Notes under the pieces: model-generated | Databases searched by the model: none | What the model was told of the DNA's origin: nothing | What the model saw: the letters and a program-made list of their open reading frames with translations, nothing else | Shown here: positions 1 to 64,000 of the stretch, in pieces | Position numbering within the stretch: position 1 is the first letter of the stretch | Layout of the letters: each line of letters starts with the position of its first letter | DNA from: Campylobacterales bacterium | GTDB lineage: Bacteria; Campylobacterota; Campylobacteria; Campylobacterales; Sulfurimonadaceae | Direction: 5' to 3' | NCBI GenBank assembly: GCA_038205935.1 | Contig: JBBRBK010000005.1 | Span: 4,704-68,703, forward strand | DNA length: 64,000 nt | Program-made: the position numbers and the translations under genes

Positions 1-793
1 TAGGTTCAGAACGCCCTACATCCCAAAGTCTTGCCATACTTGTGATAGCGAGGTCATCTGCAAACTGTTCTTTGAAAAGTGCCGAGTTTTCATCCGTCGC
101 TTCTTGAAACTTTGCAATTGCTTGTGCAACTTTTTCCTCATAAAATCCACCCATAAGAATAGCTACGTCTTCGATGGCATCTGCTGGAGTCGCACCATTG
201 ATGACACGATGCGTCACACGAGCAAAAAACTCACCGCCGCCAAGCGCGTGCGTATTTTTATGTGTAAACATCGTTTTTCTTGCAACATCCACAAGCTCAT
301 CTTCTGTATCATAATAACCATGCGCGCTCACATGTCGGATGGCCATAGCGTTTGAGATACCGCCAAGATGCGTCACAGGATAGTTAGCCTTTACCTGAGC
401 ATAGGTTTCTTTTGTCATCGTACATATCCAAGAACCCCAGCCATTTTCAAGACGATTCATCCAGTGAGGTAACATGTCAGATACTTCAAAAGCTCTTTTT
501 GGCTCAGAGATTGAAGCCAAATGCTCTAAAACTAAAATATTATAATCTCCATAATCCGTCGTGCCACCGGCTTTTTTGCCTGGATGATAGTTTCGCTCTC
601 CCCAGCCGATGCCGTGAGTTTGTCCGCCCATCATCTCCCCTGGTGACATAAACTTTTCTATAGGTTTATCTCCATAAGCCTTAAAAATCTTTTGTGCGTC
701 ATACTCATAATGGCTTCCCAAACAAAGCGCATCTCCCACAATAGCACCAAAAAATGCACCTTTTATTCTCTCTTCTTTTGAAATAGTATTCAT
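1..793 (-). CDS. ADP-ribosylglycohydrolase family protein (N-terminal part; gene runs off the left edge)
   Basis: Not in the ORF track because there is no stop in the window. Manual reverse translation from the ATG at 793-791 gives MNTISKEERIKGAFFGAIVGDALCLGSHYEYDAQKIF...GGQTHGIGWGERNYHPGKKAGGTTDYGDYN... The frame stays open to position 1. The GAxxGDALG-type N-terminal motif is typical of the DraG/ARH family. GAGGA lies 7 nt upstream of the ATG. Confidence 0.6.
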   Translation of the reverse strand, partial: MNTISKEERIKGAFFGAIVGDALCLGSHYEYDAQKIFKAYGDKPIEKFMSPGEMMGGQTHGIGWGERNYHPGKKAGGTTDYGDYNILVLEHLASISEPKRAFEVSDMLPHWMNRLENGWGSWICTMTKETYAQVKANYPVTHLGGISNAMAIRHVSAHGYYDTEDELVDVARKTMFTHKNTHALGGGEFFARVTHRVINGATPADAIEDVAILMGGFYEEKVAQAIAKFQEATDENSALFKEQFADDLAITSMARLWDVGRSEP

Positions 794-904
794 AATTTTA
801 TCCTCAATATTTTTTTGCATTGTAACTTTTGGAGTATTTAATAAAAGAGATAAATCCAAGAGCTCCCATTTGGCTTAGAAATATTTAAGAAGCGTAGAAA
901 AACT

Positions 905-916
905 CTTACATGTAAG
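905..916. repeat. CTTACATGTAAG palindrome in the divergent promoter region
   Basis: Exact 12-bp palindrome read in the intergenic region 794-981. Confidence 0.9.
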
Positions 917-981
917 GGTTTTTAAACCTCACCTAAAGCCAAAATAACATAAAATACGCATAATTAATTCAAGGAACTAAA

Positions 982-2220
982 ATGCCGTTTTCCAAACTGG
1001 GACTTTCACCAAAAATAGAACTAGCAGTTGCTAAAAGCGGTTTTACTACTCCGACACCTATTCAAGAAAAAGTGATTCCTCTTGTACTTGACGCTCAAGA
1101 TATTATGGCAAGAGCTCAGACGGGAAGTGGAAAGAGTGCCAGTTTTGTTCTACCTATCTTGGAGCTTTTATCTCGCAAACCTTATGAGGGAAAAGCGAAG
1201 ATAAAGGTGCTTGTTCTCACGCCGACACGCGAACTCACTTTACAAATTGCCGAGGCGTTTAATACCTTTGGAGCTTTTTTAGATAAAAAACCAAAAGTCG
1301 TCGGCGTTATCGGTGGGGAGGGGATTGGCGATCAGCTTTTTGAGATACAAAAAGGGTGTGATATCTTAGTCGCCACATCAGGAAGATTTCTCGATATCCT
1401 CTCTAAAAAGCAAATGAATCTTTCGCATTTGGAATTTTTTGTCCTTGATGAAGCAGATAAGATGCTTGATCTTGGATTTGCCGAAGAACTTGAACTCATC
1501 CTTGAAGCCATTCCACAAAAACGCCAAAATCTCCTTTTTTCTGCGACGTATCCACAAAAGATGCTTTCCATCGCTTCAAGAATTACACAAAGCGCCGTAG
1601 AAGTCAGTATAGAAAATGAAGAGCCAACAGTACAAAATATCACTCAGCGCGCCATAGAAGTCAACCACGAAAACAGAGGTCCACTTCTACGCCATCTTCT
1701 AAATACCAATAAATGGGAACTCGTGCTTGTTTTTATGTCTAGCAAAAGAGCTGCTGAAAACATCGCTCAAAAGTTTAAAAAGCACGGATTTAAAGCAGAA
1801 TCATTTCACGGTGATTTGGAACAAGAAGATAGAAATTACACCATTGACGCCTTTAAAGCAAAAAAACTCAATCTCCTTTTTGCCACCGATCTCGTGGCTC
1901 GTGGTCTTGATATAGAAAATATAGATTGTGTCATTAACTTTGACCTTCCACGCTCGCCAGCTGACTATATCCACCGCATCGGAAGAACTGCAAGAGCTGG
2001 AAAAAGTGGAACTGCCATCTCATTTGTGGGTCTTGAAGATGCTGAACACTTTCATTTAATAGAAAAACGCTCACAAATTAAACTTCGAAGAGAGCAGATA
2101 GAAGGTTTTGAGCTTGTCGGAGAACTGGTAAAAAAAGAAAAAGGCCCCGCTCCAGTAAAAGGAAAAGGCAAAAGTAAAAAAGACAAGTTGAGAGAAAAAG
2201 CGGCACAAGAGGGAAAGTAG
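982..2220 (+). CDS. DEAD-box ATP-dependent RNA helicase
   Basis: Helicase motifs read in order: AQTGSGKS (I), PTRELT (Ia), VLDEADKM (II), SAT (III), HRIGRTARAG (VI). Lys-rich C-terminal tail. Confidence 0.9.
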   Translation: MPFSKLGLSPKIELAVAKSGFTTPTPIQEKVIPLVLDAQDIMARAQTGSGKSASFVLPILELLSRKPYEGKAKIKVLVLTPTRELTLQIAEAFNTFGAFLDKKPKVVGVIGGEGIGDQLFEIQKGCDILVATSGRFLDILSKKQMNLSHLEFFVLDEADKMLDLGFAEELELILEAIPQKRQNLLFSATYPQKMLSIASRITQSAVEVSIENEEPTVQNITQRAIEVNHENRGPLLRHLLNTNKWELVLVFMSSKRAAENIAQKFKKHGFKAESFHGDLEQEDRNYTIDAFKAKKLNLLFATDLVARGLDIENIDCVINFDLPRSPADYIHRIGRTARAGKSGTAISFVGLEDAEHFHLIEKRSQIKLRREQIEGFELVGELVKKEKGPAPVKGKGKSKKDKLREKAAQEGK

Positions 2221-2330
2221 AGCTCCGAATTTTCATTAAGCTTTTAAGCTAATTTCACACCCATCAAACAAAAATTCCAACTCGTCTGAGGGCTCTTTAT
2301 AGAGAAGTGGACTATCTAAATCTATGTACT

Positions 2331-2987
2331 TTATAACATCTCACAAGGCGCTTCTTTAAAACCTTTAATATTCGCTCGTAATTCCTTCATAAAACGCACT
2401 CCTGGATCACGCTTTTCGGTTCTATATGTTTTATCTACTTCAAGCCATAAAGCAGTTTTATCAAAACATTTATACTCTTGATGTCCCGCAACATATTCAA
2501 TGGTACTAAATTTCTTTTTCAAGTAATTTACTAAAAAAATATTTGCTTGTAACTGCTGCGGAGTTAAATTATCTTTCTCCTTTTCTCCACCTACATTTTC
2601 AATGCCAATAGAGCTGTAGTTGAGTCCAATGACATGGCGTGCCATAAAATCAAGTGGCATCAATTGATGAATAGTTCCATTTTGTTCAACAAGGAAGTGA
2701 GTAGAGACATTTAACATGCCACCTTTTTTTATAAGAGGTCTATCTGAGGGAAGTTCACTTGACATAAAGCGCTTCAATGTTTTTTTATAGCTATCTAGCG
2801 CGGTGTAGTGAATAAGAATGATTTTAGGAACGATCTTGATATCTGTCACATTCAAATTATAGTGTGCTTTTATATACTCTTTTGTGAGAGCTATTCGTTC
2901 CTCATCAAAAGGAATGGGAGTTTGAATTATCTCAAAAGCGAAGAGCGTAAAGGGTGTTATTAAGAGCATAAAGAGGAATTTTTTCAT
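2331..2987 (-). CDS. Secreted N-acetylmuramoyl-L-alanine amidase (amidase_2 / AmpD-like fold)
   Basis: Signal peptide MKKFLFMLLITPFTLFA. IHYTA, SIGIENVG and GHQEY blocks resemble the zinc amidase_2 family. Confidence 0.6.
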   Translation of the reverse strand: MKKFLFMLLITPFTLFAFEIIQTPIPFDEERIALTKEYIKAHYNLNVTDIKIVPKIILIHYTALDSYKKTLKRFMSSELPSDRPLIKKGGMLNVSTHFLVEQNGTIHQLMPLDFMARHVIGLNYSSIGIENVGGEKEKDNLTPQQLQANIFLVNYLKKKFSTIEYVAGHQEYKCFDKTALWLEVDKTYRTEKRDPGVRFMKELRANIKGFKEAPCEML

Positions 2988-3166
2988 AAAAAAATTGTAG
3001 CATAGTTTAGAAAGTTTTCATTACAAATTGAGGTGTAATAGAAATTTAGATATTGGTTCAAAAACCAAGCAATTCAAAGCATCTTAATGATAAAATAAAA
3101 ACCATATTATTTTCTAAGAAAAATTACACTATAACCCGACTAACACTTACAAACTAAGGGCAAAAA

Positions 3167-4435
3167 ATGCTTATACCAACAAATCTATTGCAAGACAAAA
3201 AAATTCTTTTAGGCGTCACTGGTTCTATCGCTATTTATAAGTCTCTCGAACTTATTCGTCTTCTTACAAAAGCGGGCGCAAACGTCAAAGTTGTGATGAC
3301 TGAAGCGGCGAAAAAGTTTATCACTCCTCTTACTTTTGAGACACTTTCTGGCAATAAAGTGCTTGATGAGCAGAGTGAATCTTGGGCGGACGATCATAAC
3401 CATATTAAAACAACTGAGTGGGCAGATCTTTTTGTCATCGCTCCAGCAAGCGCAAACACCATCGCAAAACTTGCAAACGCCATCGCTGATAATATGCTTC
3501 TTCAATGCGCCCTTGCCTATCCTGACAAGAAGATTGTAGCGCCCTCAGCAAACACAAATATGCTCAGCCATCCAATCACTCAAGCAAACCTCAAAATGCT
3601 TGGCATTGCACATTATGAGATTATCAAGACTCAGACAAAAGAGCTTGCATGTAAGACTGTCGGTGATGGCGCTATGGCTGAACCGATCGAAGTTTTTTGG
3701 CATATCGCTAAAGAGCTGCTTAAAGAGGATTTTTGGGAAGATAGACGCGTTATCGTCACAGGTGGCTCAACGGCTGAAAAAATAGATGATGTGCGTTATA
3801 TCTCAAACTTTTCAAGCGGAAAAATGGCTTCGGCTTTGGCTACGGCACTTTTTTGTAAAGGCGCGGATGTAAACCTCATCGCTACAAAATTTGATACTGA
3901 TTTGCCACTTGCCATGCATAAAATCGATGTAGATTCAACAGAGGAGATGCTTGAGTTTGTCGTAGACTCTGTGCGTATCGCAAAAAAAGGAAAACTCTCT
4001 AAACCTTCACTCATCCTAGATAGACCAATAGAACTGATCCAAAAAGAGCCATATCTATTTATGGCGGCAGCTGTGAGCGACTATATTCCTGTATTTGCTC
4101 AAAGTGGCAAACTCAAAAAAGAGATGCTCGGCAAATCGTGGAATATAGAGATGAAACAAAATATCGATATATTAAAAACTATCAATAAAGATGGGATTAA
4201 AGTTGTAGGGTTTAAAGCAGAGATGGACGCTCAAAACGCTAAAGAAAATGCAACTTCAATGCTAGAAAGAAAAGGTGTTGACGCGGTTTGCCTCAATATT
4301 TTAACAGACGATAAAAGCTTCGGAACTGATGATAATGAGGTAGAATTTATTACTCAAAATGGTTCAGCTTTACTTCCTAGAGCAGATAAACTTTCCCTCT
4401 CATTTGAGATACTTAAAAACGCAAAAGAGCTATGA
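3167..4435 (+). CDS. coaBC: Bifunctional phosphopantothenoylcysteine decarboxylase / phosphopantothenate-cysteine ligase
   Basis: N-terminal flavoprotein motif KKILLGVTGSIAIYK. CoaB motif ISNFSSGKMA. Length 422 aa. Confidence 0.9.
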   Translation: MLIPTNLLQDKKILLGVTGSIAIYKSLELIRLLTKAGANVKVVMTEAAKKFITPLTFETLSGNKVLDEQSESWADDHNHIKTTEWADLFVIAPASANTIAKLANAIADNMLLQCALAYPDKKIVAPSANTNMLSHPITQANLKMLGIAHYEIIKTQTKELACKTVGDGAMAEPIEVFWHIAKELLKEDFWEDRRVIVTGGSTAEKIDDVRYISNFSSGKMASALATALFCKGADVNLIATKFDTDLPLAMHKIDVDSTEEMLEFVVDSVRIAKKGKLSKPSLILDRPIELIQKEPYLFMAAAVSDYIPVFAQSGKLKKEMLGKSWNIEMKQNIDILKTINKDGIKVVGFKAEMDAQNAKENATSMLERKGVDAVCLNILTDDKSFGTDDNEVEFITQNGSALLPRADKLSLSFEILKNAKEL

Positions 4436-5184
4436 GCTTTTCCATTAGTGAACTTTCAAATATCTTAAAACTTACCTCAAGCTCTCCTTCTGAGGCAAAA
4501 GCACTTATAAAACTACTCAGTGTTGATGTTACAAAATCTTTGGGTGATGGGAAATATCTTCTTGAAACTCCAACAAAAAGCTTGACTGCTTTTTCTGATA
4601 AACCTCTCCAAGAGAGCTCAAAATATTGGGTAGAACTGGGCACGAAGCCACATGAAACTCCCATAATCTCAAAATTTCACCAACAGCCTAAAATCCTCCA
4701 AGAACTTCAAAATCTGTCTATAAAATTTGATACAAAAGAGCTTCATGAACTTCTAAGCGGTAAAAAAACGATAGAGAGTTTTAAAACAACTCTTTTGGAT
4801 CATCTCTCATCTGCCACGTCAAAAGATGATTTTACTCAAGTTTCAAATCTTCTTTTATCACTTATGCAAAATACTCTCACAATTCCACTTCTTTTTGGGC
4901 ACTCTTTTGGGGTTATTCAAATGAAAAAACGCTACAATAAAACCACAAAAAAATCCCAGCTGGATTTTTACGCAGCCCTTCTAAAACTCGGTCCGATATC
5001 GGGAACTATTATGTTACTAGAAGATGAAATTTTTATAGATTTAGACGTGGCATTTACAACAACTAAACTTTTTTTGGAAGCAAATTTGAAAGATATCAGA
5101 TACAAAATAACCTTACATGTAAGAGAAAATATAGACGCTCTTTATCAGTTTCACACAAACTCACTCTTGGATATCAACGCATGA
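4432..5184 (+). CDS. Hypothetical protein (weak resemblance of the C-terminal part to FliK/Flg_hook-type domains)
   Basis: 250-aa ORF with ATGA overlaps to coaBC upstream and uppS downstream. No motif I can assign with certainty. Confidence 0.5.
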   Translation: MSFSISELSNILKLTSSSPSEAKALIKLLSVDVTKSLGDGKYLLETPTKSLTAFSDKPLQESSKYWVELGTKPHETPIISKFHQQPKILQELQNLSIKFDTKELHELLSGKKTIESFKTTLLDHLSSATSKDDFTQVSNLLLSLMQNTLTIPLLFGHSFGVIQMKKRYNKTTKKSQLDFYAALLKLGPISGTIMLLEDEIFIDLDVAFTTTKLFLEANLKDIRYKITLHVRENIDALYQFHTNSLLDINA

Positions 5185-5858
5185 AACAAGCCTTACATGT
5201 AGCTATTATCATGGATGGAAATGGCCGTTGGGCTGAAGCACGTGGAGAAAAAAGAGTCAAAGGACATGAAGCGGGAGCGAAAATAGTTCGAGAGATCACG
5301 AAATTTTGCTCTAAACATAAAGATATAGAACGTCTCACTTTGTACGCTTTTTCTACAGAAAACTGGAAACGCCCTCGCCTTGAAGTTGAATTTTTAATGA
5401 AACTGCTTGAGCGTTACCTTAAAAATGAGCTCGAAGAGTATGTAAAAAATAATGTTAAATTTGAAGCGATCGGCGATATAAGAGCTTTTTCAAAATCACT
5501 GCAAAAACTAATCAAAAAAGTGGAAGAAAAAACATCTCACTGCGATGGACTTGTGCAAAGTCTAGCGCTCAATTACGGTGCTCATGATGAGATTCTGCGA
5601 GCAATCAATCACCTTAAAAATGAAAAAAAAGATATCACAGAAGAGATGTTTTCTAACGCCCTTGACTGTAAAGATGAAGTAGACATTATGATCCGAACCG
5701 GCGGAGACCATAGAATATCAAACTTTTTACTTTGGCAGCTCTCTTATGCAGAACTTTTTTTCATTGATACACTCTGGCCAGACTTTAATACAGAAGAACT
5801 TGGCAAGATAATAGACCAGTTTAACATAAGAGAACGCAGATTTGGAGGACTTAACTAA
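5181..5858 (+). CDS. uppS: Di-trans,poly-cis-undecaprenyl-diphosphate synthase
   Basis: IIMDGNGRWA, FSTENWKRP and RTGGDHRISNFLLWQLSYAELFF motifs. Confidence 0.92.
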   Translation: MKQALHVAIIMDGNGRWAEARGEKRVKGHEAGAKIVREITKFCSKHKDIERLTLYAFSTENWKRPRLEVEFLMKLLERYLKNELEEYVKNNVKFEAIGDIRAFSKSLQKLIKKVEEKTSHCDGLVQSLALNYGAHDEILRAINHLKNEKKDITEEMFSNALDCKDEVDIMIRTGGDHRISNFLLWQLSYAELFFIDTLWPDFNTEELGKIIDQFNIRERRFGGLN

Positions 5859-6676
5859 TGGAATTATTTTTACCTTTTCTCTTTGGCACTCTTTTGGGTT
5901 CTTTTTTAAATGTCCTGATCTTGCGGATTCCTCGTGATGAAAACATTGCATTTCCAGCATCTCACTGCTTTACATGTAACACACCGCTGAAGCCTTGGCA
6001 CAATATTCCGCTTTTTTCATGGCTTTTTTTACGCGGAAAATGTGCATTTTGCAAAGCGCCTATCTCTGCACAATATCCCATCATAGAACTTTTAAGCGGT
6101 TTGATCTTTGTTACCATCGCATACAAAATGGGCATCTCGCCTTCCTCTGCATTTGTGGCACTTACTTTTTTGATCTTACTCGCTCTTTCTATGATAGATT
6201 TTAGATATAAAATGGCACCTGACAGTCTCAATCTTCTAGCCATTTTATTTGCTATACTTGGTGCATACTCGTTTTCAATGTTACTGAATAATCTCCAAAA
6301 TGCCTTACTTTTTGCCGGAGGTTTTACCTTGCTTCGCTTTTCACTTTCTTACTTATTGACTTCTATAGCTCATACTAAAGCAAAAAAAACGCAAACTTCA
6401 TGGACAAAAAACTATCATACCTATCCATTTATCGAAGCGATGGGAGAAGCTGATATTATGGTGGCCGCAACGATGGGAGCTCTTTTAGGTGTGAAACTCG
6501 CCCTTGTAGCTATCTTTGTCGCGGCTGTTTTAGCTTTGCCTGTTATGCTCTATGTTCAAGGCAAAAGTCTTGAAGAGCAAAGAGTTCCTTTTATCCCGTT
6601 TTTAGCGATGGGAACCTTTATAACCTATCTTTTAGATTCACAAATCTACGCTTATTTGGAAACACTTTATGCATAA
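5858..6676 (+). CDS. Prepilin peptidase (A24 family, PilD-like)
   Basis: N-terminal CFTCNTPLKPWHNIPLFSWLFLRGKCAFCKAPIS (CxxC...CxxC). Catalytic Asp contexts IDFRYKMAPD and GEADIMV. Polytopic membrane protein. Confidence 0.8.
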   Translation: MELFLPFLFGTLLGSFLNVLILRIPRDENIAFPASHCFTCNTPLKPWHNIPLFSWLFLRGKCAFCKAPISAQYPIIELLSGLIFVTIAYKMGISPSSAFVALTFLILLALSMIDFRYKMAPDSLNLLAILFAILGAYSFSMLLNNLQNALLFAGGFTLLRFSLSYLLTSIAHTKAKKTQTSWTKNYHTYPFIEAMGEADIMVAATMGALLGVKLALVAIFVAAVLALPVMLYVQGKSLEEQRVPFIPFLAMGTFITYLLDSQIYAYLETLYA

Positions 6677-7688
6677 ACTAAGACGCTATATCATTAAGAA
6701 TTTTTCAATTCTTTTTCTATCAATTTTCTTACCACTTTTTGCCATCGCTTCTGTAATCTTTATGATAAAACTAGCAACTTACACGGCCATTATCCAGCTT
6801 ACATTTTTTGAGATGGTCAAACTCTATCTTTTCGTATTACCTGAGATTCTTTTTTATACTCTGCCAATCACATTTTTCATCTCTGCGACGCTCACGCTAT
6901 TTCGACTTTCAAACGATAACGAGATGATCGTGATCTTTGCACTTGGGATAGAACCAGATTTTATTATCAAAACACTTCTTAAACCTGCGATTCTTTTGTG
7001 TGTTTTACTGAGTTTTGATTTTTTCGTCCTTTTTCCCCATGCAACGGTACTTTCAAGCAACTTTGTTTCATACAAAAAAAGCGAAGCAAAATTCAATATC
7101 AAAGCTTCTGAATTTGGAAATAACTTTGGCAACTGGCTTTTGTATGTAGGACATAATAATCCAGATGGAACTTTTGGCGATGTCTTTTTATTTAACAAAG
7201 AAAAGAAAAATGAGATTTTACTAAACGCAAACAAAGCAGAGGTCATTAACCAAAACGGAATCCTAAAACTCAAACTGAGCACCGGCAATGGATACAGTTA
7301 TACGCAAGATACTCTTTCACAAATCGACTATCAAACTATCGTCATCAATGATATGATGAAAACAGATCTGAGTACCTACAGAAAACCTCTTGAGTACTGG
7401 CTCAGCAGTGATAGAGCTGATAGTAAACGTCATATGTTTATCACTGATGTACTCTTAAGTATTTTTCCTATCATCTCTCTCTTTTTTGTAGCGGCTATGG
7501 GGATCGTGCATGCAAGACACCAAAAAAGTTATGTCTATCTCGCGCTCTTCCTTGCTATCGTGATCTATTATGGCGCAACAATCGGGCTTATCGATGTGAT
7601 TGGTTTTTATACTATTCCTGTAGTATTTTTCTTATGGCTGATTGCGACCTATATTATCTATCAAAGAAAGATTGTAGCTCGCTTTTGA
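6669..7688 (+). CDS. LptF/LptG family LPS export permease
   Basis: N-terminus KLRRYIIKNFSILFLSIFLPLF. Three N-terminal TM segments, a periplasmic beta-rich middle and three C-terminal TM segments, which is the YjgP/YjgQ architecture. Confidence 0.75.
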   Translation: MHKLRRYIIKNFSILFLSIFLPLFAIASVIFMIKLATYTAIIQLTFFEMVKLYLFVLPEILFYTLPITFFISATLTLFRLSNDNEMIVIFALGIEPDFIIKTLLKPAILLCVLLSFDFFVLFPHATVLSSNFVSYKKSEAKFNIKASEFGNNFGNWLLYVGHNNPDGTFGDVFLFNKEKKNEILLNANKAEVINQNGILKLKLSTGNGYSYTQDTLSQIDYQTIVINDMMKTDLSTYRKPLEYWLSSDRADSKRHMFITDVLLSIFPIISLFFVAAMGIVHARHQKSYVYLALFLAIVIYYGATIGLIDVIGFYTIPVVFFLWLIATYIIYQRKIVARF

Positions 7689-8410
7689 GAGTAAAAGCTA
7701 CCATAGCCTATAACGGTACAAAGTTTTACGGCTCACAGATTCAAGAGAAAGAGATAACCGTCAACGGCACACTTCAAGAAGTTCTCGCCTCTCTTGGCAT
7801 CCAAACAAAGATAGAAGCTTCAGGGCGCACAGACAGAGGTGTTCACGCTACCGGGCAAGTGATCCACTTTGATCTTCCCCCTTTTTGGACTGATATAAAT
7901 AAACTCCAAGATGTGCTCAATCAAAAACTCCCGACCTCCTTACATGTAAGACAAATCGAAACTGTAAAAGATAACTTTCACGCAAGATACAGCGCTAAGC
8001 GAAGAGTTTATCGTTACATTTTAAAAGAGGGAAAAAGCAATCCTTTTCTAGATGAGTTTGTCACTTTTGTAGAAAAGATTGATATCGAACTGCTTAAAAC
8101 TGCAATAAAAAGTTTTGAAGGAACATACGATTTTCAGGGCTTTTACAAAAAAGGAAGTGACAACAAAACGACCATCCGTACGATTTATAAAGCCACTGCG
8201 TACGAACATAAAGCTTTTACAGTTCTTTACTTTGAAGCAAATGGATTTCTTCGCTCTCAGATACGTTTGATGGTGGGAATGTTACTTGGGTTAAACAGCG
8301 GAAAATATAAAATCGAAGATTTAGAAAATCAACTCTTGTGTAAGCAAAAATTCTCCTTCAAACCAGCCCCGTCAAACGGGCTGTATCTGGCTAAAATCTT
8401 CTATTCGTGA
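7685..8410 (+). CDS. truA: tRNA pseudouridine(38-40) synthase
   Basis: RVKATIAYNGTKFYGSQ and GRTDRGVHATGQVIHF (catalytic Asp) motifs. The ORF-track start 7634 lies inside lptF. An in-frame TTG at 7685 overlaps the lptF TGA and gives a canonical TruA N-terminus. Confidence 0.85.
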   Translation: MRVKATIAYNGTKFYGSQIQEKEITVNGTLQEVLASLGIQTKIEASGRTDRGVHATGQVIHFDLPPFWTDINKLQDVLNQKLPTSLHVRQIETVKDNFHARYSAKRRVYRYILKEGKSNPFLDEFVTFVEKIDIELLKTAIKSFEGTYDFQGFYKKGSDNKTTIRTIYKATAYEHKAFTVLYFEANGFLRSQIRLMVGMLLGLNSGKYKIEDLENQLLCKQKFSFKPAPSNGLYLAKIFYS

Positions 8411-10404
8411 GCGTCTTTACGTTTGTTGAAGTAAGGAATATATTTCGCTGTTTCATAGATCGACTGCGTTAAGTTTTTCATCTTTGCAAAGAGTTCTGGA
8501 TGCTCATTTCTATGATCTACCATCGGATCTTTACTGTGGATATCGTAAAGCCCTTCAAATTTACCAGTTGTTCTGTAGCAGTATTGATCTCCGATGAGTC
8601 CCAAAGTCGGATCTGCTCTATTCATCATTATGTACGCGTAGTGACTATCTTTAAACTTTGGATTAAACACATTGCGTCCCAATGTTGTCGACGTATAGTC
8701 AATTCCTGCAAGTGAAGCGATAGAAGGCACCGCGTCAAGCTCTGACATCACTGTATCGACGACTTTAGGATCTTTTATCATCGGTGAGTAGATCACAAAC
8801 GGAACACGGTAAGAGCCAAGAGCAAGGTTTGAAGTGCTCTCAGCTGGTGGTACATGCTGGGAATAGCCATCTATGCCATGATCTCCCCAAAATACAAAGA
8901 TAGTATTTTTATAATACTCACTTTTTTTAGCCTCTGCCATAAAAAGTCCTACTGAATAATCCAAAAATCTAAATGAGTTATACTCTTCAAGTGAAGCAAA
9001 TCCATATTTTTTCACATCAGCCAAACTCACATCTGTGCGAACTTTAAAACCGTGAGCATTTGTAGGGATCGTGTATGGTCTGTGATTTCCTGAAGTCTGG
9101 ATGATAGCCACAAAAGGCTCTTTTTCTTTAGCCAATACTTTACTTGATTCTATTGCCAGATCTGCATCGGAAATGCCCCAAACATCTGTTCTAGGAGTGC
9201 TGTATCTCTCTTCTTCATACAAATCAAGATTATCCATAGACTCATTGAGCATTCCACGGATATTTCCCCAAGAAGCAGAACCACCGATGAAATAGAGTTT
9301 TTTATAATCTTTAAAATCTTCAAAGATTGAGTGTTGATTTACAATCAATGGATTACGACTTGATGTTCCATGAAGTTCTACATCCGGCAAAGAAGTAAGT
9401 GTCGCATAGATACTTCTAGCTGTTCCAACAGTCGGAGTATAAAAGTTTTTAAAGTACCAACCCTTATCTGCATACTCTTTTAAGTATGGCGAAGGATCGA
9501 GTGGATTTCCTGAAACACTTGATTTATAAGAAGCAAATGATTCCATGATGACAATGACGACATTTGGCTTCGTGCCAACAGTCAAAGTTGGTTTTGCTTC
9601 ACGTTTAAAATTCAAGTTCGCTTTATCTTTATGAACGATTCCAAGATAATCAGCCATCACATCATAATGCTCTTTGACTATCTTTACGTCATACGAAGCA
9701 CGACCATTTTTCCAAGTATCAAAGAAATAGTGTATCGGGTTATAAGTAAGCTGAGCGGCAAAAGGATGTTTAGAAAAAGAAGCATCCGACCAACGTAAAG
9801 GGTATTGGTCAAGTTTTCCCCAACCCGAAGCAAACATAATAAAAAAGCTTACAAAACCGATAATAATTTTAAGTTTCCATGGATATTTTTCTGCTCGAGT
9901 TTTTTGAAGTTTTGAGATATAACCATTGACTAAAAAAAGAAAAAAGGCGATGATAGACAGATAAGCGATAACGATCCAAATAACCGGATAACTCTCCCAA
10001 ACCATCTCCATAGATGTGTTAAAATCAATCAACAATCTTGCTGAAGTAAAGTCAAGTCTAGTCCCTAGATAAGCATAATATCCCACATCTACCGCATAAA
10101 AAAGCATGAAAGCAGCAAACATTACACCCAAATAAGCAAGCCAAAAAGTTTTTGCTTTCTTTACTTTAAACGGCGAAAAAAATGGAATCCAGCCAAGAAA
10201 AAAGAGAGGTGCTGTCATAATGACGATCATACGAAGATCAAATCTACTTCCAAGCCATAAAGACATCCAAAAGTCATAATTGCTTAAATGTGAAAGAGGA
10301 TCAACAAAATAGAAGTAGAATGAAACTCTAAAAAGAGTCAAAAGCAAAGCCATTGCAATAATGAAAACAGTTAAGAAACGAAGTAAACGTGGAATTTTTA
10401 GCAC
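8401..10404 (-). CDS. LTA synthase family / sulfatase-like membrane phosphotransferase (OpgB/LtaS-like)
   Basis: Multi-TM N-terminal domain followed by an alkaline-phosphatase-superfamily domain (VVIVIMESFASYKS ... PTVGTARS ... GDHG). GTG start at 10404; alternative starts are possible. Confidence 0.7.
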   Translation of the reverse strand: MLKIPRLLRFLTVFIIAMALLLTLFRVSFYFYFVDPLSHLSNYDFWMSLWLGSRFDLRMIVIMTAPLFFLGWIPFFSPFKVKKAKTFWLAYLGVMFAAFMLFYAVDVGYYAYLGTRLDFTSARLLIDFNTSMEMVWESYPVIWIVIAYLSIIAFFLFLVNGYISKLQKTRAEKYPWKLKIIIGFVSFFIMFASGWGKLDQYPLRWSDASFSKHPFAAQLTYNPIHYFFDTWKNGRASYDVKIVKEHYDVMADYLGIVHKDKANLNFKREAKPTLTVGTKPNVVIVIMESFASYKSSVSGNPLDPSPYLKEYADKGWYFKNFYTPTVGTARSIYATLTSLPDVELHGTSSRNPLIVNQHSIFEDFKDYKKLYFIGGSASWGNIRGMLNESMDNLDLYEEERYSTPRTDVWGISDADLAIESSKVLAKEKEPFVAIIQTSGNHRPYTIPTNAHGFKVRTDVSLADVKKYGFASLEEYNSFRFLDYSVGLFMAEAKKSEYYKNTIFVFWGDHGIDGYSQHVPPAESTSNLALGSYRVPFVIYSPMIKDPKVVDTVMSELDAVPSIASLAGIDYTSTTLGRNVFNPKFKDSHYAYIMMNRADPTLGLIGDQYCYRTTGKFEGLYDIHSKDPMVDHRNEHPELFAKMKNLTQSIYETAKYIPYFNKRKDAHE

Positions 10405-10511
10405 TCAAAACCCTTGTAATAATTTTGCTTATTATAGCCCTTTATCGTAAACCTATAAGTATGGTATCAACTATTTGCGTTATAATTTCGAAAAAATTAT
10501 GGAGACTATTT

Positions 10512-11639
10512 TTGGAAAATCTAAGTTACTACGAAATATTACAGATCGAAAAAAATGCAGATCAGACGATCATCAAAAAAGCCTATAGAAGACTTGCTAA
10601 AGAATACCATCCAGATAAAAATCAGGGTAACGCTGAGGCTGAGACAAAATTCAAATTTATCAATGAAGCTTACCAAACTTTAAGTGACGAACAACAAAGA
10701 GCAGTTTATGATAGATACGGCAAAGAAGGCCTTCAAGGCGGCGGCGGTAGAGGTCGCAGTTCTGGTATGGGCGGTTTTGAAGATCTTGGAAGTATTTTTG
10801 AAGAGATGTTTAACGGTGGCTTTAGTGGCGGTGGGCAAAGACGTTCACGCGCGGATATGGACAAATACCCTCTTGATATGAACGTCGATATGAGTATCAG
10901 CTTTAACGAGGCTGTCTTTGGATGTGAAAAAGAGATCAATTTCAAATATAAATCATCTTGTTCTAGCTGTAAAGGCACAGGTGCAAAAGATGGGAAACTC
11001 TCTACATGTAGTCAGTGTCAAGGCAAAGGTCAGGTCTACGTACGTCAAGGCTTTATGACTTTTTCTCAAACTTGTCCTGTATGTCAAGGAGAGGGCACAA
11101 AGCCATCTGAAAAATGTGGTGATTGTTCTGGTCATGGCTATACAGAAATCAAAGAGAGCGTAAAGATTAATGTTCCAAAAGGGATAGATAACGGAAATCG
11201 TTTAAGAGTCGGCGGACGTGGAAATATGGGTAAAGGTGGCCGCCGTGGTGATCTTTATGTAACATTTAGTGTTAAAGCCGACAAACACTTCCAGCGAAAT
11301 GACAATGATGTTTATATCGAAATCCCTGTATTTTTTACTCAGGCGATCACTGGAAATGAGATCACTATTCCATCTCTCACAGGCGAGTTAAAACTCCAGC
11401 TTGATGTAGGAACTCGTGATAAACAGCATTTTAAATTTAGAAATGAAGGTATTGAAGATGTTCACGGACACGGCAAAGGCGATCTTATTGCCCAAGTCAA
11501 TATTACCTATCCTAAAAAGCTAAACGACAACCAAAAAGAACTTCTCTTAAAACTTCAAGAGTCTTTTGGCATCGAGTCAAAACCGCATGAAGGTGTGTTG
11601 GATTCTGCTATTGAAAAGATGAAAAAGTGGTTTAAGTGA
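10512..11639 (+). CDS. dnaJ: Molecular chaperone DnaJ
   Basis: J-domain YYEILQIEKNADQTIIKKAYRRLAKEYHPDKN, a G/F-rich linker and four CxxCxGxG repeats (CSSCKGTG, CSQCQGKG, CPVCQGEG, CGDCSGHG). The ORF-track start 10389 overlaps the divergent gene. An in-frame TTG at 10512 follows GGAG by 7 nt and gives a DnaJ-length protein. Confidence 0.9.
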   Translation: MENLSYYEILQIEKNADQTIIKKAYRRLAKEYHPDKNQGNAEAETKFKFINEAYQTLSDEQQRAVYDRYGKEGLQGGGGRGRSSGMGGFEDLGSIFEEMFNGGFSGGGQRRSRADMDKYPLDMNVDMSISFNEAVFGCEKEINFKYKSSCSSCKGTGAKDGKLSTCSQCQGKGQVYVRQGFMTFSQTCPVCQGEGTKPSEKCGDCSGHGYTEIKESVKINVPKGIDNGNRLRVGGRGNMGKGGRRGDLYVTFSVKADKHFQRNDNDVYIEIPVFFTQAITGNEITIPSLTGELKLQLDVGTRDKQHFKFRNEGIEDVHGHGKGDLIAQVNITYPKKLNDNQKELLLKLQESFGIESKPHEGVLDSAIEKMKKWFK

Positions 11640-11983
11640 AAGAACATCTCTCGTCCATCATGATGGGAGCTTTTGCTCTTGCTTTGATTTTAAGTCTTTG
11701 GAAAATATATAAATTTATGCCAAATAAACAGCTTGAAGATGATGATAACACCAAAGAATCTGTAGATCAGCTTACATTTATTATGGTCGATACTATCCAA
11801 AAAAAGTCTACTCCTCCAGCACACAAAGAACTCTTTATCTTGATGAAATCTCATCCTAATTTTGATGAAAAACATTTTTGGAGATTTAATGAAAACAGAC
11901 TCCATCAACTCTTGCAAAAATATTACACGAGTCACAATTTAAATTCTATAGAAGAGATACATCAAAAGAAAATACAAAAGTAA
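11636..11983 (+). CDS. Hypothetical small membrane-anchored protein
   Basis: 115-aa ORF overlapping the dnaJ stop, with one N-terminal hydrophobic segment. Confidence 0.45.
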   Translation: MKEHLSSIMMGAFALALILSLWKIYKFMPNKQLEDDDNTKESVDQLTFIMVDTIQKKSTPPAHKELFILMKSHPNFDEKHFWRFNENRLHQLLQKYYTSHNLNSIEEIHQKKIQK

Positions 11984-12001
11984 AATAGAGTCTCTTTTGT
12001 A

Positions 12002-12700
12002 TTATTTTTTCTCCGATATACTCATCTCATATATCCATTTTTGTAACTCTGCCATTGCTTCATAGTCTTTGTATAGCGTCTCTATCAACTTCTCGCCCTC
12101 TTCTATCAGGTGAGAATCGTATTTTTTATAAGCGGCCATCTCTTTATATAAAGAAAGCTCCACATGTGACATCTCTTTTGTAAAGCCTTTGGGATATCTT
12201 TTCATAGAGGGTTCTAAGGTCTTATAACCTTTATTGTCCAGTTCTTTTAATATAGAGGCTAACGCTTCTCTATGAGCGTCATCTTTGATATATGCACGAT
12301 AAATATCAAGTATCTCTTTTTCAAACCATCTTATACCCACTGATACAAAAAGTTCATCGATGCCATAGTGCATATAAAAGCTGCTGCTTTGAAGACGTTT
12401 GCCTTTGCCTTGCCAGAAGATATAGCCGACACGTGTTTTGATAGGATCGCTTAGAGCAGTTTTATTTCTCCGTATATCTTTATATATGCGAAACAAGGAA
12501 GCGTTTATTTTTGGGATTGCGTTGATGGAAGGTTCTATGGCCATGAGGTGTTCACCCATCTCTACGACAAAGTCGCGAGATGGGTTTAATATAAGATTTT
12601 CGTAGCGTGATTTTTGAGTTAAAAACCACTCTTTATTATTGTTGTCACGGATCTCTTTTAAAAAAGGAATGATCTCCTTTGAAAATCCGTTAAAGATCAT
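12002..12700 (-). CDS. DUF2461 (TIGR02453) family protein
   Basis: N-terminal FLKEIRDNNNKEWFLTQKSRYE resembles the family signature as I recall it. Confidence 0.55.
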   Translation of the reverse strand: MIFNGFSKEIIPFLKEIRDNNNKEWFLTQKSRYENLILNPSRDFVVEMGEHLMAIEPSINAIPKINASLFRIYKDIRRNKTALSDPIKTRVGYIFWQGKGKRLQSSSFYMHYGIDELFVSVGIRWFEKEILDIYRAYIKDDAHREALASILKELDNKGYKTLEPSMKRYPKGFTKEMSHVELSLYKEMAAYKKYDSHLIEEGEKLIETLYKDYEAMAELQKWIYEMSISEKK

Positions 12701-12705
12701 TATAC

Positions 12706-15700
12706 TTACTTTTCAGTCACTTTTCTATTTCTAAAAGCAATGACAATAAGTGCAAATACTATGAAGTATGTTATAGGCACAAAATCAGGGATAGGCACTG
12801 GATCACCTTTTGCATATGAGTGCATACCTGCAAGATAGTAATTTACTCCAAAATAGGTCATTAAAACTGAAGTAAATGCAAGCAATGAAATAACACTGTA
12901 ACTAAATGGCGTATAAAGTGCTTTTATAAATCTAATGTGTACAACAACTGCGTACACTAAAATCGTCACAAGAGCCCAAGTCTCTTTTGGATCCCAGCCC
13001 CAGTAACGTCCCCAGCTCTCATTTGCCCAAACTCCACCAAGGAAATTTCCAACAGTCAGCATCGCAAGACCGATAAGTAAGCTCATCTCATTGATGGCAT
13101 TGAGTTCTAAAATTGAGCTGTTAATACGCGCTTCATTTTTAGAGTTTCTAAGTGCAAAAAGAAGTATTGTAATAAATCCAAGCAGTGCTCCAAGACCAAG
13201 GAAACCATAACTCGCCGTAATCATAGAAACGTGGATGTCAAGCCAGTATGATTGTAAAACAGGTACAAGGTTTGTGACCTTTGGATCCATCCAGCTTAAA
13301 TGCGCTACAAAAAGGATCAAACCGGCTAAGATAGATGTCGAAGCCAAAGTAATCGGTGAATGTTTTGAGAAGATAAATCCTGCCAAAACTGTCGCCCAAG
13401 CGATATAAACCATAGATTCAAAACCATTTGACCATGGTGCGTGACCGGAGATGTACCATCTCACCGCAAGACCCAAAGTATGAGCAATAAAAAATGCTAT
13501 CAATAAAAACATTGCTGATTTGCTCATTATACTAAGGTTGAATGATGGTTTGAGTATTTTCACAAAAGAGAAACTCAAAAGTACAAAACCAATCAAGAAA
13601 TAAAGTGGCCACAATATTTCAAAAATATTTGAATGATTATAAAGTATTTCTAAACGGATTTTAGTTTTATCTGGATAAACAGCCGCTCCATAAAATTTTT
13701 GAAAGCTTTTAACTCCATCAAGTGCAGTATTTGCTTTTGCCCAGTTTCCTGTTTTGATGGCATCATCAATACTTGAAAAGTAAATAACTGCTGCGTCTTT
13801 TACTTTGCCTGCAGACTCTTGATCAAAAGTTTGAAGCGCTTCTATCGTATCAACCCACTTTTGATTGACATCATTTGGTTTTGGCCAAATTTTAATAATT
13901 GAGCCAGTATAGACCATGAAAGCGACATTTACACGCTCATCCACTGACAAGACTGCTTTATCAAATTGATTTCTGTCTTTTGGTGCTTTACGTGAAGACT
14001 CTTCTGCATACTGTGCAAGTTTATAACCTTCCATATTTGCCGGAGACTGGAAAAACTCTGAAAATGAAGCATATTTTGCATCTTCAGGAAGTCCAATAAA
14101 TTTGTTGATCTCTTTATTTGAAGTACGGATCATTTTGATCTCACGCCATGCATCAGGGCGTATCATCATCCCAAGAACGATCTGGTTTGCATCAAGACCT
14201 AAAATAGAATTACTTCTACTAATCTTATTTACAATCTCTGTTGAGAGCGTATCAAGAGGTTTCATTCTTCCATCGCTATCTTGAACGATAAGTTCGCCAA
14301 AAAGTGCTGCATGTGCTTTATCAAAAGATTTTACAGTTTTGATCAGAGGATTGACTTCATCTGCATAAGAGGAAGTATATGAAAAAGCAAAAGCAAGCGC
14401 TAAAAATGCCGCAACTGCTCTACTTGATGCAAGTTTTTTTGCTTTGTTGGAGAGCTTTGCAAATCTACCATTTGGCATCAAAAGTGAGCCAAAAAGTCCA
14501 ACAGCAAGCATTAAGTAACCAATATATGTAACCGTTGTCCCTGGATCATTGTTCACAGAAAGTACTGTTCCTTTTTCATCTTGGTCATAAGAAGATTGGA
14601 AAAATCTATATCCTCTATGATCTAAGATATGATTCATATAGATTTTAAAAGGTTCATTCATATTTTGTTCCTTATCTATCAAAGTAACCTCACTTGCATA
14701 AGAAGAAGGTGACATAGAACCTGGATAACGTGAAAGTTCAAAATGATTTAACTTCAATGCAAATGGAAGAGTAAGAATCTTTGGACCATAATTTACAGAA
14801 ACATTAACACCATCGACCATCACAGTCTGGTCATCGCCAAGCTCATTCTTTTTACCATAAACAAGTACTGTTTTAGACTCTTTAGCATCACTTATTTCAA
14901 AGCGAAGGGCATCAGTACCGCCACCCTTTTTACCTTTTACATTTGGATCACTCACAACCTCTTTACTTGCTAATGGATAAAACTCACGTAAAACGAAGTT
15001 TGTTGCATTGTAAGTATTGAGAGTGCGTGTTGCAAACTCTTCTTTTGTGCTCGCTTGTGAAACACCACTGCTTTTGTCATCCATCTTCAAGTATTTTAAA
15101 TCCATCGGATGATTTATCATCAGTTTGCCATTTTCGACGAAAAGTTTGACAACTGGTTTGTCAAATTTTTTCCCTGAATCAAAATCAAGAACAAGATCAC
15201 CAGCTTCAAAGAAATCACCTTTTGACAACTGAACACTTTGACCTTGACCATCTAATGTCACCATCATATTTGCTATTGGTGTGCCATTTTTATCTTCAAC
15301 AAGTTTTACAATAGCATCTGGAATGTACTCCACAAGCTTTACATGTAGAGTCTTTCCGCCCGCTTGAATCTCTTTGTCAAAACTGTTATGTGTTCTTTTT
15401 GAAAGATAGAGCATCGTAGAATCTTCTACACTTCCTGCTTTAATGTTAACATAAGGCTCCGCACTTTGCATCATCGAAGATGTTTGTCCTTCGCGAATAT
15501 GCATCATACCCTCAAATCCAGAGTAGCGAGTAACTGCGGCTCCTATGAGAATAACAAAGAATGAAACGTGAAATGTAAGAACAAGAATTCTCTCTTTTCT
15601 GTACATCTTAAAATTAATGATGTTCATAAAGAGGTTCAGAGCAAGAAGTCCTAAAAGTACCTCGAACCACCTAGTGTTATAGATATCGGCTTTTGCCGTC

Positions 15701-15813
15701 ATCGTACCGAAATCATTTTCTATGATAGTTGCATATCCTATAGAAAACGCAAAAATGAGCATTAAAACGGCCATCGTTTTCATAGAACTCATAAATGATA
15801 ATATTTTTTTCAT
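12706..15813 (-). CDS. ccsBA: Fused system II cytochrome c biogenesis protein CcsBA (ResB-like + CcsA)
   Basis: 1035 aa. N-terminal ResB-like region with a large periplasmic domain. C-terminal CcsA with the WWD motif WGRYWGWDPKETWALV. This fusion is typical of epsilonproteobacteria. Confidence 0.85.
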   Translation of the reverse strand: MKKILSFMSSMKTMAVLMLIFAFSIGYATIIENDFGTMTAKADIYNTRWFEVLLGLLALNLFMNIINFKMYRKERILVLTFHVSFFVILIGAAVTRYSGFEGMMHIREGQTSSMMQSAEPYVNIKAGSVEDSTMLYLSKRTHNSFDKEIQAGGKTLHVKLVEYIPDAIVKLVEDKNGTPIANMMVTLDGQGQSVQLSKGDFFEAGDLVLDFDSGKKFDKPVVKLFVENGKLMINHPMDLKYLKMDDKSSGVSQASTKEEFATRTLNTYNATNFVLREFYPLASKEVVSDPNVKGKKGGGTDALRFEISDAKESKTVLVYGKKNELGDDQTVMVDGVNVSVNYGPKILTLPFALKLNHFELSRYPGSMSPSSYASEVTLIDKEQNMNEPFKIYMNHILDHRGYRFFQSSYDQDEKGTVLSVNNDPGTTVTYIGYLMLAVGLFGSLLMPNGRFAKLSNKAKKLASSRAVAAFLALAFAFSYTSSYADEVNPLIKTVKSFDKAHAALFGELIVQDSDGRMKPLDTLSTEIVNKISRSNSILGLDANQIVLGMMIRPDAWREIKMIRTSNKEINKFIGLPEDAKYASFSEFFQSPANMEGYKLAQYAEESSRKAPKDRNQFDKAVLSVDERVNVAFMVYTGSIIKIWPKPNDVNQKWVDTIEALQTFDQESAGKVKDAAVIYFSSIDDAIKTGNWAKANTALDGVKSFQKFYGAAVYPDKTKIRLEILYNHSNIFEILWPLYFLIGFVLLSFSFVKILKPSFNLSIMSKSAMFLLIAFFIAHTLGLAVRWYISGHAPWSNGFESMVYIAWATVLAGFIFSKHSPITLASTSILAGLILFVAHLSWMDPKVTNLVPVLQSYWLDIHVSMITASYGFLGLGALLGFITILLFALRNSKNEARINSSILELNAINEMSLLIGLAMLTVGNFLGGVWANESWGRYWGWDPKETWALVTILVYAVVVHIRFIKALYTPFSYSVISLLAFTSVLMTYFGVNYYLAGMHSYAKGDPVPIPDFVPITYFIVFALIVIAFRNRKVTEK

Positions 15814-15935
15814 TCTGACACCTTTCGTATTTAGCCTCGCATTGTAATGAAACTATGGTAAATATAGATATAAAAGAGAACTAGCCGTGATTTTATTAAG
15901 CTTCTTTAAATTTAAAAATCTTATATATATAAAAG

Positions 15936-18659
15936 CTACTTCAGCTCGCCCCAGTTATCTCCGATGTTTAGAGATGCACGTAACGGAATTTTGAGCTCAT
16001 AAATAGTTTCCATAATCTTCTGAAATCTCTTACCAAGCTCCTCGGCTACATCAACATCGACTTCAAATATCAATTCATCATGAATCTGAAGCAACATTTT
16101 CGCTCTTAAGTTTTCCTCTCTTATAATCGTATCTATCTTGTTCATAGAAAGCTTTATAAGATCCGCCGCACTTCCTTGGAACTTCGTATTGACACTTTCT
16201 CTCTCATAAGCGGCGCGAAGCATCGGAGTGGCTTTTGCGTAATCAAAATAGCGTCTTCTACGAAGCAAAGTCTCAACATAGCCCTTCTCTTTTGAGTCTT
16301 CAACAATGCTAGAAAAATAATTTTTTACACTGGAAAAGTTCTCAAAATAAGTCGTAATGATCTCTTTTGCTTCTTTGCCGCTAATATCAAGCGTATCGGA
16401 GAGTTTTTTTTGTCCCATTCCGTATAAAAGTCCGAAGTTTACGGTCTTTGCGATGTTTCTTTTTGCCGCGGCTTCTTCGCCGAAAAGCACTTTTGCGGTT
16501 GCTAGGTGGATATCTTGATCTTCTTGGAACGCTTTTACCAAAACCGGATCTTCACTAAAATGTGCAAGAAGTCTCAGCTCAATTTGTGAATAATCAATGC
16601 CGATAAGTTTTTTCCCTTTTGGTGCTGTAAAAGCTTGACGGATTTTTACACCAAGATCACTTCGCGCGGGGATATTTTGCAAGTTTGGATTTTTTGAACT
16701 CAGACGTCCAGTTGCCGTTCCCGTATGGATAAATGAAGTATGAACACGACTGTCTTCACTCTCACGAGAAAGTTTTAAAAGTGGTTCTATATACGTTGAG
16801 TAAAGCTTGTGAACTTCGCGGTATTCTAAAATGTATTTGATCACTTCGTGCTTCTCTATAAGTGAACTAAGCACAGCTTCATCTGTAGAATAGCCAGTTT
16901 TTGTCTTCTTTCCTGCGGGTAATCCAAGCGTCTCAAAGAGCACTGTTCCAAGTTGTGCAGGAGAGTTGAGATTAAACTCGCATCCACTGAGCGTATAGAC
17001 TTCATGCGTGAGTTCAGCGAGTCGTATTTTCACCTCATCCAAAAACTTTTCTAAAAACGCACCCTCCACTTTTATCCCCTTTTGCTCCATTCTCAGCAGT
17101 GTTGTGACAAAAGGAAACTCTACACGGGTGGCTTCATCCAAAAGATATTCTGTATCATTGAGTTTGAATTTTTGAACTAAAAGATTATAGAGTCTGAGCG
17201 TTATCAGAGCATCTTCTGCGGCATATTGACACGCATCTTCAATCTCAACTGAAGCAAAAGTTTCCCCTTTTTTGACAGTATCTTTAAAAGAGATCATCGT
17301 GTGGTTTAACATATTTGATGAAAGATAATCGAGAGAGAGTTTGCCCTCGGGATTTAAAAGCCAAGCAAGAATCATAGAATCTGCAAAAATTTCCAAATCT
17401 TGATCTAAAAACTTCGTTACAAAGTGAAGATCGAACTTTAAATTATGCCCAACAACCTTACATGTAAAGATTTTTCTCATTGCATCTTTGGCACTTTGTT
17501 GATCTATCTGCTCTGGCGCACCGAGATAATTATGTGCTAGGGGAACATAATAAGCCTCGTTTTCATTGACACAAAAACTAAAGCCCACAAGCGTATCATT
17601 ATAATAGTCAAGCCCCGTAGTTTCCGTGTCAAAGGCTACAATATCCTTACATGTAAGGCTCGATAAAACTTTTTCAAGCTCGGCTTTATCTGTTAGAAGT
17701 GTTGTTTTAAAATCTTCAAGTTTTGGCTCTTTGATAGTCTCAAAAACTACTTCAACGCCCTGTTTTAGAGTTGGAGTTTTGTTCTCTTGGACTATCCCTT
17801 TTGCGTGGAGTGTTCGAAGGATTGCATTCATCTCATAGTATACAAGTTCATCATAAATCGGCACAAAAGGGTTCTCAAAATGCATCGTATACTCTTCAAA
17901 ATCCAGCTCTTCAAATACGTCATTTTTAAGCGTAACGAGTTCTTTGGACATATAAGCATTTGGTTTATTTTCTACTAGTTTTTTCTGTACTCCAGCGGGC
18001 ATTACACTCTCTATGTTTTCATAGATTCCATCCAGACTTTTGTAAGACTCGATGAGTTTTTGCGCCGTAACTTTTCCTATACCTCTGACTCCAGGAACAT
18101 TATCGGCGCTGTCGCCCAAAAGTGACTGAAAATCTATAAACTGTTTAGGCGTAACGCCATACTTTTGCATACACTCATCTTCATTGATTGTTTTTCTTTT
18201 GATGGCATCGACGAGTACGACTTTATCATCATCTATGAGTTGATAGAGATCTTTATCATGCGAGACAACTTTGACGTTATAGCCCTTTTGCATTGAGAGT
18301 TTCGTAACTGTAGCGATCATATCATCAGCTTCAAAACCCGTCATTCCAAGGGTTTTAAATCCCATCTTTTCTATCCATTCTATGGCGATTGGAAGTTGAA
18401 GCGTAAGTTCATGCGGAGGCGCACTTCGGTTTGCTTTGTAGTTTGGATCTATCTCATTTCTAAAAGTATTACCCTTAGAATCTATGGCAAAAACAAGATA
18501 ATCACAACTATGCTCTTTTTGAAGTGAAGAGATGAAATTTGTAAAACCGGTCAAAAGCCCTGTAGGAAAACCATCTTTGTTGCTAAGATGCTGAGGAAGT
18601 GCGTAAAAACTTCTAAAAAAGAATCCGAAAGTATCGATAATTGTTACAGTTTTTGCCAT
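15936..18659 (-). CDS. polA: DNA polymerase I
   Basis: 5'-3' exonuclease, 3'-5' exonuclease (FDTETTGL) and polymerase motifs (DYSQIELR, KTVNFGLLYGM, QIHDELIFE). The ATG at 18659 (MAKTVTIID...) is preferred over the upstream TTG at 18698. Confidence 0.95.
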   Translation of the reverse strand: MAKTVTIIDTFGFFFRSFYALPQHLSNKDGFPTGLLTGFTNFISSLQKEHSCDYLVFAIDSKGNTFRNEIDPNYKANRSAPPHELTLQLPIAIEWIEKMGFKTLGMTGFEADDMIATVTKLSMQKGYNVKVVSHDKDLYQLIDDDKVVLVDAIKRKTINEDECMQKYGVTPKQFIDFQSLLGDSADNVPGVRGIGKVTAQKLIESYKSLDGIYENIESVMPAGVQKKLVENKPNAYMSKELVTLKNDVFEELDFEEYTMHFENPFVPIYDELVYYEMNAILRTLHAKGIVQENKTPTLKQGVEVVFETIKEPKLEDFKTTLLTDKAELEKVLSSLTCKDIVAFDTETTGLDYYNDTLVGFSFCVNENEAYYVPLAHNYLGAPEQIDQQSAKDAMRKIFTCKVVGHNLKFDLHFVTKFLDQDLEIFADSMILAWLLNPEGKLSLDYLSSNMLNHTMISFKDTVKKGETFASVEIEDACQYAAEDALITLRLYNLLVQKFKLNDTEYLLDEATRVEFPFVTTLLRMEQKGIKVEGAFLEKFLDEVKIRLAELTHEVYTLSGCEFNLNSPAQLGTVLFETLGLPAGKKTKTGYSTDEAVLSSLIEKHEVIKYILEYREVHKLYSTYIEPLLKLSRESEDSRVHTSFIHTGTATGRLSSKNPNLQNIPARSDLGVKIRQAFTAPKGKKLIGIDYSQIELRLLAHFSEDPVLVKAFQEDQDIHLATAKVLFGEEAAAKRNIAKTVNFGLLYGMGQKKLSDTLDISGKEAKEIITTYFENFSSVKNYFSSIVEDSKEKGYVETLLRRRRYFDYAKATPMLRAAYERESVNTKFQGSAADLIKLSMNKIDTIIREENLRAKMLLQIHDELIFEVDVDVAEELGKRFQKIMETIYELKIPLRASLNIGDNWGELK
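17645..17658. repeat. 14-bp palindrome CCTTACATGTAAGG inside polA
   Basis: Read directly. Encodes SLTCKD on the minus strand. Confidence 0.9.
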
Positions 18660-18806
18660 GAAAATCTCTTTGTATAGTTTTTGTGTAAGTATATCCAATC
18701 ATAATTTATCTACTTCTTTATCCTCATACTAGAAAAAAGAACATTTTAAGTGAAAAAAAATTATAATCCAATTCTAAAAAGATTTAAAGCAAGAGGAATT
18801 TAACTA

Positions 18807-19463
18807 ATGTACTGTTTATCAAAGAAAAAAGCTAATGTACTTTTCACTATGACTGCTTTTTTATTTGCATCTCTTTCTTTGTTTGTTAAGATGGATTTTT
18901 TTTACAACTTCGATAATCAAATGTATCTCTTTTTTCAGGCAAAAAAAGATTCTTTTTTATACCAATTTTCTCAAATTTTTACTATTTTTTCAGGTACGAC
19001 TTTTAGTATTCTTCTCTTTCTTATTCTCATTGTTCTATTTATTAAGCGTAAACTTTATCAGGAAGCTTTTTTTTCTTTGATTATTTTCTTTATTGCTGGG
19101 ACAAGTGGTCTTATTTTTAAATATTCTCTCCTTGTTGAAAGACCTCACTCATATATTTCTGGATTGACAGGCTACTCGTATCCTTCAGGTCACGTCATAT
19201 TAGCCACAACTTTTGTTTTTATATTTTATGTAGCTATAATAAATCTAATTCAAAATACCACTCTCAAAAAAATAATCTTATTACTACTGACTCTCTATTT
19301 ATTCTCGACATTGGCTGCTCGAGTTATATTAGGAGCACATTGGTTCTCTGACGCTATAGGAGGATTGTTAGCAGGCTTATTATCATTCTCCATTAGTTGT
19401 ATACTTTATAAACGTTTTGAAAATATTCCTTTATCATATTTTCAGTATATAAAAAAAATCTGA
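18807..19463 (+). CDS. PAP2 family lipid phosphatase (possible undecaprenyl-diphosphate/phosphatidate phosphatase)
   Basis: KYSLLVERP, YPSGHV and ARVILGAHWFSDAIGG match the KxxxxxxRP / PSGH / SRxxxxxHxxxD PAP2 signature. Confidence 0.8.
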   Translation: MYCLSKKKANVLFTMTAFLFASLSLFVKMDFFYNFDNQMYLFFQAKKDSFLYQFSQIFTIFSGTTFSILLFLILIVLFIKRKLYQEAFFSLIIFFIAGTSGLIFKYSLLVERPHSYISGLTGYSYPSGHVILATTFVFIFYVAIINLIQNTTLKKIILLLLTLYLFSTLAARVILGAHWFSDAIGGLLAGLLSFSISCILYKRFENIPLSYFQYIKKI

Positions 19464-19485
19464 AATAAGAATTTTTTATCTGCTA

Positions 19486-19494
19486 TGATATAAT
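19486..19494 (+). promoter_or_regulatory. Extended -10 element TGATATAAT upstream of the HlyD-like gene
   Basis: The TGnTATAAT consensus match lies 22 nt before the ATG at 19517, with AGGAG in between. Confidence 0.35.
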
Positions 19495-19516
19495 TACACA
19501 AATTTAGGAGAGTCCT

Positions 19517-20521
19517 ATGCAAGCCATCTGGTACAGTAAATCCATATTTTTTTTAATGCTAGTGAGTGTTCTTTTTAACGGTTGTGCAAAAACACAAGAG
19601 GAAAAAGAGCTCAAAACTGATGGAGATAAAGTCAGTATCAACCTTGAAGCCACTGTTTTTCCATCTCAAGAACAACAAGTCATAGCTTCCGCAGGTGGAT
19701 ATGTTAAAAAAGTTTATGTAAGAAATGGTGATAGAGTCAAAAGTGGGGACATCCTCTACGCACTTGATAAAGAGTCTCTACGCTATGATCTTCAAGGTGC
19801 AAGATCTGAGCTTACTTCTTTAGAAGGAATGCGTTCAGCAGCTTGGAATGCCTATCATTCCAAAGCAAATATCTCCGCTGTTAATCTTGCAGCATCTGAA
19901 TTACAAGATGTATCTCAACTAAAATCACAAGGATATACTAACAGCTTCGATGAAAATAATTACAAAAAAAATTATATCAATGCTATTACTACTCAAAAGA
20001 ATGATCAGATAAACAACTATGAGAAAGTCAAAAATCTTGATGCAACCATTGCCACTAGAAGATCCAATATAAAAAAGATGCAGTATGAGCTAGACCACTC
20101 AAGTGGGACTGCAGAGGTTGGTGGATTTGTTGCTGGTCTCAATATCACAGCAGGACAATCGATCAACACTGATGCAAAAATATGTTCTATCGTAGATATT
20201 GATCATGTCATAGTTCGCGGTGGCTTTGCAACAGGACTTTTACCGTTTATTCATCCAAAACAAAGAGTCGAAATCAGCTTTGTCACAACTCCTCCATATA
20301 GGACAGTAGCTTATGTCACTCAGGTAAATCCTATAGTAGATCCAAAGTTTGATAATATGACTCTTGATATAGAAGTTCCAAATAACAACTATATTTTGCA
20401 AGCAAATACTAGAGCACTAGTTAAAATCGACCTTCCAAAAGAGGGACAAAAAACAGTCAAAGAGTATTTTATGAATAAAAATGACAAAAGTGGTATTTAT
20501 CAAGTGAAGTCCACTAACTAA
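19517..20521 (+). CDS. HlyD/MFP-like periplasmic adaptor lipoprotein (orphan)
   Basis: Lipobox LFNGC. Lipoyl-like hairpin GGYVKKVYVRNGDRVKSGDILYALD. Coiled-coil middle and beta-barrel-like C-terminus. No cognate inner-membrane pump is adjacent. Confidence 0.55.
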   Translation: MQAIWYSKSIFFLMLVSVLFNGCAKTQEEKELKTDGDKVSINLEATVFPSQEQQVIASAGGYVKKVYVRNGDRVKSGDILYALDKESLRYDLQGARSELTSLEGMRSAAWNAYHSKANISAVNLAASELQDVSQLKSQGYTNSFDENNYKKNYINAITTQKNDQINNYEKVKNLDATIATRRSNIKKMQYELDHSSGTAEVGGFVAGLNITAGQSINTDAKICSIVDIDHVIVRGGFATGLLPFIHPKQRVEISFVTTPPYRTVAYVTQVNPIVDPKFDNMTLDIEVPNNNYILQANTRALVKIDLPKEGQKTVKEYFMNKNDKSGIYQVKSTN

Positions 20522-21942
20522 TCTTTATATAAATAAACCCTTCCAAGAGGAAGGGGCATAGCATTCAAGCCATCTTTTTCATACTCAAGCTTCACTGTCA
20601 CCTCTGCATCTAAACTTTTTATCCACTGCTTCGTATACGCATCATAGATCAAACTTTTTCCTGCCAGCCATTTTGAGTTAAGCTTTAAATATTTCTCTCC
20701 TGTGTAGGAGCTAGAAACTAGGACAAAACCTTTTGTAAAAAATCGTATATATCCATGGATGACACCCACTTTTTCGTAACTCTTGCCTAGTGGCTTACCC
20801 AGATCATAAAAGTAGATATCATCTTGTTCCAACTCAGAGTTATAGGGAACCTGTGCATATACGATGTTATCTGTCAACTTGCCCATCGCATAGCCATAAT
20901 AGATCCCATTTTTAGGTTGACTTAGACGATACACTTTACTGCCGGGATAAAGAATTTCATATTTTGGTCCTAAATAATTGAGATAGATAAAATTTTCAAA
21001 ACCATATTTTTTATATTTTTCTTTATAGCTCGTTAAAAGATCTATATATTTAATGGAATCATCAATTGTTTTAGAGTTATTATATATGGGAAAGTACTTT
21101 GTTGTTTGAATATTTTCTACCCATCCTTTCCCTTCAACCTGAATGGATCTTTTTTCGTCATTTGTAGATGTAATATAACTTTCTGTCATATCATACTTGA
21201 TATAAGGCAAAAGATATTTATCTTGTCTAAAAGCTTGATTTGTTATAAAAAAAACTCCTAACTCTTTTAATTTTTTATAAAAATTACCAATGATTTCATA
21301 ATAGTTTTTATGGGGATTGAGTCTTTTAAAATTATCAAGTATTATCTTGTATTTTGCATCTTCAATATACTTGCCATCAGCCCAATCGAAAAAGAGGCCA
21401 TTAAGCCCACTTGCTTTCATGTCTGCTTGCAACTGCTCTATTTTGTAATCAAATACTTTTTTGTTTGCTAGATTATAATAATAATCATGACACCATTCAT
21501 AGTGGCTTTCTTCAGAATGTAAAAATGGGCCATCAGGATTTAATGTTGCACTTTTTTTATTTTGATATATCCAATTAACTATAGGACGATTCTCTCCGCT
21601 AAGATAATAATAAAATGCAGGCATCCAGTCATATCCCAGACGATGCTCAACAAAAGCTAGCCCTGCTTTTTGAACTTTTTGAGAACTGATTCGCTTATCA
21701 TCGACTCCCCCAAACTCTACAACACTAAATCGCTTTGCCCATGCTACTTCATTCTCTCCATTAAACAGTGAAGCTATTGCGAATTCACCTTTCTTTTTAC
21801 TCACTTTCAAGGAGCTTGTTTTAGAGCTTTTAAGCGTGTGAAACTCGCTTTTAGACACAAACTGTGAGCTAACATCTGGTAACGCATAAATGGATGTATG
21901 ATATAAAAAAGTTGAAATGACAACCAAAAGAACTGGCTTCAT
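20518..21942 (-). CDS. Secreted TIM-barrel glycoside-hydrolase-like protein (GH114 / PelA-hydrolase-like, tentative)
   Basis: Signal peptide. Block ASGLNGLFFDWADG resembles the GFDGVFLD-type strand of GH114/GHL families. It is the last gene of the EPS operon and its ATG overlaps the upstream TGA (ATGA). Confidence 0.4.
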   Translation of the reverse strand: MKPVLLVVISTFLYHTSIYALPDVSSQFVSKSEFHTLKSSKTSSLKVSKKKGEFAIASLFNGENEVAWAKRFSVVEFGGVDDKRISSQKVQKAGLAFVEHRLGYDWMPAFYYYLSGENRPIVNWIYQNKKSATLNPDGPFLHSEESHYEWCHDYYYNLANKKVFDYKIEQLQADMKASGLNGLFFDWADGKYIEDAKYKIILDNFKRLNPHKNYYEIIGNFYKKLKELGVFFITNQAFRQDKYLLPYIKYDMTESYITSTNDEKRSIQVEGKGWVENIQTTKYFPIYNNSKTIDDSIKYIDLLTSYKEKYKKYGFENFIYLNYLGPKYEILYPGSKVYRLSQPKNGIYYGYAMGKLTDNIVYAQVPYNSELEQDDIYFYDLGKPLGKSYEKVGVIHGYIRFFTKGFVLVSSSYTGEKYLKLNSKWLAGKSLIYDAYTKQWIKSLDAEVTVKLEYEKDGLNAMPLPLGRVYLYKD

Positions 21943-22838
21943 TTCATAAGGTCCTTCAATCTGATATTTTTACTAATAAAAATAGGATAAAAAAGGATAA
22001 AGTCCACAAGAAGTAATATCATATGATAGAGAGTTGCACTCATAAGTGCATCCTCTTTTGGAACTCCATGCGCAGTTAAAATAAATACAACAGCGCCCTC
22101 AAATGCACCAATACCAGCAGGTGCTAAAGGAATTGCAAAAGCTATACTTGAGACAATAAAGAGTTACAAGATAGTGCTCAAACTAAGACCAAAATGAACG
22201 CCATACTTAAAAAAAAGTATGTTGCTAAGTAAATACACAAACCATATATACAGTGTATATGCAAATATCCCTAGTGAGGATTTAAATAAAAGATTGATAT
22301 TTTTATAGATTTTTTGTGTATAGACTCTAAAAAATTGTATAGGTATCTTTTTTAAAAAAACTAATACATATTTTGTATTGAAAACAAGTACCACAAATAT
22401 TATGAACACTGAAAGTAAAACAATGGACTGCTTTAAAAGTTCATTTGTAAAATATCCATACGCCCATAAACAGATCAATAGAAATAAAACAATCACATCA
22501 AAAAATCTTTCGATAAGCATAATAGATAAGGCTTTATTGTAATTAAATTTATAGAATTTTTTTAAATACAAAGCCTTTGATAATTCACCCAATTTGGCAG
22601 GTAGGATAACGTTTAACATGCTTGAAACAACCATAGTTTCATAGGATATTTTAAAAGAAAGTTTAGACATCATTTGCCATCGTTGGGCCACAACGATCTG
22701 CCCTAGTACAATGGAAATAAAAGTTAAAATTATTCCAAATATGTAAAATATAGACAAATCTATTTCTTTTAGATCTAAACCATGAAAAAGATAATAGGCG
22801 ATGAGGATAAAAAAAGTAATCTGTATTAACTTATGCAT
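21939..22838 (-). pseudogene. Flippase-like (lysylphosphatidylglycerol-synthase TM region family) membrane protein interrupted by an in-frame TAA
   Basis: The ORF-track piece 22164-22838 ends ...GLSLSTIL at a TAA (22166-22164). The same frame continues for 74 codons: LFIVSSIAFAIPLAPAGIGAFEGAVVFILTAHGVPKEDALMSATLYHMILLLVDFILFYPIFISKNIRLKDLMK. This stretch carries the family PxGxGxxE motif and ends in a TGA that overlaps the next ATG. Confidence 0.6.
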
Positions 22839-23580
22839 GGATAATCTCGTGTAATTTATTTATTGTAGATCCGTTACTGTAAAAAGCTAAAAAATAATCC
22901 ACATTAAACTTTGCATTTTTTTGAAAACTCCGTATCATATTTGTATCCATTAGTTCATAAGGATGTATATATAAAGTTGGTTTCTCAATTCTTTTAAATA
23001 ATCTTTTTAAAAGCCATAAGGGAAGTACACGCAAATAGAATCCTCCACTAAATGGGATAAAGTCTCTTTTGACTGGTCTTTCTTCTATTAAACCCGATTG
23101 TGTATAAATGTTAAAAGGTTCTTTCTTATTTATTTCATTTCCGTACATGTAATTCTTCATAGGGAAGTAGGAGGAAGAATAAAGAAATCCCATTTTCACT
23201 AACTCTTCATAATATCTTTTTTCAAAAGGCATAGACCAATTAACAGCACGATATCCTACAATTTTTTTACAAATCAGATCTTCAAGATAATTTTTTGCCG
23301 TTTGTATTTCATCTTTCCAAGTCTCAAAAGAAATATTATAAATCAACTCATGATAATAGCCATGACACCCTATTTCAATACCCGCATCTGATATTTTTTT
23401 TATCAAATACGGAAATTTTTTTGCAAATGTTACCAATACAAATGCCGTTGCGCGACGATTTTGAGCAAGCTCAATAAAAATATCAATCATCTTTTCATAC
23501 TCTATCTCTGGTTTGGACGTCCATTTTATATCAAAATTCATATCTTGAATTTCTTCCACATCAATCGTAAGCCACATCAT
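22831..23580 (-). CDS. Polysaccharide deacetylase family protein (CE4-like)
   Basis: N-terminus WLTIDVEEIQD resembles the TxDVED start of the deacetylases found next to FemAB-like genes in EPS loci. GCHGYYHE His block. Overlaps both neighbours. Confidence 0.55.
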   Translation of the reverse strand: MMWLTIDVEEIQDMNFDIKWTSKPEIEYEKMIDIFIELAQNRRATAFVLVTFAKKFPYLIKKISDAGIEIGCHGYYHELIYNISFETWKDEIQTAKNYLEDLICKKIVGYRAVNWSMPFEKRYYEELVKMGFLYSSSYFPMKNYMYGNEINKKEPFNIYTQSGLIEERPVKRDFIPFSGGFYLRVLPLWLLKRLFKRIEKPTLYIHPYELMDTNMIRSFQKNAKFNVDYFLAFYSNGSTINKLHEIIHA

Positions 23581-24533
23581 AAATCCACCAAATATTTACA
23601 AAGTTTTGGTCCCATAAAGTCAACCAAAATTTTTGGAAGTTTTTTCCATACATTTGACGCTAAAGAGTATTTTTCGTAAATATCTTCTTGCTCAGAACAA
23701 ATAATATCTATCTTCACAGGCAAAGCTCCAAATTGAAGTTTAAAGTCATACGTAGGTCCTCCATAAGAGGATCTACCAAAATCAAATATCTTTACATGTA
23801 AGCGATCACACATATCTTGTAGTACACTCCAATAGATGTAATATCCCGCCATTTTTTTTGTGTAGTTTGGATCAACACCACCCCATGGATACCATGCAAG
23901 ATCTCCATCTAAAATAATACACATAGATGCTATTACACTAGTGCCATCATAGAGGTTGTAAAATACAATCTGATCTTGAAACTCATCTCTTAAGTATATA
24001 AATAATTTTTTATCTAATACAGGAGTACCATGCTTATGCACCGTCTCTGAAAAGATCTTATAAAAATCATCTATATCTTGCTGTGCGTTTCCATAGGCAA
24101 ATGAGAAGTTGTTTTTTTTCAAACTATTTTTGATCTTATTTCTACATCTTGATTTAATATTTTCATTGAAAAGTTCTTGACTACTTTTTCCTTCAAGAAA
24201 TAATCGCATCGTTACCGTATCACTTTTTTTATAATCTTTGTACTCAAAGTTTAGTGTTTTAATCTGAAAGTGATTATCTTTTCCGAGTTCAAGAAGATCA
24301 GCAATATTTTGATGAGTTCTATCTGAATAACTAAGTAAAGGAAGATAAGAAAGTGTTTTTTTTCCAATGATTGAGGAAACAACTAGAAAATCCATATAGC
24401 TTTTATATGCATACAATTCCTGTAATACTTTAGTAAACTTTTTAATAAAAGACTGGGAATGAAGCAGTTTTAAAGAGCTATTCACATTTTGTTGCATTAT
24501 GCTTTGCACCTTCACGAATGATTTGTGTAACAA
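23577..24533 (-). CDS. FemAB-like / GNAT-fold acyl(aminoacyl)transferase
   Basis: C-terminal WYPWGGVDPNYTKKMAGYYIYWSVLQDMC...FDFGRSSYGGPTYDFKLQFGA matches the FemAB-family pattern. The start is uncertain because the ORF overlaps the upstream gene by 56 nt; an alternative ATG is at 24497. Confidence 0.55.
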   Translation of the reverse strand: MLHKSFVKVQSIMQQNVNSSLKLLHSQSFIKKFTKVLQELYAYKSYMDFLVVSSIIGKKTLSYLPLLSYSDRTHQNIADLLELGKDNHFQIKTLNFEYKDYKKSDTVTMRLFLEGKSSQELFNENIKSRCRNKIKNSLKKNNFSFAYGNAQQDIDDFYKIFSETVHKHGTPVLDKKLFIYLRDEFQDQIVFYNLYDGTSVIASMCIILDGDLAWYPWGGVDPNYTKKMAGYYIYWSVLQDMCDRLHVKIFDFGRSSYGGPTYDFKLQFGALPVKIDIICSEQEDIYEKYSLASNVWKKLPKILVDFMGPKLCKYLVDL

Positions 24534-24804
24534 CTGTATTGCTATTCATCTGCCCTACATACAGGACTATATTTATAAGACTTGTAATAGCAATAACAAT
24601 ATAAACAACAAGATCGGTTCCATTTTTAATAGAAAAGAAATGTGCAACTTCATCTGCTAATGATGGGTTTAAAATAAAAAGAAATAATATAAAATATCCC
24701 GTTAGAACGCCCATTTTTTGAAATATTTTCAACCTTTGTGAGAAGGAGAATACAATAAATACAATTGTTAAAACAGCAAGTAAAAATATCTTTAAAAAAA
24801 TCAT
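24478..24804 (-). CDS. Small membrane protein (DUF2304-like GT2 partner)
   Basis: 108 aa with 3-4 TM segments, immediately downstream of and overlapping the GT2 gene (ATGA). This is the usual arrangement for DUF2304 as I recall it. Confidence 0.45.
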   Translation of the reverse strand: MIFLKIFLLAVLTIVFIVFSFSQRLKIFQKMGVLTGYFILFLFILNPSLADEVAHFFSIKNGTDLVVYIVIAITSLINIVLYVGQMNSNTVVTQIIREGAKHNATKCE

Positions 24805-25499
24805 TTTACTAAACTCCCAACAAAATAATCTAAGACAATATTAATACTGTTCCACATCGATTGTCCTTTTTGGATTGAGTACTCTGTATAGCGGATGTTA
24901 CATGGCATCTCCACATAGCGCATCTTTAATCCTTGGATTATGCTAATAATCTCGGATGCATGTGCCATTCTATTTTGAGTAATTTTAAAATTTGGAAATG
25001 CTGCGATATTAATCGCTCGAAGCCCATTATGAGAATCTGTCAACATAAGTCCCGTTGTTGTCCAAGTAAAAATTCTCGATGCCTTTAGAAGATACTTCTT
25101 TCTAGTTGGCATGTTTTGTGTTTCTCCTAAAAATCTTGATCCAAGCACAATATCCACTTTATTTTCTTGAAGTACACTGACAAAAGATTTAATATCTAAA
25201 GGATCATGTTGTCCATCAGAATCAAAAGTCACGGCGTACTTGCATCCAAGTTGTCTAGCATATTCAATCCCAGTTTGCAAAGCTGCTCCCTGCCCTAGAT
25301 TTACAACATGACGAAGCAGATAGACTCCTTTGAGACAAGCCGCCTGATAACTACGATCTTCCGAGCAATCATCTACAACAATAATAGCGAAAGCGGGATA
25401 CTGTTTTTGCAGCTCTGCCAAGACATCTCCAATAACAACTACCTCGTTATAAAGTGGGATTACAATGGCTATTTCACTACTATTTTGCACCATCTTCAA
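24801..25499 (-). CDS. Family 2 glycosyltransferase (polyprenyl-phosphate sugar synthase-like, DPM1/GtrB type)
   Basis: IAIVIPLYNE, IVVDDCSEDRS and FDSDGQHDP motifs. The 232-aa soluble GT-A domain lacks C-terminal TM helices. Confidence 0.85.
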   Translation of the reverse strand: MKMVQNSSEIAIVIPLYNEVVVIGDVLAELQKQYPAFAIIVVDDCSEDRSYQAACLKGVYLLRHVVNLGQGAALQTGIEYARQLGCKYAVTFDSDGQHDPLDIKSFVSVLQENKVDIVLGSRFLGETQNMPTRKKYLLKASRIFTWTTTGLMLTDSHNGLRAINIAAFPNFKITQNRMAHASEIISIIQGLKMRYVEMPCNIRYTEYSIQKGQSMWNSINIVLDYFVGSLVK

Positions 25500-25507
25500 T
25501 TCCTTTT

Positions 25508-27010
25508 TTAAGATATATCATTTTTTGATTTAAGCTTATCTATTTTATTTTTTATGCTTTTTTCAACCTCTAAGAATGCATCGACAACAACATTACTAAA
25601 CATCTTCTCTTTTAAAGCAATAATCTCTGATACTGCTTGCTCGTGAGTTTTTCCTGCTTTATAGGAACGATCACCGGTAATACCAGCATAGAACTCACCA
25701 AGCGCTACAATCTGTGCATTAAGCGGTATTTGTGATTCTTTTAAACCTAAAGGGTAGCCTTTGCCATCATATCTTTCATGATGAAATTTTATAATATCTA
25801 CAATTGGATAGATATGAGCAATTGGCTCGACTAGGATACTTCCTATCAAAGGATGTTCTTTTATAAGGTTCATCTCGGTTTCACCAAACTGATCTTTATC
25901 TAACACAGCTAAAAGATCACCAATCATTCCTATGTCGTGTAAATATGCTCCCATAGAGATAGCATCTATATCATTTTGTGATAAGAAAAGTGATCCTGCG
26001 ATATCAACAGAAACCACTTGAACAATCAGAGAGTGGTTTTTATAATATACGTTTTCTAATTCGATGGCTTCATTGGTAAAATTAAGAAGTTCTATATAAT
26101 TTTGGACGATCTCACTGTTTTTATCACTATTCATCATAAAGGCGCCAGCCATATCTAAAAATGAACCTACTTGTGTAACAGTATCTCCTTGTAAAGTTTT
26201 ATCATCATAAAATTCCAATTTATACGGAGTATTTCTAATATAAAACACCTTTTGTAGAGTAGTTAGATTCTTTGGTTTATATTCAAAAACAGTTTCATTC
26301 TCTTTTGTTAAAAGTTTTGCACCTTTTGCTTTTGTGATTTTTAAAACAAGTGCAACGAAAAATTTAAAAAACTGCTTTTTATCCATTTGTAATTTCATTA
26401 AAGAGATAGAGGTATCACGGCTTACATTTGAAAGTCTGCCTTCACCTTTAGAATTAAAACTATTTGATATCTCATCATAATAACTCAGCATAATGTCAAA
26501 AAAACCTGTGTATTTTTTTAAATCAGGCCTAGAGTAGGAAAAAAAGAGGAGCATACTTTTTTCACTGCTGTTAATAAAATTACTTACCATATAATTGCCA
26601 CTTTTTAAAAATGTTTTGATCTCTTTTTTACTAACTCGTAGTGGAACTGCAACACTCTTTTCTAAAACAGCATTCGATTCTACAAGAATATATGTTTCAC
26701 CTCTGAGTTCATATAACCCGCAGAACTTCGCATCTACAAGATCAATACTTTTAAGTAAAAAAAGATCTACATCTTTAAGAGATTGCTTCGAACTCAACTC
26801 GTGCAAATAATCATTAAAGCGATTAAAATCGGCCTGTAAGCGTAAGTTTTTCTTAAATAAAAACATGTAGACAAACAATAGCAACAAAGCAATGAGAAGA
26901 AAAAACCACCATGCTTGACCTAAAAAGGTGTTTAATTCAGCCAAATTTGACTTAATGATATCTGGTAATATAAAATTAAAATAGTATCTACTCTGTTCAA
27001 ATGTTGTCAT
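25508..27010 (-). CDS. Membrane-anchored HD-GYP domain protein (c-di-GMP phosphodiesterase family) with an uncharacterised, GAF-like N-terminal sensor region
   Basis: One TM (AWWFFLLIALLLLFVYMFLF). About 300 aa of unassigned region. HD-GYP core GAYLHDIGMIG ... FHHERYDGKGYPLGL looks catalytically intact. The ATG at 27010 is preferred over the TTG at 27043. Confidence 0.85.
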   Translation of the reverse strand: MTTFEQSRYYFNFILPDIIKSNLAELNTFLGQAWWFFLLIALLLLFVYMFLFKKNLRLQADFNRFNDYLHELSSKQSLKDVDLFLLKSIDLVDAKFCGLYELRGETYILVESNAVLEKSVAVPLRVSKKEIKTFLKSGNYMVSNFINSSEKSMLLFFSYSRPDLKKYTGFFDIMLSYYDEISNSFNSKGEGRLSNVSRDTSISLMKLQMDKKQFFKFFVALVLKITKAKGAKLLTKENETVFEYKPKNLTTLQKVFYIRNTPYKLEFYDDKTLQGDTVTQVGSFLDMAGAFMMNSDKNSEIVQNYIELLNFTNEAIELENVYYKNHSLIVQVVSVDIAGSLFLSQNDIDAISMGAYLHDIGMIGDLLAVLDKDQFGETEMNLIKEHPLIGSILVEPIAHIYPIVDIIKFHHERYDGKGYPLGLKESQIPLNAQIVALGEFYAGITGDRSYKAGKTHEQAVSEIIALKEKMFSNVVVDAFLEVEKSIKNKIDKLKSKNDIS

Positions 27011-29180
27011 TTTTTTTCTTTTCCTCTTCTTGTAATTTATCAATATATTCTTGATTGTCTATTTCATAAATACTCACTGTACCCGTATTTTTGTACAATT
27101 TAATGTTGTGATGATTCGCACTATATATTAGAACCCAAGTTTTAATATTCTTTTGCACATCACCTCTCCAGCGATAATACCATTCATTTAGACCCATATA
27201 ATTCCCTGGAAAATTTTCTACAAAGACATAAACTTTATTCGTCGGTACTTCAAGATAATGTGCTGTTGGAGAATAGTCCATTAGAAAATTTTGAGTGTTT
27301 AGGTGATACCCTTTGTTTAAAACTTTAGCGTAAGCCTGAACGTATGCGACAGCGGTCCAGGTAAAAGGCCTATTTTCATCATTAATTTTCAAAATTGTTT
27401 CTGGGATCGAGGTATATTCTATTTCATTAAGGCTTGTCCAAAATCTGTCAGAATTAATCCATTTTGGAAGAACTAATAGTCCTATAGCAAATATTACATA
27501 GGCAAATAATATAATTGGATATTTTGTATGTTTCTTAAAGGTCCAAAAAATCGGTTTATAAAAAAAATAAAAAAAATAGAAAGAAGAAAGAAGAGTAATC
27601 GATAAAAAAAGATACTCAGCCTGTCTGCTCTGTTTTGCTAAAAGAGGCAATCCTGCATTTGGTCCAAAATAGGAGATAAAAACAGCTGTCACAATTAACA
27701 AAATCGATATATTCACAAATCTTTTTTTTGTGAACAAAGCCACAATAAAAGAAAATCCAACCATAATAAATAAAAAAATATGGACTTTCGTAATATGTAC
27801 AATGGATACTGAATTAATACCAAGAGTAACAGTTTGTTTCATCTGATTTTTTGTCTGAAGCAGTTTATCTATAAAAGGTGCAGCAGCACCAAAATCTTGT
27901 GGTATTCCAAATTTTATGATCGAGAGCATCCATAGATTTCCTACAATCGTAGCAATTACAACAACTAATAAACCTTTTTTCAAAAGCTTCATATCAATTT
28001 TTCTAAATAATAAAGCATTGATCGCAATAAGTACACTCATAATAGCCAAAAAGATTGCTCCACCACCATGGAAAGTAAAAACAAGCATCAATGTTAAACC
28101 GTACATGTAAAGATAACGGTTTAGCTTTGTATCTAATGTTTTTATTAAAAAATATGCATTTAAGAGTACAAACACAGATGCTTCTTCATAAGCCAATCCA
28201 GAAACATACCTTAAATAAGGAATATCACCAATATTATTTCCCTGTGTTAATAGATCACTCATCTGAGGTGCATAAAATAACAGGTGATGAAAATCAATAA
28301 TTTGGGGATTAGAGATCTCAAATATTTTTCCTAAAATAATATTTGCAAGCGGACTCATCAAGACTAGTCCATGAACCATAACTGCAACTAAACCAACATA
28401 CTTAGAATGTGTATAATCTCTTACAACATAGTATATAGAAAGATAAAGAGCCAAAAGAATTAAAATAGGAAAAAGGCTAAAGAGGATAATCTGATCAAGA
28501 TTTGTAAAAAGATTCACAAAATAAATAATAATTGCTTGTCCATAAAAATCTGCACCAAAACTTTTATTGTCTGCGAAAAGTGTATTTTGCTGTAATATAC
28601 CAACCCATTCAATAAACTGAGCAGTATCTGGCATAGGATCACCGTAACTCAGCAAACCTCGAGCCATTAGCATAGCTATAATATAAAAAAATACCGATAC
28701 AAAAAGAGATGCCCGCAAAAAAGAATAAAATGTCATATCCTCTTGTTTATGAGTAAACCATTTTTTTGTATCACTAACTATTTTTTTACTTACCTCTTTT
28801 TTATTATCTAAGAGGTGTAAAAAGAAAACCATGGCACTTACTTTTATATATACAAATATATGAAAAATATCTTTTTTATAGTGCCATTTCAAAATAGCCA
28901 ACTTAGTTAAAACGAGCATAAAAATAAAAAGAAGAAGACTAAAAGCTTTAATAAAAATCAAAAATGTAACAACAATTTCAATATAAGCTGTCATATATAC
29001 AAAATTAAAAACTACTTTTTGCATACCCTCACCTGTATATTCTTGAGGAAATAACTTTGTTGGTAAAAGATAAAACATACCATACGCTAAGATCAATATT
29101 TTAACAATATACCAAATATTTTTTATAAGTATTTGGTATATAACATCGAGATCTAAAAAATATATACTATGCGGTATCAT
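26997..29180 (-). CDS. Large polytopic membrane protein with C-terminal extracytoplasmic domain (possible GT-C / YfhO-like glycosyltransferase; function unknown)
   Basis: 727-aa ORF. More than 12 hydrophobic segments followed by a soluble tail of about 130 aa. No motif confidently recognised. Confidence 0.5.
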   Translation of the reverse strand: MIPHSIYFLDLDVIYQILIKNIWYIVKILILAYGMFYLLPTKLFPQEYTGEGMQKVVFNFVYMTAYIEIVVTFLIFIKAFSLLLFIFMLVLTKLAILKWHYKKDIFHIFVYIKVSAMVFFLHLLDNKKEVSKKIVSDTKKWFTHKQEDMTFYSFLRASLFVSVFFYIIAMLMARGLLSYGDPMPDTAQFIEWVGILQQNTLFADNKSFGADFYGQAIIIYFVNLFTNLDQIILFSLFPILILLALYLSIYYVVRDYTHSKYVGLVAVMVHGLVLMSPLANIILGKIFEISNPQIIDFHHLLFYAPQMSDLLTQGNNIGDIPYLRYVSGLAYEEASVFVLLNAYFLIKTLDTKLNRYLYMYGLTLMLVFTFHGGGAIFLAIMSVLIAINALLFRKIDMKLLKKGLLVVVIATIVGNLWMLSIIKFGIPQDFGAAAPFIDKLLQTKNQMKQTVTLGINSVSIVHITKVHIFLFIMVGFSFIVALFTKKRFVNISILLIVTAVFISYFGPNAGLPLLAKQSRQAEYLFLSITLLSSFYFFYFFYKPIFWTFKKHTKYPIILFAYVIFAIGLLVLPKWINSDRFWTSLNEIEYTSIPETILKINDENRPFTWTAVAYVQAYAKVLNKGYHLNTQNFLMDYSPTAHYLEVPTNKVYVFVENFPGNYMGLNEWYYRWRGDVQKNIKTWVLIYSANHHNIKLYKNTGTVSIYEIDNQEYIDKLQEEEKKKNDNI

Positions 29181-29187
29181 CTATACT

Positions 29188-30249
29188 CTATTTTTTTATA
29201 CTAGTTGTTGTATTGTAGTCAGAAATCTGGCCACTATTCTTATTTTCAAGAGTTATCGGTACGACGACTACACCTGTCTCGTTTTTTGATTTAAAAGGAG
29301 TTTGAACCATTTTATCCGCTTTTAATTCCTTTTTTTTATCAACTTTTTTCATAAAATAATCTAACAATTTCCATCTCAATAATTCACCATCGTACATTTT
29401 GTCTTCAAAGTCAAAAGATCGTAAAAACACGACTCCGCCCTTTCCATATTTAACAAAAGTCACCAAAGGTGTCCCATTCTCGGACTCGAGTAAGTGATCT
29501 CCCTGAGGCATAAAATCTGCGTTAAGATAGTTATCTGTAGTTATTTGAAGAGTTTTTATATCTTGAAAAAATGGGATTTTACTTTTTGTTTTATACGTTA
29601 TTTGCAACGGTTCAAAATTTATAAAATCTATAGCCTTGCTTTCAGACTTATATATGTTAACTGTTTTACCAAAGAATGAGAGCTGTGAACTTTTGGAATC
29701 CATCATATTTTTCATCGCTTGAGAATCAATAATACCATCTTTTTTAAAAGTATCATATCTCGTAGAGTAGATACCTCCATCAATCCAAAGAACTCCTCCC
29801 TCGGATATCCATCCTTTAAGAATCTTTTGCTCTTCTAAAGAAAGATTATTGCTAAATCCAATATCTTCAAAAAGATCATTAGAAACCTTTTTAAACTGTT
29901 TTACCCACATTGGAAGCACATAAATAAAATTTTCTGCAGAGGGATTACTTTTTAATTTCCAAATATCAACATCTCTCAACGAAGCAAAATGGTATTCTGA
30001 ATTAAGCTGATTATAGAACTCATTTGAAAACTTTCCTTTATACCCAACTACTCTTTGATTAGAAATAAATGGAAAATCATTTAAAAGCGCTCTACCCGTG
30101 ATTGCGTCACCTTCCAATTTTTTAGGAGTGATATTATAAACTTCTACACGTTGTGCGGAAAGTAAACTTTTTTCAAGCTCTTCATCATTTTTCGAAGCAC
30201 ATCCTCCTAACAACAAAATAACCGATAGACTCAATATATAACTCTTCAT
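29188..30249 (-). CDS. Lipoprotein of unknown function
   Basis: Lipobox LLLGGCAS. 353 aa. Lies inside the EPS operon. Confidence 0.6.
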   Translation of the reverse strand: MKSYILSLSVILLLGGCASKNDEELEKSLLSAQRVEVYNITPKKLEGDAITGRALLNDFPFISNQRVVGYKGKFSNEFYNQLNSEYHFASLRDVDIWKLKSNPSAENFIYVLPMWVKQFKKVSNDLFEDIGFSNNLSLEEQKILKGWISEGGVLWIDGGIYSTRYDTFKKDGIIDSQAMKNMMDSKSSQLSFFGKTVNIYKSESKAIDFINFEPLQITYKTKSKIPFFQDIKTLQITTDNYLNADFMPQGDHLLESENGTPLVTFVKYGKGGVVFLRSFDFEDKMYDGELLRWKLLDYFMKKVDKKKELKADKMVQTPFKSKNETGVVVVPITLENKNSGQISDYNTTTSIKK

Positions 30250-30259
30250 ATAATCTCCT

Positions 30260-31837
30260 TTAAAATGCAGAATAATAATAATATTCCATTTTTCTAAGCA
30301 TCTTGACAGTATAGCTAAAGCTTATAATCCAAAATACTAAACTTCCAATCAATAATCCTAAAACAGCATACTCTAAGCCAAACATCCGACTTAAGATCAG
30401 ACCAACTAAGATATTTAATCCAACAGCAATAGCTATAGAAGTGATAGAAAAGTTTTGTCTCGAAAATGAAAAGATGAAGAGTACATTCATCAAACCATTG
30501 ACCATAAATACGTACGAGATAGCTGCTACCCAAAATACATATGGTGTATAACTATGAAAAAAAGTACCTAAATACCTGATATGCCAATAATGGTACAACC
30601 AATAGGTTACATAATAAGTCAATAATATAATCACTATCGCAAATACAAGATAAACTATATTAAACTTTGTAAAAAAGTTTTTTATTTCACGATTGAATTT
30701 CTTGTATTCTTTATATTTGTACTGTATTACCAAATCATTAATACGGTACATAAATTCATGGATACTAATCTCCGTAAATCCCATCATAAGGATCAAAACT
30801 ATCAAAGCCCAATCAAGTCCCAATTCATATGGAACATTAAACCATATAAAATATGGTTTAGCCGGAACATATGTACTCCAAGCTATAATCCTATCTGTCA
30901 CAAGAAATACAAAATAGAAAAAACCATACATGTAAAAGGTGATCAATGAATAAAATAACATTGATGCACGTGGTATTTCTTCACCCTCGGAGATAGTATT
31001 TTTCTTTTTTAAACGTCTTATTTTTCTTATTACCAATATAAATAAAAGAATATTAATAATAACTAAAGAGATGAATTGTGCTTCTGGAAGCTTTACTTTT
31101 ATAATTGCATGGGCAATATAAGTTAAAATCATCGCCAAAAGAAAAAATCCTAAGATCTTTGTATACTCTTCAAACATATAATAAACGGAGATATTTAAAA
31201 ATAAAAATGATAATAAAAGATAAAACACTATCAAAACATAAAAATAATAAAATGGAAAAATATGAAAAAAGAGTTGAATCAGCAACACGACTAAACCCAC
31301 TCCAAGAATTATTAACAACCCTACTTTTTTCAAAGCCTCAGTCACATTTGCAGCTAAAATAAATTCATCCTGTTTAAGATAAAAAAGACCTTTTCTTCCG
31401 ATTGCTTGTGCCGATGCACCAGTCACAATAAGCGCTAAGAATGTTCCAAGTGCAATAGCTGTTGCTGTTTCTTGATCCATATTTACGCCAGACCACAGAG
31501 CATATCCAATTGTTAGCGTAAAAAAAATCTGCACAAACATAGGCATTGCAAAAGCAAGACCACGGATATAATTTAGAAATACTCTTTTTCCAAAAGGTGG
31601 AATTTTCTCCCAATTCACAAGTGATTTTTGTGGATAGCTTTTACCTATAATATATTTTTGCATATATTCACCCATATCAAAAACACTTGTAAAGCCATAT
31701 TCCTTAACAGCATCAATATCCCGTATGCCATAAATTTCAAGTAATGCCGTCATCTCCCAAACGTCAAGAGGTTTACCTTTCTCTTTAGTTATTTCATGAT
31801 AGAGTTCCGCTAAATCGATGCTGCTGATTGCTGCCAT
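30260..31837 (-). CDS. Polytopic membrane protein in the PelG position (possible exopolysaccharide exporter)
   Basis: 525 aa. An N-terminal soluble segment of about 85 aa, then about 12 TM segments. It lies directly downstream of and overlaps the PelF-like gene. The assignment is positional only. Confidence 0.45.
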   Translation of the reverse strand: MAAISSIDLAELYHEITKEKGKPLDVWEMTALLEIYGIRDIDAVKEYGFTSVFDMGEYMQKYIIGKSYPQKSLVNWEKIPPFGKRVFLNYIRGLAFAMPMFVQIFFTLTIGYALWSGVNMDQETATAIALGTFLALIVTGASAQAIGRKGLFYLKQDEFILAANVTEALKKVGLLIILGVGLVVLLIQLFFHIFPFYYFYVLIVFYLLLSFLFLNISVYYMFEEYTKILGFFLLAMILTYIAHAIIKVKLPEAQFISLVIINILLFILVIRKIRRLKKKNTISEGEEIPRASMLFYSLITFYMYGFFYFVFLVTDRIIAWSTYVPAKPYFIWFNVPYELGLDWALIVLILMMGFTEISIHEFMYRINDLVIQYKYKEYKKFNREIKNFFTKFNIVYLVFAIVIILLTYYVTYWLYHYWHIRYLGTFFHSYTPYVFWVAAISYVFMVNGLMNVLFIFSFSRQNFSITSIAIAVGLNILVGLILSRMFGLEYAVLGLLIGSLVFWIISFSYTVKMLRKMEYYYYSAF

Positions 31838-33324
31838 TGCTCCTCCTCTTCTACTAAATATTGGTCATAAAGTTCTCGATAAACTCTACTGTAATTACGC
31901 ACCATATCCTCAATCGTATATCCATTTAGAATAGACTCTCTTGCGTCCAGACCCATTTGTCTTGCGATATCAGGATTATTTAAAATATAAATAGTTTTTT
32001 TTGCGAATTCTTCATAATCTTTAGGTTTAATGACAAATCCAAAATCTTCCAGAACCTCTTTAGTTCCTCCAACATCTGATGAAATAACAACTTTTTCACA
32101 AGCCATTGCTTCAATCACAACAAACGGAAAGGCTTCAGATATACTTGTAAGTAAGACAACATCGCCTTCATTGTAGGCTTCTTGAGGCTTATTGGTACTT
32201 CCTGCAAAGAAAAAATTATTTTCTATTCCTAATTCTCGTACAAGATCCTCACAAAAATGGTAATATTTTTCATTCACAGCAGGTCCATAAAGTTTAAAAA
32301 GAACATTTGGAATCTCTTTTGCAACCAATTGCGCAGTTTTTATAAATGTTTCAATATCTTTAAGAGGATCAATCCGAGCAACCATTACTACGGTTGGACG
32401 CTCATTTTTTGCCTCTCTTGGTATAAATTTATAAGTATTTGTATCGATACCGTTATAAATAACCTCTATTTTTTTTTCATCTACACCCCACTGCTTTTCC
32501 CATCGTGTATTATAAATACAAACAGGAGAAACAACATCAGCGAAATAATAATTGAGTTTTGATACCGTTGTAATCAAGCCCATCAAAAACTCTTTAGTAC
32601 GATAAGGCATTTGATTTCGTGAAGCAGCTAAATACTGTTCTCTAATGTAAACCCCATGCTCCGTAAGTAAAAATTTACTTCCGAACTTTTTCTTGGCAAT
32701 AATACAAGGCAGACCACAAAAAGCTGCTGCAGATGAGTGATATATCTGCGCCTTTGGAAGCTTTGGCAGTAGTGATATAAAAAATCGATAAAGATAACGT
32801 AGGCCCTCTATCATATCAAATACGGTAGGTAAATCTTCCTCAATATCTTCATAATGTTTCATAATATAATTTTTATAGATTTCCCAAATCGTTTCTTCAC
32901 GAAATGTTTCATAATAATCATACTCATGGAAATATTCATAAAACTGATAAAGAGCTTCCCCAAGTAATTCAAACTCCTCTTTTTTTCTATAAACATGATC
33001 TAAAACAAGGATAACTATAGATTCCAACTCTGTAATCTTATTTGCTTCTCTCGTTTTTATTTTTGACATATAGATTTCTGAAGATGAAATTTCTCGAATA
33101 TATTCTATGGGTTCTTCAGTTCCCCACAAAGGAATATTAATCACGTCCACAACATTATCAGGAATATTGAATTTCAATTTGATATATGGATGCATTTGTA
33201 TTGGAATGAGTACAAAATCAATATTTGTCAACTCATGAACAAGCGCATCTGCCCAAGTACTCACGCCACCTGTAGAGTAAGGATATGTCCCCTCACCCGT
33301 CCAAACGACCTTAATTCTGCTCAT
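31810..33324 (-). CDS. PelF-like family 4 glycosyltransferase (N-terminal DUF3492-like region + GT4 domain)
   Basis: N-terminus VVWTGEGTYPYSTGGVSTWADALVHEL resembles the PelF EGTxPYxxGGVSxW signature as I recall it. C-terminal GT4 block LLTSISEAFPFVVIEAMACEKVVISSDVGG (E-x7-E type). Confidence 0.7.
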   Translation of the reverse strand: MSRIKVVWTGEGTYPYSTGGVSTWADALVHELTNIDFVLIPIQMHPYIKLKFNIPDNVVDVINIPLWGTEEPIEYIREISSSEIYMSKIKTREANKITELESIVILVLDHVYRKKEEFELLGEALYQFYEYFHEYDYYETFREETIWEIYKNYIMKHYEDIEEDLPTVFDMIEGLRYLYRFFISLLPKLPKAQIYHSSAAAFCGLPCIIAKKKFGSKFLLTEHGVYIREQYLAASRNQMPYRTKEFLMGLITTVSKLNYYFADVVSPVCIYNTRWEKQWGVDEKKIEVIYNGIDTNTYKFIPREAKNERPTVVMVARIDPLKDIETFIKTAQLVAKEIPNVLFKLYGPAVNEKYYHFCEDLVRELGIENNFFFAGSTNKPQEAYNEGDVVLLTSISEAFPFVVIEAMACEKVVISSDVGGTKEVLEDFGFVIKPKDYEEFAKKTIYILNNPDIARQMGLDARESILNGYTIEDMVRNYSRVYRELYDQYLVEEEEQWQQSAASI

Positions 33325-34984
33325 AAAACTCTCTTTTACCTGTCAATACACTTAAAATCAAACTTTCTTTAACATTATCGCTATCAATTCCTATTAACTC
33401 ATTTTGATATTCCATAACCCTGTTAAGAGCTTCTGAATAGTCTCTGTATTGAGCAAGACCCTTAAGATATCGTTCTTTTGCCACATCCAACTTTGTTTTT
33501 GCTAATTCTAAAAGATCTTTTACATATCCCTGCTGTTTGTGAATTCTCATGAGTTGTGTATATGCTTTTTGCGTCTGATTCAAAGTATCTCTTACTTTTA
33601 AAGAAAATTTATTTTGCTCCAATAAAGCATCATACGTACTTCGTTGCATGTTTAACCTAATATCATCTCTATTGTAGATTGGAATATTCACAGACAAGCC
33701 TAAATTCCAGATTCCAGTAAAGTTAGTATTTGCAAAATCAAATACTTTTGGTTGTTCATATCCATATCCTATAGAGGATGTAAAATCCACAGTCGGATAA
33801 AATCGTCGTTTTTCACTGAGAACATCAGCATTCTTAATCTTTAGAAGATTTGATTCAATAGCAACATCACTACTATTTTCAATCGCTTCTTTTTGTAAAT
33901 CATTGATAGAACTTAAATCAATATGTAACGCTGCAGGGAAAAGTTTGAAAGCTTTTTCGCTTTTTGAATGTATGCTTTGTCTTAACACGTATTCATTTTG
34001 AAGATATTCGTAACTTGTATCAGTTACCATTCTCTCTAAATTTACATAATCATTCTTTGCGTCAATAAGATCCAGAATTGTGCTTGTCCCACTTTTATAT
34101 TTGGCCTCTATAATATCTTTAAACTTTTTTTGCTCATCAAAAATCTTTTTATAAAGAGATAAATGCTCTTGAGAATTAAAAAGATCATAATAAACTGAAG
34201 TTCCTAAAATTGCTAATCTGTCTTTTGTATTGATCGCTGTTATATCTGCTAATCTTTTATTGAGTGTTATATACGTGTCGCTTAAAGAGTATGTTCCATC
34301 ATAAAGCCTCTTATTGGCGTTTAGATTTACTGCCGCTCCAGTTGAGGAAGTATTTGTGGTGTAATTGACATATTTTCCGGTACTTACCGTACCACTTACA
34401 TAAACGTCAAAATTATATGTATCTTGTTTTATTTCAGCAAGTAAATAATCGATCTTTTGTTGAAAAAATAGTTCTTTTGCTTCTTCTGTATTTTCAAATA
34501 AAGCAGATAAGTAAGTATTGAGATATAAGTCTTCATATATATTTTGATTTGTTACTCTTGTAGAGTTTTCACTACGAAGCAGTACTTCCTGCACTTTTGA
34601 TACCGGTTTTGAGTCTTGCACTTCTAGTTTTGAGCTGTTAATTTCATTATTCAGTGTAGTAGTATTTGAGTCAACTATAGGGCTCTTTATGGTATGCATT
34701 AAAGAAGAGATAGAATCTTTCTTTTCAACTATAAAAGCGTCTGGGTAATATTTTATAACACTATCATAAGATTGTTTAACCTCTTCATATGAAGAAAAAG
34801 GACCAACTTTATACGTAAAATAATTCTTTTGTTTTTCAATATAAGCGCCCGAAAATCGTTGCAAAAATAATGTTTTTTCTACGTCAATAGGCTTTTTTGT
34901 AGATACTGCTATTATGCTATATTCTGTAGCACCTAAAGGAAATGTTACGGCGACTGCCAATACGAGATATTTTATATACTTCAT
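33311..34984 (-). CDS. Outer-membrane efflux (TolC-like) protein with N-terminal SPOR-like domain
   Basis: Signal peptide. Residues ~20-90, YSIIAVSTKK...YFTYKVGPFSSYEEVKQSYDSVIKYYPDAFIV, fit the SPOR pattern. An S/T/N-rich linker follows, then a two-repeat coiled-coil/beta OEP-like region. First gene of the EPS operon. Confidence 0.5.
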   Translation of the reverse strand: MKYIKYLVLAVAVTFPLGATEYSIIAVSTKKPIDVEKTLFLQRFSGAYIEKQKNYFTYKVGPFSSYEEVKQSYDSVIKYYPDAFIVEKKDSISSLMHTIKSPIVDSNTTTLNNEINSSKLEVQDSKPVSKVQEVLLRSENSTRVTNQNIYEDLYLNTYLSALFENTEEAKELFFQQKIDYLLAEIKQDTYNFDVYVSGTVSTGKYVNYTTNTSSTGAAVNLNANKRLYDGTYSLSDTYITLNKRLADITAINTKDRLAILGTSVYYDLFNSQEHLSLYKKIFDEQKKFKDIIEAKYKSGTSTILDLIDAKNDYVNLERMVTDTSYEYLQNEYVLRQSIHSKSEKAFKLFPAALHIDLSSINDLQKEAIENSSDVAIESNLLKIKNADVLSEKRRFYPTVDFTSSIGYGYEQPKVFDFANTNFTGIWNLGLSVNIPIYNRDDIRLNMQRSTYDALLEQNKFSLKVRDTLNQTQKAYTQLMRIHKQQGYVKDLLELAKTKLDVAKERYLKGLAQYRDYSEALNRVMEYQNELIGIDSDNVKESLILSVLTGKREFYEQN

Positions 34985-35018
34985 CTATTTTCTCTTTAAA
35001 TTTAAATTTCAATAATTA

Positions 35019-35828
35019 CTACTCATTATCGAGCATATCATCAATGCAATCTTCGAGTATTTCGTGATCATACCCTGCATCGCTGGCAGTTTTGAGTCCT
35101 ATATTTATAGAAATTTCACCTAAAGGATCATTAATTGGAATAATTGTTTTTACAATGTGTAATGCCGTAGCATATTCTTTAATATCATTAGGAGCGCTTA
35201 AGGGATCATCTGAATAGCGGATCATATCGACAAAATCCTCATCAAATCCCCAATGTTCAAAGATAGCTGCTGTAATAGCTGCCGTTGTCTCACCAACGTA
35301 ACTTTTTTCAACCATTGGAATATTATGAGTCATCTCTATCTCAGAGCGAAAAGTCACCGTCTCATCTTGTTGGATAATATGGCTAGCGATCAAGATTTTT
35401 CCTGTTTCTTGAAGCAATGCCGCCAAGAAGAGTTTATCGGATTTTTCTTTATCAATCTTTTTATACCAAGAATGCATAAGGGTAGCCTGTTTTGATGCCA
35501 TCTCTGCAAACTTCTCAGAGGAAGCCGCATAAGGTTCCATATCAACATTTAAAAGCTTACGTACGGAGTTACCAAGGACGATAGAGCGCGTCATGCTCAT
35601 ACCAAAAAGTGTAACAGCCTGAGCAACGTTATTTATTTCTGCTTGAAAACTGTATAAAGGAGAATTTGCAGCTTTTAAAAGATTGGCAATGATCATCGGA
35701 TCATCTTCTATCACTTTTACCAAGTCCGCTATAGAACTCTCAGGATTCGCATAAATCTTCTGAGTTTCCGTGATAGTTTTGGACAAAGGCGGAAGCGACT
35801 TTATACTCTCAAGGATTGCATGATTCAT
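35019..35828 (-). CDS. HDOD domain signalling protein
   Basis: SLPPLSKTITETQKIY...IADLVKVIEDDPMIIANLLKAANSPLYSF...VAQAVTLFGM is typical of HDOD. Confidence 0.8.
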   Translation of the reverse strand: MNHAILESIKSLPPLSKTITETQKIYANPESSIADLVKVIEDDPMIIANLLKAANSPLYSFQAEINNVAQAVTLFGMSMTRSIVLGNSVRKLLNVDMEPYAASSEKFAEMASKQATLMHSWYKKIDKEKSDKLFLAALLQETGKILIASHIIQQDETVTFRSEIEMTHNIPMVEKSYVGETTAAITAAIFEHWGFDEDFVDMIRYSDDPLSAPNDIKEYATALHIVKTIIPINDPLGEISINIGLKTASDAGYDHEILEDCIDDMLDNE

Positions 35829-35884
35829 AAAATTGCCTTATATATTTTTACAGTGATTATACACAAATTTATTTAATAAAATAT

Positions 35885-36289
35885 CTAAATAGAATACGAA
35901 AATGGCTGATAAGCCTGATCTATTTCAGAGAGTTTGAGTGAAAAAAGTTCTTGAACTTTTTTTTGTATATCTAACCAAAAAGATTCTAGTATGATACTTG
36001 ACCCTACATTTCCATCCACTTCAAAGAGCGTCCCTTCAAGCGACTCTATAATTTCTAAAACAGTTATCTCATGTGGCAGGCGCGAGAGTTTATACCCGCC
36101 GTTCGCACCTCTGACACTGCTGATCAGTCCTGATTTTCTAAGCTGTGAAAGCAGTTGTTCTAAGTAACTGTGAGAAAGCGATGTCATCGCAGCGATCTCT
36201 TTTACCTGCATCGTCCTGCCATTTGGCGCGTGAGAAAGTACATGCATCGCAGCCAAGCCGTATATCCCTTTTGAACTGACACCAACCAT
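35885..36289 (-). CDS. Rrf2 family transcriptional regulator (no Cys ligands)
   Basis: SSKGIYGLAAMHVL...LSHSYLEQLLSQLRKSGLISSVRGANGGYKL winged-helix signature. The protein contains no cysteine. Confidence 0.8.
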   Translation of the reverse strand: MVGVSSKGIYGLAAMHVLSHAPNGRTMQVKEIAAMTSLSHSYLEQLLSQLRKSGLISSVRGANGGYKLSRLPHEITVLEIIESLEGTLFEVDGNVGSSIILESFWLDIQKKVQELFSLKLSEIDQAYQPFSYSI

Positions 36290-36291
36290 GA

Positions 36292-36735
36292 TTACTCCAT
36301 AAAACTTGGATAGATTTTTTTAATAATAAAATAGATTTTACAACCGATACAATACGCAAAAACAATCTCAAGTCCTGTACAAAGTAAGAAAATACCTGCT
36401 GTTATATAAAGCGTTACATGTAAGTTTAAAAAGCTCTCGATTAACAATAAAAAGACAAAAACAACTCCAAAATGCGCCGCAAGTCTTTTTGCTCCAGCAT
36501 CTGTCATCTCTGTTTTAAAAGAAAAAATCTTTTTACTAAAAATTGCGAGATTATAAACAATGCTGTATTTTTTGAGTCCATATAAACGCATCAAAAAATC
36601 AACTAGGATGAAAAATAAAAACAATTTTTGGGCCGTGAGTAAAAACAAGATGACAAACAAAGAGACAAATACAGCACTTATTCTTGCTACAGTACCATCG
36701 ATGAGTCTAAATGCCAGAGGACAGCTTTGAGACAT
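36292..36735 (-). CDS. DUF4395-like small membrane protein
   Basis: 147 aa, 4 TM segments, C-terminal CIGCKIY motif. Its stop lies 2 nt before the Rrf2 ATG, and its last codons supply a GGAG. Confidence 0.45.
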   Translation of the reverse strand: MSQSCPLAFRLIDGTVARISAVFVSLFVILFLLTAQKLFLFFILVDFLMRLYGLKKYSIVYNLAIFSKKIFSFKTEMTDAGAKRLAAHFGVVFVFLLLIESFLNLHVTLYITAGIFLLCTGLEIVFAYCIGCKIYFIIKKIYPSFME

Positions 36736-36921
36736 TATAAATCCTTTTAATAATTTTCTGCTGCAATAGTAGTCTTATTTTATTTTAATTACAAGTATTC
36801 AGACTGTTTTACTAAGGATTAGCTATTTTTCTTTCTATTTTTTGATTGCACATGAATATATTGCTTGACTAAAAACGATGAAATGATTAAAAATAATAAT
36901 ATAATACTCTTCATTGTAACG

Positions 36922-36932
36922 CTTACATGTAG
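36922..36932. repeat. CTTACATGTAG motif copy in the divergent intergenic region
   Basis: Read directly. Lies in the 293-bp AT-rich spacer between the DUF4395/Rrf2 operon and the efflux operon. Confidence 0.9.
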
Positions 36933-37031
36933 AACATTATACATATTTTTTTAGCTTGACTAAGATTATTATCTTATCCAGTTATAAGTATTATATGTTA
37001 AAATTATAACTATTTTTCAAAAGGAGATTTG

Positions 37032-38396
37032 ATGAACAAAATTGTAGGCTTTATATGTGTCTCAATCGCGCTCTATGCAAATGTTATTAACACTTCAGGT
37101 TCCCTATCTATGCAACAAGCAATAGAGATAGTGAAATCGGATAACTTGGAACTCAAAACGGCTAAATTCGATGAGCAGATTGCAAGCGAAGATATAGATA
37201 TAGCAAAGGGATCTAACTTTGGAAGCCTTACTCTCTCACAAGATGTCTCAAGAAGTAATGACGCGGGAAATGTGTTTGGGTTTAAACTTGCATCACGTGA
37301 AGCTACTTTTGGAGATTTTGGATTTTCACAATTCAATAGTAGCAATCCAAGTATTTTAACCGTTCAACCTCATGACCTAAACTATCCAGCAGATAGAAAC
37401 TTCTTCCAAACAAAACTCAAATATGAACTAGCACTTTTTACAGGCTTTAAAATTTCAAGCTATGAAAATATGGCAAAAGCTATGAAAAAGATGAAGACAC
37501 TTGATAAAGATGCGCTAATCCATGAAAAAGTCTATGAAGTTAAAAAAAGCTACTATGACATGGCACTGCTTGAAGATGCGATCAAAAATCTTAGTGTCAT
37601 TCAAAAGAACATCAATACTCTAGAAAATACAACTCAAAGCATGATTGAAGAGGGATACGCAAAAAATGTGGATCTTCTTGAAGTGCAATCAAAAAAAGGC
37701 AATGTCGAGCGTCTTTTAAATCAAATGAGATCAAACGAAAAACTTTTATACCAATATCTCAGCTTTTTACTCAATCAAGATGTCACAACTATCCAGACGC
37801 CAAGCGAAGATGTCACTATGCCCCAACTAAGTGATGAAGCAATTTTAGCAAATAACATAGATATCAAAAAAGCGACTACAGGCCTTGAAGTCAGAAACAA
37901 TATGGTTAGTGCTCAAAATGCAGCTTACTATCCAACAGTCGGTGCTTTTGGTGAAATTTCAACTGCAGATACTAGTAGTTTTTTAGGTAATGCTGATGAT
38001 CATAAATCTTATACAGTCGGCGCAAGAGTTAGTTGGAATCTTTTTAACGGTGGTATCGATGCTTCATCAATTCAAAAAGCCAAAATCGAGCAGATGAAAA
38101 CAAAAACTCAAGTTGAAATCGCAAAAAAAGGGATTATCCTTCAAGCAGATAAAATTAAAACTGAAATCTCCTCTTATGATGATGATATCGTTTCATTAAA
38201 AAAAGAGTTAGCTCTTGCAGACGAAATCTATAACAACTATGAAGGAAGATACAAAGAACAACTCACTTCCATGAGTACGGTTATTATAAAACAGTCCGAG
38301 CAGATCGAAAAAATCGTCAAACTTGAAGAAATAAGAAACAAAAGAAATGAGCGTATTTTCGCATTAGAAAAACTATCAAACGGAGATAAAGAATGA
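37032..38396 (+). CDS. TolC family outer-membrane efflux protein
   Basis: Signal peptide and two OEP repeats (LSMQQAIEIVKSDNLELKTAKFDEQIA...; YYPTVGAFGEIS...). The ATG at 37032 lies 5 nt after AAGGAG. Confidence 0.8.
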   Translation: MNKIVGFICVSIALYANVINTSGSLSMQQAIEIVKSDNLELKTAKFDEQIASEDIDIAKGSNFGSLTLSQDVSRSNDAGNVFGFKLASREATFGDFGFSQFNSSNPSILTVQPHDLNYPADRNFFQTKLKYELALFTGFKISSYENMAKAMKKMKTLDKDALIHEKVYEVKKSYYDMALLEDAIKNLSVIQKNINTLENTTQSMIEEGYAKNVDLLEVQSKKGNVERLLNQMRSNEKLLYQYLSFLLNQDVTTIQTPSEDVTMPQLSDEAILANNIDIKKATTGLEVRNNMVSAQNAAYYPTVGAFGEISTADTSSFLGNADDHKSYTVGARVSWNLFNGGIDASSIQKAKIEQMKTKTQVEIAKKGIILQADKIKTEISSYDDDIVSLKKELALADEIYNNYEGRYKEQLTSMSTVIIKQSEQIEKIVKLEEIRNKRNERIFALEKLSNGDKE

Positions 38397-39181
38397 AAAA
38401 AATATTAGGGATTTTATTACTCAGTTCAACACTTTTTGCTGGAGTTGTCACTGTTTCAGGAAGTGTTATTTCAGATAACCAAAAGATGATCACAAGCCGT
38501 TTTATGGGTTTTGTAACTCAGGTAAATGTTTCAGAAGGTGATAGAGTAAAAAAAGGGCAATTGCTTTACAGTATCGATTCAAAAGAGGTTGATTCTTCTA
38601 TGAGTCAAGTTCAGCTTGGAATCTCACAAGCACAGCTTTCTCTTCAAATGTATCAAAACCAATACTCAAATGTCAAGCTCAACCTTGAACGTAATAAACG
38701 TCTTTTAGCTAAAGATATGGTCTCAAAATATGATGTGGAAAATCTTCAGCTTGCGGCTAAAAATCTTGAAGATATGATAACAATCGCAAAACAACAGGTC
38801 AATCAAGCACAAGCGCGTCTCTATGAGGTTAAAAACCAGTACAACTACCTCAATATTAAAGCTCCTAATGATGGTGTTGTTATCTCTAAAAACATTAAAG
38901 TGGGAGAGATGGCAATGCCAGGAATGCCTGCAATCGTACTTTCAGATTTAAGCGATCTTAAAATCTCTGTAGATGTTGCAGAAAATGACCTTCAAAAATT
39001 TGCTTATGGTAAAAAAGTTAAAGTTGAAATTCCCTCAGCTGGTATCGTAGCTATCGGCAAAGTAACAGCGATCATACCAAACTCAAATCCAATGACGCAC
39101 TCATTTAAAATAAAGATCTCATTTAACCCTAACCATAAAGTAGTATATCCCGGTATGTATGCTACGGTTACAGCTGAGTAA
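38393..39181 (+). CDS. Efflux RND periplasmic adaptor subunit (MFP)
   Basis: Lipoyl hairpin GFVTQVNVSEGDRVKKGQLLYSIDS ... IKAPNDGVVISKNIKVGEM. ATGA overlap with the tolC-like gene. Confidence 0.8.
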   Translation: MKKILGILLLSSTLFAGVVTVSGSVISDNQKMITSRFMGFVTQVNVSEGDRVKKGQLLYSIDSKEVDSSMSQVQLGISQAQLSLQMYQNQYSNVKLNLERNKRLLAKDMVSKYDVENLQLAAKNLEDMITIAKQQVNQAQARLYEVKNQYNYLNIKAPNDGVVISKNIKVGEMAMPGMPAIVLSDLSDLKISVDVAENDLQKFAYGKKVKVEIPSAGIVAIGKVTAIIPNSNPMTHSFKIKISFNPNHKVVYPGMYATVTAE

Positions 39182-39192
39182 GGCGGAACCGT

Positions 39193-40779
39193 ATGAAACA
39201 ACAACCCTATGTGCCAAAAGATATAGCCGGAAAACTGGCTAAGACTTTTATTCGCAATCCTCTTACTCTGGTACTTGGAATCTTTCTGTTCGCACTTGGA
39301 TACCTTTCGCTTGAAGTTATGCCACGCGAGGAAAACCCTCAAATGGTTGTCAGCGGTTCGACTGTTATTGTGGCCCTTCCTGGAGCTACAGCTGAGGAAG
39401 TTGAACGTGTTATTGTCAAGCCATTAGAGAGAAAACTCAAAGAGGTCAAAGGTGTCGAACATATCTACGGTAGAGCTATGGATAATGTCGGTATCGTGAA
39501 TGCCGCATTTCTTATAGGCCAGAACAAAGAAGATTCAAACCTCAAAATCTACGATAAAATTATGCAAAACTCCAATATGTTTCCAAAGGGTTCCATGAAT
39601 CCAATTATCAAACCTTTGGATATTGACGTCGATATTCCTATCGTTTCTGTAGCATTTTACAGTAATGACAAAAATATGTCTGAAACAGATCTGTATGATC
39701 ATGTCAAAACGATGCAACACTATATTAATGGTTTGCCAAACGTTGCTGTTACAGACTTAAAAGGTGGACATAAGCACCAGTTTAATATTGAAGTCGATAT
39801 CAATAAACTCTCTGGATATAATCTTTCTCTCGGTCAAATTTCACAGGCTGTACAGTCTCTTGCTTACAATGTTCCAAATATTAAAAATAGAACGCAGGAC
39901 AATAAAATTGTTATTTTAGGCTTAAAGAATGCTGTTCAGACGATAGATGATGTTGGAAATATCATGGTTGCCGAATATATGGGCTCTCCAATCTATCTCA
40001 AACAAGTTGCAACTGTTACAGACGGTTATAACTATCAAAATTTTCAGTCAGCACAAATAAGTATTGAAACACAAGAGCACTCTTTTACACCTATGCAAAA
40101 TCAAGTAACCCTGACTGTATCTAAACTTCAAGGCACAAATGCGGTTGTTATATCTGATTCTGTGAAAGAGGAACTCGGCAAATACAAAGATATGCTTTCA
40201 AAAAGTGGAATTAACTATGTTATTACAAGAAATGATGGTGAGCGTGCGAATGATGCCGTCAACGAACTTGTCATGCACTTGGTTATATCTATTATTATCA
40301 TCGCTGTTCTATTGATATTTGTACTGGGATGGAGAGAATCACTGATCGTAACTTTTACAGTTCCGGCGATTCTTGCCATTACGCTCTTTGTAGCCTATCT
40401 CACAGGTCAAACCATAAATAGAATTACGCTCTTTGCCTTCTTGCTCAGCCTTGGACTTTTGGTTGATGCGGCTATTATTGTTATTGAAAATATTCACCGT
40501 CATTATCACTCTGCCGATTCCGCGCACAAAGATAAAGATGAGTTGATGATAGAAGCAACTGATGAGATTGGCGCACCAACAAATATTGCCACTTTAGCGA
40601 TCATTATGACAATGGTTCCTATGGCATTTGTCGGTCAGATGATGGGACAGTTTATGAAACCAATCCCTGCAAATGTTCCCGTGGCTCTCATAGCTTCACT
40701 TTTTGTAGCTTATATTTTCACCCCTTACCTTGCTGTAAGAATACTCAAAAGACCTAAGCATGACGAGGAGCACAAATAA
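39193..40779 (+). CDS. RND efflux transporter, N-terminal half (TM1-6 + first periplasmic loop)
   Basis: AcrB-family N-terminus (FIRNPLTLVLGIFLFALGYLSLEVMPREENPQ) and TM2-6 block with LGLLVDAAIIVIENIHRH. Ends after TM6 in a charged tail. Confidence 0.8.
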   Translation: MKQQPYVPKDIAGKLAKTFIRNPLTLVLGIFLFALGYLSLEVMPREENPQMVVSGSTVIVALPGATAEEVERVIVKPLERKLKEVKGVEHIYGRAMDNVGIVNAAFLIGQNKEDSNLKIYDKIMQNSNMFPKGSMNPIIKPLDIDVDIPIVSVAFYSNDKNMSETDLYDHVKTMQHYINGLPNVAVTDLKGGHKHQFNIEVDINKLSGYNLSLGQISQAVQSLAYNVPNIKNRTQDNKIVILGLKNAVQTIDDVGNIMVAEYMGSPIYLKQVATVTDGYNYQNFQSAQISIETQEHSFTPMQNQVTLTVSKLQGTNAVVISDSVKEELGKYKDMLSKSGINYVITRNDGERANDAVNELVMHLVISIIIIAVLLIFVLGWRESLIVTFTVPAILAITLFVAYLTGQTINRITLFAFLLSLGLLVDAAIIVIENIHRHYHSADSAHKDKDELMIEATDEIGAPTNIATLAIIMTMVPMAFVGQMMGQFMKPIPANVPVALIASLFVAYIFTPYLAVRILKRPKHDEEHK

Positions 40780-42491
40780 TGTTTAAAAAATTTGAAAAAG
40801 CCGTTTTAACTGGAATACAAAGTAAAAGTCAAAGAAAATTTATTCTTATAGGAACGGTTGTCGCTCTTATACTTTCTATCATGATGATTCCAACTGACTT
40901 AGTTTTGGCAAAAATGCTTCCTGGGAAAAATAATGATACTTATAATATTTATGTAAAATTACCTGATGGCAGCTCAATCGAGCAAACAACTAGTGTAACA
41001 AACTGTGTGGCATCTGTTATGCAAAAAGAGAAAGAGGTCACAAACCTTGAAGTCTTTTTAGGTATGGGCTCTCCTCTTGACTTTGCAGGTCTCATAAAAG
41101 GATCACAATTTAAAAACTCTGAAAATGTGGCAGAACTTGTTGTTAATCTTACAAAAAAAGATGAAAGAAAAGAGCCATCTTATATCATGGTACAACGTCT
41201 TCGTCCTGTTGTTTTAAAAGCTTGCCAACCGATAGTGCCACAAAGTGATATCTCATTTGTCGAGCCACCAGCTGGACCACCAACAATGGCAGCAATCGTT
41301 GCAGAGATCTATGGAGATAATGCCGATGGGATTAGAGTTTTATCAACTAAAGTTGAAAATATCTTCAAAAAGACTAAAGATTTAGTAGATGTCGACACGA
41401 TGGAAGATACTATTTACAGCACATTTGATATTAAAGTAGATGCAGAAAAAGCTGCACGTTCGGGTATTGCTATAAAACAAATAAACGACATCATGTATCT
41501 GGCATTCGAGGGAATGGACATTGCAGTTAAAAACTCTGCCAAATACAATGACCAAATCCCAATCTTTTTATCACTCAGTAATGATACAAAAAGATTTACA
41601 AAAAAAGATCTTGACGGAGTTCAATCAAAACTCTCAAGCCTTAAACTCATGAATAAATATGGAATGATGGTTCCTATAACAGAACTTGTATCAATTGTCC
41701 CTACACAGTCACACCCTGTTATTATAAGCAAAGATCTTCATCAAATGACAAATGTTATGGCTGAGACAGATATGGTTTCTCAAGTCTATCCACTCATAGA
41801 TGCAAGAGCAGTCATTTTAAAAGAGCTTTCAAATGATTATGAGATCACAAAAACAGGACTCTTTGATCTCCAACTCAAAGATAAAAAAAGTGGTGAGATT
41901 TATCAGCTTAAATGGGATGGAGAGATGAAAGTAACACTTGATACTTTCAGAGACCTCGGCGGTGCTTTTATCGCAGCACTGATACTTATTTTCTTACTTA
42001 TGGTTATCTATTATAAAAGCTATACCCTCAGCGGCATTATATTAGCAGGAAGTTTTCTTTCCATCATCGGCGTAATAGTGGGACACTGGATTATGAATCT
42101 TTTCACTGCAGATACTTTCTTTTTGACAGCGACATCGCTCATCGGCTTTATCGCCCTTATCGGGATAAGTTCACGTAACTCACTTCTACTAATTGATTTT
42201 ACAAAATCATTAATGTATGACAAAGCTATGCCAAAAGCTGAAGCCATCGCATACGCAACAGCAACACGCGCTAAACCAATTTTCTTAACAGCTGTGGCTA
42301 TTATTCTGGCTTCAACTTTACTTGCTGGAGACGCGGTATTTGGAGGTCTTGGTGTTTCACTAATATTTGGAACTATTGCAGCGGTTATCGCTTCTTTAAT
42401 AGTAGTACCTATACTTTTATACAACGCAGATTTAGAAAAACAATTTCAATTTCATGAAAAGAAAGCTGTTTCTATAGCAGACCCTCTTTAA
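40779..42491 (+). CDS. RND efflux transporter, C-terminal half (TM7-12 + second periplasmic loop)
   Basis: Starts at the TAATG overlap with its own GAGGAG 9 nt upstream. Has TM7, a second large loop and the TM8-12 block (GFIALIGISSRNSLLLIDF). Confidence 0.8.
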   Translation: MFKKFEKAVLTGIQSKSQRKFILIGTVVALILSIMMIPTDLVLAKMLPGKNNDTYNIYVKLPDGSSIEQTTSVTNCVASVMQKEKEVTNLEVFLGMGSPLDFAGLIKGSQFKNSENVAELVVNLTKKDERKEPSYIMVQRLRPVVLKACQPIVPQSDISFVEPPAGPPTMAAIVAEIYGDNADGIRVLSTKVENIFKKTKDLVDVDTMEDTIYSTFDIKVDAEKAARSGIAIKQINDIMYLAFEGMDIAVKNSAKYNDQIPIFLSLSNDTKRFTKKDLDGVQSKLSSLKLMNKYGMMVPITELVSIVPTQSHPVIISKDLHQMTNVMAETDMVSQVYPLIDARAVILKELSNDYEITKTGLFDLQLKDKKSGEIYQLKWDGEMKVTLDTFRDLGGAFIAALILIFLLMVIYYKSYTLSGIILAGSFLSIIGVIVGHWIMNLFTADTFFLTATSLIGFIALIGISSRNSLLLIDFTKSLMYDKAMPKAEAIAYATATRAKPIFLTAVAIILASTLLAGDAVFGGLGVSLIFGTIAAVIASLIVVPILLYNADLEKQFQFHEKKAVSIADPL

Positions 42492-42498
42492 TCTTCAC

Positions 42499-42536
42499 CT
42501 CTTACATGTAAAGCTTTTTTAGTCTACATGTAAGAG
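42499..42536 (+). terminator. Hairpin made of two inverted copies of the TACATGTA motif, 8 nt after the RND stop
   Basis: CTCTTACATGTA (42499-42510) and TACATGTAAGAG (42525-42536) are exact reverse complements, separated by a 14-nt loop AAGCTTTTTTAGTC. Followed by CTCTCATTTT. Confidence 0.45.
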
Positions 42537-42616
42537 CTCTCATTTTAAATTCTACATATTTATATATATTAAGATAAATTATTGACTAGCTTTTAATTCA
42601 TAAGAAGAGAGAAGAT

Positions 42617-42643
42617 TTAGACAGAAGGATACCTTCTGTCTAA
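42617..42643 (-). terminator. Putative intrinsic terminator of serA
   Basis: TTAGACAGAAGG-ATA-CCTTCTGTCTAA: a 12-bp perfect stem with a 3-nt loop, 12 nt downstream of the serA stop. On the minus strand it is followed by a pyrimidine-rich AUCUUCUCUCUUCUUA tail, which is not a clean U-run. Confidence 0.5.
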
Positions 42644-42655
42644 GAAATAAGAAGA

Positions 42656-44242
42656 TTAAATTTTTGCGTAAGTTACACTGATACAAGCATCAAGGTTACT
42701 AAGTTCTTTAAGTACATTTTCACTCACTGCGCTATCTACGATGATAACTGCAAGTGCTTCTGACTTAGAATTTCTTCCAAGACGGAAATCTGAGATATTG
42801 ACATTATTAGTTGCCAAAATAGTACCCACGCTTCCGATAACTCCTGGAACGTCAGTATTCTTAAAGAAAATCATATTACCTTTTAAAGCTACATCAACGC
42901 TAAATCCATCGATCTCTACGATACGTTGGATATTATCATCAAATATCGTAGCTCTGATAGTTGTGACTGCTTTATCAGTTGTAAGTTTTACAGTGATAAG
43001 ATTTTTATAAACAGATGAGTCAGCTAAAGCTTCAGTCTCTACTTTGATCCCTTTTTCATTTGCGATAAAATCAGCATTTACATAGTTAATCGTATCTCCA
43101 CTACTTTCAGCTAAAGCGCCAACCGTCACAAATGTTGAAAGAGAATCAACAAACTCAGCGATCGGGCCTTGTCCGCTTACTTTGATAGAAACAACTGGAG
43201 CGCGATTTTTTTGAGAAGCTAGAAAGCCAAGTTTTTGTCCCATTTCCAAATACGGTTTTACAAACGCAGGAATTTTACTTTCATCAATTGGAAGATTGAG
43301 CGCATTTGGATACGAGATCCCTTTTGCCGCTTGAATAGCTTGCTCCGCCGCTTCAGTTCCGATGTTGTATTGAGATTCATACGTATTTGCACCTAAATGT
43401 GGAGAAACGATGATATTATCTAAGTCAAGTAAAGGATTGCTAGTAGCTGGCTCTTTGACAAAAACATCAATACCTGCAAAACGGATTTTTCCAGATTTAA
43501 GACCATTATAAAGAGCTTCTTCATTGTAAAGACCACCACGAGCACAGTTCACTAAAACCACACCGTCTTTCATCTTTGCAATCTCTGCTTCATTGATAAT
43601 ATTGACCGTTTCACTGTTTTTTGGAGTGTGGATAGTAATAATATCACAGGCCAAAATATCTTCAAAATTATTAGTATGAACCATATCAAGATCAGTTACT
43701 TTAGATGGGTGAATATATGGATCGTAAGCAACGATATCCATCTCAAAAGCTTTTGCACGTTTTGCGACGCGTGAACCAATATTACCAAAACCGATAACAC
43801 CTAGTTTTTTCCCTTTAAGCTCATAACCATACCATTTTTCACGTTTCCAAATACGTTGATTTTTCAAGTGATCATGTGAATATGGAAACATTCTCATACA
43901 TGAAAGCATGTGCGCCATTGTAAGCTCAACGGCTGCAATAGTATTTGCAGTAGGCACATTCATAACGATGATACCCTCTTTTGAACAACCCTCTATGTCA
44001 ACATTATCAACACCGACACCAGCGCGCACAATTGCTTTCATATTTTTAGCTGCTGCTATAAATTTAGCATCAACATCAGTCGAACTGCGAGTAATTGCTA
44101 TATCAGCATTTTCAAGCATTCCTAAAAGTTCTGTTTTATCTACGTCTGCCGCAAAAACATAATTGATACTTGGATCATTTTGAAGCATTGCAAGCCCAGC
44201 TTCATGAATATGGTCACAAACTATTACTGTACTTTTTTCCAT
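42656..44242 (-). CDS. serA: D-3-phosphoglycerate dehydrogenase (long form with ACT domain)
   Basis: GKKLGVIGFGNIGSRVA NAD motif, the catalytic region SPHLGA, and a C-terminal ACT-like region. 528 aa. Confidence 0.9.
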   Translation of the reverse strand: MEKSTVIVCDHIHEAGLAMLQNDPSINYVFAADVDKTELLGMLENADIAITRSSTDVDAKFIAAAKNMKAIVRAGVGVDNVDIEGCSKEGIIVMNVPTANTIAAVELTMAHMLSCMRMFPYSHDHLKNQRIWKREKWYGYELKGKKLGVIGFGNIGSRVAKRAKAFEMDIVAYDPYIHPSKVTDLDMVHTNNFEDILACDIITIHTPKNSETVNIINEAEIAKMKDGVVLVNCARGGLYNEEALYNGLKSGKIRFAGIDVFVKEPATSNPLLDLDNIIVSPHLGANTYESQYNIGTEAAEQAIQAAKGISYPNALNLPIDESKIPAFVKPYLEMGQKLGFLASQKNRAPVVSIKVSGQGPIAEFVDSLSTFVTVGALAESSGDTINYVNADFIANEKGIKVETEALADSSVYKNLITVKLTTDKAVTTIRATIFDDNIQRIVEIDGFSVDVALKGNMIFFKNTDVPGVIGSVGTILATNNVNISDFRLGRNSKSEALAVIIVDSAVSENVLKELSNLDACISVTYAKI

Positions 44243-44721
44243 TGTTTCTCCTCTTTATAAGGCAAAATTTTTGCACTTATATCATAAGTATTTAAAGCTT
44301 TTTCTAAAAGATCCAATTTACTTTTATCATCTAGATAGAGAAGTATTTTGGTATCTCCTTGATTTTTATTTAAAAAATAACGCACATTATACTGTTTTAA
44401 TACTTCTTGTAAACAAAATAATTTATAAGCATCAGAAACAGGTGCATCTAACTGATAAGTCTTGGTCGTAGTGTTTTGCTCATTAAGATCCAAATTAATG
44501 TAAATCTCATTTACAGGATAATAATATCCACTCTGTTCACTTTTGGAGAAATGATTTAGCCACATACTTTCGGGCTCATCATCTTGTGTTTTTATATTTG
44601 TTGTTTGAAGTTTGTCTACTTGAGTATTTTCCGATGGGTTAATCTTAATTAAAAAAACTACAATAAAAATGGCTACCCCAACTGTTATAATTGGAGTCAG
44701 CCATTTAAATGCTTTATGCAT
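44224..44721 (-). CDS. Hypothetical membrane-anchored protein
   Basis: 165-aa ORF between rpsA and serA with one N-terminal TM segment. Confidence 0.45.
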   Translation of the reverse strand: MHKAFKWLTPIITVGVAIFIVVFLIKINPSENTQVDKLQTTNIKTQDDEPESMWLNHFSKSEQSGYYYPVNEIYINLDLNEQNTTTKTYQLDAPVSDAYKLFCLQEVLKQYNVRYFLNKNQGDTKILLYLDDKSKLDLLEKALNTYDISAKILPYKEEKQWKKVQ

Positions 44722-44722
44722 T

Positions 44723-46384
44723 TTATTGTAGTTGATCTTTTATCAAATCACCTAGAGAGTGTGATTCATTGTCGTTGATCTCATTCATCAACTCTTGGTT
44801 TTTGATGTAATCAAGTTTTTTGATTGATAAACGGATACGGTCACGACGAGTGTCGATAGACGCGATAGCTGCTTCTATATCTGAACCAATAGTTAATTCC
44901 TCTTTTACAAGTGGAGCTAAATCTTCATCACGGATAAGAGCATCAATACCATCATCAAGTTGAACGAAGATACCGAAATCTTTGATATCACGGATTTTTC
45001 CATGAACTAATTGATTTACTTTATGTGTCGTTGCAAATTTATCGATCGGGCTTTCTTGTAAAGCTTTGGAGTTTAAAGAGATTTTTTGATCTTCTTTATT
45101 GATTTTTGCAATTTTAACTTTTACTTCTTCGCCAACTTTGAGCATCTCTTTACATTTAAAGTTTTTCTCCCAGCTTGCGTCTTGGTTATGTAATAAGCCT
45201 TCAACAGTACCGATACGAACAAACGCACCAAAATCAGTTAAAGATGTAACAACACCATCAACTACGTCACCTTCGTGAAAGTTTTTTGTAAACTCATCAA
45301 ACGGTTTTGGTAAAAGACGTTTGAGTGACACACGGAGTTTATGAGTCTTAGGATTAATCTCTATAACTTCAACATCAAGCTCTTGACCAACAGTTAAATA
45401 ATCAGCAGGATTTTTAACGTTTTTGTCCCAAGTGATTTCAGAGATGTGTAAGAAACCTTCAATATCATTTCCAAGGTCTACAAATACACCATAAGCTTCT
45501 ACATTGCTTACAGTTACTGTAATTGTATCGCCTTCGTCTAATTCATCTTCAACTTCTGCCCAAGGATCTGGCTGAACAGCTTTGATAGAAAGTGAAAGAT
45601 GACGTTTGTCTTTATCATAAGAGATTGCTTTTACAGTTACAACATCACCCTCTTTATAAAGTTTTGAAGGATTTACCGGACCTTTATAAGAGATCTCATT
45701 GTAGTGAACTAAACCATCAACACCACCAACATCTACGAACATGCCGTAGCTAGTGATCTTTTTGATTGTTCCCTCAACAATTACATCTTCTGCCATCAAT
45801 GCATCAATGATCTCTTTTTTACGTTTACGCTCTTCGTTGAAGAGTTTACGACGTGAAACAACGATAGCCATTTCAGCCTGATCAATCTTAACTACTTGAG
45901 CTTTGATTTTACGTCCAATTACTTCTTCATTGTCTTTAAAAGCTGCCAATGAACGAGGCATAAAGAATGATACATCATCCGCTTCTACCACATAACCACC
46001 ACGATTTTTCTTAGTGATTGTACCTTCGATGATAAGTTCTTCAAAATCATCTTTATGAGCCTCAATGAAATCAAGAGTTTTCTTTTGCTCCAATACCTTT
46101 TTATAAGATATTTTCGGACGCTCATTGTAGTGACCTGTTACCATAACAGTAATTTTATCACCTACAGCGAATGTTAATTCTCCGTTTTCATCACGTAATT
46201 CATCTAAACTAAGAATACCTTCTAGTTTATCGCCTACGCCTACTAAAGCTCTGTTTTCATCTAATTGTATTTCTACGATTTCGCCTTCTGTTATACGGTT
46301 TGATTCTTGCTCTTTAAGAGACGCTTCAAACATTTCAGCAAAATTTTCTTCTTCAAATGGTTCGTTATCGATTGCCATACTCAT
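44723..46384 (-). CDS. rpsA: 30S ribosomal protein S1
   Basis: Six S1 repeats (for example GTIKKITSYGMFVDVGGVDGLVH and VTVSNVEAYGVFVDLGNDIEGFLH). Confidence 0.92.
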   Translation of the reverse strand: MSMAIDNEPFEEENFAEMFEASLKEQESNRITEGEIVEIQLDENRALVGVGDKLEGILSLDELRDENGELTFAVGDKITVMVTGHYNERPKISYKKVLEQKKTLDFIEAHKDDFEELIIEGTITKKNRGGYVVEADDVSFFMPRSLAAFKDNEEVIGRKIKAQVVKIDQAEMAIVVSRRKLFNEERKRKKEIIDALMAEDVIVEGTIKKITSYGMFVDVGGVDGLVHYNEISYKGPVNPSKLYKEGDVVTVKAISYDKDKRHLSLSIKAVQPDPWAEVEDELDEGDTITVTVSNVEAYGVFVDLGNDIEGFLHISEITWDKNVKNPADYLTVGQELDVEVIEINPKTHKLRVSLKRLLPKPFDEFTKNFHEGDVVDGVVTSLTDFGAFVRIGTVEGLLHNQDASWEKNFKCKEMLKVGEEVKVKIAKINKEDQKISLNSKALQESPIDKFATTHKVNQLVHGKIRDIKDFGIFVQLDDGIDALIRDEDLAPLVKEELTIGSDIEAAIASIDTRRDRIRLSIKKLDYIKNQELMNEINDNESHSLGDLIKDQLQ

Positions 46385-46471
46385 TTCCCTTGTTACATAT
46401 AAAATTCCGTAAGTGTACCTAAAAAAGAGTTACAGATATATTAATTTGCCAATTTTTCCAATAAAAAAAGA

Positions 46472-46477
46472 TATAAT
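46472..46477 (+). promoter_or_regulatory. Candidate -10 box TATAAT for pgm
   Basis: Perfect TATAAT preceded by an A-tract, 31 nt before the ATG at 46509. AAGGA SD at 46497-46501. Confidence 0.3.
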
Positions 46478-46508
46478 CGAAGTATAAAAAGTTGATCAAG
46501 GAATAACA

Positions 46509-48107
46509 ATGGCATCTATTTTAGCAGGGAAAAAAGCACCAACAGAGATATTGGTTAATGTTGCGGATCTCATCAGTAGTTACTACACTACAAAACCAGA
46601 TTTAAACAATCAAACAAACAGAGTTGCTTTTGGTACTTCTGGCCACCGTGGAAGCGCATTTGCTGGAAGTTTTAATGAAGATCACATTTTAGCCATCACA
46701 CAAGCTGTGTGTGAATACAGAAAAGACAAAGTAAACAATCAGCTTTTCATAGGTATGGACACACACGCTCTTTCAACTTCTGCTCATAAAACGGCACTTG
46801 AAGTACTAGCGGCAAATGAAGTAACTACCTATTATACGCTCAAGTACACGCCTACGCCTGTTATTTCCAATGCTATTCTCACACACCAAGATACAGACGG
46901 CATCGTCGTAACTCCTTCCCATAATCCCCCAGAAGATGGAGGTTTCAAATATAACGCGACCAACGGCGGACCTGCAAATGAAGATATTACAAAGTGGATC
47001 GAAAACAGAGCTAATGAAATTTTGGAAAATGGATTAAAAGATGTAAAACGCCTTCCGATTGAAGATGCACTCAAATCTCAGTATCTCATCGAATATGATT
47101 TTGTTACGCCTTATGTAGAAGGCTTGCAAGATGTGCTAGACATGCAAGCGATCAAAGATGCTAACATTTCCATTGGTGCTGATGCGCTTGGAGGTGCTGG
47201 TATGGAGTATTATCACGCGATTAAAAAACGTTACGATCTGAATATGACTATTTTTCATGATACGCCAGATTTTACATTTTCATTTATGCACTGTGACAAA
47301 GATGGGAAAATCCGCATGGATTGTTCAAGTCCGTATGCGATGGCTGGTCTTATTGCTATGAAAGATGATTTTGACATTTCTTTTGGAAATGATACAGATT
47401 TTGACAGACACGGCATTGTCACAAAAAGTAAAGGACTTTTAAATCCAAATCATTATCTCTCAGTCGCCATCGATTATTTAGCTAAAAACAGAGATTTTTC
47501 TGGTCTTGGTGTGGGTAAAACACTTGTAAGCAGTTCTATGATAGACCGAATCTGCGAAGATAACGGCATCAAAGTACACGAAACTCCAGTGGGATTTAAA
47601 TGGTTTGTAGAGCCTTTGATAGACGGCGAAATATTTTTCGGAGGAGAAGAGAGTGCAGGTGCGAGCTTTTTAAGAAAAGACAAAAAAATCTGGAGTACCG
47701 ACAAAGATGGCATTATCATGACACTTTTAAGTGCTGAGATACTCGCTATTACAGGAATTGATCCAGGTGAATATTATGAAAATCTCACCAAAAAACATGG
47801 AGCGCCTATCTATGCCAGAATCGATGCTCCGGCAAATCTTAAGCAAAAAAACATCCTCAAAAACCTCTCACCAGAAGCTATAAAAACCACAACTCTTGCG
47901 GGAGAAAATATAGAAAAAATCCTCACATCTGCAGACAACGGGGCAAAAATAGGCGGGCTCAAAGTTGTGGCAAAAAATGGCTGGTTTGCCCTTCGTCCAT
48001 CAGGAACTGAGGATGTTTATAAGATCTACGCAGAGAGTTTCATCGATGAAGCACATTTAAAAATGATACAAACAGAGGCACAGGAGATCGTAAACTCACT
48101 CTTTTGA
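46509..48107 (+). CDS. pgm: Phosphoglucomutase (alpha-D-glucose phosphate-specific)
   Basis: FGTSGHRGS active-site loop, GNDTDFDRHGIV metal loop, GGEESAG sugar loop. Confidence 0.9.
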   Translation: MASILAGKKAPTEILVNVADLISSYYTTKPDLNNQTNRVAFGTSGHRGSAFAGSFNEDHILAITQAVCEYRKDKVNNQLFIGMDTHALSTSAHKTALEVLAANEVTTYYTLKYTPTPVISNAILTHQDTDGIVVTPSHNPPEDGGFKYNATNGGPANEDITKWIENRANEILENGLKDVKRLPIEDALKSQYLIEYDFVTPYVEGLQDVLDMQAIKDANISIGADALGGAGMEYYHAIKKRYDLNMTIFHDTPDFTFSFMHCDKDGKIRMDCSSPYAMAGLIAMKDDFDISFGNDTDFDRHGIVTKSKGLLNPNHYLSVAIDYLAKNRDFSGLGVGKTLVSSSMIDRICEDNGIKVHETPVGFKWFVEPLIDGEIFFGGEESAGASFLRKDKKIWSTDKDGIIMTLLSAEILAITGIDPGEYYENLTKKHGAPIYARIDAPANLKQKNILKNLSPEAIKTTTLAGENIEKILTSADNGAKIGGLKVVAKNGWFALRPSGTEDVYKIYAESFIDEAHLKMIQTEAQEIVNSLF

Positions 48108-48132
48108 TGTAACAAAAAAGTGCTATGATTGT

Positions 48133-48150
48133 CTCCTTACATGTAAGGAG
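48133..48150 (+). terminator. 18-bp perfect palindrome CTCCTTACATGTAAGGAG (hairpin + UUUUCU) between pgm and the USP-like gene; the 3' arm is the downstream Shine-Dalgarno
   Basis: Read directly. AAGGAG (48145-48150) lies 6 nt before the ATG at 48157. The hairpin has a 7-bp stem and a CATG loop, followed by TTTTCT. Confidence 0.5.
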
Positions 48151-48156
48151 TTTTCT

Positions 48157-48963
48157 ATGCGAGTTATAAGTTTTATAAACGGTTCTTTGATCTCGGAAAG
48201 CGCATCACTCTATGCTCTTCATTATGCCAAAGAGATGAAATTAAAAATTGATTTTATCCATATTGAAAGTCAAGATAATCTCAGTGAGGTACAAGCAAGC
48301 TTCAAAAAGCTCACATTACTAGCAGATTCTTATGAAGTTGAAAATGAATTTCTCCTCTTTGACAGCTTCGATGGTGCCAAGGAATATCTCACAAGTAAAG
48401 AGCTCGATGTTATCTTTTGTGCCACAAGACATAACCACTCTTTTTTTGAAAAATCCTTTGCCCAAACCCTTCTTAAAGCCAATATCAAAACTGATTTGGC
48501 AATCGTGAAAGTTCTCAAGCTCTCCATGCAAGAGAGTGTCGATAAAATTGTAATGCCAATCAGAGGTTCAAAACTTTCTGTAAAAAAATTCACTTTTTTC
48601 TCAGCTTTCACTCTTGCTTACAATGCAAAAGCTGAGATCTATTCTTTAGATAAATCTTCAAAGGGTGAAATGGCCAATCTTTCTATTCAACAAGAAAGAG
48701 AACGTTTCCAAGAGATTTTATTTAATCTCAAACACTATTTTACACTTGCAAAAATGATGCACCTTAAATTTTCCATCAAGCATAATTTTGCACTTTTAGC
48801 AGATGAAAAAATTAAAGCTCATATTGTAAAAAATAACTATGATCTTGCCATAGTCGGCGGGCATCACGACAAAACTTTTTTTGGACACCATCCCATCGAT
48901 ATCTTATTTGAAACTCCAATCACAAACACACTCTTCTTTATTCCTTACAAAGATCAGGTATGA
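48157..48963 (+). CDS. Tandem universal-stress-protein-like protein
   Basis: 268 aa. Two USP-like halves (MRVISFINGS...; VDKIVMPIRGS...AIVGGHH). ATGA overlap with the downstream P-type ATPase. Confidence 0.45.
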   Translation: MRVISFINGSLISESASLYALHYAKEMKLKIDFIHIESQDNLSEVQASFKKLTLLADSYEVENEFLLFDSFDGAKEYLTSKELDVIFCATRHNHSFFEKSFAQTLLKANIKTDLAIVKVLKLSMQESVDKIVMPIRGSKLSVKKFTFFSAFTLAYNAKAEIYSLDKSSKGEMANLSIQQERERFQEILFNLKHYFTLAKMMHLKFSIKHNFALLADEKIKAHIVKNNYDLAIVGGHHDKTFFGHHPIDILFETPITNTLFFIPYKDQV

Positions 48964-57811: not shown

Positions 57812-59731
57812 CTATACCTTCTTCAAATAGACCACGCTGAGTGGCGCAAGCGTTACATGTAAGCTGTTTTTTCTTCCGTGGCACTCTTTGGCTTGTGACT
57901 TTATTGGAGTTGTATTTGTCTCTGTGTAGCCGCCAAAAGATTTGTCATTGGAGTTAAAAATCTCGACATATTCCCCACTTGTGGGCACACCTAAAACATA
58001 ACCGATATGCTCTTTGTCTGAGAAGTTACAGATGATGATAAGAGGCTTTTCATTTCTCGCACCTTTTCTTATAAACGAGATCACATTCGCACTATAATCG
58101 TTTTCATCTATCCAAGAAAAACCCTCTTTTTCTACATCATTTCTGTGCAGTGAAGGTTCTATTTTATATAGGTGATTGAGCTCTTTGAGAACGTTTTGCA
58201 CGCCTTTATGACCATCATAGGCTAGTAAATGCCAGTCCAAACTTCGCTCAAAATTCCACTCCGCAAACTGTGCGAACTCTCCACCCATAAACAGCAATTT
58301 TTTTCCAGGATGCGCATACATCAAAGAAAAAAGTGCACGAAGATTTGCGAACTTTTTATAATTATCTCCAGGCATCTTGTTAACCAAAGAGCCTTTCATA
58401 TGGACCACTTCATCGTGACTAAGCGGCAATAGATAGTTTTCGTTGTACATGTAAACAAAACTAAAAGTCAAATGCTGGTGATGATGTTGGCGAAAGAGCG
58501 GATCGAACTTCATATATTTTAAGATGTCATGCATCCAACCCATATTCCATTTATAGCCAAACCCTAGTCCACCATCTGCAACTGGGCGGCTCACCATCGA
58601 GTAGTTTGTGGATTCCTCTGCAAACATCATAATGTCGTTGTATTCTTCATACACCGTGGAGTTTAACTGTTTTAAAAACTGTACAGCGCCGCGGTTGACG
58701 TTGCTTCCATCTTCATTTGGAATCCATTCGCCCTCTTCTCTTGCATAATCAAGATAAAGCATCGAAGCCACAGCATCCACTCTTATGCCATCAAGATGGT
58801 AATATTCGAGCCAAAAAAGTGCCGAGCTTACTAAAAACGCGCGCACTTCATTTCTATCATAATTAAAAATTGCACTGCCCCATTCTGGATGATAGCCCTT
58901 TCTTGGATCTTTATGTTCATACAAACATGACCCGTCAAAATTTGAAAGTCCATGTCCATCTGTCACAAAGTGTGAAGGCACCCAGTCGAGAATGACGCCG
59001 ATGCCGTTGTTATGCAAAATATCCACAAAACTCATAAACTCGCTTGGTGAGCCATAACGCGATGTCGGAGCAAAATATCCCGTCGTCTGATAACCCCAAG
59101 AACCCTCAAACGGATACTCGGTGATAGGCATAATCTCCACGTGAGTAAAGCCCATATTTTTCACATACTCAGCTAATTCATTTGCGAGCTCTGTGTAAGT
59201 TAAAAAGCGATTTTCCTCTTCAACTTTTCTTCTCCATGAACCAAGATGCACTTCATAAATCGAGACTGGAGCTTTATGGGAGTTATGTTTATGGCGTGTT
59301 TTCATCCACTCATCATCACCCCAAACATAGCCATCAAGCTTACAAACTCTTGATGCTGAACTTGGTGCGACTTCTGCAAAAAAAGCGTATGGATCAGCCT
59401 TATCGGAGCTTACATGTAAGGCATCTGAAGTGATATGATATTTATATGTCATCCCCTCATCTACGTCTTCAATGAAGCCTTCCCAGATGCCAGAACCATC
59501 ATCTCTATTTTTTAACGGATGAGAAGTCGTGCTGTAATCGTTAAAATCAGCTCTTACATGTAAAGCGTTTGCATTTGGAGCCCACACTGCAAAATAAACT
59601 CCATCTTTACCATCTCTTTGCATAAAATGTGAGCCCAAATGGTTGTAAAGTTTTGCGTGTGTTCCCTCTTTAAAAAGATAAATATCAAGATCAGAAAAAA
59701 GTGTCACGTCATAAAAAGTTTGATATTTCAT
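57812..59731 (-). CDS. glgB: 1,4-alpha-glucan branching enzyme
   Basis: GFTHVEIMPITEYPFEGSWGYQTTGYFAPTSRYG, GVILDWVPSHF, DGIRVDAVASMLY. Confidence 0.93.
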   Translation of the reverse strand: MKYQTFYDVTLFSDLDIYLFKEGTHAKLYNHLGSHFMQRDGKDGVYFAVWAPNANALHVRADFNDYSTTSHPLKNRDDGSGIWEGFIEDVDEGMTYKYHITSDALHVSSDKADPYAFFAEVAPSSASRVCKLDGYVWGDDEWMKTRHKHNSHKAPVSIYEVHLGSWRRKVEEENRFLTYTELANELAEYVKNMGFTHVEIMPITEYPFEGSWGYQTTGYFAPTSRYGSPSEFMSFVDILHNNGIGVILDWVPSHFVTDGHGLSNFDGSCLYEHKDPRKGYHPEWGSAIFNYDRNEVRAFLVSSALFWLEYYHLDGIRVDAVASMLYLDYAREEGEWIPNEDGSNVNRGAVQFLKQLNSTVYEEYNDIMMFAEESTNYSMVSRPVADGGLGFGYKWNMGWMHDILKYMKFDPLFRQHHHQHLTFSFVYMYNENYLLPLSHDEVVHMKGSLVNKMPGDNYKKFANLRALFSLMYAHPGKKLLFMGGEFAQFAEWNFERSLDWHLLAYDGHKGVQNVLKELNHLYKIEPSLHRNDVEKEGFSWIDENDYSANVISFIRKGARNEKPLIIICNFSDKEHIGYVLGVPTSGEYVEIFNSNDKSFGGYTETNTTPIKSQAKECHGRKNSLHVTLAPLSVVYLKKV

Positions 59732-61206
59732 AATGACGGCTTTTGTGGTTCAAAACCTAAGATATAGTTATACACCGCTTCATAACTTTTTGCCGAATCA
59801 TCCCAACCAAAATGCTGTTTCATCGCTCTCTCCTGCATATCTAGAAAACTTTTTTTATCTTTATTATAGATATTTACCGCCCATAAAACTGTGTAATACA
59901 AAGCCTCTTGGGTAGCATCATCAAACTTAAATCCGTTTCCATTTTCATGGCGTTCATCAAAGTTTTGGATCGTGTCATCGAGTCCGCCCGTTGCTCGAAC
60001 TATCGGCAATGTCCCATAACGAAGACTGTAGATCTGGTTGAGTCCGCAAGGTTCAAAAAGTGAGGGCATCAAGAACATATCACTTCCCGCTTCAATGCCG
60101 TGTGCAAGCGCATCAGAATAGCCTACATGTAAACCAAAGTTACTTCGATGCGTTGCAACATCGCTGAAAAATCCCTCAGCCCACTTCTCGCCAGCTCCGA
60201 GCATCACAATCTGGATATCCATATCAAGCAGTCCATGGATGATCCCGGCGATAAGTCCTATCCCTTTTTGTTCTGCAAGACGTCCGACAAAACCGATAAG
60301 CGGCACATCATCACGTACTTCGAGATTAAAATGACGCTGTATATCACGCTTACATGTAAGCTTTCCAGCCATATCACCCACATCAAATTTTTGGGCTATC
60401 AGATTGTCCACTGATGGATTCCATTCATCATAGTCCACGCCATTTAAAATCCCAAAAAGCTTTTCACTGTGTGCTCGGATGTGGCCTTCAAGCCCAAAAC
60501 CAAACTCACGCGTTTGAATCTCCTCGGCATATTTTTTTGAAACGGTCGTGATTGCATCAGCGTGCATAATGCCGCCTTTTAAAAGGTTCACACTATTAAA
60601 ACTCTCAAATTCACGTGCATTAAAATGCTCCCAACCCACTTCCATGAGATCCATCAGATTTTTATGAAAATGTCCTTGGTGTTGAAGATTGTGGATCGTT
60701 AAAACAGATTTTGCATTTGCAAAGTCATGCACAAACCTTGTCTTTGCCAAAAGAGGCACAAGCGCAGTATGCCAGTCATTTGCATGAATGATATCAGGCG
60801 TAAAGGAGAGCATCTTACATAGCTGTAAAGCCGCTTTTGAAAAGAAAACAAAACGGTTGCCATTATCTTCATAAGAACCATCATGATCTTCATACAAGCC
60901 GCCTCTTCCAAAATAACGCTCATAGTCTATAAAATAGATAGGAACATCATTTCCAGGCAAAGTTGATGTATAAACTCCAGCCCAAAGCTCTCCCATCGCA
61001 CCCATCGGCACGCCTAAAGGAGTTTCAAGTTTTGTAAGTTTTGATGGATCTATCTTATAGTATCTTGGCATCACGACGATGATATTATGCCCAAGAGCTT
61101 TAAGTGCTTTTGGAAGTGCGCCGGCAACATCTGCGAGTCCGCCTGTTTTTGCAAATGGCACAACTTCTGAAGCCACAAATAAGATATTTAATTTTCTTTT
61201 TTTCAT
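59728..61206 (-). CDS. glgA: Glycogen synthase
   Basis: LFVASEVVPFAKTGGLADVAGALPKAL. C-terminal PSLFEPCGLNQIYSLRYGTLPIVRATGGLDDT. Confidence 0.9.
   Translation of the reverse strand: MKKRKLNILFVASEVVPFAKTGGLADVAGALPKALKALGHNIIVVMPRYYKIDPSKLTKLETPLGVPMGAMGELWAGVYTSTLPGNDVPIYFIDYERYFGRGGLYEDHDGSYEDNGNRFVFFSKAALQLCKMLSFTPDIIHANDWHTALVPLLAKTRFVHDFANAKSVLTIHNLQHQGHFHKNLMDLMEVGWEHFNAREFESFNSVNLLKGGIMHADAITTVSKKYAEEIQTREFGFGLEGHIRAHSEKLFGILNGVDYDEWNPSVDNLIAQKFDVGDMAGKLTCKRDIQRHFNLEVRDDVPLIGFVGRLAEQKGIGLIAGIIHGLLDMDIQIVMLGAGEKWAEGFFSDVATHRSNFGLHVGYSDALAHGIEAGSDMFLMPSLFEPCGLNQIYSLRYGTLPIVRATGGLDDTIQNFDERHENGNGFKFDDATQEALYYTVLWAVNIYNKDKKSFLDMQERAMKQHFGWDDSAKSYEAVYNYILGFEPQKPSL
60348..60361. repeat. 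14-bp palindrome GCTTACATGTAAGC inside glgA
   Basis: Read directly. Encodes KLTCKR on the minus strand. Confidence 0.9.
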
Positions 61207-61217
61207 ATTTTATCCTT

Positions 61218-62627
61218 TTATAAAAGTAAAGCCGCGTGGACTGATACAAGGCTCTCGTAGATTTTAAGATATGCTAAGGCACTTCGTTCAAATGAGAAAT
61301 CGCATTGCATATTAAACCTTACCATTGACTCAAACTGCTTTTTCTCTTTTTTAAGAGTCAAAGCCCTTTTTATTGCAAGTAAAAGTGCTTGCTTACTCTG
61401 CTTTTTAAAGAGTATCCCTTGTCCGCATTTGGATTTATCTTCGTGAACACTGTCTTTTAATCCTCCCGTTGCATGTACGATGGGAATCGTTCCATAACGC
61501 ATCGCAATCATTTGGTTGAGACCGCAAGGTTCAAAGCGTGATGGCATCAGCAAGAAATCTGCCGCGGCGTAAAGCTGATGTGATAAGACCTCATCATAGC
61601 CGTTTAAAAACTCAAGATTTTCATGCTTTAATGAGAGAGCTTGCAACTGCTCCGCAAATCTGGCCTCGCCCTCGCCGATGATAAAAAGATTGAGCTTATT
61701 TTGTAATAATGGCTCCATCGATTCGAGGACAAGATCGATCCCTTTTTGTTCAACTAGCCGAGTGATCATGACAAATAAAGGACGTCTAGGATCTTTGAGT
61801 TTTGAAGTTTTGTGCAAAGCAACTTTGTTTTGATATTTTCCCTCTACATTTTCATAAGACGCGAAAAGTGCTTTATCGATACGAGGATCAAAAACGACTT
61901 CATTGATACCATTTAAAATACCGCTGAGTTTTGCTTTGTGATGTGTTAAAAACCCTTCAAGCCCGCATCCAAACTCCGATGTGAGTATCTCTTTTGCATA
62001 GCTTGGACTCACTGTTGTCACTGCGTCACTGTACGCGATGCCCGCTTTTAAAAAGTTCACCTTGCCATAAAACTCTAAGCCATCCATTGTGAAATATTTT
62101 TCATCTATCCCGAGCTTTTTAAGTGTCTCTTTTTCAAAAACACCTTGATACGCAAGATTATGGATAGTTAAAACTGTTTTGAGCAGTAATTTCTGCTCTT
62201 TTACAAAAAGTGCACACAAAGAAGTATGCCAATCATTAAGATGTAAAACCTCTACATGTAAGCTCAAAGCAAGAGCGACAACACCTTTGCAAAAGATTGC
62301 AAAACGAAGATCATTATCTGCGTAATCTCCATCTTTATCACAGTAAAGAGTTTGGGTTTCACTTAAAAGCGGTGCTTCTATAAAAAAGATCTTATGAGTA
62401 TTTTGAAGTTTTGTATACACATTGATCTTGTATTTTTCATCCCTTAGACTTACTTCAAAACTCTGGGATAATTGAAGATCTTTTTTACTCATAAAACCAT
62501 ACAAAGGGATCACACTATAAAGCTCTGTATAAGCACTTAACGCTCTAGGCAGTGCATCTGCCACATCTGCGAGTCCGCCGCTTTTTGCATATGGAAATAT
62601 TTCACTTGAAGCAAAAAGAATCTTCAT
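61218..62627 (-). CDS. glgA: Glycogen synthase, second paralogue
   Basis: ILFASSEIFPYAKSGGLADVADALPRAL. PSRFEPCGLNQMIAMRYGTIPIVHATGGLKDS. Confidence 0.85.
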   Translation of the reverse strand: MKILFASSEIFPYAKSGGLADVADALPRALSAYTELYSVIPLYGFMSKKDLQLSQSFEVSLRDEKYKINVYTKLQNTHKIFFIEAPLLSETQTLYCDKDGDYADNDLRFAIFCKGVVALALSLHVEVLHLNDWHTSLCALFVKEQKLLLKTVLTIHNLAYQGVFEKETLKKLGIDEKYFTMDGLEFYGKVNFLKAGIAYSDAVTTVSPSYAKEILTSEFGCGLEGFLTHHKAKLSGILNGINEVVFDPRIDKALFASYENVEGKYQNKVALHKTSKLKDPRRPLFVMITRLVEQKGIDLVLESMEPLLQNKLNLFIIGEGEARFAEQLQALSLKHENLEFLNGYDEVLSHQLYAAADFLLMPSRFEPCGLNQMIAMRYGTIPIVHATGGLKDSVHEDKSKCGQGILFKKQSKQALLLAIKRALTLKKEKKQFESMVRFNMQCDFSFERSALAYLKIYESLVSVHAALLL

Positions 62628-62630
62628 TTT

Positions 62631-63647
62631 CTACTCTCCGCCGAGCATTTTTGCAGATTCTTCAGGCACGACACTGTTTATCGCCATACCTGTAGAGATC
62701 TCAAAACCGCCAAGATTATAGATACGCGGAGTGATTCGTAAAATAAAACGGTAATTTTTATCCAAATGGTTCATATAAATTTCATTTTCAAAATTTGTAT
62801 TGAGTGGTGCCATCTTCAATGAGAGGTTATAAGCAAAGACTCCAAGCTGTTTATGTAAGCTTTCAAACACCCTTTTGATCAAAATAGAAAGATCTGATAC
62901 ATCTTTTCTACTGCATTTGCATAAAGAGGCAATATTTGTAAGCGGTGCTATCATCACTTCAAAAGGATAAGCACTCGCATAGGGACAAAAGGCAACAAAA
63001 TTACCATGACGGGCAACTATTCTTTTTTTGGATGAAAGCTCATTAAAAATGACATCTTCTACTAAACCTCGCCCATGACTTCGATAATATCGCATATTTT
63101 CTTCTAAAAAGGCCATCTCTTCTTTTGGCATAATAGGTAATGCTAAGAGTTGAGTATGAGGATGTTCTTGAGTCGCACCTGCATTGATACCAACATTTTT
63201 GAAAATACTCAAATAAATTAATCGTGTATCATTTTTTAAATCTTCAATACGAATAATCATAGTTCGAAACCAATCTTCTATAGCAGAAACATCTAGCTGG
63301 TAAAAATCACATTCATGACAGGGAGAATCGATAAGAATTTCATGCGCGCCGACTCCTGGAATCGACTCAAATATTCCCTCTCTTTTAGAAATATCTGCAA
63401 GTTCTATCTGCACCGCTTTGTAAAGGTTGGGAACAACTCTTGTCTTCCAAGAAGGTTCATTTGCCCCGTTATCACGTATGGCAAAGATTTCAGGTGGAGT
63501 AAGATCTTCATTTCCATCACAAAAAGGGCAGATTATAGATACACTGTTTTTTTTCTCATTACGACAATTTAGATTTGGCCGAAATAATCTCTCTGGCGCT
63601 ATTACAACATATTTATTGTGGATTCTATCCAATCGTATCTCAGACAT
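62631..63647 (-). CDS. GalT-family nucleotidyltransferase (galactose-1-phosphate uridylyltransferase-like)
   Basis: CPFCDGNE zinc knuckle and HPHTQLL (HxHxQ) active site. The ATG at 63647 follows GGAG and overlaps the upstream stop (AATGTCTGA). The ORF-track start 63689 overlaps the upstream gene. Confidence 0.8.
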   Translation of the reverse strand: MSEIRLDRIHNKYVVIAPERLFRPNLNCRNEKKNSVSIICPFCDGNEDLTPPEIFAIRDNGANEPSWKTRVVPNLYKAVQIELADISKREGIFESIPGVGAHEILIDSPCHECDFYQLDVSAIEDWFRTMIIRIEDLKNDTRLIYLSIFKNVGINAGATQEHPHTQLLALPIMPKEEMAFLEENMRYYRSHGRGLVEDVIFNELSSKKRIVARHGNFVAFCPYASAYPFEVMIAPLTNIASLCKCSRKDVSDLSILIKRVFESLHKQLGVFAYNLSLKMAPLNTNFENEIYMNHLDKNYRFILRITPRIYNLGGFEISTGMAINSVVPEESAKMLGGE

Positions 63648-64000
63648 TTTCCAACTCCAATTCCACCCTCCATGTAAGGTTTTTGACAAATGGCAGCATC
63701 AAGACAAATGAGATTTCTTGCGCCATTTTATTAAAACCGCTTTCACTTTGTGAAACAGTGTTTAGAATATATCCCAATATTGTACATTCCTGACTCATCT
63801 TTAGTTTCAAAACCTTATTTGTAAAATCATCCATGATGACAAGTTCTTTGCAATTTTGCTCACTAAATCCGTCTTGAATAGTCTTTCCATTAAAAGTCAC
63901 CTTATGAGGATGAGCAAAATGAAAATTGAACTCTTGGAAAAAATAAAGCTTTTCTTCGCACAAACTTTTACAATCCAGCTTCAAGAAAATAGAGTTTGTA
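63640..64000 (-). CDS. C-terminal part of an unidentified protein (gene continues beyond the right edge)
   Basis: The minus-strand frame is open from 64000 down to the stop at 63640. The ORF-track start at 63984 is only an internal TTG. Translationally coupled to the galT-like gene. Confidence 0.4.
   Translation of the reverse strand, partial: TNSIFLKLDCKSLCEEKLYFFQEFNFHFAHPHKVTFNGKTIQDGFSEQNCKELVIMDDFTNKVLKLKMSQECTILGYILNTVSQSESGFNKMAQEISFVLMLPFVKNLTWRVELELENV

Follow-up and report, generated by a model that had tools for sequence, protein, structure and literature searches.

The 64-kb stretch of DNA analysed here (the window) belongs to the genome of a sulfur-oxidising member of the Sulfurimonadaceae (Campylobacterota), and its gene content is housekeeping only. 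Dispersed through its genes and intergenic spaces is a palindrome, YTTACATGTAAR, with the core TACATGTA (Table 1). A recount gave 33 copies of ACATGT, 27 of TACATGTA, 23 of YTACATGTAR and 16 of the 10-mer TTACATGTAA, identical to the counts and to all 16 TTACATGTAA starts of an earlier, sequence-only reading, whose seven extended palindromes also matched their description upon re-examination. Its position 23153 for one copy of GTACATGTAA was a typing error, the correct start being 23143.

Table 1 Copies of the palindrome and the structures formed by them in the 64-kb window; L001 to L004 are labels of compared loci.
Sequence	Position	Gene or setting	Residues	Remark
TTACATGTAA	906..915	intergenic, upstream of DEAD-box helicase gene		centre of hairpin 898-923
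TTACATGTAA	5113..5122	250-aa ORF (4432-5184 +)	TTA-CAT-GTA = L-H-V	
TTACATGTAG	5193..5202	uppS (5181-5858 +)	L-H-V	
TTACATGTAA	5970..5979	prepilin peptidase gene pilD (5858-6676 +)	xTT-ACA-TGT-AAx = T-C	
TTACATGTAA	7940..7949	truA (7634-8410 +)	L-H-V	retained in L002
CTACATGTAG	11002..11011	dnaJ (10389-11639 +)	T-C	retained in L002, L003; gone in L001
TTACATGTAG	15339..15348	ccsBA (12706-15813 -)	L-H-V	retained in L001, L003, L004
TTACATGTAA	17458..17467	polA (15936-18698 -)	F-T-C-K	
TTACATGTAA	17647..17656	polA	L-T-C-K	within 14-bp palindrome 17645-17658
GTACATGTAA	23143..23152	polysaccharide deacetylase gene (22831-23580 -)	TAC-ATG-TAC = Y-M-Y	
TTACATGTAA	23792..23801	GNAT/FemAB-like gene (23577-24533 -)	L-H-V	sole perfect 10-mer of 16-kb island
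GTACATGTAA	28101..28110	727-aa ORF (26997-29180 -)	Y-M-Y	
ATACATGTAA	30926..30935	525-aa ORF (30260-31837 -)	Y-M-Y	
TTACATGTAA	36414..36423	DUF4395 gene (36292-36735 -)	L-H-V	
TTACATGTAG	36923..36932	intergenic, divergent genes either side		
TTACATGTAA	42502..42511	intergenic		left arm of 42499..42536 hairpin
CTACATGTAA	42524..42533	intergenic		right arm of 42499..42536 hairpin
stem-loop CTCTTACATGTA ... TACATGTAAGAG	42499..42536	convergent genes either side		two motif copies; terminator-like
TTACATGTAA	48137..48146	intergenic, pgm / 268-aa ORF		
18-bp perfect palindrome CTCCTTACATGTAAGGAG, then TTTTCT	48133..48150			scored terminator-like
TTACATGTAA	49023..49032	P-type ATPase gene (48960-51635 +)	L-H-V	within 14-bp palindrome
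TTACATGTAA	49504..49513	P-type ATPase gene	T-C	
TTACATGTAA	57853..57862	glgB (57812-59731 -)	L-H-V	
GTACATGTAA	58445..58454	glgB	Y-M-Y	
TTACATGTAA	59410..59419	glgB	L-H-V	
TTACATGTAA	59554..59563	glgB	L-H-V	
CTACATGTAA	60123..60132	glgA (59728-61206 -)	L-H-V	
TTACATGTAA	60350..60359	glgA	T-C	within 14-bp palindrome
CTACATGTAA	62252..62261	second glgA paralogue (61218-62627 -)	L-H-V	

The strong over-representation claimed in that reading was confirmed by the recount together with shuffled and low-order Markov backgrounds. Dinucleotide shuffles of the window gave expectations of 0.69 for TACATGTA and 0.16 for TTACATGTAA, the observed 27 and 16 copies being reached in none of them, and Markov models of orders 1-4 predicted 0.9-1.5 and 0.11-0.27 copies, respectively. 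Relative to shuffles and low-order models the enrichment amounts to 22-31-fold for TACATGTA and ~100-140-fold for TTACATGTAA (overall 18-140-fold across shuffles and Markov orders 1-4 in the window), and TACATGTA is the 8-mer with the highest observed/expected ratio (O/E) in the window, 31-fold under an order-3 model. The maximal-order Markov comparison, which the reading had proposed as a check on itself, formally returned ratios near 1 (27 observed vs 23.7 expected for TACATGTA and 16 vs 16.2 for TTACATGTAA), yet is uninformative because the 7- and 9-mer sub-words are almost confined to the motif. CATG as a whole falls short of expectation in the window (172 observed vs 243 under the maximal-order model). 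Allowing up to one mismatch, TTACATGTAA has 29 matches in the window vs 4.1 expected; 10 of the 13 one-mismatch variants are changed at the outermost base only, and the three internal variants correspond to chance level. No flank similarity past ~12 bp was observed among the copies, and the spacing of the 27 window copies is indistinguishable from random (CV 0.99, with low power at n = 27).

Within genes, the word leaves its imprint on the encoded proteins. Leu-His-Val (LHV) occurs 12 times in the window, a 4.3-fold excess over the 2.76 predicted from amino-acid frequencies, and all 12 tripeptides are encoded by the motif (YTACATGTA), as had been claimed for a count of 13; codon usage predicts codons of this type for 6% of LHV. 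The third frame goes unused, as claimed, by the full 10-mer only; the TACATGTA core lies there four times, encoding Tyr-Met-Tyr. These copies (23143, 28101, 30926 and 58445) are exactly the sites with an outer G or A in place of T, the outer base at 23143 being altered because TAA is a stop codon. The full 10-mer is shunned only in the frame giving that codon, and the motif is used in all three reading frames as well as in intergenic DNA.

Comparison of polA genes extends this picture. At positions that read F-x-S-R, L-P-A-K or L-N-V-P in motif-negative relatives, motif-positive genomes contain TTT-ACA-TGT-AAG (F-T-C-K) or TTA-CAT-GTA-Axx (including L-H-V-T). A conserved Pro of the polA product is replaced in motif-bearing genomes, supplying the tenth base of the word and therefore pointing to pressure on the DNA word. 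The copy at 17458 recurs in the same codons of 11 polA genes, with all three motif-positive clades represented, and at one polA position TTA-CAT-GTA was reached by the same five-substitution change in two separate clades. The motif-encoded LHV excess and these orthologue substitutions lend strong support to the earlier proposal, pressure on the DNA word rather than on the protein, and carry it further: a directional pressure at the DNA level, acting across the genome, puts the word in place and maintains it, even altering amino acids.

Sixteen related polA loci likewise show enrichment of the word, at 0.2-1.1 copies per kb and 33-55% GC, with 114 copies vs 4.8 expected in the pooled loci (5 vs 0.03 at L019) and equal enrichment at 55% GC. 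Other clades of the Sulfurimonadaceae lack it, as do Sulfurovum, Arcobacter and Helicobacter, equally AT-rich relatives among them, and a strain-specific 16-kb island in the window is motif-poor. The view that the word is nothing specific, arising from base composition or codon usage, from selection for Leu-His-Val or Thr-Cys peptides or as copies of a miniature mobile element, could draw on the AT-rich genome with its frequent TTA, CAT, GTA, ACA and TGT codons and on the maximal-order ratio of ~1. However, the 18-140-fold enrichment, its equal strength at 55% GC, the absence of the word from equally AT-rich relatives, the use of all frames and of intergenic DNA, the LHV codons (6% predicted, 100% observed) and the dissimilar flanks are all contrary, and this explanation was rejected as scarcely credible. 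The palindrome YTTACATGTAAR is a dispersed, hyper-abundant word and a lineage trait in a large part of the Sulfurimonadaceae; neither a mobile element nor base composition nor a peptide motif accounts for it. No prior description of it was found in the literature searched.

Neutral molecular drive, in which biased repair or gene conversion turns near-cognates into a functionless palindrome through a very-short-patch (VSP)-like or site-specific repair activity tied to a methyltransferase or nuclease, appears unlikely. The parallel five-substitution change in polA would agree with it, as would the somewhat depleted one-mismatch neighbours of TACATGTA (71 vs 127 expected in motif-positive DNA; 62 vs 74 in motif-negative DNA) and the chance level of internal 10-mer variants although perfect sites are still decaying, as observed in comparison of orthologous loci. 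However, no specific depletion is seen for the deamination neighbours TATATGTA/TACATATA (0.68 in motif-positives, 0.48 in motif-negatives), and outside the motif ACATGT reaches the frequency of motif-negative relatives (~0.09 vs 0.11 per kb), so that copies seem to have been added, not converted. VSP effects at E. coli CCWGG are well under two-fold, compared to 20-140-fold here, and the enriched unit of 10-12 bp exceeds known repair contexts. Orthologous sites are retained in 13 of 22 cases vs 8.0 expected, a suggestive conservation above control that favours selection, as for HIP1 (PMC5861425).

The five copies previously assigned to intergenic DNA were borne out (5 of 27, P = 0.007 given ~4.6% non-coding DNA), and 11 of the 114 copies in pooled motif-positive DNA are intergenic (P = 0.004), a 2-4-fold enrichment between genes in window and pool. 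The stem-loop at 42499..42536 has a folding energy of -16.6 kcal/mol on the + strand (z-score -5.3) and -19.1 kcal/mol on the - strand (z-score -4.7), the right half of the 48133-48150 palindrome provides the AAGGAG Shine-Dalgarno of the gene starting at 48157, and extended hairpins made of motif pairs occur at gene ends, both in the window and in many metagenome contigs. Dispersed copies were also seen on two temperate-phage contigs, at a density like that of the host. Phage contigs further hold local intergenic arrays of this palindrome, operator- or iteron-like, so proteins reading the word plausibly exist. Such arrays, the perfect palindrome with its sharp core, the intergenic enrichment and the copies on a ribosome-binding site and at gene ends would suit an abundant dimeric protein (nucleoid-associated, segregation or global regulator) that binds without methylation or DNA exchange. 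Yet ~80-90% of the copies are genic, with arbitrary positions, and the density of 0.2-1.1 per kb is far above that of known chromosome-organising palindromes such as parS, matS and Noc- and SlmA-binding sites; copies showed no promoter association, and a regulator would hardly warrant the amino-acid cost in polA, making this binder quite improbable.

By operational criteria (O/E and density), the earlier label of a HIP1-like highly iterated palindrome (HIP) is supported, the values lying above the thresholds of O/E >16 and >0.2 per kb (Xu et al. 2018, PMC5861425); the word is thus a HIP in this sense and shares several features of DNA uptake sequences. HIP1 (GCGATCGC) and other HIPs of cyanobacteria have in common with it an octamer core that, like its extensions to 10-12 bp, is palindromic (Elhai 2015, PMC4390886; PMC5861425), at least 20-fold enrichment at 0.2-1 per kb, use of every permitted coding frame and of non-coding DNA, a lineage distribution with sporadic loss, depletion in recently acquired DNA, orthologous sites kept above control (suggestive for TACATGTA) and an embedded classical Type II methyltransferase target. 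One-off variants are frequent for HIP1 (PMC4390886) and exceed controls in conservation (PMC5861425), whereas those of TACATGTA are unenriched. The present word further differs in being AT-rich and from another phylum, with no methyltransferase found for it in ~0.65 Mb of motif-positive DNA and no quasi-periodic spacing in 64 kb. TACATGTA is also clearly in excess intergenically and in terminator-like hairpin pairs, which to our knowledge has not been reported for HIP1.

A HIP-type chromosome-maintenance site, that is, a conserved orphan methyltransferase target selected site by site inside the cell and independent of uptake, is possible but rather doubtful, whether it marks strands for discrimination or nicking in repair, stimulates recombination in the manner of Chi or marks replication timing. 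It would account for the embedded CATG and ACATGT, the HIP-level abundance, the suggestive site conservation and the dispersed phage copies. Other Campylobacterota loci contain different hyper-abundant palindromes, TTGGCCAA and GCGATCGC, which likewise embed Type II targets, and the phage arrays recall methylation-site clusters at origins (PMC4752239). The methyltransferase missing from ~0.65 Mb, the irregular spacing in the window and the lack of an obvious role for intergenic and hairpin-pair enrichment speak against it. Several Campylobacterota, moreover, lack MutS1/MutL mismatch repair. Palindromic recognition sequences of restriction-modification systems are contained in the word (PciI, ACATGT; NlaIII/HpyI, CATG), but such targets are normally avoided, whereas this word is in massive excess and ACATGT outside it is not depleted relative to motif-free genomes of the same kinship.

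The other two suggestions of the earlier reading, an uptake signal and the target of a methyltransferase or DNA-binding protein, are candidates only. As the likeliest explanation we tentatively favour a watermark that identifies self or kin DNA during natural transformation and is read by a dimeric protein. The two-fold symmetry, sharp 8-bp core and embedded CATG/ACATGT suggest a homodimeric reader such as a Type II methyltransferase or a receptor. Incoming word-bearing DNA, probably methylated, would be preferentially bound, taken up or recombined; that bias with homologous recombination would accumulate the word wherever coding constraints permit, and the same drive may yield hairpin pairs at gene ends. 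Neisseria DUS, Pasteurellaceae USS, methylated RAATTY of Campylobacter jejuni and the role proposed for HIP1 would serve as the working analogy.

Random-like spacing, palindromic symmetry and unenriched internal one-mismatch variants count against an uptake tag, as does the host-like copy density in temperate phages, unpredicted by purely transformation-driven accumulation. Uptake sequences and HIP1 are reported to be more regularly spaced, and in its internal one-mismatch variants the present word differs from USS as well as from HIP1. A receptor was not found in the window, which offers PilD only, and ~0.65 Mb of motif-positive DNA gave no plausible palindrome-specific DNA methyltransferase; its one Type III mod gene and Eco57I-like enzyme are not expected to read the palindrome. 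No report of natural transformation in Sulfurimonadaceae was found in the literature searched. Neisseriaceae DUS and Pasteurellaceae USS share with the word a unit length of 10-12 bp, a density below one copy per kb (PMC3868556), family-wide conservation regardless of GC, a proteome bent to the word, inverted pairs as gene-end hairpins and sparseness in strain-specific islands, but are asymmetric and pilin-read (ComP in Neisseria), whereas the present word is a perfect palindrome and a candidate tag only. According to PMC10046745, citing Beauchamp et al. 2017, C. jejuni, of the same phylum, imports only DNA with a methylated palindrome, RAATTY, with a proposed dependence on the orphan methyltransferase CtsM for self/foreign discrimination at uptake; RAATTY is a degenerate 6-mer, frequent (~one per 60 bp) because the genome is AT-rich, whereas TACATGTA is a long, specifically amplified word. 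HIP1 methylation leads to higher transformation efficiency, and HIP1 abundance follows pilus and competence genes (bioRxiv 10.1101/2024.09.10.611283; 10.64898/2026.06.24.733823); beside these precedents, the prepilin peptidase gene, the one competence-type gene of the window, is counted as support.

Exact searching of the window returned all the counts on which the sequence-only reading had based its claim of over-representation, namely 33 copies of ACATGT, 27 of the palindromic 8-mer TACATGTA, 23 of YTACATGTAR and 16 of the full 10-mer TTACATGTAA, and all 16 starts recorded for the 10-mer were correct; GTACATGTAA was displaced and starts at 23143, not at 23153 (SCTTACATGTAAGS, another search pattern, has few specified bases). 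In dinucleotide-preserving shuffles 0.69 copies of the 8-mer and 0.16 of the 10-mer were expected, and no shuffle reached the observed counts, while Markov models of orders 1-4 gave expectations of 0.9-1.5 and 0.11-0.27, respectively. TACATGTA had the highest observed/expected ratio of any 8-mer in the window (31-fold under order 3), the next ranks being taken only by its own overlapping sub-words, and the over-representation amounted to 20-140-fold across models. A maximal-order Markov model, proposed in the same reading as a refuting check, yielded ratios of approximately 1 (27 vs 23.7 and 16 vs 16.2), formally speaking against the claim; we set this check aside, since nearly all occurrences of the 7- and 9-mer sub-words fall inside the motif, which renders such a ratio uninformative. 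When one mismatch to the 10-mer was allowed, 29 matches were found vs 4.1 expected; the outermost base alone was changed in 10 of the 13 one-mismatch variants, and the three internal variants correspond to chance level.

Under a second-order Markov model the 27 copies of TACATGTA in the window compare with 1.21 expected (22-fold, 0.42 per kb), and the 114 copies in the pooled motif-positive loci with 4.83 expected (23.6-fold). Highly iterated palindromes (HIPs) were defined operationally by Xu et al. 2018 through an observed/expected ratio of >16 under a second-order Markov model and >0.2 copies per kb. The Sulfurimonadaceae word (22-24-fold; 0.42 per kb in the window) exceeds both values and, as in the HIP class, the enriched unit is palindromic and at least an octamer. 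It is therefore a dispersed, hyper-abundant palindrome by the cyanobacterial thresholds, differing in its sequence, TACATGTA, from HIP1 proper, which is GCGATCGC.

Motif-positive DNA totalling 265 kb yielded 137 ACATGT sites, whose alignment revealed symmetric conservation that stops about 6 bases from the centre, the positions flanking ACATGT being, outward, T (85%), T (69%) and Y (70%). The unit is thus YTTACATGTAAR, a symmetric logo without longer shared flanks, and the same logo was obtained on metagenome contigs. A MITE- or REP-like element, with a unit of at least 20 bp confined to intergenic DNA, was excluded because conservation ends at ~12 bp without longer shared flanks; approximately 80-90% of the copies lie inside genes, unlike REP/MITE repeats.

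The coding imprint proposed earlier was found in all three reading frames of the window. Twelve of the 27 sites are read as TTA-CAT-GTA (L-H-V), six as xTT-ACA-TGT-AAx (T-C) and four as TAC-ATG-TAx (Y-M-Y), the remaining five being intergenic, and the pooled polA loci contain 60 T-C, 35 L-H-V, 8 Y-M-Y and 11 intergenic sites. The occurrence of the word in several frames of coding DNA as well as in non-coding DNA rules out a peptide motif. Leu-His-Val occurs 12 times in the window, one fewer than the 13 first tallied, vs 2.76 expected from amino-acid frequencies; that every instance is motif-encoded was confirmed, 12 of 12 using YTACATGTA where codon usage predicts 6%. The Y-M-Y sites are precisely the four copies with a non-palindromic outer base, which departs because TAA would there be a stop codon; coding constraint therefore blocks the tenth base and not the core. 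In the PolA alignment, a first position reads [FIL]-T-C-K/R via TT-ACA-TGT-AA in 11 motif-positive genomes of all three clades and F-(A/K/G/S)-S-R in motif-negative relatives; a second reads L-H-V-(K/R/T) via TTA-CAT-GTA-A in five positives of two clades and L-P-A-K in the others; and a third reads L-H-V-T/R in four genomes and L-x-[VI]-P in every other genome, the need for A as tenth base costing an otherwise invariant proline. The 10-mer is thus the unit under pressure, and this pressure, which repeatedly installed a cysteine, outweighs moderate protein constraint. Composition by-product, peptide selection and mobile elements were all excluded as explanations of the word.

Since the window is ~95% coding, its five intergenic copies represent an excess (P=0.007), as do the 11 of 114 copies found in the ~4% non-ORF sequence of the pooled positive loci (P=0.004). 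Three intergenic structures involving the motif are listed in the table, two of them terminator-like, and many metagenome contigs contain motif pairs with stems extended past the motif and followed by T-runs. The spacing of the word is indistinguishable from random, the coefficient of variation of the gaps being 0.99 vs 0.97 under random placement, a comparison of low power with 27 sites only. Four of the 26 gaps are near-equal (5496, 5488, 5579 and 5613 bp, for 17647/23143, 30926/36414, 36923/42502 and 42524/48137), which is probably coincidence given the random overall spacing. One segment lacks any motif copy (see table), and the adjoining glgB-glgA-glgA cluster contains 1.13 copies per kb.

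Features of the window, of related loci and of viral contigs, with their coordinates
Feature	Location	Context	Observation
Hairpin from two motif copies	42499-42536	Between convergent genes	Terminator-like; -16.6 / -19.1 kcal/mol on the two strands, z -5.3 / -4.7
18-bp palindrome with T-rich tail	48133-48150	Overlaps AAGGAG ribosome-binding site of next gene	Terminator-like hairpin
Hairpin	898-923	Upstream of helicase gene	
Prepilin peptidase (PilD)	5858-6676	Sole competence-type gene in window	Pfam
Probable strain-specific island	18713-35013	Between polA and HDOD gene	16.3 kb, GC 31.4%; polysaccharide, efflux and unknown genes
Motif-free segment	49600-57800	ATPase 3' part and MBOAT/AlgX-type O-acetylation genes	8.2 kb; P ~0.03
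RND transporter	39193-42491	Two abutting ORFs	ACR_tran 2-498 in first, 526-1016 in second (Pfam)
Type III restriction-modification methylase (mod) gene	L001:11696-13153	Adjoins sulfatase gene	Position held by truA in window
Viral array	L291:11430-11660	Same viral contig as L282:1204-1431	
Viral array	L268:358-545		
Viral array	L275:3875-4093		
Viral array	L298:915-953		
Dispersed viral copies	L269:1-14527	35% GC	0.41 per kb (pair-selected, no denominator)
Dispersed viral copies	L283:1-12173	47% GC	0.57 per kb (pair-selected, no denominator)

A scan with the polA product against one genome per species placed the window in Sulfurimonadaceae (Campylobacterota), with the loci L001-L003 as nearest relatives (92-94% PolA identity). 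The same word was recovered in 16 polA loci of Sulfurimonadaceae-like genomes at 0.18-1.07 per kb and 33-55% GC, the extreme case being a Sulfuricurvum contig of 55% GC with 5 copies in 4.7 kb vs 0.03 expected. Twelve other Sulfurimonadaceae loci contained one copy in total, and the word was essentially absent from all Sulfurovum, Arcobacter/Halarcobacter, Wolinella, Helicobacter and Nitratiruptor loci sampled, equally AT-rich ones included. Motif-bearing loci fall into three clades and one singleton on the PolA tree, and the motif-free ones make up one large clade, two deep branches and one pair that sits within the positives, a pattern pointing either to an old family trait that would have been lost several times or to one gained several times. 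No replacement word was found in 149 kb of the motif-negative sister clade. Searching metagenome contigs for motif pairs gave 120 loci, of which 64 were motif-rich beyond the selecting pair, and tblastn of these motif-rich contigs against Campylobacterota loci was compatible with, though not decisive for, an origin in this phylum.

Comparison with relatives at ~88.5% nucleotide identity showed that 3 of 4, 4 of 10 and 4 of 4 window sites are kept, and 2 of 4 at 74% identity, where 8-mers as a whole, used as control, were retained at empirical rates of 0.41-0.43 and 0.11, respectively, in these alignments. Overall retention was 13 of 22 vs 7.96 expected (P ~0.02), the comparisons being non-independent and L002 alone showing no excess. 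One polA site is common to three clades, and no site was found in the relatives at aligned positions where the window has none. In L002, aligned with 5939-18712 and 35014-44381, roughly half of the window's sites are gone and the motif is less dense than in any other close relative (0.18 per kb); L002 may, from these small numbers, be a lineage with relaxed pressure. L001 and L003 keep 7 of 8 window sites.

The 16.3-kb segment between polA and the HDOD gene (see table) is missing from the four loci L001-L004, where both flanks adjoin, and is probably a strain-specific island. It contains one perfect 10-mer vs 5.1 expected at the density of the remaining window; recently acquired DNA therefore holds few copies of the motif. 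The one-mismatch neighbours of the 8-mer show a mild depletion (0.56 of expectation in positives vs 0.84 in negative relatives). The neighbours TATATGTA and TACATATA, expected from C-to-T deamination, have observed/expected ratios of 0.68 in positives and 0.48 in negatives and are not below other neighbours. A product of VSP-type biased repair was rejected, as its signature of singled-out deamination neighbours was not observed, and a neutral drive linked to repair in general we hold to be very unlikely as the origin of the word. Copies of ACATGT that do not belong to the motif occur at the frequency seen in negative relatives. Avoidance of a restriction target was ruled out, the palindrome being over-represented rather than under-represented.

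Pfam annotation identified the window as a housekeeping region encoding a DEAD-box helicase, coaBC, uppS, prepilin peptidase, lptF/G, truA, dnaJ, ccsBA and polA, as well as RND efflux, serA, rpsA, pgm, a P-type ATPase, MBOAT/AlgX, glgB, two glgA paralogues and galT. The RND transporter is divided between two ORFs, through either a natural split of the pump or a frameshift. Among all 50 window genes (Pfam) and the 10 unknown ORFs (NCBIfam), PilD was the sole competence gene, and neither a DNA methyltransferase nor a restriction enzyme was detected; the determinant of the motif therefore lies outside the window. In ~0.65 Mb of motif-positive DNA, a catalytic-motif regex and Pfam retrieved nothing beyond one Type III mod gene and one Eco57I-like enzyme, both rejected as unlikely readers of a palindrome. 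The mod gene of L001 is a strain-specific insertion, as truA occupies its position in the window.

The two-fold symmetry of the word and its embedded CATG/ACATGT would fit an enzyme or receptor that reads it as a homodimer. The word also resembles the uptake sequences of Neisseriaceae (DUS) and Pasteurellaceae (USS) in being family-wide at 0.18-1.07 per kb whatever the GC content and in its proteome imprint, intergenic excess and hairpin pairs at gene ends, although DUS and USS are asymmetric, occurring equally on both strands, and the word is a perfect palindrome. Uptake sequences of this type are 9-12-mers with a density of roughly 0.3-1 per kb. The passage of PMC10046745 citing Beauchamp et al. 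2017 states that C. jejuni, of the same phylum, imports only DNA with methylated RAATTY. In Synechococcus PCC 7002 transformation efficiency is raised by methylated HIP1, and pilus and competence genes correlate with HIP1 abundance (bioRxiv 10.1101/2024.09.10.611283; 10.64898/2026.06.24.733823). On account of these precedents, the symmetry and the uptake-sequence features, we rank first, albeit tentatively, the reading that the word would serve as a kin-DNA tag for transformation. Counting against it are the lack of a determinant gene in the ~0.65 Mb of motif-positive DNA, the palindromic form unlike that of DUS/USS, the random spacing (of low power), the internal one-off variants, which are not enriched, and the dispersed, host-density copies on two bona fide temperate-phage contigs. 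An intracellular site for maintenance or recombination, of the HIP type, is an unlikely alternative despite the HIP-like abundance of the word. The m5C motifs reported for S. denitrificans are without CATG-type sites, to which the method used is blind.

A scan of viral contigs for the 14-mer gave 51 matches, none at host-like density, and a scan for motif pairs gave mostly local arrays together with the two temperate-phage contigs. In the arrays (see table), 3-6 copies lie within ~40-230 bp of intergenic DNA in an iteron- or operator-like arrangement, unlike the dispersed pattern of the host. These local arrays are a separate phenomenon, and they suggest that proteins reading the word exist; that the host copies themselves serve an abundant dimeric protein as scattered sites of binding appears highly improbable to us. 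L269 and L283, scanned jointly, matched PHROGs for terminase, portal, tail fibre J, integrase, SSB and lysis genes; of these matches, only tail fibre J is tied to one contig, L269. The viral results favour none of the models over the others.

Full-text literature searches found no link between Sulfurimonas or Campylobacterota and this word, an uptake sequence or a HIP, and no report of competence in Sulfurimonas; the HIP literature found concerned cyanobacteria only. Mechanism aside, a hyper-abundant palindrome of the HIP kind is thus new for these bacteria as far as the literature searched goes. The function of HIP1 has been under debate for 30 years, and an independent, equally extreme palindrome in another phylum offers a second system in which uptake tag, methylation-guided repair or recombination and neutral drive can be tested, made useful by its different word, by motif-free related lineages and by sister lineages with other palindromes. 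Its presence or absence within one family suits phylogenetic profiling for the responsible gene. The word could open the way to transforming Sulfurimonas and Sulfuricurvum, dominant in the environment but genetically intractable, and is a sensitive marker for contig binning and for recently acquired DNA in these genomes. Sequence-specific DNA uptake is, to our knowledge, firmly established for no more than two or three bacterial families. It is conceivable, if rather doubtful, that in the free-living, chemolithoautotrophic Sulfurimonadaceae a long and perfect palindrome, probably methylated, acts as a kin signal in transformation and that lineage-specific hyper-abundant palindromes (TACATGTA; TTGGCCAA; GCGATCGC) recur in Campylobacterota. 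If true, HIPs and uptake sequences would both be expressions of a single widespread mechanism, and HIP1 research would gain an independent comparative system.

Hyper-abundant palindromes with lineage-specific words may recur across Campylobacterota, since the lineages of two further loci, L024 and L067, carry other ones. In L024:1-22445, from a Campylobacterales MAG of 48% GC, TTGGCCAA occurs 17 times vs 0.50 expected from shuffles (0.76 per kb) and embeds GGCC/TGGCCA, classical Type II targets. The HIP1 word GCGATCGC is enriched in two unrelated loci and occurs 10 times vs 1.42 expected in L067:1-11546 and six times in L066, both from termite-gut Helicobacteraceae MAGs, a cyanobacterial word in non-cyanobacterial genomes, and a further polA-bearing locus, L068, contains GATCGATC seven times.

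Follow-up and report, generated by a model that had tools for sequence, protein, structure and literature searches.

Positions 20518-34984 of the window, by which we mean the whole 64,000-nucleotide stretch analysed, hold a tightly packed run of 12 minus-strand genes that we regard, with roughly even confidence, as encoding chromosomal machinery that makes and secretes an exopolysaccharide around a Pel synthase core. In this reading the polymer would be modified by a GT-C enzyme with a lipid-linked amino sugar as donor, exported through a GT-C/HlyD/TolC-like assembly and placed under c-di-GMP control by an HD-GYP protein. The operon is a conserved 12-13 gene set of sulfur-oxidising Campylobacterota. 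It keeps only two core Pel genes, the remainder being replaced, apparently, by a GT-C-type sugar transferase, a TolC-type duct and a lipid-linked sugar pathway.

In the proposed pathway, PelF would polymerise a HexNAc-rich, probably Pel-like chain from a UDP-sugar at the cytoplasmic face, and a PelG-like protein would move it across the inner membrane. In parallel, a GT2 enzyme and a DUF2304 protein would charge polyprenyl phosphate with HexNAc, like PpgS/Rv3632 and GacI/GacJ; a cytoplasmic CE4 deacetylase might then strip the N-acetyl group from the lipid-linked HexNAc (compare ArnD in the Arn pathway), a FemAB-like enzyme re-acylate the amine thus exposed, perhaps with an amino acid, and an MprF-TM-like protein flip the donor to the periplasmic face, an order of reactions (CE4, FemAB, flippase) proposed purely by analogy with Arn and MprF. 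A 727-aa enzyme of putative GT-C fold would add the lipid-donated residue to the polymer in the periplasm and also act as the inner-membrane partner of an HlyD-type adaptor and a TolC-like channel, the three replacing PelB and PelC as the outer-membrane route. A lipoprotein whose relatives carry an OmpA domain may anchor this assembly to peptidoglycan, a secreted TIM-barrel hydrolase may trim or release the polymer, and a membrane HD-GYP protein, in place of PelD, would couple activity to c-di-GMP. The identities of polymer, donor sugar and acyl group are all inferences.

Pel core and gene order

The GT4 enzyme to which a preliminary description of this DNA had ascribed a PelF-like N-terminus (31810..33324, minus strand; 504 aa, cytoplasmic, N-terminal DUF3492) proved to be a bona fide PelF by the NCBI equivalog model NF038011 (162.5 bits, cut-off 100; aligned over 7-489 of 489), with Pfam matches to DUF3492 (8e-41) and Glycos_transf_1 (2e-33). 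All 24 loci encode PelF, and no other protein of the cluster is as well conserved (58-77% identity). The 525-aa polytopic inner-membrane protein that had been noted in the PelG position (30260..31837, minus strand) gave a weak but full-length match to Pfam PelG (E 9e-5; 22 bits, below the gathering score of 29; covering 34-452 of the model's 452 positions), and PelG was the sole match of 12 of its 23 relatives (best 2e-9); together, the alignment and the relatives argue that the protein is a divergent PelG. It carries a C-terminal YYYYSA(F/Y) motif and, at the N-terminal end, a conserved domain of about 95 aa in the cytoplasm, and the same subtype is found in Anaerolineae (hhalign probability 100, E 3e-60; N-terminal domain probability 96.4). 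Whereas PelF and a PelG-like protein are thus common to Pel and to this operon, no counterpart of the PelA, PelB, PelC, PelD or PelE of Pel was detected among the operon proteins in Pfam, NCBIfam and PDB searches, extending to PelA what had been said of the other four; as also noted earlier, these proteins include no detectable Wzx/Wzy/Wza, ABC transporter or BcsA-type synthase.

All twelve co-directional open reading frames listed in the preliminary description exist where it placed them, and its six overlap coordinates are exact: 14 nt at 33311-33324, 28 nt at 31810-31837, 4 nt at both 24801-24804 and 23577-23580, 8 nt at 22831-22838, and an ATGA at 21939-21942. It had also proposed profile searches, which bore out almost every domain call, and a synteny check across Campylobacterota. 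Presence of each gene was counted in 24 loci, one per species, and contiguity in 33 Campylobacterota loci. The order PelF, PelG-like, lipoprotein, 727-aa protein is contiguous in 32 of these 33 loci, which come from different species and differ in their flanking genes, so that the arrangement is more than chance. No description of this gene architecture was found in the searchable literature.

GT-C-like protein, lipoprotein and candidate export route

The 727-aa polytopic protein (26997..29180, minus strand) models as a GT-C-fold membrane glycosyltransferase. Sequence searches gave no match in Pfam or the PDB and no GT-C sequence family; the AlphaFold model (pLDDT 85.3, pTM 0.87) returned Foldseek PDB matches at E < 0.1 that were GT-C glycosyltransferases at a probability of at least 0.97, bar one low-probability AftA chain, and that comprised STT3 (2e-5), DPY19, ArnT, AftA, AftD and Pmt4, with modest TM-scores of 0.32-0.46. 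About 15 TM helices are predicted, with the N-terminus in and the C-terminus out, and residues 578-727 form a predicted periplasmic C-terminal domain. Invariant polar residues fall on the periplasmic loops predicted from the helices of the model. The family has 537 representatives.

The core trio of PelF, PelG-like and 727-aa proteins also occurs in Chloroflexota and other metagenome loci; the earlier view of an undescribed variant in Campylobacterota agrees with the literature search, with the addition that the trio extends beyond that phylum. Four Anaerolineae proteins are full-length 727-like::HlyD fusions (hhalign probabilities of 99.6 and 98.9 for P0246 and P0294, the two tested). One Anaerolineae locus (L060) combines a PelF-like protein, the same PelG subtype, the fusion, DUF2194 proteins (PelA_DA type) and GH114; the other two fusion loci examined both encode the fusion and DUF2194 proteins, one of them also GH114, with no PelF or PelG within the locus sequence examined. 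Two of three metagenome loci with distant relatives of the 727-aa protein show PelF and PelG-like genes next to two paralogues, and the third, a short contig, shows no more than a PelG-like gene adjoining a 727 gene. The fusion shows that the 727-aa protein and HlyD work together, and does not imply passage of the polymer through both.

These comparisons bear on whether the 727-aa protein might be a non-catalytic scaffold or translocon of GT-C architecture, the operon then encoding a Pel synthase coupled to a new exporter of TolC type, with GT2, FemAB and CE4 acting on nucleotide- or lipid-linked PelF precursors. We consider this improbable. Adaptor fusions are typical of transporter components, the protein matches no GT-C family by sequence, and both H371 (FHGGG motif) and an EWYYRWR motif, invariant in the Campylobacterota proteins, are lost in the Anaerolineae fusions; D185 (PDT motif, first large periplasmic loop), however, is kept in the Anaerolineae proteins, and the clustering of many invariant polar residues on loops facing the periplasm resembles that of GT-C active sites. 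A polyprenyl-P-sugar synthase module alongside is moreover a hallmark of GT-C enzymes (10.1101/180810; PMC11127046), which favours the catalytic role assigned to the protein here.

The lipoprotein (29188..30249, minus strand; 353 aa), for which the lipobox LLGGC upholds the earlier call, is always encoded between the PelG-like and 727 genes. Nine of 24 relatives carry an extra C-terminal OmpA peptidoglycan-binding domain, and there is a weak likeness to the N-terminal region of DUF2194 (PelA_DA-type) proteins (hhalign E 0.007, probability 5%). The lipoprotein has no match in Pfam, NCBIfam or the PDB and, alone among four proteins previously left unassigned, no assigned fold, those of 525, 727 and 474 aa having been placed as PelG-like, GT-C-like and a TIM-barrel glycoside hydrolase.

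The first gene of the operon (33311..34984, minus strand), which in 27 of 33 loci immediately precedes that of PelF, encodes a 557-aa TolC-family outer-membrane factor with a signal peptide (Pfam OEP 1.4e-32, 113 bits, two repeats; TIGR01844/01845 below their cut-offs). Its earlier label, SPOR-TolC-like, holds for the TolC part but is not confirmed for SPOR: the N-terminal extension of about 150 aa, which may be SPOR-like, has no Pfam match in the window copy, weak ones in 4 of 23 relatives and a SPOR domain as its top PDB match (E 1.1). A thirteenth conserved component, missed by the preliminary description, is an HlyD/RND-type periplasmic adaptor lipoprotein (19517..20521, plus strand; 334 aa; lipobox LFNGC) whose gene is convergent with the operon and outside the coordinates considered at that time. 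It matches HlyD_D23 (2e-15), HlyD_3, Biotin_lipoyl_2 and TIGR01730 (2e-20). Its gene sits beside the cluster in 19 of 24 loci and, in Caminibacter and Sulfuricurvum, belongs to the operon on the same strand. None of the cluster genes encodes an ABC, RND or MFS pump.

Immediately upstream of the adaptor gene lies a PAP2 lipid phosphatase gene (18807..19463, plus strand; PAP2 1e-13) whose product has weak similarity to undecaprenyl-diphosphatases. It is loosely associated with the cluster, homologues lying beside it in L006, L008, L010, L013, L017, L044 and L056.

Proposed lipid-linked sugar module

Five genes would supply the donor of the GT-C-like enzyme. They behave as a unit, GT2, DUF2304, FemAB, LPG_TM and CE4 moving together among loci, and the whole block is inverted in Nitratiruptor. 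The 232-aa GT2 (24801..25499, minus strand; no TM segment) is confirmed as such by Glycos_transf_2 (4.6e-23) and resembles polyprenyl-phosphate HexNAc synthases, being closest to the polyprenyl-phospho-GalNAc synthase PpgS (NF058614 1.4e-63, 214 bits against an equivalog cut-off of 370, aligned over 3-221 of 226). Some form of GT2 occurs in 23 of the 24 loci, one of about 30% identity replacing the PpgS-like enzyme in 8 of 24. Its gene overlaps by 4 nt that of a 108-aa small membrane protein of the GacJ/Rv3632 type (24478..24804, minus strand), a DUF2304 protein as previously called (PF10066, 39 bits against a gathering score of 25.5), which was found in only 15 of the 24 loci. The pair is similar to PpgS/Rv3632 and GacI/GacJ, makers of polyprenyl-phosphate-HexNAc; the DUF2304 members GacJ and Rv3632 stimulate GacI and PpgS (bioRxiv 10.1101/180810), and the GT2/DUF2304 pairing has been tied experimentally to polyprenyl-P-HexNAc synthesis for a GT-C enzyme (10.1101/180810; PMC11127046).

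The cytoplasmic FemAB-like/GNAT protein (23577..24533, minus strand) owes its assignment, unchanged from the earlier one, to Acetyltransf_6 (7e-13), with TIGR03019 (XrtA-associated FemAB) at 1e-35 and 123 bits, below the cut-off of 260. The 249-aa CE4 deacetylase (22831..23580, minus strand), likewise recognised earlier, is of the DUF3473/XrtA type (Polysacc_deac_1 2e-10, DUF3473 5e-13; TIGR03006 5e-36 at 124 bits, short of its cut-off of 276). It has no signal peptide, its N-terminus MMWLTIDVEE showing no hydrophobic leader, and is predicted to be cytoplasmic; given also its type, it is not the topological equivalent of the periplasmic PelA deacetylase. The flippase-like LPG_synthase_TM gene (MprF TM-type; 21939..22838, minus strand; PF03706 1.2e-17, TIGR00374) is disrupted, as had been noted, by a single in-frame TAA at 22164-22166 in place of the Glu that relatives conserve in 'ILELFIFS'; relatives with an intact gene have some 300 aa. 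This copy may be in decay, and the nonsense codon means that the modification branch may be impaired in the source genome.

Mycobacterial Aft/Emb enzymes, which build arabinan, provide a model for polymerisation in the periplasm, and the GT-C proteins could accordingly be the real polymerases here: the 727-family enzyme or enzymes would build the chain from polyprenyl-P-HexNAc supplied by GT2/DUF2304 and feed it straight into the HlyD/TolC duct, PelF and PelG only priming it or flipping a lipid-linked intermediate. Tandem 727 paralogues in L018, L019 (three copies), L036, L042, L063 and L064 fit this reading, as do the near-constant presence of a GT2 and the 727::HlyD fusion, which puts the GT-C protein at the duct entrance; PelG, too, belongs to the MATE/MOP superfamily by established classification. 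A MATE/MOP-type protein can flip polyprenyl-P-sugar in three-component systems (PMC11127046). We nevertheless find the reading unlikely: the conservation and constant presence of PelF are more in keeping with a main polymerase than with a primer enzyme, characterised Pel systems have PelF as their sole glycosyltransferase (PMC7112194), and the Anaerolineae fusion loci have GT4 enzymes with no GT2/DUF2304 pair nearby. This last point tells against our own reading as well, since it means that not every locus of the 727 family encodes a lipid-linked donor in cis.

The cluster might, alternatively, consist of two independent neighbours, a minimal Pel-like exopolysaccharide unit (PelF, PelG, hydrolase) and an envelope-glycan modification or efflux unit (GT2, DUF2304, GT-C, flippase, HlyD, OEP) acting on LOS, glycoprotein or another surface glycan. 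The usual targets decorated by three-component GT2/flippase/GT-C systems are O-antigens or wall polysaccharides (PMC11127046), and the accessory block varies in position and strand between lineages; a pair of GH-like and 727-like genes also stands alone among housekeeping genes in Nitratiruptor-type genomes. Such a division is nonetheless distinctly improbable, since overlaps of 4-28 nt span the supposed boundary, the HlyD and OEP proteins have no pump partner in the cluster, and the 727 gene is contiguous with those of PelF, PelG and the lipoprotein in all but one of the Campylobacterota loci and has PelF and PelG as neighbours again in Chloroflexota and in further loci from metagenomes.

Hydrolase and HD-GYP protein

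The secreted GH-like protein of the preliminary description (20518..21942, minus strand; 474 aa) has a signal peptide and a predicted TIM barrel with a C-terminal beta-sandwich (AlphaFold pLDDT 94.7), the glycoside hydrolase assignment applying at the level of fold only. Its family has no sequence match in Pfam or the PDB, and weak GH114 or GHL15 matches appear in 5 of 42 relatives; D186 and E254 are invariant. Foldseek matches were to GH168 (1e-10), GH66 and GH13, to the PelA hydrolase 5tcb (8e-8, TMt 0.64) and to a GH191 alpha-galactosaminidase (TMt 0.64), the likeness to the PelA hydrolase domain lying in the TIM-barrel fold only and being no better than that to GH168, GH66 and GH13. The earlier comparison of deacetylase and hydrolase with PelA is to that extent corrected. 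Fifteen of the 24 main loci lack the hydrolase.

The HD-GYP gene (25508..27043, minus strand), found in 23 of 24 loci, probably has its true start at the ATG at 27010. It encodes a single-pass membrane protein with an unassigned cytoplasmic domain of about 250 aa, N-terminal and without a PDB match, and a C-terminal HD-GYP c-di-GMP phosphodiesterase domain (HD_5 7e-21, HD 1e-10). The earlier call is borne out by the motif residues, H337, H369-D370, H397, H421-H422-E423, D426 and G429-Y430-P431, all of which are invariant in 24 relatives.

Layout and Pel-type core of the operon

The ORF listing bore out the layout drawn in the preliminary description, namely twelve co-directional minus-strand genes (20518-34984) joined by overlaps of 14, 28, 4, 4 and 8 nt and an ATGA junction; at the other junctions the genes stand 7-10 nt apart or overlap to an extent set by the choice of start codon. 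A simple promoter and terminator scan gave counts no higher than expected from shuffled sequence, and an Rfam scan of the whole window yielded no match and no c-di-GMP riboswitch, so that the single-operon reading is founded on gene spacing and conserved gene order, which suggest one transcription unit. The G+C content of the block (~30-33%) lies a little under the window average, and the locus is chromosomal as judged by its housekeeping neighbours (polA, a ccsBA-type cytochrome c assembly gene, dnaJ, serA and rpsA).

Profile searches supported nearly all of the gene labels that had been proposed from the sequence. PelF matches NCBIfam equivalog NF038011 over its full length (162.5 bits against a cut-off of 100) and carries an N-terminal DUF3492 domain (8e-41; PF11997, 141 bits). 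In Pel systems PelF is adjoined by PelG, a 12-TM protein of the EPS-E family; to our knowledge PelG is without a demonstrated function, and the mechanism of Pel polymerization and export is still debated. The sole family match of the 525-aa protein (30260-31837, minus strand) is Pfam PelG (PF16933), at 22 bits against a gathering score of 29, in an alignment that spans model positions 34-452 of 452. Twelve of 23 orthologues of this PelG-like protein match PelG (best 2e-9), and none of the 23 matches any other family. Its residues 1-95 make up an N-terminal domain that is conserved, cytoplasmic and marked by the motif GKPLDxWEIxALLExYGIRDIDA. This domain falls outside the Pfam PelG model, is shared with an Anaerolineae homologue (hhalign probability 96.4) and might substitute for PelD or PelE.

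PelB, PelC, PelD and PelE had gone unrecognized in the preliminary description; these and PelA were each sought among the operon proteins and none was found, in a screening for pelA-E families that covered positions ~8400-46500 of the 64,000-nt window. PelA is periplasmic and bifunctional, with a GH166 hydrolase and a CE4 deacetylase, and no such protein occurs among those of the operon. PelB (TPR plus porin) and PelC (a lipoprotein ring) serve outer-membrane export in Pel; no TPR, porin or PelC match was obtained among the operon proteins, which have in their place a TolC-family outer-membrane factor (33311-34984; OEP, 113.5 bits) and an unrelated 353-aa lipoprotein. The SPOR label given earlier to the N-terminus of the TolC-like protein was not confirmed, as SPOR was undetected in the window copy and left weak hints in relatives only. 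PelD is a c-di-GMP receptor of DUF4118-GAF-degenerate GGDEF architecture; GGDEF, GAF, DUF4118 and TPR matches (PelD/PelE) were absent among the operon proteins, and the corresponding place is taken by a single-pass membrane protein with an HD-GYP domain in which the metal-binding and GYP positions do not vary across 24 relatives. The N-terminal domain of this protein retrieved nothing significant in a PDB sequence search. Only PelF and a divergent PelG-like protein are kept while the other five Pel proteins are swapped, which would define a minimal conserved synthase and make the variant a comparative handle on the contributions of PelA-PelE. Some Epsilonproteobacteria are reported to have full-length PelA homologues (PMC12022489), so the phylum may harbour canonical pel loci as well.

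The 353-aa lipoprotein matched no family and had no significant hit in a PDB sequence search. Nine of 24 orthologues, comprising most of those of Sulfurimonas type (among related loci L004-L018, e.g. L005:8688-9995), carry an additional C-terminal OmpA peptidoglycan-binding domain (best 5e-25); the orthologue of locus L024 has a SPOR-like tail in place of OmpA, and the window copy has neither. An alignment with DUF2194 (hhalign E 0.007, probability 5%) might hint at a distant relationship and is retained as a lead only.

A hydrolase by fold

Structure models of the 474-aa and 727-aa proteins were built from homologue alignments. The 474-aa protein, which had been labelled a secreted GH-like protein, had no family match and nothing significant in a PDB sequence search; its model (pLDDT 94.7) comprises a TIM barrel and a C-terminal beta-sandwich, and Foldseek against the PDB returned glycoside hydrolases exclusively (GH168 fucanases at 1e-10, GH66, GH13, the PelA hydrolase domain and GH191 alpha-galactosaminidases). 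The match to the PelA hydrolase (5tcb; 8e-8, TMt 0.64) and that to GH191 (TMt 0.64) are equalled or bettered by GH168, GH66 and GH13. The label therefore stands as regards a glycoside hydrolase by fold, and membership in a GalNAc-specific family (GH114, GH135, GH166 or GH191) is not demonstrable. Pfam GH114 is matched by three of 42 relatives at E 0.01, and hhalign against a GH114 protein was not significant (probability 0.7). The invariant residues D186 and E254 lie 68 residues apart, a spacing that appears similar to that of GH114/GH191 (PMC12054363). The protein would found a new GH family.

We note that Nitratiruptor-type genomes (L029:8752-12112, L030, L040) lack the hydrolase in the main cluster and carry a separate overlapping gene pair, after dtd and among housekeeping genes, that encodes relatives of the 474-aa hydrolase (27% identity) and of the 727-aa protein (37%).

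A candidate module for a lipid-linked amino sugar

The best NCBIfam match of the GT2 protein (PF00535, 82 bits) is to PpgS (NF058614; 214 bits against an equivalog cut-off of 370, positions 3-221 of 226), the mycobacterial polyprenyl-phospho-GalNAc synthase. Its gene overlaps by 4 nt that of a DUF2304 protein (PF10066, 39 bits against a gathering score of 25.5). The DUF2304 proteins GacJ and Rv3632 bind and stimulate the soluble GT2 enzymes GacI and PpgS, whose products, polyprenyl-P-GlcNAc or -GalNAc, are used by a GT-C transferase (10.1101/180810), and the combination of GT2, flippase and GT-C enzyme is a general route to extracytoplasmic glycosylation (PMC11127046).

Two further enzymes of the module are most similar to a marker pair of XrtA/PEP-CTERM exopolysaccharide loci: the FemAB-like GNAT protein is nearest to TIGR03019 (123 bits against a cut-off of 260) and the CE4/DUF3473 deacetylase, which has no signal peptide, to TIGR03006 (124 bits against 276). 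An XrtA/PEP-CTERM locus was rejected, with scores far under the cut-offs and no exosortase, EpsI or PEP-CTERM proteins in the operon. No flippase of the GtrA, Wzx, MATE or SMR families is present in the module; the candidate is a 'flippase-like' protein (LPG_synthase_TM/TIGR00374) of the MprF-TM type, and the synthase domain of MprF has a FemX-like GNAT fold. The disruption reported for its gene was confirmed as a single in-frame TAA (22164-22166, minus strand) in place of a conserved Glu codon, GAA (IL*LFIVS in the window against ILELFIFS in relatives); either a true nonsense mutation or an error in sequencing could account for it. The gene is intact in Caminibacter pacificus.

A polytopic protein of predicted GT-C-like fold and the fusion of its relatives to an HlyD adaptor

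The 727-aa polytopic protein (26997-29180) matched no family in profile searches and nothing significant in a PDB sequence search. Its AlphaFold model (pLDDT 85.3, pTM 0.87) retrieved with Foldseek at E < 0.1 only GT-C-fold glycosyltransferases, all with high probability bar one low-probability AftA chain: STT3 of several OST complexes, DPY19, ArnT, AftA, AftD and Pmt4, ranging from 2e-5 (STT3) through 3e-3 (ArnT) to 8e-2 (Pmt4). The high-probability matches have TM-scores of 0.32-0.46 and beneath them lies noise only; the model points to a GT-C-fold transferase at the level of fold only. By the predicted helices and the positive-inside rule, the chain would cross the membrane ~15 times, from a cytoplasmic N-terminus to a periplasmic C-terminus, a topology in which the invariant polar residues (D185, Q188, W192, R324, E332, H371, D438 and W667/R670/W671) would fall on periplasmic loops or the periplasmic domain, matching the layout of GT-C active sites. 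The protein might instead be a non-catalytic scaffold of GT-C-like fold, though we see only a slim chance that this is so.

The 727-aa protein has 131 close homologues, none of them annotated and every one from Campylobacterota. When 1.84 billion representative proteins were searched with a profile of the family, 537 relatives emerged, the distant ones being without a Pfam domain with two exceptions, P0246 (1379 aa) and P0294 (1264 aa), in which a full-length 727-like domain (hhalign probability 99.6 and 98.9, respectively) is followed by a complete HlyD adaptor. Both are from Anaerolineae, as are two further homologues of the same length. With ~540 representative sequences and no Pfam model, the 727 family would be a new GT-C family, and the first to be found fused to an HlyD adaptor.

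The window itself encodes such an adaptor. The ORF at 19517-20521 on the plus strand, convergent on the operon, specifies a 334-aa lipoprotein of the HlyD/RND-type periplasmic adaptor family (HlyD_D23, 57 bits, plus HlyD_3 and Biotin_lipoyl_2), to which the adaptor part of P0246 is related at E 3e-5. Its orthologue is the thirteenth gene of the Caminibacter pacificus cluster, the adaptor is present at the cluster in 19 of 24 loci and is found there together with the outer-membrane factor in most loci, and the Sulfuricurvum gene, on the strand of the operon, is placed between those for the flippase-like and HD-GYP proteins. The C-terminal domain of the 727-aa protein and the adaptor are both predicted to be periplasmic, so that their fusion would be topologically sensible. 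Because of the Anaerolineae fusions, which count as Rosetta-stone evidence, we take the 727-aa protein to be what the adaptor pairs with in the inner membrane and, where the cell is a diderm, what the TolC-like channel pairs with too.

Family searches found no ABC, RND or MFS pump encoded in the cluster. An ordinary efflux pump was rejected as a reading of these genes, there being no pump gene in the cluster and the true RND operon lying apart, at 37029-42491.

A PAP2 lipid phosphatase gene (18807-19463, plus strand) lies immediately 5' of the adaptor gene, and at least seven other loci have a PAP2 homologue next to the cluster, an association suggestive of a connection with the recycling of polyprenyl phosphate.

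Conservation within and beyond Campylobacterota

In Caminibacter pacificus all twelve genes recur in unchanged order between other flanking genes, and a scan of species-representative genomes yielded 54 loci, carried by Sulfurimonas, Sulfuricurvum, Nitratiruptor, Sulfurospirillaceae and related MAGs. When the window proteins were mapped by tblastn onto these loci, PelF, the PelG-like protein, the lipoprotein and the 727-aa protein were found in all 24 that are adequately covered, and 32 of 33 loci have the four genes side by side in this sequence. The HD-GYP protein and the GT2 follow (23/24 each), then the flippase-like protein (22/24), the outer-membrane factor, FemAB and CE4 proteins (20/24 each), DUF2304 (15/24) and the hydrolase (9/24). 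The GT2/DUF2304/FemAB/flippase-like/CE4 block shifts as a unit and is inverted in Nitratiruptor. Two unrelated systems lying side by side might present such a movable block; we attach little likelihood to this explanation.

In Anaerolineae the fusion genes are followed by genes for two DUF2194 proteins, and in two of three fusion loci also by a GH114 hydrolase gene downstream; DUF2194 is the domain that typifies PelA_DA of Gram-positive bacteria (PMC7890745). One fusion locus adds a DUF3492 PelF-like gene and one for a 1051-aa protein whose C-terminal half belongs to the same PelG subtype as the window protein (hhalign probability 100, E 3e-60), down to an identical C-terminal motif, LDYYYYSAY. 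A metagenome scan with a 5-sequence alignment of distant 727 relatives as the query recovered three loci, all with the PelG subtype adjoining a 727 paralogue and two with the order PelF (42% identity, full length), two genes, PelG-like and two 727 paralogues. On the evidence of the Anaerolineae fusion locus and the metagenome loci, PelF, this PelG subtype and the 727 family are a recurring trio across phyla. The GT-C paralogues could themselves polymerize the glycan; two of them stand together in two of these loci, and PelF is present in all 24 Campylobacterota loci counted. We consider this reading unlikely.

Six loci (L018, L019, L036, L042, L063 and L064) have two to three 727-family paralogues each, mostly in tandem; in L036 one copy sits between the outer-membrane factor gene and pelF. 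In L063, a metagenome locus of another phylum, the PelF, PelG-like and two 727-family genes are followed by a UDP-N-acetyl-hexosaminuronic acid dehydrogenase gene (L063:9891-11213; PDB 4r16, 5e-63), a hint that this variant might contain an acidic sugar derived from HexNAc, and the 466-aa protein encoded between PelF and PelG of L063 had no meaningful PDB match.

Comparison with known systems

The preliminary description had seen here an undescribed variant of synthase-dependent (Pel-related) exopolysaccharide machinery. The variant proved real and conserved in related loci; we found no description of its architecture in the PubMed Central and bioRxiv literature, and a systematic survey of pel operons does not mention it. 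The operon resembles a Pel system at its core, yet departs from Pel in most of the features that define membership. It shares with Pel (P. aeruginosa pelABCDEFG; B. cereus pelDEA_DAFG) a PelF (GT4, DUF3492) followed by a PelG-like protein in overlapping genes, an associated glycoside hydrolase with a TIM barrel like that of the PelA hydrolase, a putative c-di-GMP link, apparent organization as a single operon and, in Chloroflexota, the company that the 727-containing subtype keeps with DUF2194 (PelA_DA-type) and GH114 genes. The Pel product is partially de-N-acetylated alpha-1,4-GalNAc. Unlike Pel, the operon is devoid of PelA, PelB, PelC, PelD and PelE; its deacetylase is of the XrtA/DUF3473 type and predicted to be cytoplasmic; it has an HD-GYP protein with intact catalytic motifs where Pel has a c-di-GMP receptor; its PelG-like protein has the additional N-terminal domain; and it adds a GT-C-like enzyme, a TolC-like channel, an HlyD adaptor and a polyprenyl-P-sugar module. 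A reading of the operon as an LPS, capsule or N-glycosylation locus was rejected, with no Wzx, Wzy, Wza, Kps, ABC or PglB-type matches.

The module resembles three-component glycosylation systems (GtrA/GtrB/Gtr*; GacI/GacJ/GacK/GacL of Streptococcus pyogenes; PpgS/Rv3632/Rv3779 of Mycobacterium tuberculosis) in that a single cluster encodes a soluble-type GT2 nearest PpgS, an adjacent DUF2304 protein, a candidate flippase and an enzyme of GT-C fold. It differs in that the flippase candidate is from the MprF-TM family, not GtrA, Wzx, MATE or SMR, that CE4 and FemAB-like enzymes are inserted, and that the GT-C-like protein belongs to no described sequence family and is paired with an HlyD adaptor. 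The acceptor would be a synthase-made, Pel-like exopolysaccharide in place of an O-antigen, rhamnan or arabinogalactan, which is unprecedented for a donor module of the GacIJ/PpgS type. In logic only, the module also recalls the Arn pathway of lipid A aminoarabinose modification (ArnC/ArnD/ArnEF/ArnT), where a GT2 makes a polyprenyl-P N-acylated amino sugar and CE4-type de-acylation at the cytoplasmic face is followed by a flippase and GT-C transfer; sugar, acceptor and flippase family differ, and the operon has an extra FemAB-like step.

TolC tripartite systems consist of an outer-membrane factor, a membrane-fusion adaptor and an inner-membrane ABC, RND or MFS transporter, as in DevBCA-TolC, which handles heterocyst glycolipids. 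Here too a TolC-family factor, an HlyD-type adaptor with a lipoylated barrel and an inner-membrane partner are encoded, two of the three being tripartite exporter parts and the partner, a polytopic protein of GT-C-like fold that forms one chain with the adaptor in Anaerolineae, being of a kind not previously described; the cargo would be a polysaccharide. Three components are new, namely a GT-C-like family tied to an HlyD adaptor, a TIM-barrel hydrolase family and a lipid-linked amino-sugar module.

Proposed mechanism

Going beyond domain and fold assignments, we infer a scheme that combines a Pel-core synthase, lipid-linked modification and export by the GT-C-like protein, the HlyD adaptor and the TolC-like channel, and we regard the case for and against it as evenly balanced. 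A HexNAc-rich polymer would be synthesized and carried across the membrane by PelF and the PelG-like protein. The GT2 and DUF2304 proteins would make polyprenyl-P-HexNAc, which the cytoplasmic CE4 enzyme may de-N-acetylate by analogy with ArnD; the FemAB-like enzyme may re-acylate the amine, by analogy with the MprF synthase domain, and the MprF-TM-like protein would flip the donor. The GT-C enzyme would then transfer the residue to the polymer and pass the polymer to the HlyD/TolC-like conduit, with the hydrolase trimming it and the HD-GYP protein presumably coupling the system to c-di-GMP. The order of the CE4, FemAB and flippase steps, drawn from analogy, is much less certain than the scheme as a whole.

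More tentatively, since we think it possible but doubtful, the loci from Campylobacterota to Chloroflexota and other phyla may represent an unrecognized class of polysaccharide secretion, in which a GT-C protein forms the inner-membrane part of an HlyD/TolC assembly served by a minimal PelF-PelG synthase. If so, a GT-C enzyme from a new sequence family would finish and extrude the polymer made by PelF and PelG, in a hybrid of synthase-dependent, lipid-linked and tripartite-efflux logic that falls outside the Wzx/Wzy, ABC and synthase categories. The operon may bear on the genetics of biofilm and mat formation in its sulfur-oxidizing carriers, namely Sulfurimonas, Sulfuricurvum, Nitratiruptor and Caminibacter. 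As chemolithoautotrophs they dominate at hydrothermal vents and in redoxclines and sulfidic groundwater, and we know of practically nothing established on the biofilm or mat genetics of these genera.

Genomic surroundings

Directly upstream of the operon and on the same strand lie genes for an HDOD protein, an Rrf2-family regulator and a DUF4395 protein (35019-36735, minus strand), the HDOD stop being 34 nt from the start of the outer-membrane factor gene, and these genes may be co-transcribed with the operon in the window. Membership of HDOD and Rrf2 in the system was rejected, none of these upstream genes being present in any of the 24 related loci.

The separate, ordinary efflux operon (37029-42491, plus strand) encodes its own outer-membrane factor (37029-38396), HlyD protein (38393-39181) and RND pump. 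The pump consists of two ORFs (528 and 570 aa) that meet at 40779 and cover ACR_tran model positions 2-498 and 526-1016, which is suggestive of either a frameshift or a naturally split pump.

At the other end of the operon, a 7-bp GC-rich hairpin followed by a T-tract (20538-20555, minus strand) is embedded within the final codons of the hydrolase gene, at its 4-nt convergent overlap with the adaptor gene, and may act as a bidirectional terminator.
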